This document shows, in pieces, positions 1-64,000 of a stretch of 64,000 nucleotides of DNA (position 1 is its first letter; every line of letters starts with the position of its first letter). This DNA comes from Glycera tridactyla. Its lineage: Eukaryota. The notes beneath the pieces are model-generated. The model saw nothing but the letters and a program-made list of their open reading frames with translations, had not been told where the DNA came from and did not search any database. The stretch is taken from positions 51,460,001 through 51,524,000 of the forward strand of contig OZ286462.1 of the NCBI GenBank assembly GCA_965644265.1. The letters run 5' to 3'. The translations under genes were made by a program, and so were the position numbers.

Positions 1-1199
1 CAAGCCCATGGTGACTGTGCTGCCCTGTCCATCCTCACAAAGCCTTGATATATATAAGTTTAAATCATGAATCATAAATCGAGCCATGATGAGGCATATC
101 CAGGCCGATATAGACAGTTAATCACAAATTCGGGAATGATCTTCTCCATGTTCGAGCCACCACATCTACCGAGCCATGCAGTGATGTGCACTGGACGAAA
201 TATGATATTCATAGAAATGTAGTGCTTACACTTTATGTGTACTTCATGTATCGAGTTTAATTGAAGTTGAAATTAGTTTCTGCATCATAGTTCAGATCAT
301 CCAATTAACATGATGTTCAGATGGAATTCAATTTCGAGTCCACTTATCTTAGATTTTTCATATATCTACACAGACAACCTCTACATAGACTCATATATGG
401 TTCACATAGTTGATCGAAAACAAATGTTGTCAGGAAATGTCAACCAATTGTGTCTGGTCTCTGTATAGAGGTAAGTTATTAAAAAGAATAGCATCCATCT
501 CTTTCTGGACGGGTAGCCTATATTGGGGAAATCTGATCAGTCGTACAGTCAAATCACTCTTGTTCATATCAAAAAGTGGTCTTGGTCTTTTTCGACAAGT
601 GGTCTTCAAGAAGAGGATGTTTTCCATAGAAATATACAAATACGGTTGCGGTTTGGGATGGCCGCTGTAGACAGATGGTCTTTGTATAGTTCGATCGTCT
701 TTGAAGTAGACTCTGGAATAATTGTTTGCATACGACGTGGTCTGAAATGGTTGCCTTCCCGATGGTAGTCAACCCACATGAAATATCTCACCTCAATGGA
801 ATATGCTGAAACAATGGATGATCTTATTGTCCAAGTCGGATTGTATCTGTCTGTATGATGATGCATAGGCATGCATCGAATCCTGAATCAAGAGGTCCGC
901 CTCACAAGGAGAATGACATTCCCTCATGTCCTCGTGTCAGCCTCTTGTTGAATCACATCGTTTGCTGTCATTTTGGTCAAACCAAAACCATGTTATCTAA
1001 GATAGTGATGTTTCTATCAAAGCCACAATCGAGGGGTCGGTACCTAATATGTAGAACACTTCATGGATATTGGTTCTCTCATATTATCACATCGTCCTCT
1101 TGAAAGTCTCCTATTCCCCATGATGTCTGAACTTTGAAGCATCATTATTACCTAGTCACGTGCTAGCACTGTAACCGCTTTCTCAACTGCCTTGTGTGG

Positions 1200-2030
1200 T
1201 CGTTGTGTGCATGGTCTCCGTCCATAGACCTACATATTGGCATACCTACCTCCATTGTGTGCGTGCTCTCTGTCCATAAGCTTTCATATTGGCATACCTA
1301 CCTCCGTTGTGTGCATGCTCTCTGTCCACGGGCCTACATATTGACATACCTACCTCCGTTGTGTGCATGCTCTCTGTCCATTGGCTCACATATTCGCATA
1401 CCTACCTCCGTTGTGTGCATGCTCTCTGTCCATGGGCCTAAATATTTGCATACCTACCTCCGTTGTGTGCATGCTCTCTGTCCATGGGCCTACATATTGA
1501 CATACCTACCTCCGTTGTGTGCGTGCTCTCTGTCCATGGGCTCACATATTGGCATACCTACCTCCGTTGTGTGCATGCTCTCTGTCCATAGGCCTACATA
1601 TTGGCATACCTACCTCCTTTGTGTGCATGCTCTCTGTCCATGGGCTCACATATTGACATACCTACCTCCGTTGTGTGCGTGCTCTCTGTCCATGGGCCTA
1701 CACATTCGCATACCTACCTCCGTTGTGTGCATGCTCTCTGTCCATAGGCCTACATATTGGCATACCTACCTCCGTTGTGTGCGTGCTCTCTGTCCATGGG
1801 CTCACATATTGACATACCTACCTCCGTTGTGTGCGTGCTCTCTGTCCATGGGCTCACATATTGGCATACCTACCTCCGTTGTGTGCATGCTCTCTGTCCA
1901 TAGGCCTACATATCGGCATACCTACCTCCTTTGTGTGCATGCTCTCTGTCCATAGGCCTACATATTGGCACACCTACCTCCGTTGTGTGCGTGCTCTCTG
2001 TCCATGGGCCTACATATTGGCATACCTACG
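1200..2030. repeat. Minisatellite, 52-bp unit, ~15-16 copies
   Basis: Unit CATACCTACCTCCGTTGTGTGCATGCTCTCTGTCCATGGGCTCACATATTGG (with variants) recurs at 1241, 1293, 1345 ... 2021, a period of exactly 52 bp. Confidence 0.97.
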
Positions 2031-4879
2031 TCACTACCTGTATCGCGGAGGCTACTTCGCTTTATTGACTTCTGGCAACAATGCCTTCATTGTTCAGTTA
2101 ACCCACGACCTGCTTCTACAGCAAATAGCGTGAGATCTTATCCTCCCAATATTATTCACAGGTTACATCATAAACGGAAAGAATGGTGTCCAAACTGATT
2201 CAGGGAACAACCGATTAAAGTGAATTCTTTCTGTATTGTCTTGAATGTTTCTCTAAATTATTCTTTTATCTGGCTACAGAGTATAGATCAAAGTAATTGA
2301 TCCGCATGAATATTACATGATAGTCTTTCACCAGCTATTCCTGTCTGAGAATGATGTCCAATCAATTTACTGTATTGCTGTTGATAATTGTCTAATTGAT
2401 GGCAATGTATAAAGATGTCATTACGCTCCAATACCCTGCTATTTCAATGTGTCTATGCTCATTTTCTTGCATTTTAGTGCTCTCAAGAGACATTTCTGAC
2501 TGAAGTCAAATACAGATGTCTCAAACAAACTCAAACATAATATGTACATGGTTTTTGACTCGAGACCATGTGGCAAAATGGATAGAATTCATCATATCCT
2601 GACGTGGGAAAAGATTAACTGTCAAGTAACTCTTTGAATATAAGGGATTCTCAGAGCCTGAATGTGATAAACTCTCTGTGATTCAAACGTTCTATCAATG
2701 CATGATTGTACATATATCTATTTCCAATGGCCTCATTATATGAATAATGTCAACTTTACTTTTTCAGTAAACTCGAACAGATGGTATCAAGATATCCTCC
2801 ACTCCTGGTAGCTATCCATGACCACCATGTCTCTTCCAAATTTGAATACCATTTCGATGTAATCAATTACCGAATGATGCATGAGCATCCACAAACTGTT
2901 TGAAACATAGGTTAAACATCAATCATGATGTTTTCATCATAAAGATCAAGGCAGGAAGACACCGAGCAGCGTGATCTCAGTTTTTTCATCGAAACATATC
3001 CAAAGATATAGACCTAAAGTTCCAAAAGCACGATAGCAAACTATAGAGGATCAATTGCCAGAGCACCGAATGCCTAGTAGATGGTCATATTGTTGCCTAA
3101 ATACCACTCAAAATAATCTCAACACAAGTACACCTATATACGGAATAGGCCAAGGAGGTTCGGCAATGTGATATGACACCAGATATCATGCCTTATCTGA
3201 ACCAGAGACCGATATGAGTTCAGGGTTTTGGTGGGTTCGTGACTGCCACCAAGTGCTGAAGACTAGAAATAGTAGTTCTGCCACCAGTGAATGCGAGTCA
3301 CTCGGACACTAAGTCACCAATCCTGTAATATCGATAGTTTTTCAATCTGCTTTTGTCTTGTTGGTAATGAGAGTGAATAAGGCTCTGTCACATGAAACAT
3401 ATCACCTGTGCTTGGTAGTACACATTCTGCAGGACGACGCCCATTCCAATGGATCAGTGAGGAAGCAGAAAGGTGAGATGTTGCTGACAGGTGTAGAGTG
3501 CCACTCACTGAACATTCTTCTCTCCCCATAGACACCAGGTGACTTCGCGCTGGCTGATAGGATGGTATCTCACCTGTGGATTGGTCATGCTCACACCTAC
3601 ATTTCACCGGACAAATCTGCAGTTGACAATGATCCATCATAATCACCCCTTTAAAATACATTTGTGATTACGATTATTTGCCGAAGGAGATATCATGGGT
3701 GTTATTGGACAATGAATTTTCTGACCAGCTGATTTCTCATGATATTTTGAGCTCGAGATAACTCGATATATGATGGTACGGAATGCGAGGTTAGGTGATG
3801 ATGCATTGCCCATGGATGTCAATAAAGGGTTTTTTAAACAGATACAAACTGTTTTTTGCCAGTCGTAACATCATGTATGGGTGGTGGATTTCACCACATT
3901 TATCTGAGGCATAGTGGCACATTTCTTCTCGCTAACCAACTGGCAAATAAGTTGACAAGACAAGTCAGCTAATACTCGCATTACAAGTTTAGGACCTATT
4001 GTAACTTTCCGTCTGAAAGATGAGTATTGCTAATCTATGATTCAAAGTGTTTGGGGATTCATGGAGCCTTTATTTACAGGGGGACTCAGGTGTCTCCCTG
4101 TCCAATGTGAACTCGAATTATTGACTCGAAAACCAGAGTGTGTGATCGATACCATTAAATCAGCCTTATCGATAACCTGTCCCAGTGAAAGGTGCCAAAA
4201 ACACAATGTGTATGACCCCCAGTGAAACGTACAATTATCCAGACAAATTGGGAGTAGAAAACATACTATTCCCCTACCATTAGTAAATGTACACCGCCTG
4301 ATATAAGGTGTTTTCAAGAAGTGTCATTGTAAATATAATATCTCGATTATCATGTAAAGAAATCTCCCATAGATGATCCGAAGCAATTTCTCTTTTCTTC
4401 TATCATATCGACTTACCTCAGTTAAAGTCATCGACACAATTTCCAGCATGGTCAATAATTCGATCCTATCTGATGAATCATCTGATTATTTGTAAATGAG
4501 GAAAACAGATCCATTTGTTCAACATCTTAATATTTTTATTACAATTATTACAATCATCACATTCACATCACCTCGGAAGGTATCCAATGGTTAGATTCAC
4601 TAGCAGCATGCTAGCAGCTGTAATTACACCACCATTCCTGTCCGTCGGATACTAGTCCATATTGGTAGTTAGAATGATGGGGGAGTGAATCTCTCTCTGG
4701 TTGACTTGCATATCGCCTGTGCAGGTTCTTTCCTCACACTAAGAAGGTATCATGAAATGATAAAGCAATTATCTCTACAATCATGACTAGAGAACATCAC
4801 TATCTCCCCCTCACTGACAAAAACACAGTTTGTTCGAGATGATATGTACACATATGATTGCGAAAAGCATACATTTTTC

Positions 4880-5300
4880 AAGAAAGTTGTGGTGGTTCCA
4901 GTGGCGATGGCAGTGTCATCGTATGCCATCCATGCAGTATCCGTGGGATCTTTTGAAAGAAAGGCTTCGAATGTATTTTTTTCAGAATATAATAATCGCA
5001 ATTATGATGCAGATTGCCATGTGCCACAACTTTGAAGCACTTTCTGGATTTGTTGTTTATGTTGACCGCAAAATTCTTCGTCAAATTGCGAGAAAAGAAA
5101 TAGATATCCACAAGCCATTTCACGAGTATATTCTGCATTGATATACATGAATTCGGCTGGTATGTGGACAATACCAGCCCAATTGCCTTGTTTTTGAGTT
5201 TTTTTCGAGAACGTGTTTATTCAATTTCAGTCTCCCAAAGAGACTGGATGTGAAGGTTTTTGTGAAGTCAACATAGAATCGAGGTATATGCGATATAGAA
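4880..5300. repeat. Dispersed duplicated block, copy 1 (partner at ~8880-9300)
   Basis: Colinear similarity to 8880-9300, e.g. GAAAGGCTTCGAATGTA and ATGTGCCACAACTTTGAAG are shared. Identity is unknown; it may be the 3' flank of a duplicated GPCR unit. Confidence 0.75.
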
Positions 5301-5665
5301 AGAGAGAGGCAATTACCACGCACCAAAGTTGTTAGAGATGGGTGAGAGGCCCTTGGCTAGACTGTATAGAAAGGTCAATATGATGAAAATGACCTCACAG
5401 TATAGAGGCTCATTCACACGCTATATGCCTGACCTATATTTAAAGTCATTTCAACTGAAATTTGTCAGATAGCAACATCAATGACCATAGGTCAATCTCA
5501 CAGTTGAATGCATCCAGATGTTTTTTTGCTATACCATCTATGCTACCCCTGTCACTAGGGCCTGTCAATTGATTGCAGCAAGAACTTCATTCATTCATCC
5601 TATGACATCTCAACTAAGACACCTAATTTTCAAACTAGTGCACAGGCATGTGGTATGACACACAG

Positions 5666-6604
5666 TTATGTGTGATTGTCTGTGGGTCTTTTGCAGGCCT
5701 TATTCTGGTAGATTATTTCAAGAAATGCCTTTCGAAATTGTGAACTTCTCCAGCCATATACTAAAGGGTTGACACAGCAATTACAATGCCAAATAAATGA
5801 GACAACAGGTGCACATCGTCCATAATCTTCTGGTCCTAAGACTCCACACATGATCAGTGTTATGGATAGTACATATGGGAGTGTCAGAAGGATATATAAC
5901 CCAATCACACATGCACCCATCTTCAAGATCTTCATACCATTACTGGCTGGGACAAAACCAACCCCTACAGGGCGCACTTCAACTATATTCCTCCTCCATG
6001 CTTCTCTGAATATCAAGCTATACATTGAGATAAGTATTATATATGTGAGCCATAGACCAACACAAGACCAAAGTATCTCTGAGAATTGCCAAGTCGATTC
6101 ATCCATGCACCGTCTGTCCCCCGTTTCCACCTGAATTTGGTATCCAGTATAACCCAGAGTTATAATCCACAAAGAGCCAGTAACATACACACACCTCTTC
6201 TTTGTTACATAGATATAATACTTGAGTGGATGCATGATGAATATGTAGCGATCAATTGCAATCAGCAACACTGCAAATATATTACCATAGGCGTAGCATC
6301 CTATCAAAAATGTATAAATCTCACAGAACACATCCACTGTCTTTTGAGATTGTCCAAGGTCGTAATGAACAACAAAATAGGCCACAGATCCTGGCTGAGA
6401 TAGGACATCACAAATTGCTAAGTACAGAATCAGGATATTCGATATAGTTTGCAAGTTTTCAAACCGATAAATAGCATACATTGTCAGGGAATTACCAATG
6501 AGGGACATGAATCCCACAATAATCCGCAATATAGTGAAGACTTCCATCATGAAAGGTTCTGGGGTATTCAAGGAGTTGCTGTTGTTGCCAGGAATGAGAG
6601 TCAT
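5666..6604 (-). CDS. Intronless class A GPCR (array gene 1), 312 aa
   Basis: Seven hydrophobic segments; GN (TM1), LAICD (TM2), C3.25, AIDRY, ECL2 Cys (DRRC), TLPY (TM6), NPLVY, helix-8 FRKAF; N-terminal NxS sequon. Confidence 0.95.
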   Translation of the reverse strand: MTLIPGNNSNSLNTPEPFMMEVFTILRIIVGFMSLIGNSLTMYAIYRFENLQTISNILILYLAICDVLSQPGSVAYFVVHYDLGQSQKTVDVFCEIYTFLIGCYAYGNIFAVLLIAIDRYIFIMHPLKYYIYVTKKRCVYVTGSLWIITLGYTGYQIQVETGDRRCMDESTWQFSEILWSCVGLWLTYIILISMYSLIFREAWRRNIVEVRPVGVGFVPASNGMKILKMGACVIGLYILLTLPYVLSITLIMCGVLGPEDYGRCAPVVSFIWHCNCCVNPLVYGWRSSQFRKAFLEIIYQNKACKRPTDNHT

Positions 6605-8059
6605 CCTAAAGTTTGCCTCTGAAACAGTGGATTATCCGATGTAAGCTGTCTCACATGGGGCATTTGACATCAGTGAAATGTTGGAACAATAGACATTTGT
6701 GCGTTCCCGTATGAATTATATCCGGTATAGATATGCAATGATATGTCTGTCATGCAACGAATGTTGGAAGTATCCATACTATTAAGTATAGTAAAATTCT
6801 TGTATGTTGCTGTATCACCCTCTCATTGCAGTATGGAATCGCATTGTTTGCTGTCTTATCAGGTCTTAACCAAGACCAATATCCAAGGCACCAAAGTCAC
6901 CAAATATGTAGGATAGTTCATAGAAATGTGAACTCTCATGGTAATCCTCTGTCTGATATCTTGATCCACGTATGTTGATGGGCCTTTTTGAGCCATGGTT
7001 CCAGGCCAGCCATCTGCTGGTGTAGTATGGTGCCTCGTATCTTGACTCCTGCATTGAGTTACACCATTGTGTGCACATTCGGTGTCAACATCAGGACAGT
7101 TGAGTATGTTGACAAAGCTAGCATGTTACCTTGCATATTGATGATACATCGTTTGATAGTCTTTATCGATTGGGCTCTCTGTTGATCATGAATGAAACCA
7201 CCTCCATCGGAATCCCACACCTCATCCTACATCAGCAGGCTGTTCAGTTGAGCTAACCGAGAAAACGTTCGCCAAATCCCCCATCAAATATTCTCTATCT
7301 CAAGGGTGTCGAAAAGGAATGGGGACCCTTTTTCCGTTACTAAACGTCAGCGATTGTTAGCTGCAACTGAAGACCCTGCTGATTATGGTGAAATGTGTTA
7401 GTCTGATCCTTTGACTGATGGTGAAGCCTCTACTCATAGTATATGTACTTCATGTTTAAATCAGGGCCGTGGTGACTAACTAGCATGTGAACTACCCAGT
7501 CCATCCCAATCTAGTCTGGATATACATGTTCAAATCATGAATTATAGATCTAGCAATGATGGGGCATATCCAGAAGATATACACATTCAAACACAAGTCA
7601 GAGGGACGGCATTGTATTCCCCAAGTTTGAGATGCCATATATTTCGTGCAGAGTGGATGCGAAGAATTGAAAGAGAAGAATACCATCAATAAAGAAAAAA
7701 TGTCGCCATCACACCCCACTCATGACTGACTCAGCAACAGCTGAAACAACACAAGCAAGTGGGACTGGTCATCAGTGAAATAGCTGACCAGGTATTTGGG
7801 CCTTCAATTCCCATACCCCTAAAGAAAGGAGACCTGGTGGCTGATCCGAGATAAAAAGAATCATCACTCCTGTCGGAAGCTAAGCCACATCCTGTCAGCA
7901 GCAAAATTATCCTAATGGATACGGTATCCTCCCTAAATAAGTGTGAGATACAAATATGAGAAAGAGGGGGAAGAATATCAGAGAATCATTGGTCGTGAAT
8001 GACAAAACATCGAAATGGATGCAAGGGGATTGAATTTGTGTGAAGATAAAAATAAATGT

Positions 8060-8810
8060 CACCAAACATCTTGTTTCTGATGATCTGTACTCCTCTAAGC
8101 GTACTACTAAAAGTCTGCCCATCTATTACACAGAATGCTGTAGATGACTGCACATTGTATGAGCTTATCTTCTTTGTCTTTGGGTTGGACTGGGAGGGTT
8201 CATATGGTTTGTTGGGGTCTGACTGCTCCTGCGACTGGTGTTTCTTGTCAACACGCCGTATTTTCTCTGTGGAACCCTCAATATAAGGTATGACTACCCT
8301 GCCTTTTGTTTTTTTTCTTTCTCCATGCCTGTCCCATCTGTTAGAGAGGTGCTCGTTAATTCTTCATCGCTCTCTTGGTTTTATTGAAGGCCCACACTTT
8401 GCAAGAGCGTCCATTATACGATTTTCTACGATTTTTCTGTCCTCTTCTTCTCATACTATGTTGGCATTCCTATCGAGGAGGGTTTGGGTCACTGACAATT
8501 TTTGACTACTATGCCTCTTAGTTTTTTTCTTTCTCCATGCCTTTCCCATCTGTTGGAAAGGTGCTGCATTAATTATTCATCGCTCTCTTGGTTTTATCGA
8601 AGGCCCACACTTCGCAAGAGCGTCCATTATATGATTGTCTTCGATTTTCCTGTACTCTTCTTCTTATACTATGTTGGCATTCCTATCTTGCAGGGTTTGG
8701 GTCACTGACAATTTTTGATGTAGAGGATGGTAAGAGCTGAATTTCAAATGTTGATGAGAATGAGTGGGCTCACGGTATAACAGCAATTTCATGGATCCAC
8801 CCCGCTATCT
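8060..8810 (-). mobile_element. Penelope-like retroelement fragment (RT C-terminus, linker, start of the GIY-YIG region), degenerate, with an internal 212-bp tandem duplication
   Basis: Minus-strand translation gives GSMKLLLYREPTHSHQHLKFSSYHPLHQKLSVTQTL..IV*EEE..ALAKCG, then KGRVVIPYIEGSTEKIRRV.KKH and, after a frameshift, RPQQTI*TLPVQPKDKEDK..CAVIYSILC. These match the characteristic PLE motifs. 8291-8502 is duplicated at 8503-8718. Confidence 0.85.
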
Positions 8811-8879
8811 CACCATGAGGGTGTCCTTGAAGAGAATATACCTTCCTTTTCAGGTTCATGAAACATTTTTCAAGGGTGC

Positions 8880-9300
8880 TGGTGGTTGCAGTGGTGATGG
8901 CAGTGTAATCGTATGCCAGCCGGAACATGGGATCTATTGGAAGAAAGGCTTCGAATGTATGACTTTTCAGAATATATCAATCGCAATGGTGACGCATTTT
9001 GCTATGTGCCACAACTTTGAAGGGCTTTCTCGATTTGTTGTTCATTTTGACTGCAAACTCCTTTATCAAATTGTGAGAAAATGGATAGATACCCACAAGA
9101 CATTCCACAGGTCAATTCTGCATTGATATACACAAATTCTGCTGGTTTCTTCATAAGACCAGCCAAATTGCCTCGATCTTGAATCAAAGATGATTTCCGA
9201 GAAAGTGTTCATTCGATTTCACTCTCCTGAGGAGAGACTGGCTGCGATTTATTTTGTGCAATCATAAAAGTAGAACATAGAATCAAGGTGTATGCAAATA
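8880..9300. repeat. Dispersed duplicated block, copy 2 (partner at ~4880-5300)
   Basis: Colinear similarity with 4880-5300. Confidence 0.75.
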
Positions 9301-11783
9301 ACAAGAAAAAGAGCGAGTGTGTATTTCACGATACACAATTGAAATGTATGAAATATTTTTTTCGGGAATTATCCAATATCTTGTGGATTCAAGCCTGGGA
9401 TCTCCAGCATGGCACCAACCGGCTAGCTTGTAGAGAAACAAGCTGTTCTACTCGCTGAGGTATGAGGACCACTCCAATAAAAGTGGCCATGCACCTCAGA
9501 CAGGAGCATGCTCCACTACTCACATAGCCTCCCAGTTGACCATTTTTGTATTTGTATTTGTTTATTATCTTAACTCCACCAGGAATGTCCGAAGACTATA
9601 TTTTCCCTTTCGAGTACAACAAAAGGTATTATGACAATACAATATGTACAAAATATGGAAAGAATAAAAGAAATTTGGCACAGATTCAATGGCGTCGTCA
9701 TTCAAACGGACAAAAATAGACAATGACGTCAATATGTCATACAGTCAAGAGTCTAACCATCCACTAGAGAGTCCGCGCCATATGGTGCTTTCCAACAGAC
9801 TATATTAATTCCAATTAAGTTCCAATATAAACTTATATCACTAGATCTAATTTGTTCAACAACAAAAGATAAATGCACATTGGCTGTCTATTTGTGGCAC
9901 CATAGACATCATACATTCGACCAAGAAACAGATTTTACATGGCTTTACATGGCACGTATATTTACTGTCCTCAGAAGGGACAGAGTCCAGGTTCCAAAAA
10001 CTATCCTTGAAACTGATAACTATAAAATTCCATATATGGAAATTTTCGAGGACTTATAAACTGAAAAATACAACAAAGGCAACCGATTTGAGACACATAA
10101 TAAACATTCTCACTTAGAGTCAAGATATTTGAGATATTAAACATTGGGTCTGTGCCATTTGGCCATCCAGTCATACTTCCATGCAAAGGGAGATGGTTGG
10201 AAAGAAACTGGGTTGGTACCATGCTTGAGGTCCCAGGTTCAAATTCACAAGAAACCGGATGAATTCCGGAAATGTAATCTCATATCAATGGTGTATCGTG
10301 AAACACAGTATCATTCTGATCTTCTCCCACTGCATGAAAGTTTTACAAAAGAGAAAAAGCGGTGATCATCACGCACCAAAGTGAGGCACAGACCCCCCCC
10401 CATTCCTATTGAAATTTCATACAGCCATGAGGGAATTCACAACTCAGAACAATTCAATCAAGCAATCGTTTGAACAAATATAATGCAATCAAGCAATCGT
10501 TTGAACAAATATATATTCATTTCTTCATTCTGCTATGTTTCAGCAGAAAAAAGGAACAGCCATATCTGTTAAGAACCCCCCCCCCCAAAAAAAAAAAATA
10601 TCCACACCAATGCATTCTTGAAGAAGATTGCCAGAATTATCAAATTGTCAGTGATAAAAGGGTCCAGTTCTAGCACTGCAGGACATCATTGCCTAACCAA
10701 GTGAAAGTACTCAAGTCATATCAGCACTACACAGACACTGCACCTTGTGGCTGAGTCGCTTTCGCCTCAGCCGTTGCAGCACATGGACAAACATGCTAGT
10801 GATACAGAGGACATTGCTTCGTAATTGATGCACCGATTGATCAGCACTTCTGATTACTCAGCATATCTGATTCTAATCTAATCTCTCTCTCTGCAATGAT
10901 ATGCTATTAATTAGGATTTTCTGACATAAATGGCAATCAATGGATTCATTCAATTTCGACTTCAATATGTTTGACTCATTTCATACTTTCTACAGCAGGA
11001 AATGTCTATTCAGTGACTCCAAGTCTCATAGCAGGTTCCTCCTAGGGTAGAAATATTTGAAAGATTTGTTCCACCCTTTCAAATTGATGATCTCGCTTGG
11101 TCCATCAGTGGATGATTTTCCATCTTCAAATCCCAGATTGTCACTTTCACTGAATCGATAGATCTTTCGATCTTTCAATTATTAATTGATCAATCAATCA
11201 ATCAAAAGATGATCATGATATGCAATCGGTTGATATATTGATATTTTTCCACCTTCCTTACATTAATCAGTCTCACACTGAAACTGAAATAAACGTGATC
11301 CAAATGAAGGTAAAAGACACATTAGTCCAATAACACTGAGAATACTTTGAAAATATGAGCTTCCGCAACCAGTCAGTATCCCAAACAAATGTACATCTCG
11401 TGGTCTCGACTTGATATTTGTTGCATATTCCTGGTTCGCACATATGTATCAAACTATTGCCTTTCAACATTTTATATACATTCAATGCTAGTATGCATGA
11501 ATTGAAATGATTCATGGATCATCCATTCTTTTTCAAACTAATGTGTCTATGAACATTCTCTGGCATTATTCTGATGTAACATATGCTATGATATGACATC
11601 TGATATGCTATGATATGATATGAGGAGGCATGACGTGATGGGGATCGATATAATTGATATAATTGACATTATGATAAACACCCTTTTCAGTCATAGTCAA
11701 ACAACATTTGTGAAAATGACAGATTTTCTCTCTGTATTTCTAACACCATCCTTCAAGACTAGACATTATGTGTGACTGTTTTG

Positions 11784-12749
11784 TTATCTGTTTGGGGCCG
11801 TTTTCTTGCAGACAATTTCAAGAAATGCCTTACGAAACTCTGAGCTCCTCCAGCCATATATCAAAGGATTGATGCAGCAATTACAATGCCAAATCACTGA
11901 GACAGCAGGTGCATACCTGTTATAATCCTCCAAATCTAGAATTCCACATGTGATCTGTGTCAGAGAGATTGCATAGGGGAAAGTTAGGATTATATACACC
12001 CCAATCACGCATGCACTCATTTTCAATATCTTCAAACCATTTGTAGCCGAGACAAAGCTCACTCCCAGAGGGCGCACAACCACAATATTCGTCTTCCATG
12101 CTTCTTTGAATATGGCGCTGTACATTGAGATGAGTATGATATATGTAAGCCATAGACCAACACAGGATAAAAGCATCTCTGTGTATTGGTTAGCAAATTC
12201 ATGCATGCAGTTCATATCTCCAATACCCTTATAGATATGATATCCAGCAAACCCTATGATTACAATCCACAAAGAGCCAATAGCATACCTAAGTCTTTCC
12301 TTTGTTACATAGATATAATACTTGAGGGGGTGCATGATGGAAATGTAGCGATCAATTGTAATCAACGCTATTCCACATACATTACCATAGCCATAGCACT
12401 CTATCAAGAATGTATAGGTCTGACAGAAGATGACTATCGACTTGTCCGATTGTCCCAGGTCATAATGCAGAGCAAAATAGGCCAACGATCCAGGATGAGA
12501 CAAGACATCACAAACTGCCAAATGCAGTATGAGGATATTTGATAAGGTTTGCAAGTATTTATACTGATGAATGGCATAGATGGTCAGTGAATTACCAATT
12601 AGGGAAAGAAATCCTAATATGACACGTAATATGATGATTACATCGAACATGAAAGGTTCAGAGTCATCCAATAGATTGCTGTTGTTAAGAGGAATGGCAG
12701 TTGTTTCGAAGCTGGCCTCTGATTCAGTGGATCTTCCGATGGTAGCCAT
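11784..12749 (-). CDS. Intronless class A GPCR (array gene 2), 321 aa
   Basis: 7TM pattern; IGN, LAVCD, FCQ (C3.25), TIDRY, TFPY, NPLIY, FRKAF. Confidence 0.95.
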   Translation of the reverse strand: MATIGRSTESEASFETTAIPLNNSNLLDDSEPFMFDVIIILRVILGFLSLIGNSLTIYAIHQYKYLQTLSNILILHLAVCDVLSHPGSLAYFALHYDLGQSDKSIVIFCQTYTFLIECYGYGNVCGIALITIDRYISIMHPLKYYIYVTKERLRYAIGSLWIVIIGFAGYHIYKGIGDMNCMHEFANQYTEMLLSCVGLWLTYIILISMYSAIFKEAWKTNIVVVRPLGVSFVSATNGLKILKMSACVIGVYIILTFPYAISLTQITCGILDLEDYNRYAPAVSVIWHCNCCINPLIYGWRSSEFRKAFLEIVCKKTAPNR

Positions 12750-13840
12750 ATCCCATGAGAGATCTTACTGCGATGAATTATGCTCAAACAATGAAAATCC
12801 ACGCAGTTCTATACAAACTATGTCTGTGTATATGTGAGATGATACTCCTTCCATGTAGTCAAACGCGGTACAAAATGTCTGTACATTATCGATTAACTAT
12901 GTCACCATGTCACCCTCTGCTTACAGTATTGCCACTATTCGCGATCTCTTCTGGTCAGAACTAGACCACGCAACTGAAGGATAATCATGCTACTCTTAAG
13001 TCTGTAGACCTAATCGGAGAGCTACCATTATTGTGGTTGCTAATACATAGAACAGTCCATCGATAAGCGGGCTCTTATGTCCATCGTCTTCTCAGATCTT
13101 CTGCTCAATAAGCCTGCATGAGCCATCGATTCAGTTAAGCCACCAGTCAGGGCTGTAACATGAATCTCAACACCTATGATGTAAGGTCGTTGGGTCTGTG
13201 TTATTAGTCAATATTATGCAAGTTGAGAATGATGACATAGCTATCCTATTACCTGGGCTGGGTGGGTGGTACAGTGTTTGACAGCCTTTTATCTGCCAGG
13301 CTATATAGTGAAACGAATGAAACCCCATCCACTGCAACCCAACATATGCTCCTGCATCATGTAGCATGAACTTATTGCCCCCAGATCGTGTGCATTTCTT
13401 TATGATGCAAAGTAGAAGCAACATGTTGAAACTGATTAGGTGTAAGACACAGCTTCTTCCAATGGCATCTCTCTAGATTTGGACAAAGGCAATTACAATC
13501 GACTTGAAAAAGAAATCTTCGTTCAAGAAACAATATATTCATCAGATATGTTTATTTGGTATGTACCTGAAGTTTCACATAGATTACCGGATTTCCTTCC
13601 GTCCTCAAATTGTTCGTCTAGTCTCCCCTCACTATTCCCCGTCTCGAATTTTTCTCTCCCGAAAAATGCATGAGATGCATTATAGTGAGACTAAAACTAA
13701 AAAGCATGATGAAAGGGGAACAAATTGTTTGGCAAATAATGCAGTCATAAAAGCCTTGTCACTTTGCAGGAAGCATGTTCTGTCGCTCAAATGTTCTCTG
13801 TAGATCCCATCACCATCAAGTATGACTTTGAGACAGAAAA

Positions 13841-14754
13841 TCATGTGTGACTGTTTTTTTGCCTGTTTGAGACTGGTTTCCTACAGACAATTTCACACAC
13901 GGTCAAACCGTCTGTACTCTTCCAAATTCAAAATTCCACATGTGATTTTAGTCAAGGTTATTGCCCATGGAAGAGGCAGTGAGAGATACATCCCAATCAC
14001 ACATGCACCCATTTTCAAAATCTTCATACCATTTGTAGCTGAGACAAAGCTCATCCTTACAGGGTGTACAACCACAATGTTCTTTCTCCATGCTTCTCTG
14101 AATATGACACTATACATTGAGATGAGTACAATAGATGCAAGCCATAGACACAAGATAGAAACATCTCTACATATTGATTAGCAAATTCATTCAAGCACTG
14201 CATATCTTCATTCTCCTCATGAAAATTGTATCCAGCATACCCTATCATTACAAACCACAGAGAGCTGATAACACATAAGAGTGTTCTCTTCGTTACATAG
14301 TTCTCTTCGTTACATAGATATGATATTTAAAAGGAAGCATTATGAAGATGTAGCGATCAATTGCTATCAGTACTATTCCACACACATTCCCATAGCCATA
14401 GCACTCTGACAAAAATGTATAGGTCAGACCAAAGATAACTTTTAAATTGTGGGATTGTCCAAGGTCATAAAGCAGGGCAAAAAAGGCTAATGACCCGGGA
14501 TGAGACAAAATATCACAAACTGCCAAGTGCAGTATGAGGATATTTGATAAAGTTTGCAAGTTTTCATACTGGTGAATGGCATAGATTGTCAGTTAATCAC
14601 CAATTAGTGAGAGAAATCCCAATACGACACGTATTATGATGATGACATTCAACATGAAAGGTTCAGAGTCATCCAATAGGTTGCTGTTGTTGAGAGGGAT
14701 GGCAGTCGTTTCAAAGCTGGCCTCTGATATGTTGGATCTTCTGATGGTATCCAT
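13841..14754 (-). pseudogene. GPCR pseudogene (array gene 3), closest paralog of gene 2
   Basis: Starts MDTIRRSNISEASFETTAIPLNNSN, like gene 2. Lesions: TCA>TAA stop at 14593-14595, 17-bp tandem duplication TTCTCTTCGTTACATAG at 14284-14317, 4-bp deletion near 14150, and an ~83-bp deletion near 13890 that removes TM7/NPxxY. The ORF-track fragments 14293-14559, 14057-14248 and 13893-14153 fit these frame offsets. Confidence 0.95.
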
Positions 14755-16219
14755 CTCGCATGAAGGATCTGACTGCGTCTGATCATGCTAAAACAATAAA
14801 AATCAACATAGTAACGAAGTCTATCCAAACTGTGTCTGTGCATATGTGGGATGATGCTGCCTTCATATTTTCAAACAATAATTTGAGAGGTCTGCACATT
14901 ACCAACAGAGGTATGTCACTCTAAAATGACCTTCATGTTTTATTTCCGTATCGCCAATGTTTTCAGTCCCTTCTGTTCATAACTGGACCATGTATTCCAG
15001 GTGATGATGCTTTCCTTCAGTCTGTGGACCTTATCGGAGAGCCTGGATTCCTGTGGTCACTAACTTCATTTATCTCTGTGCCCGTATTTCCCGCATCTCC
15101 TTAGAATGTCTCCTCAGAGAGCCTGCTTGGGCAATCAATCCGACCAAGCCAACGTCCATGATGTGAGGTTGTTGGGCCTGCATTATTCGTCAATACTTTG
15201 AAAGTTGAGAATGATGACATAGTCACCCCATCACCAAGCTATGTGTTGACCACAAACGAAACCACATCCACTGCAAACCTACATGTACTCCCAGATCAGG
15301 TAGCATGAACCTAAAGCCTCCAGATATTGTACATTTCTTCATGATACAAATCAAAAGCAATGTGTGGAAACTTCCAATAACATCTTTTCAGATTTAGACA
15401 CAGGCAATAACAATCGAGTTGGAAAGAAGTCAGTATTTGAGAAACAATATATTGATCAGATATGTGTATTTGGTATGTTCCCAAGGATTCACATAGATCA
15501 AGAGAACCCCGCCACCTTTGTACTTGAACTGCTTGCTCAAGTAGCCTCACAATTCTCAGTCCCAATGTTCTACCCTACCGCAACATACCAGACGGGTTTG
15601 GTGTATACGCACTACCTGATATGCGTTATAGAGACTAAGAGTGTCATGAGATATCCTTGTCAAACCCAATTTGAATTCAGGAATTCTGGGCAGCCATCTC
15701 CGAAATATCTGCATATTGGAACTGTCTTCAAACAAACAGACTGAATTTTGGTTCTCTCTCCACTATACGACACATCACATCAGACACACTCGCACTGCAG
15801 TTGATCCCAGGGTAATTACTTTCGACGTGTTGATGATTTCCACAAAAACTCGACTTGGTGAGAAAGGAACAGTTCAACCATTGTTGAAATCGTTCATGGG
15901 CCATTATTTTCGGAATTGAGCTTATTGTATCGGACACACTGATAAGGTAGACATTTCCCAGACCCTATCTTTCTCACCAGAGCACAGTAACAACGAGAAA
16001 TGTCTAGTTGTCGATTTACCGTGGAGAGGTGGTAATTCAAAAGGGAAGAATGAATGGTGTGGCAGAGATAATAGGGCACAAAAAGATGACATGGAAATGG
16101 GAGAAATGGGGTAATCAATCAAACAGTGAAGGCACACAGGCCTAGTTTTTCAGACTACAGTATTAAGCTGTTCCTCAAACGAAGGTGGAGTCTGGTTCTG
16201 GTTCTGTTGACTGCCTCGT

Positions 16220-16224
<5 letters not shown>

Positions 16225-16267
<43 letters not shown>

Positions 16268-16330
16268 GAGAGGGGAGAGAAAGAGAGAGAGAGGGAGAGA
16301 GAGAATGAGAGAAGGGGAGAGGGGAGAGAT
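16225..16330. repeat. (GA)n microsatellite and purine-rich tract
   Basis: Pure AG dinucleotide run followed by degenerate GA/GGGA repeats. Confidence 0.95.
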
Positions 16331-16951
16331 TTGGGAGCCTGGGAAGTTTGAAAATCCCGCCAAAGAATGGTGGATCAAGTGGGGTGTCAATCAAACTCTG
16401 AACACGCCCACTTAGATGTTGACACGTCACCGGGCGCCCCAGCTTGTGTGATCACCGTGTAAGATTCACCTAAAACACTCGGCGATTCCTCCATGAATTC
16501 TCCAGCAATCTTCGTAATATCGCACACCTGGATAGAACGATATATCACTTTAACTTTCGTGTTTGGATTGTGAGAATCGGACGTTCGAGACTGCTGTTAT
16601 GATGTCACGGATAGGACTTCCCCAGTAATGGCGCTGCCTTTCTCCACTGCGTGTCGCTTCTGATAAAATATTTTTCTCTCTCAATGTTCTCACGCAGTTA
16701 GGCTTCTTCAATATCCGAGTTTAGCAGTATTTCACGCGATAACCAATGCTTCTCACACTATTCGCATATTTTTCATGCAGTTTCGGTTCAATTCTGACGA
16801 TTTTATACCAGCCGTTTACAAATGGTTTCCAACTGACTGTGTGAGTCGAACGTAGTCAAATTGCTCCACAAAATGGACGATTGTAATGCTCAGGTTGAGT
16901 GGGAATCCCAGAGTGAAAACAGTACCGTCTCTGTCGGAAAAATAAAGCACT

Positions 16952-16987
<36 letters not shown>

Positions 16988-17030
16988 ATCAATCAATCAA
17001 TCGATCAATCAATCAATCAAACAATCAATA
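16952..17030. repeat. (ATCA)n microsatellite
   Basis: Tetranucleotide run with a few ATCG variants. Confidence 0.95.
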
Positions 17031-17342
17031 AATGAATCAAAAACCAGGATTACATCAAGCTGTGCTGACTATGGGTTGAATCATGAGAATCAGTTTTATT
17101 TCGTCAATTAGGTAGACTATCTATCTCTATAGTTTCCCCAGCATCAAATGCAATGCAATAGAACGTGAAATTGCCTGGTGACTGAGATATGCTTTGTAAA
17201 CTTCTCATCATATGAAGTTATTCTTCATTTGTACATCAAGCATAGGAATTTATCCTTAGAACCATATCACACACACTCTCGCACATCTGTCGTATACCTA
17301 AGGCTGGGTACAGCCAGGAATCACGTGTGGCAGCTTTGGTTT

Positions 17343-18290
17343 TCACTTGGTCTCCTTGTTCCTGCAGATGATGTCACGGAAAGCTCTTCGAAACTGTGAA
17401 CTCCTCCAGCCATATATGAATGGATTAACAAAGCAATTACAAAGCCAGACAGCTGAGACAGCTGCTGCACACTCGGGATAATCTTCCAGTTCCAGGATAC
17501 GACAGGCATTCAGTGTCAAGCACACCACATATGGGAGAGTCAGGATGATATACATCCCGATCACACATGCACCCATCTTCAAGATCTTCATACCATTAGT
17601 CGCTGGGACCATGTCAACTTCTAAAGGGCGCACTACCACTATATTTCTTCTCCATGCTACTCTAAATATGATACTATACATTAGAATGAGTGCAATATAT
17701 GTAAGCCATAGACTTACACAGTTGGCAAGCAGTTTCGAGTATCGTCCAGGAATGTCAAGTCTGCACCAAATATCCCCAGTCCAGGCATACATATCATAAC
17801 TAGTATACCCCAAAATCATAATCCACATGACAGCAAGGAAATATGCAAGTCTTTTCTCTGTTACATAGATATAATACTTGAGAGGGTGCAGGATAAATAT
17901 ATAGCGATCAATTGCTATTATCAGTACTCCAAATACATTACCATAGGCGTAACACTCGAGGATGAATGTATAAATCCGACAGAAAATCATTCCTGTCTCA
18001 TCAGATTGTCCCCAGTCATAATGGTAGGCAAAATAGGCCAAGGATCCTGGATGAGAAAGGATATCAACAATCGCTAAGTGCAGGATAGGAATGTTTGACA
18101 ATGTTTGCAGGTATTTATACTGATGGATAGCATGGATTGTCAGTGAATTGCCAAAAAGAGAAAGAAATCCGGATATGATACGCACTATGATAATGACTTC
18201 CTTCATGTCAGGTTCTGGGTTATGTGTTGTGTTGCTGTTGTTGGCAGAAATGGGTGCAATTTCAAAGTTTGACTCTGTATTCGTGGCCAT
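17343..18290 (-). CDS. Intronless class A GPCR (array gene 4), 315 aa
   Basis: 7TM pattern; FGN, LAIVD, FCR, AIDRY, TLPY, NPFIY, FRRAF; N-terminal NxS/T sequons. Confidence 0.95.
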   Translation of the reverse strand: MATNTESNFEIAPISANNSNTTHNPEPDMKEVIIIVRIISGFLSLFGNSLTIHAIHQYKYLQTLSNIPILHLAIVDILSHPGSLAYFAYHYDWGQSDETGMIFCRIYTFILECYAYGNVFGVLIIAIDRYIFILHPLKYYIYVTEKRLAYFLAVMWIMILGYTSYDMYAWTGDIWCRLDIPGRYSKLLANCVSLWLTYIALILMYSIIFRVAWRRNIVVVRPLEVDMVPATNGMKILKMGACVIGMYIILTLPYVVCLTLNACRILELEDYPECAAAVSAVWLCNCFVNPFIYGWRSSQFRRAFRDIICRNKETK

Positions 18291-20099
18291 TCTAAATCCA
18301 GTAATCTTGCATGAGGTATCTCACCTCTCAGAATGAAACTTTGTTGACAACTGATATATGATCATGATTCCATACGAATGATCCTGAAATTCGCAGGACT
18401 TAATGTTTCAATCGGAAAATGAGCCCGCTTTGCCACATCTGGAAATTCCGATTCATCATCGTTGATAGCTACATCATTGTGATTGTTGCAATTTGCGTAT
18501 AATACTGCGGAATTCTTCAAAAGACTGGCATCCTCTCTTGTCATCTCGTCACTTCTTAGTTGCAGCACGATATCACCATAATTCATTGTCTTAGTAAGAC
18601 ATACCAAGATGGAGCTATCCGAGTTTGTAAGATGTATACTTTTCTGTAGACCCAATTGGAATGCTTCATCGTTTTTCTGTAGCTGATAAAGATGTCATTC
18701 CTTGGACAGTTGAGCTCATCATGGTTATCTTCCCGATATCCTGATCTGTATATGTTGATAGTCCTGTTTGATGAACTCGCACACTAAAGTAGTATAGCCC
18801 CTCTCCCTGAAGGTGTGTGGTCCTTATGCCAGAATTGTGCACTAATGCTTTGAGAGATGGCTGAGCTATGTGGTTACCTAAGTTCGTGGTGGTAGTGTTT
18901 GACAAGCTTTCATCGAAAGGATTACTCAGTGATCACAAAAAGGCCACATCCATGCACGTCCGCTACCTGCTTACATAAGGGAGAGGGGACTTGATTACCT
19001 CGCCTTTATCACCAGATACAGGTACAGGATCACTAAGCCCGGTGAACCAGTGGTTTATCGGTGTTATCAGAATATAGATCAGTCAAGGGGTCAATTTTAT
19101 CAGCACACCAAGATTGGAGTTGATTTACTGATTCCATTAAAGTGAATGATACAACGCTGCATCGTCACCTTTGTTACCACTTAGGCCTTTCAAACCATGC
19201 AGGAAAGAGGCATGCCATGGATGAAAACTGAACACCATAATATACATGATCATTGAGCATACCGTTCTTATATTTCCAACAAAAATACAATTCTTGCTAA
19301 ACATATGCTGAAACCGAATGCTTTCAGACAGTATCATGCCTTTAATTAGTGTCCGGAGGGTGTGTGTGTGGGGAGGGGGGGGGGGGCGGATCGCACCAGC
19401 AGACAACTGAACCCGCATCCAAATGATCGAAAAGAGGTTGGAATAGAAATTCGAAAAATCTTGCTTCTTCCGAAAAGATGTGAAAACCTATCCATAGTGA
19501 ATAATTGTGCTAATGATAACGACAAGTCCTCATCATTCAACGACCATTCTGCCAGCGTTGGCCCCTCATTGGCCGTCAAGTTCGATAACAATGGTCTTCC
19601 CGAAAACGAGGTAATGCCCTACATCATCCGCCTAGATTGAAAATGATAAATTTAGGTGATTAGAATTGAGTAACAGCTCTAAATCGGGTCCGGATGGTAA
19701 GACCTCTGTCAGAAGTGATGGCTGCACTCGTCTTTAAGCACTTTGCACATGTCTGACTATGTCATTCAGGACCATTACCTTCCATGACAAATGGAAATCA
19801 ACAGCTAATGACGCACTGATGACCTGAGCAAGTTTGTTTGTAAAAGGATTATCGTAATTGCATATGAATATCATATTACATGCAATCTTAGACAGAGGCA
19901 CACAAGAGGCAGATCAACTGAGACAGAATTGAGTAAATACTAGAACTGAACAGACACAAGCAATCTAAGATAAGGATGGCAGTTTTACCAGGTACTGAAC
20001 TTGAAACTCATCTGATGCAATTTGGATGATGACGCAGTTAGGTTATTTCGTCGGCGATAAGACGACTATTCCAATACATATTAGTCTCAGGGAGCCCAA

Positions 20100-23000
20100 T
20101 AGTCCAGGCTCTTAGGGACCCACGGGGGGAGGGGGTATCGCGCAGATTCGTCTAAAAGAGTGAAATTTGGCACAGAGGTAGCCCGGGACATACTAATTCG
20201 ATTTCTGATGGGCGCTGGAGACGGCACCCACTGGGGCTGCCATATTGGCCAAATCCAATATGGCCGCCGGTCACTATTAGGTTCCTCATAGCTTCCAAAC
20301 AAAATGTTGTGGAATCATGAGTGTAGGCTTTTTAATACATTTCCAATCACAAGGTTTCCAAATCAGAACAGTACTTTGATATGGAAGAAGAAATTTTCCT
20401 CACAGGGGCTGCCATGCTGGCAAATCCAATATGGCCACCAGTCACTAATTGCTTTCCAATAGCCTTCGAACGCAATGTTGTAGAATCATGAGTGAAGGTT
20501 CTTTTTATACATTTCCCACTTCAAGGATTCCAAATCTGAACAGCACTTTGACATAAAAGTAGAAATTTTGCAAATTTCACTTGCAGGGGTACATGGATTG
20601 CACCTATGTTGATTAATAATATATAATAAAAGATTCAAGGGACAGTGGGTTGAATAGGGATGAAACTTGAAAAGATGAGGTATTTGTGAAGCCAAAAACA
20701 GTGAGTTTTCCCACTATTCAGACAAAGTAGCTTCTCCAACTATGATAAACCACGCCATGCTGTTCACTTTGCAGGACAGTGAGTTCCTGAATCCTGGTCA
20801 GCCTGCTGTTCCTCGTGCATATCAGCCCATTTGTGCCATAGCAATGTGATTGCATTGGATATTTCCAGATATTGTAGGAGAATATAAATTGGTGATAATG
20901 ATGGAGGCATTGCATATTAGAGACAAATATCATCAGATGATTTGAAAGTTGTGTGATTCAGGCTGGACCACAGTGCTTTCTCAGGTAGAGGTCTTAACAT
21001 CGAGTCATGCTCAGTCAGTTCTTGATGACCATTATATGGAGCATACATGCTATACTCACCAGGTGTCTGCCATATCTCTCCACCTCTTCAAGCAAAAGGC
21101 ATATTTCAGCTATTGTTCTAATATCCATGGACCACTAGAGTCACAAAAGAAGTGGGATCAGAAGTCTAATGCTGTAAATCCTCAGTTCAAGTATTTGTTC
21201 ACCATCATGGAGTCAAGAGCTACTTTTGTGTCGCCTTTTCAGGTCTTTATGTGATGGAGACTTTCTTCACTATATCCAAGTATGTGAAGAGCTCTGCCCA
21301 TGATTTCATTTGATGGACCACACTAACTATGCCTGATGACTGCCTATCCATGTGCGAGACATGATTTAGCTATCACCTCAGCAATTCAGCCTTATTGGAA
21401 ACCAGTAACAGGAACAGTCCAATAAGAGTCTCTAGGCACATGGTGGAGCAGTTGGGCTCAATGAGAATTCTAAGGCATTCACACTCTTCATTATAACAGG
21501 TCCTGATTGTTTGTGGTGTTGAGATTGTTGAACAGTTTGCAAATTCTTTTGCCAGTCGTTGTGAGCATGTGGCACTGAACAGTTAACTCACATCCTCAGG
21601 TCAGTGGAGTAGGCAAAGACCTTCATGCACAGTGCATCTCACAAGTGCTGGACAAGCCAACTGGGTCAATCACAAACCCAATCAAATGCAATAAGATTAT
21701 CACATTTGTGAATTGTCCCATATCTACAAAGAGAGGAATCTCAGCAGAAATGCAGTAGAAAAATAACAAAACTCTTCCTTTCACTACAGTCGAAATCTGA
21801 TGCGGATATAAAGGATTTCTTTGCTCTGAAAACCAAAAAACCCACCAAGTTTGGCAGATCTTGGTACCCATCAATCTGGTAGTGTGTCTGACATCCCAGA
21901 ATGCATCGAAGCACCAATTGGTAATGCAGCGCCAGCCAGATTAGCCTAAATTGTTGAGCTAAATACGGCACCTGTTGCTCATGTGAGACCCACATCAGCA
22001 AGGACATTAACTGATTATGTCACACAACACATGGTACCATCCCAGAAGTCTCAGATGACCTAGATATTTGTATGGATTGATGCTATATGGGACAATAATC
22101 TGAAGATAAGCTCAAGTCCCTAACACATCAGCCACATAGTACAGGACCACAGACAAGGATTGGGGATGGTCTCACACTAATCCCGAAGTATGACTGGAAC
22201 AGTGGATTCCTGAAAAACAATGAAAAAAACAAAGGAGCTATTTGTCTTCCTCAGTGAGGAAATTATAAAGATAGAGCTGGGTGGGGTACTCCTTCTCAGC
22301 ACCAAATTGAAGAGTTTTCTTTCCAGCAGACCATGTAACCCATCAACTCTCAAGCCCTGCGACCATTCTGATGCAGATACAAAGATATTCTTCCATCTTG
22401 CACATACTGCAATACATGGCCACCAGATTGCATGTATTCAAACAAATGACGGTGTTGTGGTGGTCCTTGTCATTTGCTTCCTTCCAACACTTGATCTTGA
22501 TGAGCTTTTGATTTTTTCAGAAAATGGAAAGAAACGCCATGATGTTTTCATCTATATGATCTTTCTTCAAGGCTGGGTCTCTACAGATCTCTGTCCCACC
22601 ATTTTTTTTCATGTTATCAGTGGGTGTGACAGGTCTAGCCAAGGTCAATGGAGCCAGACATTGTGATAAAGATACTATGGGGAATATACGACCCACCCTA
22701 GCAGGATTGTTTGAGCACTTGAAGAGGGTACTGCTTCATGCATGTTTTTGCTGGAATCAGGCAACTTAAGTTCACCAGGAAATTCTTGACTTCACAGAAT
22801 GGGGTGGCAGAAAGGAGGCAATGGTACCTGGTCACCACACCGGACAACACTTGATGGCATGTTCCATCCTTCTGCATTGTGGTAGTTAAAGGTCTTGCAG
22901 TGGGAACTCTGAATGCATCAGAGCTGGAGTCTGCTGCACAGGGTTATATAAATGTCAGGTTAGATTTGTCAACAATCATAACAATTCTTGAAGAAAATAT

Positions 23001-23823
23001 ATTTCATCTTCTGGTGAAGTGGTTGTAAAATGCATCCAAATTTGAAGGCAAATGTGTGAATAATGATGATCCTTACAGAATACACATGACTATATTCAAT
23101 GTACAATTGAGATTCATGCCTGTGTTTAGGTCTTTGACTTTTTGATGGCAAGATTATTTGTCAAAGCATTCCTATGAAAATCATTCCCATCGATGGAAAA
23201 CCTCACTTCATCTCGAATTCTGACTTCAATTTGAGTTCATAGTTGAGATATGTTAAGTCAGAGTCTTAATTGAAAGAGGCCTCATTCATAATCACATATT
23301 GTTCCATTTTGATTTGATTGGAGGACCAAATAGTGACTGACAGGTATATATGACATATCAATGCACTAGCTATTTTAACTGAAATTGTTGTAATAACTTT
23401 TATGTCAAAAGACTGTTCAGATTTGGAATCATTGGTGTTGAGAATTTATTAAAAGAGCCTTCACTCATGATTCTACAACATCTCATTTGGAAGTTATGAG
23501 GAACCAAAGAGTGACTGGGGGCAATATTGGATTTTCTAGTATGGCAGCCCCTGTAAGGAAAATCTCTACTTTCACGTTGAAGTACTGTTCAGATTTGGAA
23601 TCCTTGAGATGAAGACTGTATGAAAAGAGCCTTCATTGGTGATTCTGCAGTGTTTGGTTTGAAGCTATGAGAAGATGAAGTAGCGACTGGAGGCCATATT
23701 GGATTTGGCCAATATGGCGGCCCTAGTGAGCCCCGTCTCCGGCGGCCATCAGGAATACAATTAGTACCAAATTTCACACTTTTAGACGAATCTGCGCAAT
23801 TCTTCCCCTAAGAGTCTGGACTA
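20100..23823 (+). mobile_element. Defective Academ (AcademX-type) DNA transposon with long TIRs and a 3-bp CAA target-site duplication
   Basis: Left end TAGTCCAGGCTCTTAGGG, right end CCCTAAGAGTCTGGACTA; CAA at 20097-20099 and at 23824-23826. The TIRs (~20100-20560 and ~23395-23823) contain ~171-bp subrepeats. Internal broken ORF motifs are DHTNYA**LPIHVRDM (~21316), CDHSDADTKIFFHL and FHVISGCD (XPG/FEN1-like nuclease, ORF 22220-22666), and a C-terminal Cys cluster ACSILLHCGS*RSCSGNSECIRAGVCCTGLYKC (~22858-22960). The family assignment rests on recalled Academ traits. Confidence 0.8.
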
Positions 23824-23919
23824 CAAGGCATTACATGGAGATGAATGGGTCATGAAAGTTCATGCCATGTGATGTAAATCACCGAGTATATGATCCTCAC
23901 TGTAATCATGGTCTACTGT

Positions 23920-24410
23920 CGTCCAACCAATTCCGATTCCATATGTAAGGGTTGATATATTGCGTCATGTATTTGGAATTGTTTGGACAAAATCTACAAA
24001 TCTGCAGATGCTGGCTTTCCCACTGGGGTGCCCATCCTGGATCTAAAGAAAGCCATTGACAAAGTAGACCACAGAATACTGTTGTCGAAGTTCCATGCCT
24101 ATGATTATGAATATAGTGCCTACTGATTGTTCATATCTTATCTTGCGAATGGGAACCAAGTCAATAATGCATTGTAATTTGTTGAGAATATGATTCACAG
24201 GGTCCCCAAGGGGTCAATCCTGGGTGTCCTTTTGTTTGGCATTCATGACAACGACCTCCTTTCCGTGCTCACTGAATCTGATGTACAACTCTATGCAAAT
24301 GACGTGGCAATCTTCACAAGTGACAGTAGTGGGGGGAGTATCGAAGACACGCTGCAACATAATCTTCAGAGCGGTCTTGACTGCTTCAATAAAATCAAAC
24401 GGTCTCAAAA
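23920..24410 (+). mobile_element. Degenerate non-LTR retrotransposon RT fragment (CR1/L2-like)
   Basis: LDLKKAIDKVDHRILLSK; (G)VPKGSILGVLLF..NDL; VQLYANDVAIF, a decayed YADD motif. Confidence 0.8.
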
Positions 24411-24701
24411 AGGCCTGAACCTGTTTTATCAATCAGCCTATTGTAACAAATGTTCAAGAGTGATAGTTGTTGTTGTTGTTGCTGTTGTAATAGTTTCATT
24501 TCATAGAGGGCATGGAGCCGTGGTCATATGACGTGCTCTCATGGCAGCCGTTGGTACTTCAACAAGATGCAAATAGATGAGAGTTCGTTCATATTTACAT
24601 GTATAATACAGGTTTTCAAGGAAAAATTATAGCGATATGAAGACAAATATGGAACTGTCATATACATATGAACGTACCTACTGCATTCGTGTAAACACTG
24701 T

Positions 24702-24783
<82 letters not shown>
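24702..24783. repeat. (GATA)n microsatellite, ~20 copies
   Basis: Pure tetranucleotide run. Confidence 0.97.
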
Positions 24784-27429
24784 TTATTTTATTTCATTTC
24801 TTCAACAGTAATACATATATTACAGTGCAATACAGTACAATGTAGTTACTTCACATTTGCCTTGGTCAAGAGGCTTCTCCAGTGAGACGAAAAATACTTC
24901 CATATTGTTATGATGTGAACACAGAGGGGATCTAGTTGACGGAAGTGGTTTCAGTGAGATGAACTGCAAATTCAACCGTTGGATACAAACATATCAGAGG
25001 CCATTGCTCTGCTTCCATAATTAGATTACCCATTTGCTTGATGGAAGCCATCCTCCAGCAAAATGTTCGTAGTTCAATTAGCAAATTTCATGCATTGTCT
25101 AAAATGAAGCAGAATATTCCTAAATTTAAACACTCCATTTGTACAATGCATTATTCACCTACTTTTCTGATATGATGATGTTAATTACGATGCCAAAACA
25201 AAGGCGAATGGGTTGCCAATATACCAAAATGATTGTCTCAGAGCTGTTGAAGATAGCAAAAATTGTAGATCAACACACCGATGTTCATTATTCTGTTTCC
25301 AAAGTTTTCATTTCTAGTGATATAAAGAATTTGGACATTGCAATACAAATCTATGATAATTTCAATATGTGAGGTCCTAAAACTCATGAACATCTATTCT
25401 GTAAAGCCAGAAAAATGTTAGTCCACATGTGACCAAATGTTGAGTGACACGCTTGCTGATCGCAATGTCCCCATATTTTACTTCTGTACTTCAAACCATT
25501 ATCATGTTATAGACAACTTGTGAATGCAGCGTGCCTTTGGAGTATAATATCCACCTCCGATGGTCTGTGAACTATGTATTCAGTATCATCCAGCAAGTAC
25601 TTAATCCACCGACCATGGTGATAATGGTTTTGGTATACAGGATGTTTTTGGTGTAGTTTGAATGATCATATCTATCAAATATAAAAGTTTTTCTCGAAAA
25701 ATAATTATATTGGTATTTCTGAAAGCCAATGGCTAGATTTTTGTGGTGTTTACTTGAGTATTGCAGTGTCGATTTTGACTGGCGTATAGATTATTTCTAA
25801 CATGCTCACTCTATGCATTACTTATAGTATGCAACAATATCAATGATCCAGATTAGAGAATCATGCAATTTGCTGAGACGTGTCACTGGTAAGCATTCAC
25901 CGATATTTTCGTCACCTTCACCATTCGTCAATTTGTTCATTTTATTGCCTTATTCACTCTTTCCTAGTCGAAATGTTTTTTGTAAGAGCATTTTGTATGA
26001 CCCAAGGGCAAATGCTCCATTGGATAAAAGTAAACAAAACGGGTGTCACCGATACGATGGCCGAGTCCACTAGGTGGTTTCACGGTATTGTTTCAGAAGG
26101 AGAAATTGGACACATTGATCAAGTATTTCCTGAGCCTCCTGAAATCCTCCTCCGAAGTACTATGCCCAATTAGCCCTGTTTCCGAGCATCAGCCTGATCT
26201 GTGTTATGGGGGGGGGGGGAGGGGGGACGGATGTGTTTGAACTGACAACTTTGTTCGATATTGACTGCTCGTAGATGATAATGTATAGAAAAGACAATAC
26301 ATAGATTTGTACATTGCATTTACTTCAGAATGCGTTATATAACACATATATCCGAACAACAAAAAACGTTATGTTCTACCAGACATTCCCCATTTGACTA
26401 CCCATCTGGTTCCTCATCATCTGTTGGTAGAGGTTTGAGATTGATTCTCGCAGAAGCAGGCTTTCATTTATCAGGAAAATATGGCATACATGATTTTCGA
26501 GTTTACACATATCAACAACCTTCCATGTATCAATCACATTTCTCTCTTGTTAGTTGATCATAATGACTCCCCTGTAAAATATGTCTAATATCATCTCACA
26601 TCATTGAAATGAATTTGAATATGTAATCAATTTGTAATCACCATCAACCCGGAAACACTTGTTCACTGGAGTAATTGTTCTATGTATATGAGTATACACC
26701 TAATGACGATATAAAATAAAGAATATCAAATCAATTCAATCAATCACGTGAGTGTAGCACGATAATCCGGTCATGGGTTCGACGTTCCAACATGCAGAGC
26801 AGTTCAAAGCTCCTTGTGAGTGTCAACGTCGCATGCATTATCACATGGATGTGCCATTTTCAGTGAAGTATCAGGTGTTGAGTATTGCGTGTGATACTTC
26901 ACAGCTGGATGAGAACTACTTTTAGATGATTTCTCCCCTAATCCATATGATAAAGGCGAGACTACATGACCGTGAGGTAAAAATCCAATGCCTCGAGACA
27001 TCCTGTGAAATTCACACCTTGTTTGGTATTGTGATTTTACTTCATGGCCATATAGTCTTGCTATATCGAATGGACACACAATAAATATTTGAGAGAAGTA
27101 GGGGATTGTCACTTGTGTTATGTCATCTTTAAACTGATTATCTACCTATAAGCAGAATAAACCCTGACGTGTCTGCATATTTACTCATTCATAAGTGAGG
27201 TCCAATATACCGATCTATACATGGCCATGAGGCGAAAGTAATTGTAGCATGAAGTATATAACACATACATCGTTTGAATATACATATTCAGTGTAATTGA
27301 TATGGTATGGCTTTTGTCAACTGATGTCATGGAATTTCATTGAATGATGAGATGGTGGATAGTAATGTGTTCCTCGCATGTGCGGAGGGAACATAGAAAA
27401 AAATATAGTGATGGGGCAATTTAGAAAGG

Positions 27430-27430
<1 letters not shown>

Positions 27431-27492
<62 letters not shown>
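27431..27492. repeat. (TG)31 microsatellite (copies at 29956-30021 and 32485-32558)
   Basis: Pure dinucleotide run in each triplication unit. Confidence 0.97.
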
Positions 27493-27494
<2 letters not shown>

Positions 27495-27638
27495 CGTGTC
27501 ATGGAGGGACACGGACGTAAGAGACAAACTTATGAACCCTTCTCTATGTTTCGGGTCTCCCTGTAGAGGCACTGGCCAAGCAATATGACCGATCTGAGAC
27601 ATGTGTTTGTGTGCACTTTTTGGCCATCATAAAATGGC

Positions 27639-27815
27639 AAAATATTCAGCTCTCTACCCTGTCGAATAAAGGGACTTTATCCACCATATCAACATAAAAT
27701 ATTCAGCTCTCTACCCTGTCGAATAAAGGGACTTTATCCACCATATCAACAGAAAATATTCAGCTCTCTACCCTGTCGAATAAAGGGACTTTATCCACCA
27801 TATCAACATAAAATA
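27639..27815. repeat. 57-bp tandem repeat x3 (also in units 2 and 3, near 30168 and 32705)
   Basis: AAAATATTCAGCTCTCTACCCTGTCGAATAAAGGGACTTTATCCACCATATCAACAT at 27639, 27696 and 27753, with no spacers. Confidence 0.95.
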
Positions 27816-27953
27816 TGCATTTCCGCGAAAGCGAATTTTCAACTTGTGATCGTGACTTATGCTACTTGTGTTACCGAATCATTCAATTTTCGAATGAAAT
27901 ACAAAATGTCACTGGTTCACTTCAGGTCGGATCTTGAAATGTATCTTTGAGTT

Positions 27954-28844
27954 TCATTTCCTGCACAGGATAGCAACGAATGCTTTGCGGAACTGTATGC
28001 TTCTCCAGCCATAAATCAATGGATTGACACAACAGTTGCAGTTGAAGAGGAAGAGAATGAGTGGGGAATAGTAATAGTAAGTATCCAGTTCGAGATGTCC
28101 AGCTGCAATTAGTGTATTAGAAATCAGATATGGAAGAATGAAGATCATATAAATCCCTATCACATATGCTCCCATTTTGAATATTTTCATACTGTTTGAG
28201 GCCGGGATTACACCTGTATTTGCAGGTCGTACCACCATGATGTTTCTCTTGCGAGCTACACGGAAGATGATGGAATATAAGAGAATGATTGACAGGCAAA
28301 TCATCCAGACAGTGCAGGTTGAAAGTATCAACTTGTACTCCTCACTGGGCATTTCAGCAATGCATCGTCTATCCAAATGTATCTCATAAACATCATAACC
28401 GATCAGTGCTAAATTTGCTAATCCCGAAGCGAGCATTATCAACACTAGCCTGTCTCTTGTTATATAGATATGATACTTCATGGGGTGTATGATGTACAGG
28501 TAGCGTTCCACAGCTATCAAAATGACCCCAGTGATATTCCCAAATGCAGAACATTCTACAAAGACTGCATACACCCGACAATTGATCATGGCTGCTGTGT
28601 GGGAAAGCCCCCAGTCAATGCTGATTACCATATACATGACGGAGACTGGATGTGAGAGTACATCAGCAATTGCTAGGTTCAGGATGGGGATATTGGATGG
28701 ACTCTGCAAATAGTCATACTTGAAAATGGCATACATGGGAGGGGAGGGGGGACGGATGTGTTTGAACTGACAACTTTGTTCGATATTGACTGCTCGTAGA
28801 TGATAATGTATAGAAAAGACAATACATAGATTTGTACATTGCAT
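27954..28844 (-). pseudogene. 5'-truncated duplicate of GPCR gene 5 (no N-terminus or TM1), fused in frame to 36 junction-derived codons
   Basis: Identical to residues 46-305 of the 33020-33937 protein. The junction is at ~28735, and the frame stays open upstream to a true ATG at 28842-28844. Confidence 0.85.
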
Positions 28845-29954
28845 TTACTTCAGAATGCGTTATATAACACATATATCCGAACAACAAAAAACGTTATGTT
28901 CTACCAGACATTCCCCATTTGACTACCCATCTGGTTCCTCATCATCTGTTGGTAGAGGTTTGAGATTGATTCTCGCAGAAGCAGGCTTTCATTTATCAGG
29001 AAAATATGGCATACATGATTTTCGAGTTTACACATATCAACAACCTTCCATGTATCAATCACATTTCTCTCTTGTTAGTTGATCATAATGACTCCCCTGT
29101 AAAATATGTCTAATATCATCTCACATCATTGAAATGAATTTGAATATGTAATCAATTTGTAATCACCATCAACCCGGAAACACTTGTTCACTGGAGTAAT
29201 TGTTCTATGTATATGAGTATACACCTAATGACGATATAAAATAAAGAATATCAAATCAATTCAATCAATCACGTGAGTGTAGCACGATAATCCGGTCATG
29301 GGTTCGACGTTCCAACATGCAGAGCAGTTCAAAGCTCCTTGTGAGTGTCAACGTCGCATGCATTATCACATGGATGTGCCATTTTCAGTGAAGTATCAGG
29401 TGTTGAGTATTGCGTGTGATACTTCACAGCTGGATGAGAACTACTTTTAGATGATTTCTCCCCTAATCCATATGATAAAGGCGAGACTACATGACCGTGA
29501 GGTAAAAATCCAATGCCTCGAGACATCCTGTGAAATTCACACCTTGTTTGGTATTGTGATTTTACTTCATGGCCATATAGTCTTGCTATATCGAATGGAC
29601 ACACAATAAATATTTGAGAGAAGTAGGGGATTGTCACTTGTGTTATGTCATCTTTAAACTGATTATCTACCTATAAGCAGAATAAACCCTGACGTGTCTG
29701 CATATTTACTCATTCATAAGTGAGGTCCAATATACCGATCTATACATGGCCATGAGGCAAAAGTAATTGTAGCATGAAGTATATAACACATACATCGTTT
29801 GAATATACATATTCAGTGTAATTGATATGGTATGGCTTTTGTCAACTGATGTCATGGAATTTCATTGAATGATGAGATGGTGGATAGTAATGTGTTCCTC
29901 GCATGTGCGGAGGGAACATAGAAAAAAATATAGTGATGGGGCAATTTAGAAAGG

Positions 29955-30023
<69 letters not shown>

Positions 30024-30482
30024 CGTGTCATGGAGGGACACGGACGTAAGAGACAAACTTATGAACCCTTCTCTATGTTTCGGGTCTCCCTGTAGAGGCA
30101 CTGGCCAAGCAATATGACCGATCTGAGACATGTGTTTGTGTGCACTTTTTGGCCATCATAAAATGGCAAAATATTCAGCTCTCTACCCTGTCGAATAAAG
30201 GGACTTTATCCACCATATCAACATAAAATATTCAGCTCTCTACCCTGTCGAATAAAGGGACTTTATCCACCATATCAACAGAAAATATTCAGCTCTCTAC
30301 CCTGTCGAATAAAGGGACTTTATCCACCATATCAACATAAAATATGCATTTCCGCGAAAGCGAATTTTCAACTTGTGATCGTGACTTATGCTACTTGTGT
30401 TACCGAATCATTCAATTTTCGAATGAAATACAAAATGTCACTGGTTCACTTCAGGTCGGATCTTGAAATGTATCTTTGAGTT

Positions 30483-31373
30483 TCATTTCCTGCACAGGAT
30501 AGCAACGAATGCTTTGCGGAACTGTATGCTTCTCCAGCCATAAATCAATGGATTGACACAACAGTTGCAGTTGAAGAGGAAGAGAATGAGTGGGGAATAG
30601 TAATAGTAAGTATCCAGTTCGAGATGTCCAGCTGCAATTAGTGTATTAGAAATCAGATATGGAAGAATGAAGATCATATAAATCCCTATCACATATGCTC
30701 CCATTTTGAATATTTTCATACTGTTTGAGGCCGGGATTACACCTGTATTTGCAGGTCGTACCACCATGATGTTTCTCTTGCGAGCTACACGGAAGATGAT
30801 GGAATATAAGAGAATGATTGACAGGCAAATCATCCAGACAGTGCAGGTTGAAAGTATCAACTTGTACTCCTCACTGGGCATTTCAGCAATGCATCGTCTA
30901 TCCAAATGTATCTCATAAACATCATAACCGATCAGTGCTAAATTTGCTAATCCCGAAGCGAGCATTATCAACACTAGCCTGTCTCTTGTTATATAGATAT
31001 GATACTTCATGGGGTGTATGATGTACAGGTAGCGTTCCACAGCTATCAAAATGACCCCAGTGATATTCCCAAATGCAGAACATTCTACAAAGACTGCATA
31101 CACCCGACAATTGATCATGGCTGCTGTGTGGGAAAGCCCCCAGTCAATGCTGATTACCATATACATGACGGAGACTGGATGTGAGAGTACATCAGCAATT
31201 GCTAGGTTCAGGATGGGGATATTGGATGGACTCTGCAAATAGTCATACTTGAAAATGGCATACATGGGAGGGGAGGGGGGACGGATGTGTTTGAACTGAC
31301 AACTTTGTTCGATATTGACTGCTCGTAGATGATAATGTATAGAAAAGACAATACATAGATTTGTACATTGCAT
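30483..31373 (-). pseudogene. Second 5'-truncated duplicate of GPCR gene 5, with the same chimeric ORF
   Basis: Translation is identical to 27954-28844; junction at ~31264. Confidence 0.85.
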
Positions 31374-32483
31374 TTACTTCAGAATGCGTTATATAACACA
31401 TATATCCGAACAACAAAAAACGTTATGTTCTACCAGACATTCCCCATTTGACTACCCATCTGGTTCCTCATCATCTGTTGGTAGAGGTTTGAGATTGATT
31501 CTCGCAGAAGCAGGCTTTCATTTATCAGGAAAATATGGCATACATGATTTTCGAGTTTACACATATCAACAACCTTCCATGTATCAATCACATTTCTCTC
31601 TTGTTAGTTGATCATAATGACTCCCCTGTAAAATATGTCTAATATCATCTCACATCATTGAAATGAATTTGAATATGTAATCAATTTGTAATCACCATCA
31701 ACCCGGAAACACTTGTTCACTGGAGTAATTGTTCTATGTATATGAGTATACACCTAATGACGATATAAAATAAAGAATATCAAATCAATTCAATCAATCA
31801 CGTGAGTGTAGCACGATAATCCGGTCATGGGTTCGACGTTCCAACATGCAGAGCAGTTCAAAGCTCCTTGTGAGTGTCAACGTCGCATGCATTATCACAT
31901 GGATGTGCCATTTTCAGTGAAGTATCAGGTGTTGAGTATTGCGTGTGATACTTCACAGCTGGATGAGAACTACTTTTAGATGATTTCTCCCCTAATCCAT
32001 ATGATAAAGGCGAGACTACATGACCGTGAGGTAAAAATCCAATGCCTCGAGACATCCTGTGAAATTCACACCTTGTTTGGTATTGTGATTTTACTTCATG
32101 GCCATATAGTCTTGCTATATCGAATGGACACACAATAAATATTTGAGAGAAGTAGGGGATTGTCACTTGTGTTATGTCATCTTTAAACTGATTATCTACC
32201 TATAAGCAGAATAAACCCTGACGTGTCTGCATATTTACTCATTCATAAGTGAGGTCCAATATACCGATCTATACATGGCCATGAGGCAAAAGTAATTGTA
32301 GCATGAAGTATATAACACATACATCGTTTGAATATACATATTCAGTGTAATTGATATGGTATGGCTTTTGTCAACTGATGTCATGGAATTTCATTGAATG
32401 ATGAGATGGTGGATAGTAATGTGTTCCTCGCATGTGCGGAGGGAACATAGAAAAAAATATAGTGATGGGGCAATTTAGAAAGG

Positions 32484-32560
<77 letters not shown>

Positions 32561-33019
32561 CGTGTCATGGAGGGACACGGACGTAAGAGACAAACTTATG
32601 AACCCTTCTCTATGTTTCGGGTCTCCCTGTAGAGGCACTGGCCAAGCAATATGACCGATCTGAGACATGTGTTTGTGTGCACTTTTTGGCCATCATAAAA
32701 TGGCAAAATATTCAGCTCTCTACCCTGTCGAATAAAGGGACTTTATCCACCATATCAACATAAAATATTCAGCTCTCTACCCTGTCGAATAAAGGGACTT
32801 TATCCACCATATCAACAGAAAATATTCAGCTCTCTACCCTGTCGAATAAAGGGACTTTATCCACCATATCAACATAAAATATGCATTTCCGCGAAAGCGA
32901 ATTTTCAACTTGTGATCGTGACTTATGCTACTTGTGTTACCGAATCATTCAATTTTCGAATGAAATACAAAATGTCACTGGTTCACTTCAGGTCGGATCT
33001 TGAAATGTATCTTTGAGTT

Positions 33020-33937
33020 TCATTTCCTGCACAGGATAGCAACGAATGCTTTGCGGAACTGTATGCTTCTCCAGCCATAAATCAATGGATTGACACAACA
33101 GTTGCAGTTGAAGAGGAAGAGAATGAGTGGGGAATAGTAATAGTAAGTATCCAGTTCGAGATGTCCAGCTGCAATTAGTGTATTAGAAATCAGATATGGA
33201 AGAATGAAGATCATATAAATCCCTATCACATATGCTCCCATTTTGAATATTTTCATACTGTTTGAGGCCGGGATTACACCTGTATTTGCAGGTCGTACCA
33301 CCATGATGTTTCTCTTGCGAGCTACACGGAAGATGATGGAATATAAGAGAATGATTGACAGGCAAATCATCCAGACAGTGCAGGTTGAAAGTATCAACTT
33401 GTACTCCTCACTGGGCATTTCAGCAATGCATCGTCTATCCAAATGTATCTCATAAACATCATAACCGATCAGTGCTAAATTTGCTAATCCCGAAGCGAGC
33501 ATTATCAACACTAGCCTGTCTCTTGTTATATAGATATGATACTTCATGGGGTGTATGATGTACAGGTAGCGTTCCACAGCTATCAAAATGACCCCAGTGA
33601 TATTCCCAAATGCAGAACATTCTACAAAGACTGCATACACCCGACAATTGATCATGGCTGCTGTGTGGGAAAGCCCCCAGTCAATGCTGATTACCATATA
33701 CATGACGGAGACTGGATGTGAGAGTACATCAGCAATTGCTAGGTTCAGGATGGGGATATTGGATGGACTCTGCAAATAGTCATACTTGAAAATGGCATAC
33801 ATGGTCAACGAATTGCCAAAGAGTGACAGCAATCCCTGCAGCAATCGCACTACTATAAAAATGTCCAACATCAGGGGCTCCAGAACCTGTGTTTGGTTGC
33901 TATTGTTGGATACATTCGATGAAATGGTCATAGCCAT
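33020..33937 (-). CDS. Intronless class A GPCR (array gene 5), 305 aa; full-length parent of the truncated copies
   Basis: 7TM pattern; FGN, LAIAD, NCR, AVERY, ILPY, NPLIY, FRKAF; NxS/T sequons in the N-terminus. Confidence 0.95.
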   Translation of the reverse strand: MAMTISSNVSNNSNQTQVLEPLMLDIFIVVRLLQGLLSLFGNSLTMYAIFKYDYLQSPSNIPILNLAIADVLSHPVSVMYMVISIDWGLSHTAAMINCRVYAVFVECSAFGNITGVILIAVERYLYIIHPMKYHIYITRDRLVLIMLASGLANLALIGYDVYEIHLDRRCIAEMPSEEYKLILSTCTVWMICLSIILLYSIIFRVARKRNIMVVRPANTGVIPASNSMKIFKMGAYVIGIYMIFILPYLISNTLIAAGHLELDTYYYYSPLILFLFNCNCCVNPLIYGWRSIQFRKAFVAILCRK

Positions 33938-35160
33938 AGCGGATTCTCACCCTAAAGTCCGATCCTTTCGAAATGTTCCAAAAAATCAGCTGGTACATAG
34001 AGCAAGTCCCTTCGAGAGTAGTTTAATGGAAAATTCCATGCATATACCGCCACTAGGCCGGAGTTCACTGATGGATTTCGAACGCATGGGAAATCCGTTC
34101 CATAGTGTATAAAAAGAATCCCGAGTGGCGCTGTACTGCAGCTTAGATACTTTCGCATCCACTTGCTTCTTTCGATTCCCATTTGGATCACAATCATGAA
34201 AGTTGTGACCCTGTGATACATCGTTCTCTACACCTCATCCTTGTGCATATGTGATTTCCGTGAAGTGGCGGGTAGGGGGACTGCTACCTCACGCATTCTC
34301 TGTAATTGCTGTCGTTGTTATGAAATAACTAGCTTGGGACTCGTTTGATTGCTGGGACTGCATCATGTTTGATGACCAATATTGGTAAAGCGCCCGGTCC
34401 AAGAAGAATCAATTCCAGGTCCCACCGAGAATAACGCAAAATATAATCAACATCCATGCCATTGACAAGAGGTATAACAGGTAGAGAGAGATGCATTATA
34501 CAGTATGCGAAAGCGTATGGAGGACGCATTTGCGGTTATACGTGCGCTGAGTATAGTACTATACCTAGACAGAGCTTGGAGTTTGTTGAGTCTGAGAGGG
34601 ATTCTGTTTGTATCTGACAGGTGACTGCCTGCTCAGTGGAATGCGATCACTGACCATACCCGTCACGTGCACATCGTGATCCGGGAATAAATGATAATCA
34701 TGCACAATCATGTGGGATGACAGAGCTGTCTAACCACACATTCCTTTGTGAATCTCTATATATATTTCACTGTGGGTACCTGCGGTCCTGGCTCCTTAAG
34801 ACTTTTGTTGTAAATATATTGCTATACAGTTGCCGTATTTAAGAAATTTGTGATGCAAGTTGTAAGACTCCCTATGCACCACTGAGACAATATATATCAA
34901 CTTTTTTTCTATTGCAGTTTGTTATCAACAGCATGCATGATAAAATCGACTGCAATCTATTCAAACCATCATATGGTACAACATATTGGCCAGAGAAAGA
35001 AAGTTGCAGAGATATCGTCCTTGAGGTAAAGTCCATGCCTCGATACATATTTTTCAAGATATAAGTGAATATCCAGTGATCTTGTATGGATTAAGGTACT
35101 CACTCAAGGAATAAGTAAGAGCAAACCTATTAGTAGACAAAATGTACCTACATAGGCTCT

Positions 35161-36090
35161 TCAATTGTGAGGGCCTATCCTTGAAATTCGCCTCCTGGTC
35201 AAGATGATGAGAAAAGCTTTGCGAAACTGCTGGTTCTGCCAGCAGTATATGACTGGGTTGATGTAGCAGTTAGTGTTCCATAATGCGAGAATAAGGGCCG
35301 AATAATTGTAATAACTCTCCAGGGTTATCAGACTGCCAGCAATTAGTGTAAGACACACAACATAGGGTAAAGTGTAGACAATATAAAGTCCTATCACGCA
35401 AGCAGCCATCTTGAAGATCTTGATGCCATTTGAGGTTGAAGTGAAGTGCATGGAGACTGTCCGCACATCTATGGTATTCAATTTACGTGCTAAGTTGAAT
35501 ATCAAACTGTATACCACAATCAGTGTGCTGTATGTACACCAGAGGCTAGTACAGTAAAATATAATCTGATAGAATTGGGTTGGTATCTCAGGATTGCATT
35601 GATGGTTTGGGGTCAACTCGTATGTACTCCAGAAAGAAAGCATAAAGATCACCATCCACACAAAACATGTTATAAACACGAGTCTCTTCTTTGTGATATG
35701 GGCGCGATATTTCATAGGATGTGCGATGTACATATAACGTTCATTTGCTATCATGCAAATCCAAAACATGTTACCTACAGCGGCAATGTTTATTGTGAAT
35801 GCATACACCTGGCAGATGATCAGAAGTATGTCTTCGGAGATACCACATTCATAGCTTATAATGGTGTACATGATAGCAATTGGGAGGCAAATGATATCTG
35901 TACTAGCCAGATGCACAATAAAGATGTTGGATAAGGTTTGCAAGTGTTCAAACTTGGAGACAGCATATATTGTGAGTGAATTGCCGAACAGTGATAGGGA
36001 GCCTAGGAAGATTCGAACAGCGATGAAAAACTCGAGCATGAAAGGTCTAACAAAATGGTTCGGACTACTGCTGCTAGTTTCATTCAACAT
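35161..36090 (-). CDS. Intronless class A GPCR (array gene 6), 309 aa from the first ATG
   Basis: The ORF-track start at 36126 is TTG; the first ATG is at 36088-36090 (MLNETSSS). Motifs: FGN, LASTD, ICQ, ANERY, TLPY, NPVIY, FRKAF. Confidence 0.93.
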   Translation of the reverse strand: MLNETSSSSPNHFVRPFMLEFFIAVRIFLGSLSLFGNSLTIYAVSKFEHLQTLSNIFIVHLASTDIICLPIAIMYTIISYECGISEDILLIICQVYAFTINIAAVGNMFWICMIANERYMYIAHPMKYRAHITKKRLVFITCFVWMVIFMLSFWSTYELTPNHQCNPEIPTQFYQIIFYCTSLWCTYSTLIVVYSLIFNLARKLNTIDVRTVSMHFTSTSNGIKIFKMAACVIGLYIVYTLPYVVCLTLIAGSLITLESYYNYSALILALWNTNCYINPVIYCWQNQQFRKAFLIILTRRRISRIGPHN

Positions 36091-36473
36091 CTGGGATAGA
36101 GGAACAGTTTTTCCTAGACGAAGCAAGATATAACCTGATTATTCCTCACTTAGTCCGCCCTGGAAGTTTCTATACTGTGTAGGTCCTTGCTTTTGATGGA
36201 TTTCATCTTGTCAGGATGCTCAGATGGCTTCTCTTTCTGACTGGAGACACTCATATGATCCAGCGAAATCCAAGTCATGTCTGCTCAAATTTACACTGGC
36301 ATCATGACCAGTAGTCAATACGAAAGCTGTGATGTATCATGCCATGGGAATGCTTGCTATAGTTTCTGTCCTTGCATCTGGTAGATTTCACAATGTAAGG
36401 ATGCCCAGATGTATCCTGCATGAGACTGATGATAACTCATGTAATGCAGCAAAAATCTGAGTCAGTTTCATGC

Positions 36474-36690
36474 AAATGTTATGGTCAAAATCCAAATCAT
36501 ACTCAGACTCAGTATTCCATATAAATGTTCTGGTCAAAATCTACATCATACTCGGACTCAGTATTCCATATAAATGTTCTGGTCCAAATCTACATCATAT
36601 TCAGACTCAGTATTCCATATGAATGTTCTGGTCAAAGTTCACATCATACTCAGACTCAGTATTCCATATAAATGTTCTGGTCAAACTCCA
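36474..36690. repeat. 49-bp minisatellite, ~4.4 copies, ~0.4 kb upstream of gene 6
   Basis: AAATGTTCTGGTCAAAATCTACATCATACTCAGACTCAGTATTCCATAT-type units at 36474, 36523, 36572, 36621 and 36670. Confidence 0.93.
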
Positions 36691-39600
36691 CCATGATCAT
36701 ATCCCCAGCACATGTCTGACTGCCTTCCATTGGCACCTGTTTGTATCATAACATTGACCATATCAGTAGCTAGAGTATTGACGCTATCAGGGTGATATCA
36801 ACAGGCTAATAATAGATCTGTGTTTGGCGAGTAAATACAGAGTGACCTCTAATGAATGTATCAATCATGCTGTGGTTGCACATCTCCATTGATGGAAACC
36901 CCATGAAATCTGAAATTTGCGAAACTCTAGAAATGCAGCTCATTAATCTGTACTATTCTAAATCAACCAGTGTGTGTCACTTTGGACCCCAATTTCACTC
37001 TGTGAAAGTAGACCTTAAATACAACCAATGGTGTGTTTCGAGTACTGTCATAACTTTATTCACAAATGGCATTCAGAGCAGTGAAAATTGCACAATTATA
37101 TCGGTATCAAGTTCAGTTACGGTTTAACTGAGGTTGTTCTCTAGGGTAATGGTACCGATAGTTTTGGAAAGTCACCGGGTGCGATCCAGTTGTTCTTTTT
37201 TAGATGGACAGCCGCTTTGTCGACCTACAGGATCTCAGTTTCAGTGGCAGGCGTTCTCAAAAGTGAACACAACAGAAAAGGCACCTTTTTGTAGCAGATA
37301 ATATGAATTAGAGTGGTCTTGGATCCCTGCATTTCATCGCGCGAGTAGTGCCGCCTGACAGTATCTCATAGTTTCGATGTTCTACTAACTGTTGGTGTAC
37401 ATCAGGCGGACTTCACATATTGTGGATCTTGTATGTGATCCTTCCAATTTGACGATGGAATTTCACCAGTCATCCGACAGGCTTGTAGGAGTATTCCCTC
37501 CTCTTCCTTAGATGCGACTATTGGCTAGTATTCAATTTCTGATATATATTCAATTACCAAGAACAGGCAGGAAGCAATGTTACAGACTAACCGGGAATTT
37601 TGTCCCATCTACCAAAATAACTATATAAATGGCATTGGTCCTGTGGATTGTGTTCACAAATCTGCACATTTAGTCTAAAAGATGTAAAAGCATGATCAGT
37701 ATTGAATGTTGAATCCCATCGTTCACCAAGCTCATTTGAAATAACTGAATCTATGAAGTCATCTCAACCTTCATACAGGGAAATTAATTACCGGCACAAA
37801 TGCGTAACAACACAGAAATAGAGTTGTAGATACATATTTATTTTGTATAATATCACAGAAGTGATGTGAATGGTAGAAAATATCTAGAATGAAACCATAT
37901 TGAATACTACATAAATATACGTGGTTGACACATGTCAATAGTACCCAAACTTCTATAAATACATTCAATTCATACCATTCAGATCTGAATCAAGAAAATC
38001 ATATGACCCTTGAGTTGGAATTCATAATATCATCAAATACCAGTGAAACACGAAGTAAAAAGCTTAAAGTACACAAGTACACCAGACATTCATGATAGAT
38101 CACCAGGATAGAAATACCTCATTGTAATGACACAAAAGTATCAAATATTTCACACCAAATGTTCATGTTTTATAACCACCAACCATGTGCATATGCAATT
38201 CTTGTAACTGTGATCCAATGACGACTTGAGCGCTTGAGGAGTGGCCACTGTTGACAGCTGGAATCCGAACATGGTCAAAGACACTGTCTCCAGAATGTTA
38301 ATGTGCACTTATGATATCATGAACTCAAAAGTCTGGGTTAAAGACCCACGATGAAATATCGAACACGTATGATGACGAATCACGGATGTGAAATGCATGT
38401 TCAGCTGATTGTGTGGTGTAGTGATCACTAGAATGTGTATAAGACATTGAAGGATGAACCAAGAGGATTATTCCATTCCTCTACATGAGTGGATCCGTTT
38501 CCAGAATGCCAGACAAACACATCTTGCTGTATAAGGCAATCAATGTCCACACATCACCGGTGGAACAAGTGTGCAGGTCACACATCCATCACAGTGGCTA
38601 GAGGTATAGCGTAGACTTCATAGGTCTTTTAGTAGCTGCATCCTTAAGCCTGGAGCTGGCGATATGGAATAGGAATGGCCTGAAGAGTACGCACCTCTTC
38701 AGTTACGACATCTCAGACATGATGGCCACTGCAAGAAGACAGAAAAAATCTCCTACCACAGTGTCCAAGTATCATATAAAGAGAAATATTTTCAAGTTAA
38801 TTTAATATCTTTGAACAACTCTAAAATGTTTTTTTGCGTGCACTTAGTCACGTTGCATTTGCCAGATCTATTATAGTGGGAAGGCAGGATCCTACTTTAT
38901 TCCCCACTAACTGAATAGCGCAAGAATTCAAGCTACAAGCTATCCATGTTCAAGTTACTCAAAATATCTCAACAATCAGTTGAAAGGATTGTCAAAGACA
39001 ATCAGCAAGTATCACCATTGAAAAAAAAATCTCAATGCACTAAGTCATTTTGAACGGAGCAGACCAAGCCAACTAAGTTAATCAATCAATGAAGAAGGCA
39101 TTGAATATCATCAGCTGCATCAGAGAGAGCTAAGTTCATGGGGAATGAACTAGAAAGGTGATCACACCAAGTCCTCTCTCAGTCAGCTTGGATCATGATG
39201 CAGTCCAACTGTCTGCATGAAAAGAGATTCAAGAATTCAAATTGAATTAAAATGATTATTGAGAAATTAATCTATTTAGAACAGGTGGTCTCTATGGACA
39301 GAATCGGAGTAAGATACCACTCACCGAAGCATGTGGCAAGATCTGAAAACAACACAAGTTCCCCCCTCCGGTTCACTGTGAGTATGACCTACCTAACATT
39401 GACCAGAACGCACTAAGTCACAGCTTCAGTAGCAGCGGGGTCTAAGTTCCGATCGACAAAGTCTGTGCTAAGTTCGAATTCCAAAATTCACCAAATCCCA
39501 ATTTCAACTCATTACAAGCCATTTGGAAATGCCAAAAGTCGAAATTAGTCATGAAATTCCAGGAACATAAGAGCGATATGCATTTATAAGCAGTCCCATG

Positions 39601-42479
39601 AGTCACAAACCGCAAACACAGATGTGCTTACAGGGAAAGACCATGTGTGAGCCAGGTAAGCACTGTGCTAACTTTCAGTCAATGTGCTAAGTTCTTGCTG
39701 TCAAATCACAAATAGAGGTGAAGCCAGCACACTGAAGTTCCAAAATAGCAATCCACAATTGCCGAGAAACAATTTCGGTCAATTCTAAAGTAGCTAAAAG
39801 CTTTTATCCGAGTTTCAAACTTTTTAAAAAGTGTGAAGTGGATTGGAAGCTCAAAGTGAGGCTCATCAAAATGGTGGATGGAAATTCAAAATGGCAGATT
39901 ATTTACATCTGACCGATCAGTCAGAAAACAGCTGTTCATTCCAGAAACTATCAAAAAGTATTTCGAAGCTCAAATGAAAGCGATTTGCAGCTTTCTCATC
40001 CCGGAAGCAAAACAATTACAAATACAGCATTTTGATGGCCTAAAATCATTTCAAAGGTATTTTCCTTCAAAGACACAGCTCAACGTCAAGCTACAGATCA
40101 TATAGACCTAAAATCTTGAGGTGGTCACAAGTGACATGTTGGTCTCAATACAGAGGTTTTACTCAAAAAGTAGGTCATGGGACTTAGGAACATGACACAA
40201 GACTGAGCATGCTTAGGACGGGTCAGTGCTTAGGATATATAGCGCTTAGGACAGAAATCAAGCTTATCAGAGTGGACTTTCTCCGAAAAGTCTAATTTCA
40301 GACCGTGGCACATGAATCATAAGCAGCCCTTCCGTTTAAACAAAACAAGCCTTGGTTTGTTTTCTCATCACCCTGTCTATTACAAACACTAGCACCATAA
40401 ATACACCATGGGATCTCCAAGTGACAAATACGATATTTGTGATCTTAGAAATGGAAATACCATCAATCTAGCATTCGACCGTTAGACAACCAAGCTTTTC
40501 AAGCCAAAATAGATTCAGAAAACCTAAATTCAAGCATATTTGATCGGTCAATTAATCGATTAATTGATCGATTAACTGTCCAAAATTTCAGATTTTTTTA
40601 CACCATATGAATGATGTTTGAGTATTACCTTCTTTAAACAAGCCGTTTCAATGAAAATACGGTTTTTTCAAGGGAAATTTCACCGGAAAATGAAAAGATT
40701 GACTGGACACAGATCCAGAGAGAAAATAAACAGTCGTCTCGGTCCTTTTTCCAACTGAAGATGATCTTACAGAAATATTTCTTCGACATATGTATCTCTA
40801 TTGGAATTGCCCGTATAGATAATTGAATTTTGAATGATTCAAATAATTCCTTCACACAGTAATCCAGGATATTATTCAATGGTTTGAATCTGATACATAG
40901 GTGCTATATTGAGATGTTTAAGCAGTTTATACACACAGCTTCTCTCACCCGGCGGATTCAGTGAGTCCAAGCACAAAATACATCTTATACCAATTCCTGT
41001 TTAACCCTGTTCCACCCATACTGGCGTACTGTACCAGGAACAATACTGGAGGAACACGGCCTAGTTCCACACAGTTCCACAAGTTCCACATTGTTCCACG
41101 TTCACTGGAACAGCACCGGGAATTCAGAGAAACAACTTAGACTGCTGTGAATGATGAAAATTATCAGCGGATCATTTTGGATCTAAACGGCATTTATGGA
41201 GCAAAAATTTTAGCATCAAAATTCATCCAAAAACATGCAAAATCTAGATTTTCAGACCACGTATGCTCGAAAATCATTGCATTCAAAACAAAGCATGGAA
41301 GATCCGATGACATGAAATGGCATGACACTAAAATGGCCAGTGGAGGAAGTATGGACAATGACTTCTAACAAAGCTTCTTGAATGATCCTACAACAGCTTC
41401 TAATCACATCAAAAACTTACATTCTTCAAAACAAGCTATCTCAATATATGGAGTCCACGGCAAAGTCCAAGGCAGCGAACTTGGAGAGCATCTAGATTGA
41501 AAAACTCTCGACTCCAACAGCTCTGGTGCGTACTCTTCAGGACAAAGTTTCCAAGTGCCAGAATCTAGGTTCTGGACACTTTTATGTAACTGCCCTGAAG
41601 AGCCAAAAAGAGGGGGAACTGAGAGCGGGAAAAGAGATGCCAACTTCTCCAAGTCAGATACCCTGAATGTATATGCTTGTGACTAACACAGATCGATATC
41701 AGTCGAGTTTACGAAGAAATCATGTCTATTCCATGTTTATTTCCTCCGGCGCGACTCCGAGCTTTGCCGACTCTGGGAGCCGGTTACTACACTGTGTGAT
41801 CAAAACTAACTGCAAAAAACAGCCCGCAAAACGGCCTTCACCTCGTGCTAACTATTTTGCCTCAGGAGATATCTTTCCCATCCTCAGGATATCTTTAGTC
41901 CCAAATCAGATATATAACATATTGAAATATGATTTTCCTACGTCCATTATTCACTGAGATATCCCAGTTTCCATATTGAACTTCTAGAAATACTGCAAGC
42001 TGGGCACACACCGAGTACGGCAAGTCTACCGAGCTTAACTCGAGCCTTAGTTGCCATGTCAACAGTCTTTCAAACAAAAACGTGCGTTTTTAGGGAACTA
42101 ACGGGATCACACATATTTTTCAACTAATATATGTGAAAATACCTCACAACTCATGGGTAGGAAGGAATTTATACACTCCCGATATGGGAAAACTAGTGCC
42201 GCGGGCCTCAAAAGAGAATTTCCGCGAACTTCACTAACTGAAATCCCTATATGCATGTATTACCATGTCCCAGCACCCGGACTTGTTACGTATGTAATGA
42301 GAGCCGGTGAGTATTGATGGATAGAACGAGTATATGACTAACAATCTTAGGCCTTTTTTGGAACGTCGCTCAACCTCAGATGATATAGGCTCCCATCTAT
42401 GGTTTGAGCTTTGTAAATGAAGATTCTGTTATCTGTTATCTGCTATCTGTTTATATTGTTCACGTCAATCTAACTAATG

Positions 42480-43470
42480 TCGCGACATCAAAAACGTGGC
42501 GTCACATGTATGTTCCTTGAATTATGCATATTTTTCGCATTTATTGTCGACAAGTTTTGTATGTTTCAAGAGATCTTGTCCCGTCATACTGGTGTCTCCT
42601 TGAACACTGGCCCCTAGAAGTCGTTCAAAACAGCGGTCAAGTTCATGAATGGATCCCTGGTTTAATTCATCATGAATCACCGAGCAATATCTCATCAAAG
42701 AGACGATGAGTGACAAGGAGGGATGTCTTGTGAAACCTAGCCACACTGGATATCTCTTGCATCTTAGCATCATTGCGTATTCACTCATTTCTTTGATGAA
42801 GTGGTCTTTACATTATCAGATATTCGAGATTTGATCTAGGGTGACGCCTGCATTTTTGAAATGGTCGAGAGGTGAAGCAGCGTCAAGTTCGTGTCTAAAT
42901 GCAAAATATTATTATTTTTATTTTGCAGTATTGAGGCTCAGGCAGTTATCATCAAATCAGGCTTTCAATCAATTTGGATTGCCGTTTTTACGTTGAATAT
43001 CTCATGGATATCATGAGACTGTACCATGAGAGCAGTGTTATCTGCATACATGAAGATTTTCCTCCATTGATGGATGTTTGAAGCTGATCAATGTACACTG
43101 ATTATATCAACAGAAACAATATTTGTCCTTATGAGGTTTCAGAGTCTATTGTGTCAATCTGTTAACCTTCGTTGCCTGTGAGTGAATAATCAAGTATGAT
43201 TTGAATCAGCCAATTGAGTCAGCATGTGAGTGTCGTGTCTCCAATTTTTGTGATGGTGGATTGAATGGTCTACGATGTCAAAAGCCTTGGCGAGATCCAG
43301 GAAAACTCTTCTACTTAGTTTATCTGATAAAACATGATAATTTCATTGACCTACCGTATCGAGGGATTTTTTCCATCCTCTGTCGTATTCAGCGATCAAT
43401 CTTTTCGTGTGACTTTGATTCCGATCTAATATTAGGGAGCGACATACCATCTGTCTTTGTTCACATTTGT
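42480..43470 (-). mobile_element. Degenerate non-LTR retrotransposon RT fragment
   Basis: Minus-strand motifs RVFLDLAKAFDIVDH (~43260-43310), IFMYADNTALMVQS (~43020-43065) and GVTLD (~42830). Confidence 0.75.
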
Positions 43471-43479
43471 AGATAAGTA

Positions 43480-43650
43480 CAGTCGAACCTCTCTATAAAG
43501 ACCGCCTTCAGTCGCACCAAAAAGTGGTCTTTATAGGGAGGTGGTCTTTATAGAGAGGTCATTTACTGTTGAAAATAGGTCGCAGCTCAGAGTGGTCTTT
43601 ATAGGGCGGTGGTCTTTATAGAGAGGTGGTCTTCAGAGGAGGTTAAACTG
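43480..43650. mobile_element. Tc1/mariner-pogo-type MITE, 171 bp, TA target-site duplication
   Basis: TA|CAGTCGAACCTC ... GAGGTTAAACTG|TA imperfect TIRs, with internal GTGGTCTTTATAG subrepeats. Confidence 0.85.
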
Positions 43651-44189
43651 TAATTTGAATATTCAATGAAATATACAGGGTTGTACTCATGAATATGTCA
43701 TCAGATTATTGACATTACTAACATTTCATTGCTGGTCTAGTTCTCCTTTCTAATTACATGGGAAAGATTTTGGCCTGATTTTCACCTTTCAGTAACGTGA
43801 TCAGCTATTGTTTTTGAGCCTGACAGCCAATCAAAAGAACAAAACATTGTATTTCATTTGTCATCAACTTCACACGGAACGTGTTACCATAACAAAACCC
43901 GGAAAAGACGTTCAATTTCCCAATTGTAATCACCATATTTTTCCGTGGAATGATAATAAAATACATGCTTTCACTTTCGCATATTCTCTCACTCACTGAA
44001 TTATTGTACTTATATCTACAGACAGGTTAAAAAACCAATTAAACAAAATCATATGATACCATCCAGAACACCCAATCAACAGTTCACCCAGCATCGATGA
44101 TAAATGACTCGATAGTCAATTTCTAAACAACAAATATTCTGACTAATTGGGCTAGCTGAGGGTTTGTGTCGATCTATGATCGAGAATAT

Positions 44190-44340
44190 TCAAAATTCAA
44201 ATTCAATTTTTTTAAATTTAAACTCGTGGTAACATTCGTATAAAATATATACGAAGACCGCAGTTAGCTCAACCGAGCTCCATACAACGGCCACGAGCTA
44301 TGGCCCATATCTTCACATGTAGTCTACCAGGATCCCTGTG
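44190..44340 (-). mobile_element. Probable 3' end of a LINE or SINE with a (TTTGAA)n-like tail, just downstream of gene 7
   Basis: Plus-strand AAATTCAAATTCAA repeat tail next to a short GC-richer block (AACTCGTGGTAAC...AGTTAGCTCAACCGAGCT). Confidence 0.35.
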
Positions 44341-44390
44341 AATATGAAATTCGCCATGGATTTATGGTCGTAATACTAAGTTTGGACAGG

Positions 44391-45362
44391 TTATTCACAA
44401 TTGTTCCTATAATTCCCTAGAGTTGCAATCTCGATTTTGTTTATTAATGGTGAAGTTCTCTGATTCCTGCCTAAGATGACGAGGAAAGCTTTGCGGAACA
44501 GTTGACCTTGCCAGCAGTATATCAAAGGGTTGATACAGCAGTTCATATTCCACAATGCCAGGATAGCTGTCGAATAATAGTGATATTTCTCTCTTGTAAG
44601 GTAACCTAAGGCAATCAATGTGACTGATATTGTATAAGGCGAGGAACATGCAATGTATATCCCTACTACACATGCACCCATCTTGAAGATCTTCATGCCA
44701 TTTGAGGGTGGGATGAACTTTACTTGGACTGGCTGCACAATTATTGTATTCATTCTACGTGCCAAATTAAATATTAAACTGTATACAAGTATGAGTGTGA
44801 GGTATATACCCCAGATAACGATGCAGTAGGAAACTATCTGAGCAAAATCACTTGGGATTTCAGCAGAGCAGCGACTGTCTGGGATCGTCTTATACATATG
44901 CCAAGCAACTAGCCCCAGTAGTGTAATCCATACCAAACACATCACAACCAAGAGTTTGTTCTTTGTAGTATAGACATGATATTTCATAGGATGCATGATG
45001 TACATGTAACGTTCAGATGCTATGAGACCAACTCCAAATACGTTTCCGTAAGCCATGCAGTCGATTGTAAATGTGTAGATTCGGCAGCAGATGATGGTCA
45101 TCTCACCAGATAAGCCCAAGTCATAGGTTATCAGTGTATACAAAACTGAGCAAGGTTGACTCAGGGTATCTGAGAATGCCAGATGCAGAATGAAGATATT
45201 GGACGTGGTTTACAAATATTCAAATTTGGCGACAGCATAGATTGTCAGAAGATTGCCAACAAGTGAGATCAAACCTTGAAAGATTCTCACAGTCACAAAG
45301 AAATCCACCATAAAGGGATCTGTAACCTGACGGAGACTGCTGTTGATGGAATCATTAGACAA
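44391..45362 (-). pseudogene. GPCR (array gene 7) with one premature stop; closest paralog of gene 8
   Basis: A single frame reads LSNDSINSS..DPFMVDFF..VGNLLTIYAVAKFEYL*TTSNIFILHLAFSD. TAA at 45210-45212 replaces the Q of the conserved LQT. The position matching gene 8's start is TTG (45360-45362), with an in-frame ATG at 45309-45311. The downstream frame is intact (ASERY, SSPY, NPLIY). Confidence 0.9.
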
Positions 45363-45458
45363 ATCTAATGATGGTATAGATCCCCACACACAGATCAGTT
45401 CTCCGCCTCCTGGCTTCTTTTTCAGATACAGATTTGCAGAATGAGGATTTAATCAGCC

Positions 45459-45584
45459 GTGAAGAAGTTAGAATCCAAGGTAATGCTGGGCTTAGTGTCA
45501 GTGAAGAAGTTAGAATCCAAGGTAATGCTGGGCTCAGTGCCAGTGAAGAAGTTAGAATCCAAGGTAATGCTGGGCTCAGTGCCA
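45459..45584. repeat. 42-bp tandem repeat x3, immediately upstream of gene 7
   Basis: GTGAAGAAGTTAGAATCCAAGGTAATGCTGGGCT(T/C)AGTG(T/C)CA x3. Confidence 0.95.
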
Positions 45585-46594
45585 GTAGGCAGGAATTCAA
45601 TATGATCTCAGTTTTATCTGGTTTTGTAGACATATTGTCAACAACTCACAAACAATCAATCAGAGCTCGCTGTCATTCCCATCATGATGAGGGGCCTGCC
45701 ATCTTCATGGATGATTTGTCAACAAATTTACCAGAATAGGTACAACTGGCGACTCCTGAGAGATGGAAACAGCGATGAGAGAAATGCCACACTCAATGTA
45801 CCATTATGCTGTGTTTGACCAGCTAATGGGCAAGTAGCGATACTTCCTGTTCCACTGAATACACTCAGCTTGTATACTCAAATGGATGATGTAGTTCATG
45901 CTTCCACCTGTACTGACACTACAACCTATCGGATGTTGGGAAAGTATGGTTGGAATTCAATGGCCTGTGATGAACCAAAGAGACATGTACATCATGTGTT
46001 AAATTCTATAACTCATAAGAGCTCGATGGCCTGATCACTTCAGGTATCACTCACACACACCCTGGACAAAAGACGGACAACAAGAGAAATTGTCAAGTGG
46101 AAGTAGCTGCCAAATTAAACACATCTCTCTACATCTCACATGGATCTGGATAAAGCTATGCATGTCAATGTTCATTCTCAGCTGACATCCAAGTATTACA
46201 GGACCATGCCTATGCAACTGTCAATTCGACCTGAATCATCTCTAGTCCGTAGTCGATAGGAGTTTCTGAATTGAATTGATTTGAATTGAATTGGACTTCA
46301 TCACCGTTACTTCATTCATACAGAGCATTTGCTAACTTAACTGTGTAAGAATAAACATTTGGAACAACAACTACTCGACTACATTGCATGTTCATGAATG
46401 ACATTTGACAGGGCAAACATGACACGTACAATTTGGACATAACAAAAAAACAAACAAAAAAAGTACAAGTAAATAATAAGAATGTAATATGGATGTTCAC
46501 GCATCAACTGGAATGATATACTACTACATTTAGATGACTAGGAATATGTCAGTGACTAGGAAAAACTAGGCATGTATACCGAAAAAAGGATGCC

Positions 46595-46683
46595 TGGTAA
46601 CACATATCTCCTCTGCTGGTGAGTGTGAGAGAAAAAAGATGAATGGTAACACATATCTCCTCTGCTGGTGAGTGTGAGAGAAA
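46595..46683. repeat. 40-bp direct repeat x2 (period 49)
   Basis: TGGTAACACATATCTCCTCTGCTGGTGAGTGTGAGAGAAA at 46595 and 46644. Confidence 0.9.
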
Positions 46684-46849
46684 TCAATTTGAATTTTCAC
46701 ATTCATCCAGTCATCCAGCTGCTCACTGTGTCAAAATGGCCCGGATGGGGAAACCCAATCGTTTAACATGTGAATTCCATTCATGAATCACTAAATCATA
46801 CAATCAAACACTTTAATGTCTCCCCAAAATGAAATGCTCCAACGTATAC

Positions 46850-47990
46850 CCATAATTGAACATCGATTCAAAATGAAGTGAAAAAAGTAGGAAGTATTCA
46901 TATCATTAGCGGTGTCAAACCTGAAGGCAAGCCTAGATCGATCATGAGCTGGCAAGGAATTTCTGTAAGTAGGAAGCATTGTCATGGAAGATAGACTCAT
47001 AAAGAGTTATTCAAGTGATCTATGCAAAGCAGACAGGCTTTCACAACAACCATACGAGATTTCATGGTATATATTGTCTTCCCATTCTCATCGGATGCTA
47101 GCTCTTTTGATTATCGAATGTTGACAGACAGTTTTCATTCCCCGCAATATGAATCTAGCTTGGGTAATGTTGTATGCAAACTATTTGTTCAGGTTGACAC
47201 CTGAACATGATTATCTACAAACAAAAACAGCTCACATGCCTATCATGTGAAATAGCATGATCATCTTTCTCATCAAACGGTGTGGGTATATCATCAACAA
47301 AAATGTCAAATCGAGTAGGGCTGAGGACACATACTTGTTTCACACTAATGTCTGGGTATGAAGCTAGACTGATATGCTTGATACATTTGTGGAGGAGGGC
47401 TCCTTGACCGACAGTGTCAAGGGCTTAGCTAAAATTGATGAAAGCGACATATAGGAACTTGCCATTACCTGCCTTCTTCATATACTTATCAACATGAGCT
47501 CTCAAAACGAAGATGTGGTCGCTAGTTCGTGACGCTACACGGAAGCAAATTCGATGATCATCTGTATGACTTCAAGTTTGTCTCGAAATGTCAACAGGCA
47601 GGTATTGAGTACACGACAGAAGGTTTTGGAGAAGCAGCTAGATACCGTAATTCCTCTGTATTATTCGGATCTGTACTGGGGTCCCCTTTATGCAATAATG
47701 ATATAACACCCTGCTTCCATGAAGTAGGAAAGAACACTGTGGAGAAGAACATATTGAATAATTTACATAAGGCAGGTAGTGGGGATGCTGCACCATGCTT
47801 CAGCATTTCATTGGATATCATGTCATTAATAACTTCTACCCACAGACATCTACGGGTACTGAATTGTAATGGGAAGTATAATCCTTCACGGACAAAAAAT
47901 TATCATACCCGAATCATTTGCGCCAGTGCTTTTATATTTCCTATACTGACCACCCTCCATCTACTCTTTCAATAAGGATCACCATTCATT
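46850..47990 (-). mobile_element. Degenerate non-LTR retrotransposon RT fragment
   Basis: ISNEMLKHG..LCKLFN..FPTSWKQGVISLLHKGD..DPNN followed by a frameshifted YRGI, and later KQVCVLSPT..IFVDD. Confidence 0.8.
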
Positions 47991-48836
47991 ATTAGTAGAT
48001 ACATATGGGTGAACAACAGAGATGCATCTTGGGGTCGACTATGATTCTAGATGAAACTCAAGGTAACTGAAGTGTATCTTGCTCTGATGATGAATTCGTG
48101 ATTGTGACGTCATGACACATTCTGTGAGGTCATGACACACGTTGCTGATCCGACCAATCAAGCTGAAACCCTTTCAGTTTATGAATCACTTATCTTGCCA
48201 TCCATTGACCATCGCGATACAGCGTAGGATTATAACCAGATGTAGAAAGCTGAATTATTGCTACCCAGAATGCACTAGACACGTAGAGGATAAACAGTTT
48301 GTGGTTCGGATAAGAAGGGGTAGAATTTGAAAGTTGCTTCTATACTGGTATTTGTATATTTCTTTATCTGAAGTCGTAAAAACGTGAACAGAAATATAAT
48401 TATCCCTATCTTAGAGACTTTTTCTAGGTTGATGAATGAACAAATGGGTCGAATAAACATCAATCATTCTCTCCTCATCCATATGCATTCCATATCATAT
48501 CGACCCGTACATAATTATCACATTATTCATTTATATCGTATTTGATTGTTGCATATATGTTCTAGTTCGTCAACCTATAAAAGTATACTTGGTATCCAAT
48601 TGTTTTGACGACAATAAAGAAAGTTTTGATTCGAAATCAAATCAAATACACAATTAACAAAACTCTATAGATGAATGAAAATGATCATACAGCAACCTAG
48701 ACATATGAAATTAGGGTGCCGAGTAATCGCCGATAAGATGAGATGGGATTAGTGTAACTCGATGAACAAGACATCACCATTTCTATGCATGGTCTACCCT
48801 AACTCCAGAAGACCGAAAATAGTCCCATCGTACCAT

Positions 48837-48956
48837 GTCTATAACGGCCACCTTCTGTCGCATTGACAGTTGCCTATATAGGCCGGCGACCTTTATAGAG
48901 AGGTCATTTACTATTGAAAATATTTCACCGGTCGCAGCCAAGAGTGGCCTTCACAG
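48837..48956. mobile_element. Diverged partial copy of the 43480 MITE family (possible terminal piece at ~49460-49498)
   Basis: TTTATAGAGAGGTCATTTACTATTGAAAATA and GGTCGCAGC..AGAGTGG match the 43480-43650 element. Confidence 0.65.
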
Positions 48957-49818
48957 ACATTATTAGCACTTCTTTGAGGTACCTACTGGTTAGAGTGGCA
49001 CCTGGTGAGAACTATAGGAAATGCTCGTTCCTCTTTCTCTGCTCGATGACTGATACGAAAACCTCATCAAAATCTATGATGCAGACAGGCACCGCCTTCC
49101 ATACTGGTGGATTTTATTGTTGTTTTACGGCATAATCCTGGAAACTCATGAGTCATGATGATGATTTCTCAGTAAATCAGAGTTTTGAATAGATGATTTT
49201 GCCTAGGATGCAGTTCAAGCATATGAGATGCACAGTAGCAAGTTTGTTTCATGTTAGACGTACATGATGATCAGAGTGGCTCATCAAGTTGAATATATCA
49301 TATTGATTTCAGAAAAGCACCTGGAATCATATTTCACATTCCAAATTTCCATGCAAGTGACTGAGAGAGGAAGGTGAAATCAGCTCACTGCCAGAGCCAC
49401 CTTGCGTTTATACAGTGAAATTACCTGGTGGAAATTTTTCAAAATGAATGATGTCAACCTATGTAGAGAGGTGATCTCTCAAGCAGGTTTGACTGCAAAT
49501 TCAGGAAGCTAAACGCCATATATCGAATTCGATATCATGGCAGTTCATCCCTAAGCACTTTTCATCAGGGTTCCTGGAGGTATCTCCGATGATCAAACGC
49601 ATGCCAATCCCAATCACATGGGCGTCTCAACATAGCAATGGGCTAGGCTGAAAGCATTCAATCAACAGTGCCACACAACATCAAGATATATGACACGAGA
49701 GTCCATTCCTGAACATCAAATAGTATGTTCAGTTTTGGTTAACTGAGGGTTTGGGTTGTCTATGACTCAGGGAATAACTCGGATCCTGAAATATATCTCA
49801 CCAAAAGGTATGTCAATA

Positions 49819-50808
49819 TTATTGAATTTGCCATTGATTTCTGATTGTCACCCTAGGTTTGGACAGAATATTTGACCCGATTGTGTTTGTTGCTGAAGAG
49901 ACACCTCGTCTTTTGCCGAGGATGATGAGGTAAGCCTTGCGGAATTGTTGAGATTTCCAGCCATATATCAGAGGGTTGATACAACAGTTTATATACCACA
50001 CTGCCAGAATTGCCGTGGAATAATAGTGAAAATCTTCTCTTGTAAGGTAACCGATGACAATCAATGTGACTGATATTGCATAAGGTAGTGAGCATGCAAT
50101 GTAGAGCCCCACTACACATGCACCCATCTTGAAGATCTTCATGCCATTCGAAGTTGGTGTAGAGTTCACTTGGACTGGTTGCACAATCATAGTATTCATT
50201 TTACGTGCGAAGTTGAATATCAAACTGTATACAAAAATAAGTGTAATGTATAGACACCAGTTACTGATGCAGTCCAATACAATCCGATAGAATTTAGATG
50301 AAATCTCAGCAGAGCAATAACTATCTGGGATCAACTCATACATATGCCAAGCTGTTAACCCCAAAATCGTAAGCCAGACCAAACAAATTGTAACCAATAT
50401 TTTCTTCCATGTAATATAGACATGATATTTCATGGGATGCATGATGTACAGATAACGTTCACATGCTATGAGCCAAACCCCGAATACATTTCCTGAAGCC
50501 ATGCAGAACATTGTGAATGCATAGATTTGGCAGCAGATGATGACCATCTCACCAGAAAATCCCCAGTCATAAGTAACTAGCGTATACAAAACAGAGCAAG
50601 GTTGACTCAAGCAATCTGAAAATGCCAGTTGCAGAATAAAGACATTGGACATGGTCTGCAAATGTTTGAATTTGAAAACAGCATATATTGTCAGGGAATT
50701 GCCAAAAAGTGAGATCAAACCTTGAAGGATTCTCACAGTCACAAAGAGTTCCACCATGAAAGGTTCTATGAACTGGCTGAGACTGCCGTTGATTGTATCG
50801 TTGGCCAT
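49819..50808 (-). CDS. Intronless class A GPCR (array gene 8), 329 aa
   Basis: 7TM pattern; FGN, LAFSD, CCQ, ACERY, SLPY, NPLIY, FRKAY; NDT and NGS sequons. Confidence 0.95.
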   Translation of the reverse strand: MANDTINGSLSQFIEPFMVELFVTVRILQGLISLFGNSLTIYAVFKFKHLQTMSNVFILQLAFSDCLSQPCSVLYTLVTYDWGFSGEMVIICCQIYAFTMFCMASGNVFGVWLIACERYLYIMHPMKYHVYITWKKILVTICLVWLTILGLTAWHMYELIPDSYCSAEISSKFYRIVLDCISNWCLYITLIFVYSLIFNFARKMNTMIVQPVQVNSTPTSNGMKIFKMGACVVGLYIACSLPYAISVTLIVIGYLTREDFHYYSTAILAVWYINCCINPLIYGWKSQQFRKAYLIILGKRRGVSSATNTIGSNILSKPRVTIRNQWQIQ

Positions 50809-52534
50809 CTGGAATGATGTTATAGATCCTTACACACGAAGCAGTCCTTCCATTCTTGTCTGTATATCATCAGGATTCGGTTTGAGGAATGGAAATTTGG
50901 TCAGCAGTGGAGATCGACATCCAGGGATGACTGATGAGCGTCCGTCATTTGGCTCAGGACTTTGTTGAAGACTGTGGACAAGATGCAAATATCCACCGAA
51001 GTATGTTGCCGGAATCCTCAGCACATTCTTAGATCAGTCCGTCATCTCCATTGGACTATTGGAATAGTTCAATAATTTCACGCCAATACGTCAGACTCTC
51101 GTCTCCACAAGGATTGCCAAATTGCCAACAATTGTGATGCAACTGAACGTCACACCTAATTCACCATGCAGAATGAGGAGTTGAACAGCAGGGGGAAGAT
51201 ATTCATCCAGAACAAGGGTAGGGTGACAATTTTCCGAAATCATCAGATACCTGACGTTTGGATGAGGACTTGGTTGAAGATTGTGAACAATCTTCTGAGC
51301 TCGTCTTCACCTGTTGAGTACCGTCATCCGTATCATATTATGGAAGGGCCCGCCAATTTGGTAGACAAATTGTCATCAATTTTACAAGAATATATTCGCA
51401 GGAGTGGTAGGTTGTCAACAATCATTAACCATCCAGTGACAGTCTCGTATTGTTCAAGGATGTACTAAGTTCCCCTTTATGGTATTCAGTTCTGCAGAAA
51501 AACAATCGAAGCGCCTGAGAAAAATTTGACACCATTCGGCTGACCAACAATTGTGAGAACAATATTAGATATCTGACTAGCGGATCAGATTGCTGATGAT
51601 TGTGAGGATTTGGCATCACCTCAGTCACTTGGTAATAAGTCCACTTAGAAGGTAATCTTCCGCATGTGCATCCTTGTTGAGAGCATCACCCTTCTCATGT
51701 TCTCACATGGAGATTATCCCTTTAATACTCCACTTCTGGGAGCTCCGACATTCTCTCTGTATATCATGGACATATCCCACTACTCTCACACCAGTCTCGA
51801 AATGAAGCCTCACCGTGGCTCCATCAACCTGTGGTGCGGGTAGGTGTCTTCCTGCTGCACAATCAAATTCAATAGGCTTACACTCAATGTACCATTAGGC
51901 TGTGTTTGATGAGCAACTGCGCCCATTATAATACTTCCTGTACCACTTAGTACACTCGACATATGCTCACCAAACCCTGATTTAGTTAATATGAGGTGTG
52001 AGCTACTATATGGACTGATGCAACTATATGAAATGTCCTCCAATCTGAGAAATGCAAGATACTAGCTCAATTGGATAGATGGATGCTTGGGATTCAATGG
52101 ACGGGGAGAACAAGATTGTGAAGTGGAAGTAAAGTTTGCTTGTCTGTGACAATTATATTTCATATCAACATTGACACAGAGATCATATTATATGTTAACA
52201 TGGTCATACTTGAATATGGTTGATAGAGAAAAATATTTGGACAAAATATGCAGTTACTATCGATTATAAGAGTTAAATTTGAGAGAGAGGTAAAGAGGGG
52301 AAGAAAGATAGAAATAATAGAAACGATCATACGTAGTATAAGAATTTAGATGACATATATCACATCAACGGGTAGGAAGTATCACTTGACGCGTTTCCTG
52401 GAGACAATTTCAAAGAAAGACAACGAAACACAACAGTGCAAGACAGTAGGGAAAGAATTCCAAACTCCCAGCTGCGAACTGAGTACTACATCTTGCAATG
52501 TAGAGGTCTCCTCAAGCAGAGTGACGAGTGTCGT

Positions 52535-52814
52535 GGGAACTCCCATCACATACATATGTGAACATATAAGCTGAATGATCAAGTGGATTGTTCAGAGTTT
52601 TATACAGCTGTACACATACATAATGCTCTCTGATCTGATGTAAATATGGAATCTGGAGAATACTGATCTGCCACCCTCATCCACTCTATTCTCCAGATTC
52701 CATATTTACATCAGATCAGAGAGCATTATGTATGTGTACAGCTGTATGAATCTCTGAACAATCCACTTGATCATTCAGCTTATATGTTCACATATGTATG
52801 TGATGGGAGTTCCC
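52535..52814. repeat. Long palindrome: 128-bp arms and a 24-bp spacer
   Basis: 52535-52662 is the reverse complement of 52687-52814, with only 2 mismatches seen. Confidence 0.95.
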
Positions 52815-52899
52815 GCATCACTCGTCCTGCTCGTAGACAGTGATTCTAACTGGCCTGGAGTTGATCAGACTGTACAAGCCCAGTACCATCAACGAGAAA

Positions 52900-54400
52900 A
52901 TTGCCATCGGGAACCAAAGAGTGGATCAGTGCGTTATAGAGTTGCGCAGCACGATTGAGTGTCAGGAATTTCATAATTCTTTGTAGGGCATGTATCCCGA
53001 CAGTATATATATCCTCACAGTACATTGTTACACAATTGATTAGCTGGCCCATGATGTCTTTTCTGTTTGAATTGCATTTTGTCACTTGAGGACGAATCCC
53101 AAAGAAAACAATGTTACTTTCACTTACATTGGGTCATTTTCATTAGGACAAACCAGTTGGAAAGATCAGAAATGTCATGAGCAAGAGGAGCAATGAGTCC
53201 CTCTAATGGTACTGTCGTCTACATAGATGGCAGTATGATCAGCATATAACGATTTCTTCGTCTCGGGGAGACTGGATGGCAGGTCTTTCATATGAGCAAT
53301 GAACAAAAGGGGCCCAAAGATATATTTTAGGAGGACCCCATGTGTCGTCTCCCTTACTGAAGACAGATTATTGGTAATAGTGTGAAATCGACCCTTTAGG
53401 TAGGAGGCACACCAATTCACTGCATTTGGCATCGACGAATCATTTGTCCAGCTATATGGAATGATCAACTGTATCGATCAACATTTTCAGGTCTAGGAAT
53501 AGTACCCAGTATGCCGACTATCATCGGTAGAAGTATGTCTATCGTTTAAACGCAGTGATAAACAGGTACTGTTGAAGTCACCTTTCCTGAACCAAGATTG
53601 GCGCTCAGATAAAATATCATAGGCAGCGTATAAGCTATGGCTGTGTATGTATAAATCTCTCCATGAATTTGGGGAGAGCAGATGAAATAGAGATTGGCCA
53701 ATAGTTATTGCGTTCAGAAGTGTTGCCGCTCTTGAACAAAAGTTTGACACTGTTGGTCTATGAAACAGATAATCATTTTGTAGCTCATCATCAGTTGGAC
53801 ATTTCTTGGCTAGTAAGGGCCAAACATACGCAAAATGGTCATTAAACTTGGGATTTTCTTTGATCAGCTGTTACACTTCTTAGAGTGGGTGTCTCACAAG
53901 GAGTAAAAGTCAATGGCCTCGATTTCTCGATGATCGCCTTCGTTGCTATCCGAAATATTTGTGATGAGATTCTTTTTAAGGTTGACTTTTAAGCAATGTC
54001 AGATACGGTAAGCATCCTGTCGTAGTCGCAAATTCACAGGCTTCCTGGAACAATTCCACGATCTGGAAGATCAGTCACATTTCTTTATTCCTTGTCCATC
54101 CATGGGAGACCCCTGTTGTTCATCGTTCTGAGTTTTGCGGTAGCTAAATGATCCAGAGCACTGGAGAGAATATCTTCATAGCCTAAATGTCATGACGAGC
54201 ATCACCAACAATCTGTGAGCAATCGATTATATCAGAGAGATTGTCAGATGTCAGTTTATGATAGGTACATAGACGAGGTATAACTAAGCAGTCCCCGATT
54301 GCCGATGTATGGCAGTGCGAATATGATGCATATATCCGACAGACTTCTCCAGATATTGAGAAGGATACACCTTTATATTTGTGACCATTCTTCACAATTC
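52900..54400 (-). mobile_element. Degenerate non-LTR retrotransposon (RT region)
   Basis: ORF 53175-53468 reads NWCASYLKGR..HGV..IFGPLLFIAHMKDLP..SLYADHTAIY. The boundaries are approximate. Confidence 0.7.
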
Positions 54401-54699
54401 GATGCAATTCAATCGGGATCGCCATTCTATTTTGATATTACTCTTCAGATATTTCAATTCTCTCATATCATCCAAAGAAACTCGAAAAATAATATTCCAT
54501 CACTAATGAATGAGCCGGTCGAGCTATTTCTCTGAGATGAAGTATTTCATCGGTCTAGACACCTCACTTTGCACATCTGTGAAGCATCCGGGGAGAACTG
54601 TGTTTGACAGACATGTAGTATTCTCCCGTGTACCTGTTACTAAAATATATGACACACAAAATGGTATTATATTCTTTCTCTTTTCATTCTTCTTTCATT

Positions 54700-55160
54700 C
54701 TTTCTCCCAAATGGACCGCCGTCCATCCATCTTCCTTTCCATTATTGATCGCCGTCCATCCATTCTCATTACTGAGATCACCTCCCACCCGTAGTTCTCT
54801 CCATCCACAAGTTCCTCCCAATATGGACTGTTGTCCATCCATCGTGCCTTCCAGTATGGATCGCTCTCTTGTATTAGTACATTCATATATGAAAACATAA
54901 GCAAGCAGAACCGGCCAGTGCATCATTGGTTCATGTATTCTGAATATTCGTAAGAGAATTCCCTTTTTCTCGACCCATTATCTGCATGAGTTTTATCGGC
55001 TTAGATTGAACATTGGGTCTAGAGACAATGAGCCATGAAGTGATCTGGATAATTGTCAAGATAATATTCGCATGTATGATTTGTTATCCACTAGGTTGTC
55101 TTCATTCAGCAAATCAAGTAATGCATATGAATTTTATAATAGATTCCCCAACCACTGCTA
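54700..55160. repeat. Duplicated block homologous to 59610-60070 (5' flank of gene 9), with CCGTCCATCC subrepeats
   Basis: Shared strings CATTGGTTCATGT.TTCTGAATATTC, GGTCTAGAGACA and TTCGCATG occur in the same order in both copies. Confidence 0.75.
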
Positions 55161-55344
55161 CATATAATTGGGCGCTAACATGTGTGTATATTGTACTTTG
55201 GACTGCTTTCAGGAAATGTTCAAGGAAGTAGGAGAGTCTCATACCACAGTTTAATCAAGTGTGTAATGATTGCTTCACTAGGCGGATGTGGGGATGATTG
55301 AATTATTCGGGAGATGGATTTTGAGGAGTACTAGACGTCACATA

Positions 55345-55524
55345 NNNNNNNNNNNNNNNNNNNNNNNNNNNNNNNNNNNNNNNNNNNNNNNNNNNNNNNN
55401 NNNNNNNNNNNNNNNNNNNNNNNNNNNNNNNNNNNNNNNNNNNNNNNNNNNNNNNNNNNNNNNNNNNNNNNNNNNNNNNNNNNNNNNNNNNNNNNNNNNN
55501 NNNNNNNNNNNNNNNNNNNNNNNN
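55345..55524. other. Assembly gap (180 N)
   Basis: Run of N. Confidence 1.
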
Positions 55525-56199
55525 GACAATGTCGGATCAGGTGACCTGGTTCGATGAGTGGAGTGGTTCATGGAAGGCATTAGTTGAATTTCGCAATGCC
55601 ATGTTGAGCTTCCTCGTATAAATAATCTGATCCTACCCATATACATTGCATCAGTGTCTCCAGGTCGTCCAGCTGTTGATGGAACACAATATTTCTCACC
55701 TGTGTCAATCTCTCTTCATTTCCAGGAGTTGAAGACGATTGCATAAAGCAATTGCAGCAAATTATGTTAAACAATTTATTCCAGATACAGGCTGATTATG
55801 AATATGTGACATGTCTGCAGATACCCATCACATCTATGATGCTAAGTAAGGATGAGAGCATGGAATGAAGATGATCAAGCTTTATATTTGCTCTTTAACC
55901 CATATACAGGCGTGTCTGAATTGTATTAAACATATACAAGATACTATAAGTATGTACACTATAACAAGGAAATATCACACAATGATATAGCCTGTCCTGA
56001 AGGAACAAGGTAATATGAACATTTACTGATTCCATGGATATTCAAGTTCTTCCTTGAAGGCAGAGGGGAGTTGGACTGTACCAGTAAATAGCTGTATTGA
56101 TATCAACCAAAATTGGTAGACTCCATATTTCTTTCAAAAAAGATCTGGATCAATCTACCGAGTATGATTCACAAGACATGAAACACTGACACTGCCTTT

Positions 56200-56760
56200 C
56201 ATTGAAAGTATGATGGTCACTCCTTATAATTGTAACTATCATGGACACTCTTTATGATTGCTGTTGGGCACTCTCTACTATCATGTGTATATTTAACACT
56301 CTTTTTGTTCTTGGGATGGACTACTATTGTTGTGAATATATTGTACACCCCCTATCATAGTAAGTATATTGGACACTCCCAATGGTTGTAAGTATATGGA
56401 CACTTCATATTATTGTAAGTACATTGGACACCCCTATCATCGGTAGTATGATGGTGAGTTCTCATTGTCGTAAGGATGATAGACACCCCTTATTATTGTA
56501 AGTATGATGGACACTCCCTATGGTCGTAAGTATACTGTCACGCCTTGTCATTTTGAGTATGCTCGACACCCTTTATAATTGTAAGTATAATGCCCTTCCT
56601 TGATTTTGTGAGTATAATGGACACTGCCTTTTTCCAAGTATATTGGACACCCCATGACAATCACTCTGGTCCAATGAAAGTACAGTCTACCCTCCTCATT
56701 ATTGTAACTATTATGGACACTCCTTATCACTTTGGATAAGGTGACTACTGTCCATTATTG
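56200..56760. repeat. Degenerate minisatellite (~28-30-bp unit, GTAAGTAT..TGGACAC.CC)
   Basis: GTAAGTAT and GGACAC(T/C)CC motifs recur at short, roughly regular spacing. Confidence 0.7.
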
Positions 56761-56829
56761 TGATCAAACCTTATTCATACTTCCTCGTAACTGAACGGAG
56801 CAGTTTCCATAGGCTACAGTGAGTATGTT

Positions 56830-58080
56830 ACAGATAACAGATAACAGATAACAGATACTTTATTTAAATTCTCGAGACACAGAAAGTTGCCTATATTAAC
56901 TGGGCACGAGAGCAGATGAGTAACAGGCGATATAAATTGTAACAATTCCATTTTTACCAGTATATAATCAGTATAGAGTCACTCGTATCACATTTATAAC
57001 ACAGGTTACTCAAGAGTGATCAATCCGTAGGGCATAATTCATGTGAATAAATCAAGCAGTCAATAGAAAGCCGTCAAAAAACATCACAAATATTATACGT
57101 AATAACACCTTGCCGTTTTAAATTTAGAGTTATTCTCAATGAGCGAGACCAGATATTGTGAGCAATTGAGCAAATGAACATATCGTAAATGTCAAGAGTT
57201 GCTCTTCAAAGATGTTTATTCAGAATCAAGTATTCACGCAGTTTGCATTTAAATGATGCAGTCGAAATTGCATCCATCAATGGAGTAGGTCTTTCATTCC
57301 ATGCCTTGATTGCTCTGGATATGAAAGAGGACTTCCCTTTCTCAGTCCTGTGCCTCGGGACTATCAAATTACCTCTCGTTAATGCTCGTGTTCTACCATA
57401 CTCTCTACCATATTCTGGCACATAAAGTGAAACTTGTTTAATTAAATTTTCGGAAGTTTCGCCACGTCTAACCTTGTACATCTCTAATAATAACTGGCGT
57501 TCCCTGATCAATGCTGGAGGGTAAAGATTGTTCATTGATAGCATTTCTTCCATGGAGACTGAGAAGTCTGACATAGTTACCACCCGTAACAGATCCCGAT
57601 ATGCTCTGTCCAGGCTCTGAAGTACAGAGGCACTAGCACCACCATAAATAACGTTTCCATAGTTCACACTACTCAATATGATTGACAGGGCTATTTGTCT
57701 GGCAGAGGCCAGGTTAATCAATCTTCTCACCCTCTTTAATTGCCACGTTCTAGCCCGTAGTTTGCCGATAACAGATTCCACATAGGGCTTATAAGTCAAA
57801 TGGCTGTCTAGCACAACACCAAGATATTTGAAATTAGACTTTTGCTCTAAATTTAGCACTTCACCAAGACACGTGTCTGGAGCTAGTTGTGTATTGAGTC
57901 TCTGACGTGTGCCAAAGAGTACACAACAGGATTTCGTTAAATTTACACTCAGTCTTTTACTTTTGAAAAATTTCTCCAGTTTTTTCATATCATGCAAAAG
58001 TCTTTGGCCGATCACGTCGACATTCTTGTGCGATACAAAAATGGCGGTGTCGTCGGCATACATTGATACTGTCGAAACAC
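56830..58080 (-). mobile_element. 5'-truncated CR1/L2-group LINE with an uninterrupted ORF2 C-terminus and a (TATCTGT)4 tail
   Basis: ORF 57206-58087 reads MYADDTAIFV..LSVNLTKS..FGTRQRL..FKYLGVVLDSHL..SFISRAIKAWN. A 3' UTR follows, then the tandem tail ACAGATA x4 at 56830-56857 on the plus strand. Confidence 0.9.
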
Positions 58081-58234
58081 TTGCCAACTACTACACCAAA
58101 CGCACTTCATCATATCATCATTATCTCACTAAGTCTCGTTGCATTGGCTTCTCAGTATGGCACCAGTGCCACTTAAAAATGAAGCAACGAATTTAATCGA
58201 CGTCTTCTGCTCAGATATAACTCTCGCTGACAGT

Positions 58235-59287
58235 TTAGGAAATGAATGTATTAGTGACAGATTCATTCATTCTAGTCGCGATCTCGACCCGACTGGCCTG
58301 ACTCCTACAGAGGATGACCAGGAAGGCTCGGCGAAATTGCTTGCTTCTCCAACAGAAGATCAAGGGATTGGCGGCACAATTGATATTCCACAGAAACAGT
58401 AGGGGCTGGGAATAATGAAAATAAGTGTCCATATCGAGATAACTGGCTGTGACAAGAGTGAGTGCTATTGTATAGGGTAGGGTGCAGACAATATATACCC
58501 CTATCACGCATGCACCCATCTTGAAGATTTTCATGCCATTTGAAGTGATGGCCATTTTAACTCCTACGGGATGTACAACCATAAGGTTTCTCCGGCGTGC
58601 AACCCGAAAGACGTAGCCATACGTCCAAGCAAGCGTGATGTATATGTTCCAGATGAGGAAGGCAATCATTACCTGCCAATACCAGCCACTCGGAATCTCT
58701 GGAGTACACGGATTGGGTGACAAAAAAGAGAGGTCTGTCCCAACCAGGACCAAGGTACCAATCCAGACAGAAGCAACAGCAAAGTATAGTCTTTTCCCTG
58801 TGATATACAGATGATACTTCAAGGGGAATATTATAAACATGAATCTTTCGAATGCTATCAAAGCGACTCCGAACATATTGCCGGAAGCTGAGCATTCCAG
58901 AAAGAATGCATATATCCTACAACATGCCTCGGCCACCCTCTCTGACTGGCCCCAGTCATAGTTTATGACAATAACTAAGACAGAGAGAGGTTGTGACAGG
59001 ATATCAGAGATTGCCAAGTGGACAATAAGGATGTTGGACAAGGTCTGTAAGTTCTGAAACTTGGCAATAGCATAAACCGTCAGTAAATTGCCAAGAAGGG
59101 AGAAAAGGCCCAAGACAACTCGCGCTGTAATAAAAAAATCCAGCATAAAAGGCTTGAATGATTCAGTGATGTTACTACTGTTAGCCTCGATGTCTGATCC
59201 AGTCTGTGATGATAGGTGATCCATGAGCACCAGGCAGATGATTCCTATCCTAGCAATGACTGACCATTCCAATATATCAGAATTCAT
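58235..59287 (-). CDS. Intronless class A GPCR (array gene 9), 350 aa (329 aa if initiated at the ATG at 59222-59224)
   Basis: 7TM pattern; LGN, LAISD, CCR, AFERF, TLPY, NPLIF, FRRAF. The second Met gives an N-terminus closer in length to the paralogs. Confidence 0.93.
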   Translation of the reverse strand: MNSDILEWSVIARIGIICLVLMDHLSSQTGSDIEANSSNITESFKPFMLDFFITARVVLGLFSLLGNLLTVYAIAKFQNLQTLSNILIVHLAISDILSQPLSVLVIVINYDWGQSERVAEACCRIYAFFLECSASGNMFGVALIAFERFMFIIFPLKYHLYITGKRLYFAVASVWIGTLVLVGTDLSFLSPNPCTPEIPSGWYWQVMIAFLIWNIYITLAWTYGYVFRVARRRNLMVVHPVGVKMAITSNGMKIFKMGACVIGVYIVCTLPYTIALTLVTASYLDMDTYFHYSQPLLFLWNINCAANPLIFCWRSKQFRRAFLVILCRSQASRVEIATRMNESVTNTFIS

Positions 59288-60203
59288 ACAAAATCCAGCT
59301 TGTCAGTAACATCTGCTGCATCATGACCTGTGAATTGACATAGAATAATCCTTCCAAGCGACGGACAATTGGATTCCCATGCAAGTACACTGCATATAAT
59401 CCAACACTGCCATACACAATGAGCGCTCTTTCTTTGAATCAGTGGTTCTCTGTCCGCGTATGGCTTTGTACAATCACGTACAGGTGTATATGTCAAATAT
59501 GTACAGGTGCATATGTAGTGAATACACTTACCTGTTTGACCTACCTCTCACATTTCATTTCCAGACATATGACCAGTCTCGATGCGGCGGATGTTTGCAC
59601 TCTGACATTTTCTCATCCAATATGCTTCACCATCCACCCATTCGTTCTTCCAATTTGGATCACCGACATCATCCATCCTTCTTTTCCTATCGGTCGCCTT
59701 CCATCCATTCTTCATTCTCATATGGATCACCGTCCATCCATCCATTTTCCCTATTTAGACCGAATTTCATTTATAATCCCCTCTAATATGGAGCTCTGTC
59801 CATCCATCTATAATTCGTTCCAGTAAGGGTCGCCTTTCACCAGTAGTATAATAATATACGAAACCATCATGATCATTGGTTCATGTGTTCTGAATATTCA
59901 TGAGAGAATTCTCATTTTCTAAACCTGATATTTCCATGAATTTTCCCTCCAGTCAAGAAGAAACATTAGGTCTAGAGACATTGAGCTGTGAAGCGATTTG
60001 ATTGACTGTTAAGATTATTTTCGCATGCGCAATTCTTCCGATAGGTTATGTTCATCTGGTGAATCAACTAACGTGTTTGAATTTCTGTATCAGACTTTCA
60101 TCAAGTTTTCTCCGGATGTTACACTAGGCGTATGTGGTATGGTTGAAATGCCCGGGACATTTATCTTGGATGGATGGATGGATAAACACACAGATGAACA
60201 AAC

Positions 60204-60416
60204 NNNNNNNNNNNNNNNNNNNNNNNNNNNNNNNNNNNNNNNNNNNNNNNNNNNNNNNNNNNNNNNNNNNNNNNNNNNNNNNNNNNNNNNNNNNNNNNNN
60301 NNNNNNNNNNNNNNNNNNNNNNNNNNNNNNNNNNNNNNNNNNNNNNNNNNNNNNNNNNNNNNNNNNNNNNNNNNNNNNNNNNNNNNNNNNNNNNNNNNNN
60401 NNNNNNNNNNNNNNNN
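60204..60416. other. Assembly gap (213 N)
   Basis: Run of N. Confidence 1.
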
Positions 60417-61899
60417 AATCTATAAAAATCATATCACCATTCTAGTGAACAGAGAGAGGCATTGCTGCTCAAAAAGTACTTTGCAGACATCGGATTGAAA
60501 TAAGATACTTCTTGACATGAAATCACACTTGGAGATTTATTCATTTTCCAGAGACTCGAATAATGCTTGAAGATCGATTGCAAGGTGAATTTCCCTGCAG
60601 ACCGATTGTTTGGTGAGATATTCATACATGGAAATATGATATATACTTTTCGAAATTATCAACACCTGAGCAAACATGAAACTGTGGTGGGATTGCATTT
60701 GATAATTTAGCTTCTTGAACAAAAACACTATTGGCAGCAAAGAAGGTACGTCTCCGGCAAATTTCTAGATCATTCCCATATGTTTGTCTGGCACTTTTGG
60801 GCGAAATAAAGGACCTTAATGCATCCTATATTCAATCTTATGGTCATTATCTGTACTTAGGTCTTTGGCGAGCTCATAACTTTCAACGACTAACTGCTGT
60901 TGTTGCTAGTTGTCATTACATGGTACACATTAGGCATGATGATAGTCTGTTGTCCATGGGTTATATATCTCAATGGAATATCTCACACCTGAGATACTCG
61001 AGATTGCACCAGGAGCGGAGAAGGAGTTAGGTGAAATCAGAATTACTTGCATTTGATTGACAGATCTGAACAAGAATCGAGGTGATGAGGTATGAAGAGG
61101 AACCAAGCTTTGTATTCTATGAGCCAGAAGTAGATGAGAACTCACAGAACAATAGATCTCTGGGCCAGATACCTGGGCATACAATAATGACAGCTGAGGT
61201 CGAGAGTGATGGTTTTTATGTGAGTGAAAGTAGCTTTCATGCGTGTGGAGACCTGTCTAGAATGATGAAGGTCTGTCAATGCGTGTGTTCTGTTTTACCT
61301 CTCTGAGAAGCCCGTAAACATATAAAAATGACCACGGAAGAACAGGGGAGGCAGATCATCTCTGGACGTGCCTGCAGACTGGTCAAGACGCTGATGCATC
61401 TGCCTTCCACGCTCTCCCCACCGGCCTTGTATTATTCTCGTTTCTGTGTGAATGAAGGAGACTTCATGGACTTCGTTGTTGCTTAATTGTAGCATGCTGG
61501 AATCATCATGTGAAATATGAGACCTCAAGAAGCACTTTACACCTCAATGAAGCCTGGAACCTGGTTGAATACCCAATGTCTCATATTCAGATCCATGAGG
61601 ATCCCTGGGAATTCTTGCATAGCTGTCAAGGAGGTAGCTAACTACAACCACGGACTGAGTCATGCTACAACACAAAAACCCTCAGAAGTGAAGGAGAAAT
61701 TTATTATATACACATGTAGTATCCCAGTCGACAGCACTGGTCGAGGAAATCATCTATCACGATCAATTAAGCGCACAGATACACAGCAAAATGAACTCTC
61801 AGATACACAGATCAACATCTAACAGATCGAATCTTGAGATACATGCCAGTTTTGCCACGATGCTCTGAGACACCTATTTTGCAGCATTTGTAGTCAGTA

Positions 61900-62880
61900 T
61901 ACTGCCAGTGCACTCATGCTGCTATAGACTTTGTCTTTATAACAGATAATGGTCAGAATGAGCGAGCGATATAGTTATTTTTTGAGTTTAGTCTCCCATA
62001 CCAAGGAATAACAATCAGACTTGATGAATTTCAGGGTAAATTTCATGTAGCGAAACCATTGGCTTACTGTTTCTGGGTCAGTTCCAAGCTATATCACCAA
62101 TTCGTCTGCATTATCGTCGCTTCCACATGTAGCCATATCATCCATTACAAGTATGTTCAACATAGTCCTACAGCCGATGGTATCTGGTTGATGAATATCA
62201 CAAATAATAGGGGTTCGAGGATAGACCCTTGCGGAACACCACATGATATGGGTCCATTCTACGACACTCTATCATTAAGCTTGGATAAGGCATCACCTAA
62301 TGTATCTATTATTCTAGAAGTGTTTTGGGAGGAGCGATGTGCTTAATTCAGATGGAGGGTTCAGGAATATATTGAAGAGGTCCACAATAGCATTGCTTTC
62401 TTATGCAGATAATGTTGATTTAAATTGTGATGACACCAGTTTCAATGCAACGTTGCACTTTCTGTTGTAAAAAGCCTGATCCAAACCATATCATCCAGCT
62501 GGTGGTGACGGGTCATTAGACAACTGGTAGAACAGTACACTCAAGAACAGCGGTGTTATTCAGTAACTCGAACTGAAATACGACATTATTCTGAAAGTGT
62601 AAATCCTAATGATCCTCATGTTCTTGTAATCTTGTAGGAGTCTTGTTTCCTAATAGCTCTTTGGGCAAAACCAATTATCAAGTAGAGATGCTATTGCTTC
62701 GATCATGTAATCACTCAAATGTTTCTTCACGTCCAGGAGTTGAAGCCATGTCTTTCACATACAATGATCCTCCTATAACCAGTACACGAAACAAGTGCAC
62801 CAAATTATGCACAGCATTTTTTTTCCAGATAGAGGATGATTATCAATATATGGCATGTTTCTTGATACCGATCACAACTA
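61900..62880 (-). mobile_element. Degenerate non-LTR retrotransposon RT fragment
   Basis: Minus strand at ~62180-62240 reads GVPQGSILEPLLFVIFINQIP, with a WF..(N)L.L-like segment downstream. The boundaries are approximate. Confidence 0.75.
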
Positions 62881-63275
62881 TGATGAATTGAATTGAATTG
62901 AATCCTTTATCTATACTCACTGGGGGAGGTAAAATCATATTTTCCCCTCTAGAGTACGATTCAAACATTTACAATCATTACAGTGAACAAAACATTAGGG
63001 ATATATACACATATGTAACCATCAAGAGAAGAAACGTGAAATACATTTCATGAACCAAACAAGTAAATTAGATGAGTTTGAAAAAGTAGGTAAATATGTG
63101 GGTGGTGGGTAGATAAACCAGTGGGGGTGGGGGGGGGGGGCAGAGGGCTGATGACTATTCGTATCCCCAAGTAAACGTGAAGTATGGGGCATCCCCGCAA
63201 GAGTGGGCTTGACAATGATATTTTTATTCCTGCTGAGCAAAATGTATTCGGACTTCTTCAAAAAAAAAAAAAAAA

Positions 63276-63455
63276 GCCTGCCCTGTTGGCTCAGTGGTAG
63301 CGTACTGGGCCGGCGTGCAATGGGTCTGGGGTTCAATCCCCGGTCCCACCATGCAGGAACGTTTCACCATTCATCTTCGCTCCTCCTTGGCAGGTGGTCT
63401 GATTTAGCCTACTCAAGTGCAGAAAGTGGACCTAAAACCTCAACATTTCCATTTC
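63276..63455 (+). mobile_element. tRNA-derived SINE
   Basis: Pol III A-box TGGCTCAGTGG (63287-63297) and B-box GGTTCAATCCC. There is no acceptor-stem pairing, and a non-tRNA body and short tail follow. Confidence 0.7.
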
Positions 63456-64000
63456 TTCAAAAACATAGAAGGGGATCTATGATCTATATACAGCATAACA
63501 ACAAAATATCACACAATGGCATCGCCTCTCATGAGGATGTGAGAAGATTTTTACATGCATTCTTCTTGGATACACCCCACTGATGTTGACCAGTAATTTT
63601 ACGTGTGAGCATAGTGATAGTGGTGAACACTTGCCATAATATTTGGCTGGAATTACCTTAGCGTCTCAATACAGCCCTAGTGGCACCTGGAATAGGAACA
63701 AATTATTCGACCAATCCAGTCAAAGGATCATCCAATCTTCAACTCAGAGATGGTATATGTTATGCTCGAATATAACGATAATGATAATGATAATAATGAT
63801 GATAATAATAATAGTTTTTTTAGACAGCGCCAAATGAAGAGCATCTTCGAATAAGCTTGACAAGTGGAAACCTACATGTGTACAAATCTCCACAAAACAA
63901 TATAAGTATCAATGAAGACATAGATAATACACCATTACAATGATAATCAGATAATATAGTGTTATGGTGACAAGTGTGCGTTCACTAACATCAGCAGGTA

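What the first reader, a model, noticed from the sequence alone, without database searches (positions are those of the whole stretch)
5666..59287. Birth-and-death array of one divergent, intronless class A GPCR family (candidate lineage-specific chemoreceptor cluster)
Seen: 11 co-oriented loci of one family, comprising 7 complete, 2 disabled and 2 truncated copies. All share private motifs: xP(F/D/L)M before TM1, GN in TM3, NxMK(I/L)xKMxAxVxG before TM6, and a very short ECL2. Known: intronless tandem clusters with frequent pseudogenes are typical of rapidly evolving chemosensory GPCR expansions. Inference: this is an orphan receptor family without one-to-one orthologs, possibly chemosensory.
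Basis: partly seen in the sequence, partly recalled or inferred. Interest (0 to 1): 0.7.

Follow-up and report, generated by a model that had tools for sequence, protein, structure and literature searches.

The report
Annelid orphan GPCR tandem gene array
A marine-worm (annelid) chromosome carries a head-to-tail row of 17 single-exon receptor genes and gene wrecks of one private family; the array is real and still duplicating, but it is an already described kind of lineage-specific receptor expansion, and its proposed smell or taste role could not be tested.

Summary
The finding's range has 11 co-oriented (minus-strand) loci of one rhodopsin-class GPCR family: 7 intact, 2 disabled and 2 5'-truncated. 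The array is larger than reported: 17 loci over about 89 kb, past both window edges, plus one dispersed copy on another chromosome. The N gap at 55345-55524 lies in intergenic DNA and touches no copy.

The host is an annelid, shown by mitochondrial gene order. Intact copies keep the signalling core and are under purifying selection (dN/dS 0.2-0.36), strongest at the G-protein face and weakest at ECL2 (0.85). They lack the aminergic Asp3.32 and the opsin Lys7.43.

In a tree with the 36 full-length proteins among the 41 best hits from 1.84 billion public representatives, the array forms an exclusive clade. Solved receptors score a flat 87-105 bits. "Orphan, lineage-specific, birth-and-death" is therefore supported.

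Two details need correcting. The TM6 motif is not private, because most external relatives share it. ECL2 is short (14 aa), not very short.

A chemosensory role is untested: no RNA runs were listed. Tandem class-A GPCR expansions with full-length, truncated and pseudogene members are already described for annelids (Simakov 2013; Nath 2025), so this is a new member of a known kind. Another note of this scan (s1-329860) had already flagged the 2.5-kb triplication inside the array.

The parts
5666..6604 (-). Intact GPCR gene A (312 aa), left-block subfamily
   Evidence: Uninterrupted ORF from ATG to stop; 7tm_1 E=5.8e-31; family HMM 547 bits
11784..12749 (-). Intact GPCR gene B (321 aa)
   Evidence: 7tm_1 E=3.1e-31; family HMM 522 bits
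13902..14754 (-). Pseudogene, closest to B (80% identity over the first 153 aa); three reading frames, one stop, TM7 and helix 8 missing
   Evidence: tblastn pieces in frames -2, -1 and -3; HMM positions 2-269 only; translation
17343..18290 (-). Intact GPCR gene C (315 aa)
   Evidence: 7tm_1 E=4.3e-29
26212..33811 (.). Three head-to-tail copies of a unit of about 2.53 kb (the 3' 790 bp of gene F plus 1.74 kb of downstream DNA). The copies differ by one substitution and by (TG)n length.
   Evidence: the repeat finder spacing 2525/2529/2537; three-way alignment 99% identical
27954..28745 (-). 5'-truncated copy D (matches F residues 43-305; no TM1). The listed ORF extends to 28844 through junction-derived sequence.
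30483..31274 (-). 5'-truncated copy E, identical to D
33020..33937 (-). Intact GPCR gene F (305 aa), parent of D and E; the only copy with Gly instead of Trp at 4.50
   Evidence: 7tm_1 E=4.5e-27; residue table
35161..36090 (-). Intact GPCR gene G (309 aa from the first ATG)
44391..45362 (-). Recently disabled copy H: Leu codon where paralog I has its start Met, and one in-frame TAA after TM1; otherwise full length, 70% identical to I
49819..50808 (-). Intact GPCR gene I (329 aa); the protein modelled
   Evidence: 7tm_1 E=1.1e-29; AF2 pLDDT 88.6
55345..55524 (.). Assembly gap (180 N) in intergenic DNA between genes I and J; touches no family member
57206..58087 (-). Reverse-transcriptase fragment of a retroelement, 150 bp downstream of gene J; not part of the family
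   Evidence: Pfam RVT_1 E=1.5e-7
58235..59287 (-). Intact GPCR gene J (350 aa from the first ATG; an internal Met 21 residues in is an alternative start), right-block subfamily
   Evidence: 7tm_1 E=1.9e-25

Best explanation
This is a lineage-specific tandem array of orphan rhodopsin-class (class A) GPCR genes in an annelid genome. It holds 17 loci over about 89 kb (C10:51,443,749-51,533,086), and 11 of them fall in the finding's range.

The array grew by repeated unequal-crossover duplication of segments of about 2.5-8 kb that carried a single-coding-exon gene with its flanks. It loses members through frameshifts, nonsense mutations and truncating breakpoints, which is birth-and-death evolution. 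The newest event is a near-identical 2.5-kb triplication whose breakpoint inside gene F produced two copies lacking TM1.

The intact genes encode receptors that look able to signal. They have D2.50, (D/E)R(Y/F), Y5.58, NPxx(Y/F), helix 8 and the TM3-ECL2 cysteine pair. Selection holds the G-protein-facing half nearly fixed while ECL2 and the outer parts of TM3 and TM4 drift almost freely. I infer that the paralogs keep one common downstream coupling and differ in what they bind.

Shown: the family, the array, its dynamics, the selection pattern, and the absence of close public orthologs. Inferred: that ligands differ between paralogs. Not shown: ligand class and tissue. I put about 35-40% on external chemical cues (chemosensory). 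The remainder is split between lineage-specific endogenous ligands and other sensing roles.
For: Copies, strand and state.

Pfam 7tm_1 on the nine ORFs scanned.

Fold: AF2 pLDDT 88.6, pTM 0.85, with 7TM plus helix 8. Foldseek finds class-A GPCRs at TM about 0.7.

Conserved signalling residues.

Tree: the array plus the C1 copy form a clade (89/98; 99% SH-aLRT). Subclades match chromosomal blocks, and the clade excludes the 36 full-length proteins among the 41 best hits from 1.84e9 representatives.

HMM scores: array members 470-545 bits, the C1 copy 414, the best public protein 324, the next 193.

Selection: dN/dS 0.20-0.36, with dN<dS at p=2e-7 to 1e-20 in five independent pairs. By region, omega is 0.85 in ECL2 against 0.08-0.09 in ICL2 and inner TM6. 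Entropy is 1.55 on the extracellular side against 0.98 on the intracellular side, p=1e-8.

Duplicated flanks extend 0.5-2.4 kb beyond the CDS. The triplication units differ by one SNP plus microsatellite length.

Host: the mitochondrial gene order matches the annelid-specific arrangement stated in PMC2639372.

Prior description of the kind: PMC4085046 and PMC11886862.
Against: There are no expression data: no sequencing run was listed, so transcription of any copy is unproven.

Genomes of related annelids could not be searched, so 'lineage-specific' rests on public protein sets whose coverage of this worm's relatives is unknown. The nearest hits carry no organism names.

Overall omega of 0.2-0.36 shows fairly ordinary purifying selection, and no partition exceeds 1.

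The short ECL2 and retained TM3-ECL2 cysteines differ from the features Nath et al. report as typical of lophotrochozoan candidate chemoreceptor expansions.

The near-identity of the triplicated units could partly reflect mis-assembly.
Confidence: 0.88

Rival explanations
1. The array encodes receptors for endogenous ligands (lineage-specific neuropeptides, lipids or other internal signals), expanded for internal signalling and not for sensing the environment.
For: The best solved-structure matches are aminergic, peptide and adenosine receptors. The ESM Atlas nearest clusters are auto-named LPA receptors. The canonical TM3-ECL2 cysteines and a short, length-invariant ECL2 are unlike the long, disulfide-less ECL2 reported as typical of candidate chemosensory expansions. 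Purifying selection is clear. Capitella's tandem expansions were classed as peptide-receptor-like.
Against: Matches to solved receptors are flat (87-105 bits) and far below those to dozens of orphan paralogs. Asp3.32 is absent. No orthologs appear among the best public hits. Pseudogenisation is frequent and duplication is ongoing, and ECL2 evolves almost neutrally. All of this is unusual for receptors tied to a conserved internal ligand.
Confidence: 0.25
2. Part of the copy number is an assembly artefact. In particular, the two truncated copies D and E come from a falsely expanded 2.5-kb tandem repeat.
For: The three units are identical except for one base and (TG)n length. No reads could be obtained to check coverage or junctions.
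Against: The units differ in microsatellite length (periods 2525, 2529 and 2537) and by one substitution, and they share a defined junction inside the gene. All other copies are 20-55% diverged at the protein level, so they cannot be assembly duplicates.
Confidence: 0.15
3. The array is a decaying relic and its 'intact' ORFs are no longer functional genes.
For: In the full 17-locus array, 5 loci are broken or truncated. One intact copy (F) has lost Trp4.50. No expression evidence exists.
Against: All five independent pairs show dN significantly below dS. Twelve ORFs of 305-350 aa remain open despite dS of 0.3 to above 1. The signalling motifs are invariant.
Confidence: 0.04

Closest known systems
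Lineage-specific expansions (LSEs) of class-A GPCRs in Lophotrochozoa, including annelids (Nath et al. 2025, PMC11886862; Capitella tandem GPCR expansions, Simakov et al. 2013, PMC4085046)
   Same: Class-A 7tm_1 genes in tandem arrays. The clades are taxon-restricted and lack one-to-one orthologs. Members are a mix of full-length, truncated and pseudogene copies. Entropy is higher in the extracellular parts of the TM helices. A chemosensory role has been proposed but not demonstrated.
   Different: ECL2 is 13-14 aa, against the 25-30 aa reported as typical. Both TM3 (3.25) and ECL2 cysteines are invariant, whereas the paper reports the typical linkage as absent. The clade has its own conserved residues (M18, N3.39, N221, T6.48, Y6.51). 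Whether this particular family or species was in their data set could not be checked.
Vertebrate olfactory-type class-A chemoreceptor clusters (ORs, TAARs)
   Same: Single coding exon, tandem clusters, birth-and-death evolution with many pseudogenes, short N-terminus and C-tail, variable ligand-facing half.
   Different: There is no specific sequence relationship: TAARs score like any other class-A receptor. ECL2 is short where ORs have a long one. Asp3.32 of TAARs is absent. Omega is lower than is usually reported for ORs. No sensory expression is known.
Melanocortin/MECA-like receptors (the name databases give to the nearest annotated coral relative)
   Same: No Pro5.50, short extracellular loops, short termini, intronless.
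   Different: Identity to the coral 'melanocortin receptor 5-like' protein is only 24%. ECL2 is 14 aa and not a few residues, and the TM3-ECL2 cysteine pair is retained. The name is an annotation transfer and is not evidence of relationship.
Nematode Srsx serpentine chemoreceptors (Pfam PF10320)
   Same: Most copies pass the Srsx gathering score (24-49 bits). Both are intronless or compact rhodopsin-like receptors.
   Different: The Srsx score is always far below the 7tm_1 score (89-109 bits), and Srsx is itself the most rhodopsin-like nematode family. The hit reflects generic class-A similarity, not membership.

Membership tests
Class A (rhodopsin-like) GPCR, Pfam 7tm_1 | Profile match above the curated cut-off over the whole 7TM core | tested here: met
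   71-109 bits against a cut-off of 30.5 for the nine ORFs scanned; profile positions 1-260 in the intact copies
Class A (rhodopsin-like) GPCR, Pfam 7tm_1 | Seven-helix bundle plus amphipathic helix 8 | tested here: met
   AF2 pLDDT 88.6, pTM 0.85, helices 19-46, 53-80, 86-123, 134-158, 173-207, 220-252, 257-285 and H8 287-296. Foldseek top 500 hits are all at E<=0.001, and the 50 listed are all class-A GPCRs.
Class A (rhodopsin-like) GPCR, Pfam 7tm_1 | Signalling microswitches N1.50, D2.50, (D/E)RY, Y5.58, NPxxY | tested here: met
   Invariant N37, D65, R118, Y194, N278 and P279. Position 3.49 is D or E, 3.51 is Y or F, and 7.53 is Y or F.
Class A (rhodopsin-like) GPCR, Pfam 7tm_1 | CWxP toggle in TM6 and Pro5.50 | tested here: not met
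   Position 6.48 is T/S/I/V and 5.50 is T/I/L/V in all copies; P6.50 is kept. These features are common but not obligatory in class A, so membership stands.
Biogenic-amine receptors | Asp at 3.32 that binds the amine | tested here: not met
   I, L, V or M at 3.32 in all 13 copies
Opsins | Lys at 7.43 for the retinal Schiff base | tested here: not met
   H, Y, L, N or S at 7.43
Melanocortin-type receptors | ECL2 of only a few residues and no C3.25-ECL2 disulfide (from established knowledge of MC4R structures, recalled) | tested here: not met
   ECL2 is 13-14 aa; C93 (3.25) and C165 are invariant
Lophotrochozoan class-A lineage-specific expansion (as defined in PMC11886862) | A paralog clade restricted to one taxon, without one-to-one orthologs | tested here: inconclusive
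   The clade excludes the 36 full-length proteins among the 41 best hits from 1.84e9 public representatives. Genomes of related annelids were not available to search.
Lophotrochozoan class-A lineage-specific expansion (as defined in PMC11886862) | Tandem genomic clustering with full-length, truncated and pseudogene members | tested here: met
   17 co-oriented loci in 89 kb: 12 intact, 3 disabled, 2 truncated
Chemosensory receptor (functional class) | Expression in chemosensory cells or organs | not testable with these tools
   No RNA or DNA run was listed for this stretch, so read laying could not be used
Chemosensory receptor (functional class) | Activation by external chemical cues | not testable with these tools
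   Requires heterologous expression and ligand screening

The most novel reading that the evidence does not exclude
The array is a hitherto undescribed annelid chemoreceptor family with its own architecture: a compact ECL2 of fixed length tied by the canonical disulfide, Asn3.39, Thr6.48 and Tyr6.51, and no Pro5.50. This differs from the long-ECL2, disulfide-less type reported as typical of lophotrochozoan candidate chemoreceptors. Its near-neutral ECL2 and ongoing duplication would then reflect tuning to external small molecules. If so, it would offer a tractable set of 12 close paralogs for the first deorphanisation of an annelid GPCR chemoreceptor.
Probability: 0.3. Interest if true: 0.55.

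Novelty: new member of a known kind. Interest (0 to 1): 0.3.

Why it matters
Which proteins annelids use to smell and taste is still open. Tandem class-A GPCR expansions have been proposed for this role since the Capitella genome paper, and I found no study that validates any of them. This array is a clean, well-delimited example with 12 intact close paralogs. It shows a clear split between a conserved signalling half and a fast-evolving ligand-facing loop, and it has a very recent duplication, so it could serve as a test set for expression mapping and deorphanisation. As a genomic phenomenon it adds no new principle: the same pattern has been catalogued in 32 annelid and over 200 other lophotrochozoan genomes.

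Tried and rejected
- Expression test: the look-up of sequencing runs listed no run, so read laying was not usable.
- The listing of cluster members, used twice, returned no organism names for 19 of 20 proteins. The only named one is a catfish multi-domain gene model, P0006.
- The word-indexed protein search is too insensitive for this family: 3 hits with a single sequence and 7 with a profile. The exhaustive HMM search was used instead.
- Host identification by HSP70 failed, with 85-86% identity across phyla.
- COX1 could not be used in the protein search. Its 12 TGA codons leave stop-free pieces of at most 68 aa, and I did not read through the stops. Mitochondrial gene order was used instead.
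- Affiliation with aminergic receptors, opsins and melanocortin-type receptors was considered and rejected on diagnostic residues and loop length.
- A retrocopy origin for the dispersed C1 paralog could not be resolved: similarity is confined to the CDS and there is no clear poly(A) tail.
- Pfam annotation of ten other window ORFs found nothing convincing.
- A phylogeny against named deorphanised receptors was not built, because no reference sequences were available by id and typing them from memory is unreliable. Profile and fold searches against the PDB stand in for it.
- Site-model (codeml-type) tests were not run because the software was not available. Region-pooled Nei-Gojobori counts were used instead.
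Full report
**What is there.**

ORF listing, tblastn with the family's own proteins, and a family HMM run without filters on all six frames agree. The finding's range holds 11 loci of one protein family, all on the minus strand, plus a 132-bp fragment at 26188-26319 that is simply the end of a repeat unit.

- Seven loci are uninterrupted ORFs of 305-350 aa running from a Met to a stop and covering N-terminus to helix 8. They are therefore single-coding-exon genes: 5666-6604, 11784-12749, 17343-18290, 33020-33937, 35161-36090, 49819-50808 and 58235-59287.
- Two loci are disabled. 13902-14754 switches frame three times, has a stop, and lacks TM7 and helix 8. 44391-45362 is full length but has Leu where its nearest paralog has the start Met, and a single TAA after TM1.
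- Two loci (27954-28745 and 30483-31274) are identical and lack the first 42 residues, including TM1.

The nine ORFs scanned against Pfam 7tm_1 match at E 1e-19 to 1e-31. These are the seven intact copies, one of the two identical truncated copies, and the long ORF of the copy disabled by a stop.

**The gap.**

The N run at 55345-55524 lies between genes I (ends 50808) and J (starts 58235). The nearest real family match is more than 2.7 kb away, and nothing above noise abuts the gap. A second gap at 60204-60416 is also intergenic. No conclusion here depends on continuity across either gap. A copy hidden in a gap whose true size is unknown cannot be excluded.

**The array is larger than the finding.**

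Searching the window's own 2.04-Gb genome and fetching the flanks shows 17 loci, all on the minus strand, over about 89 kb (window coordinates -16,251 to 73,086; C10:51,443,749-51,533,086). About 44 kb on the left and 37 kb on the right are free of the family.

The six extra loci comprise five intact genes and one frameshifted pseudogene. In one of the intact genes the tail after helix 8 is frameshifted. One further member sits alone on contig C1 (55% identical to gene I). More distant paralog clusters lie at C10:28.25 Mb, C11, C1:86.2 Mb, C13 and C32. Genome-wide, the 7tm_1 profile gave 3,502 first-look candidates, of which only 147 were scored. This is one of many class-A loci.

**Host.**

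Earlier notes of this scan call the genome annelid. I tested this. The 15,366-bp mitochondrial contig has all genes on one strand, in this order: cox1-N-cox2-D-atp8-Y-cox3-Q-nad6-cob-W-atp6-R-H-nad5-F-E-P-T-nad4L-nad4-C-G-M-rrnS-V-rrnL-S2-L1-A-L2-nad1-I-K-nad3-S1-nad2.

PMC2639372 states the arrangement that sets annelids apart: nad6/cob right after cox3, atp6 between cob and nad5, nad5 before nad4L/nad4, and nad3 between nad1 and nad2. It restricts the last three features to annelids and their kin. All four are met. PMC10405356 reports one dominant order in 110 of 149 annelids. An HSP70 search was uninformative.

**How the array evolved.**

In a maximum-likelihood tree the array plus the C1 copy form one clade (89/98; 99% SH-aLRT when 36 external sequences are added). 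Its subclades follow chromosomal position:

- the six leftmost intact genes;
- F with its truncated copies;
- G and I with the C1 copy (H is closest to I at 70% identity; it was not in the tree);
- J with the two genes to its right.

Between close paralogs, nucleotide similarity continues 0.5-0.6 kb upstream and 0.1-0.3 kb downstream of the CDS, and more than 1.5 kb on both sides for the rightmost pair. Whole segments were copied. Synonymous divergence runs from 0.3 to saturation.

The youngest event is a 2.53-kb unit present three times at 26212-33811. The copies differ by one substitution and by the length of a (TG)n tract, and the junction lies inside gene F. That junction is why D and E lack TM1. 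Without reads I cannot exclude that this part is over-assembled, but the length differences and the defined junction argue for real copies. Another note of this scan (s1-329860) had already flagged this triplication.

Copy H carries only two lesions, and a rough three-taxon split gives its branch the same dN/dS as its intact sister. It was therefore disabled recently.

**What the proteins look like.**

With a 134-sequence alignment AlphaFold2 gives a confident model (pLDDT 88.6, pTM 0.85): seven helices plus helix 8, an N-terminal tail of about 18 residues, ECL2 of 14 residues without a hairpin, ICL3 of 12, ECL3 of 4, and a short C-tail. Foldseek against the PDB returns only class-A GPCRs (A2A, beta1/beta2, opioid, ghrelin, orexin) at TM about 0.7 and 18-24% identity, none standing out.

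- Invariant residues: N1.50, D2.50, C3.25, G3.38, N3.39, R3.50, the ECL2 Cys, Y5.58, P6.50, Y6.51, N7.49, P7.50 and F8.50.
- Position 3.49 is D or E; 3.51 and 7.53 are Y or F.
- Missing in every copy: W6.48 (T/S/I/V instead) and P5.50 (T/I/L/V instead).
- Position 3.32 is hydrophobic, so these are not amine receptors. Position 7.43 is never Lys, so they are not opsins.

All are present, but not all are private.

- K224, K227, M228, V232 and G234 of the pre-TM6 motif occur in 70-80% of 114 external relatives.
- N3.39 occurs in 43 of those 114.
- Specific to this genome's clade: N221, T6.48 and the Pro before TM1. Y6.51 is invariant in the array but present in only 2 of 8 own paralogs, and M18 is limited to the array and one paralog.
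- ECL2 is 13-14 residues in the array, a median of 16 in own-genome paralogs, and 18 (range 10-27) in external relatives. It is short and strikingly constant in length, but not 'very short'.

**Selection.**

Five phylogenetically independent pairs all show dN significantly below dS (omega 0.20-0.36; Fisher p 2e-7 to 1e-20), so the intact genes are maintained.

Pooled by structural element, constraint is strongest at ICL2 (0.08), inner TM6 (0.09), ICL1 (0.13) and inner TM7 (0.15). It is weakest at ECL2 (0.85), outer TM3 (0.55) and outer TM4 (0.54). Column entropy is 1.55 on the extracellular side against 0.98 on the intracellular side (p=1e-8).

This fits a common transducer with diversified ligand recognition. 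It is also what most ligand-diversified GPCR families show, and nothing exceeds omega of 1.

**Relatives elsewhere.**

A profile search that read all 1.84 billion representative proteins found 22,489 hits at E<=0.001 but only 37 below 1e-30. Array members score 470-545 bits and the C1 copy 414. The best public protein (P0004, unnamed, on a 1.7-kb NCBI contig) scores 324, and the next 193.

In the tree P0004 falls in the sister clade with the C10:28 Mb cluster, not in the array clade. Against the PDB the family profile gives a flat 87-105 bits for beta2 and alpha1A adrenergic, ghrelin, H2, D2 and A2A receptors. The ESM Atlas lists auto-named LPA-receptor and cnidarian orphan clusters.

The family is therefore orphan, and it does not nest one-to-one with conserved receptors.

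**Function.**

No sequencing run was listed for this stretch, so expression could not be examined.

For a chemosensory reading:
- tandem birth-and-death dynamics;
- no orthologs found;
- a fast-evolving ligand-facing loop;
- short termini;
- the precedent of such expansions being proposed as chemoreceptors in annelids.

Against it, or neutral:
- ordinary overall purifying selection;
- the retained TM3-ECL2 cysteines and compact ECL2, whereas Nath et al. report long ECL2 (25-30 aa) and no such linkage as typical of their candidate chemosensory expansions;
- other candidate chemoreceptor families in the same genome, according to another note of this scan (a gustatory-receptor-like array, not checked here).

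I put about 35-40% on external chemosensation.

**Novelty.**

Tandem expansions of rhodopsin-class GPCRs in annelids were reported for Capitella in 2013, with the chemosensory idea called 'tempting to speculate' (PMC4085046). A 2025 survey of 238 lophotrochozoan genomes found 88-889 lineage-specific class-A genes per marine annelid. [quoted passage not shown]

This array is a new, well-resolved member of that kind. It departs modestly in loop architecture and has an unusually fresh duplication. It is not a new kind of system.

Noticed in passing
window 26212-33811: A 2.53-kb unit is present three times head to tail and is almost identical (one substitution, (TG)n length differences). Each unit also holds a 57-bp x 3 minisatellite. 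The junction inside gene F sits beside a G-rich tract. Already noted by another finding of this scan (s1-329860).
   Followed up: partly
window 1201-2029: A 52-bp minisatellite with 16 copies (90% matches) creates an artefactual 253-aa repetitive ORF on the plus strand. Pfam hits to it are below cut-off.
   Followed up: partly
window 45459-45586: A 42-bp x 3 tandem repeat lies about 100 bp upstream of the disabled copy H, in the region where its promoter or 5'UTR would be.
   Followed up: no
window 33020-33937: Gene F (and its truncated copies D and E) has Gly instead of the near-universal Trp at 4.50. It is the only copy to do so, although its ORF is intact.
   Followed up: no
L034:8103-9056 (just right of the window, window coordinates about 72103-73056): This array member is intact through helix 8, but a frameshift replaces the C-tail. 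The ancestral tail (...RMNESVSNAFVS) is still readable in another frame.
   Followed up: partly
L003 (G000:C1:87940797-87941696): A single dispersed, intact member of the array's G/I subclade lies on another chromosome. Similarity to array genes is confined to the CDS, so whether it is a retrocopy or an old segmental copy is unresolved.
   Followed up: partly
window 57206-58087: A reverse-transcriptase (RVT_1) fragment of a retroelement lies 150 bp downstream of gene J on the same strand. Mobile elements in the spacers may promote unequal crossing-over.
   Followed up: no
G000:C207 (L047+L048), 15,366 bp: The complete mitochondrial contig has the conserved annelid protein and rRNA gene order. 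However, trnG has moved from between trnY and cox3 to between trnC and trnM, and the order after rrnL is S2-L1-A. The largest non-coding stretch, about 740 bp, lies between trnA and trnL2.
   Followed up: partly
P0006 (851 aa, catfish Hemibagrus wyckioides gene model): This is the only named protein among the 20 best hits looked up by cluster. It is a fish model with six partial matches to the family profile, probably several fused tandem orphan GPCRs. It suggests that similar orphan class-A arrays exist in teleosts.
   Followed up: no
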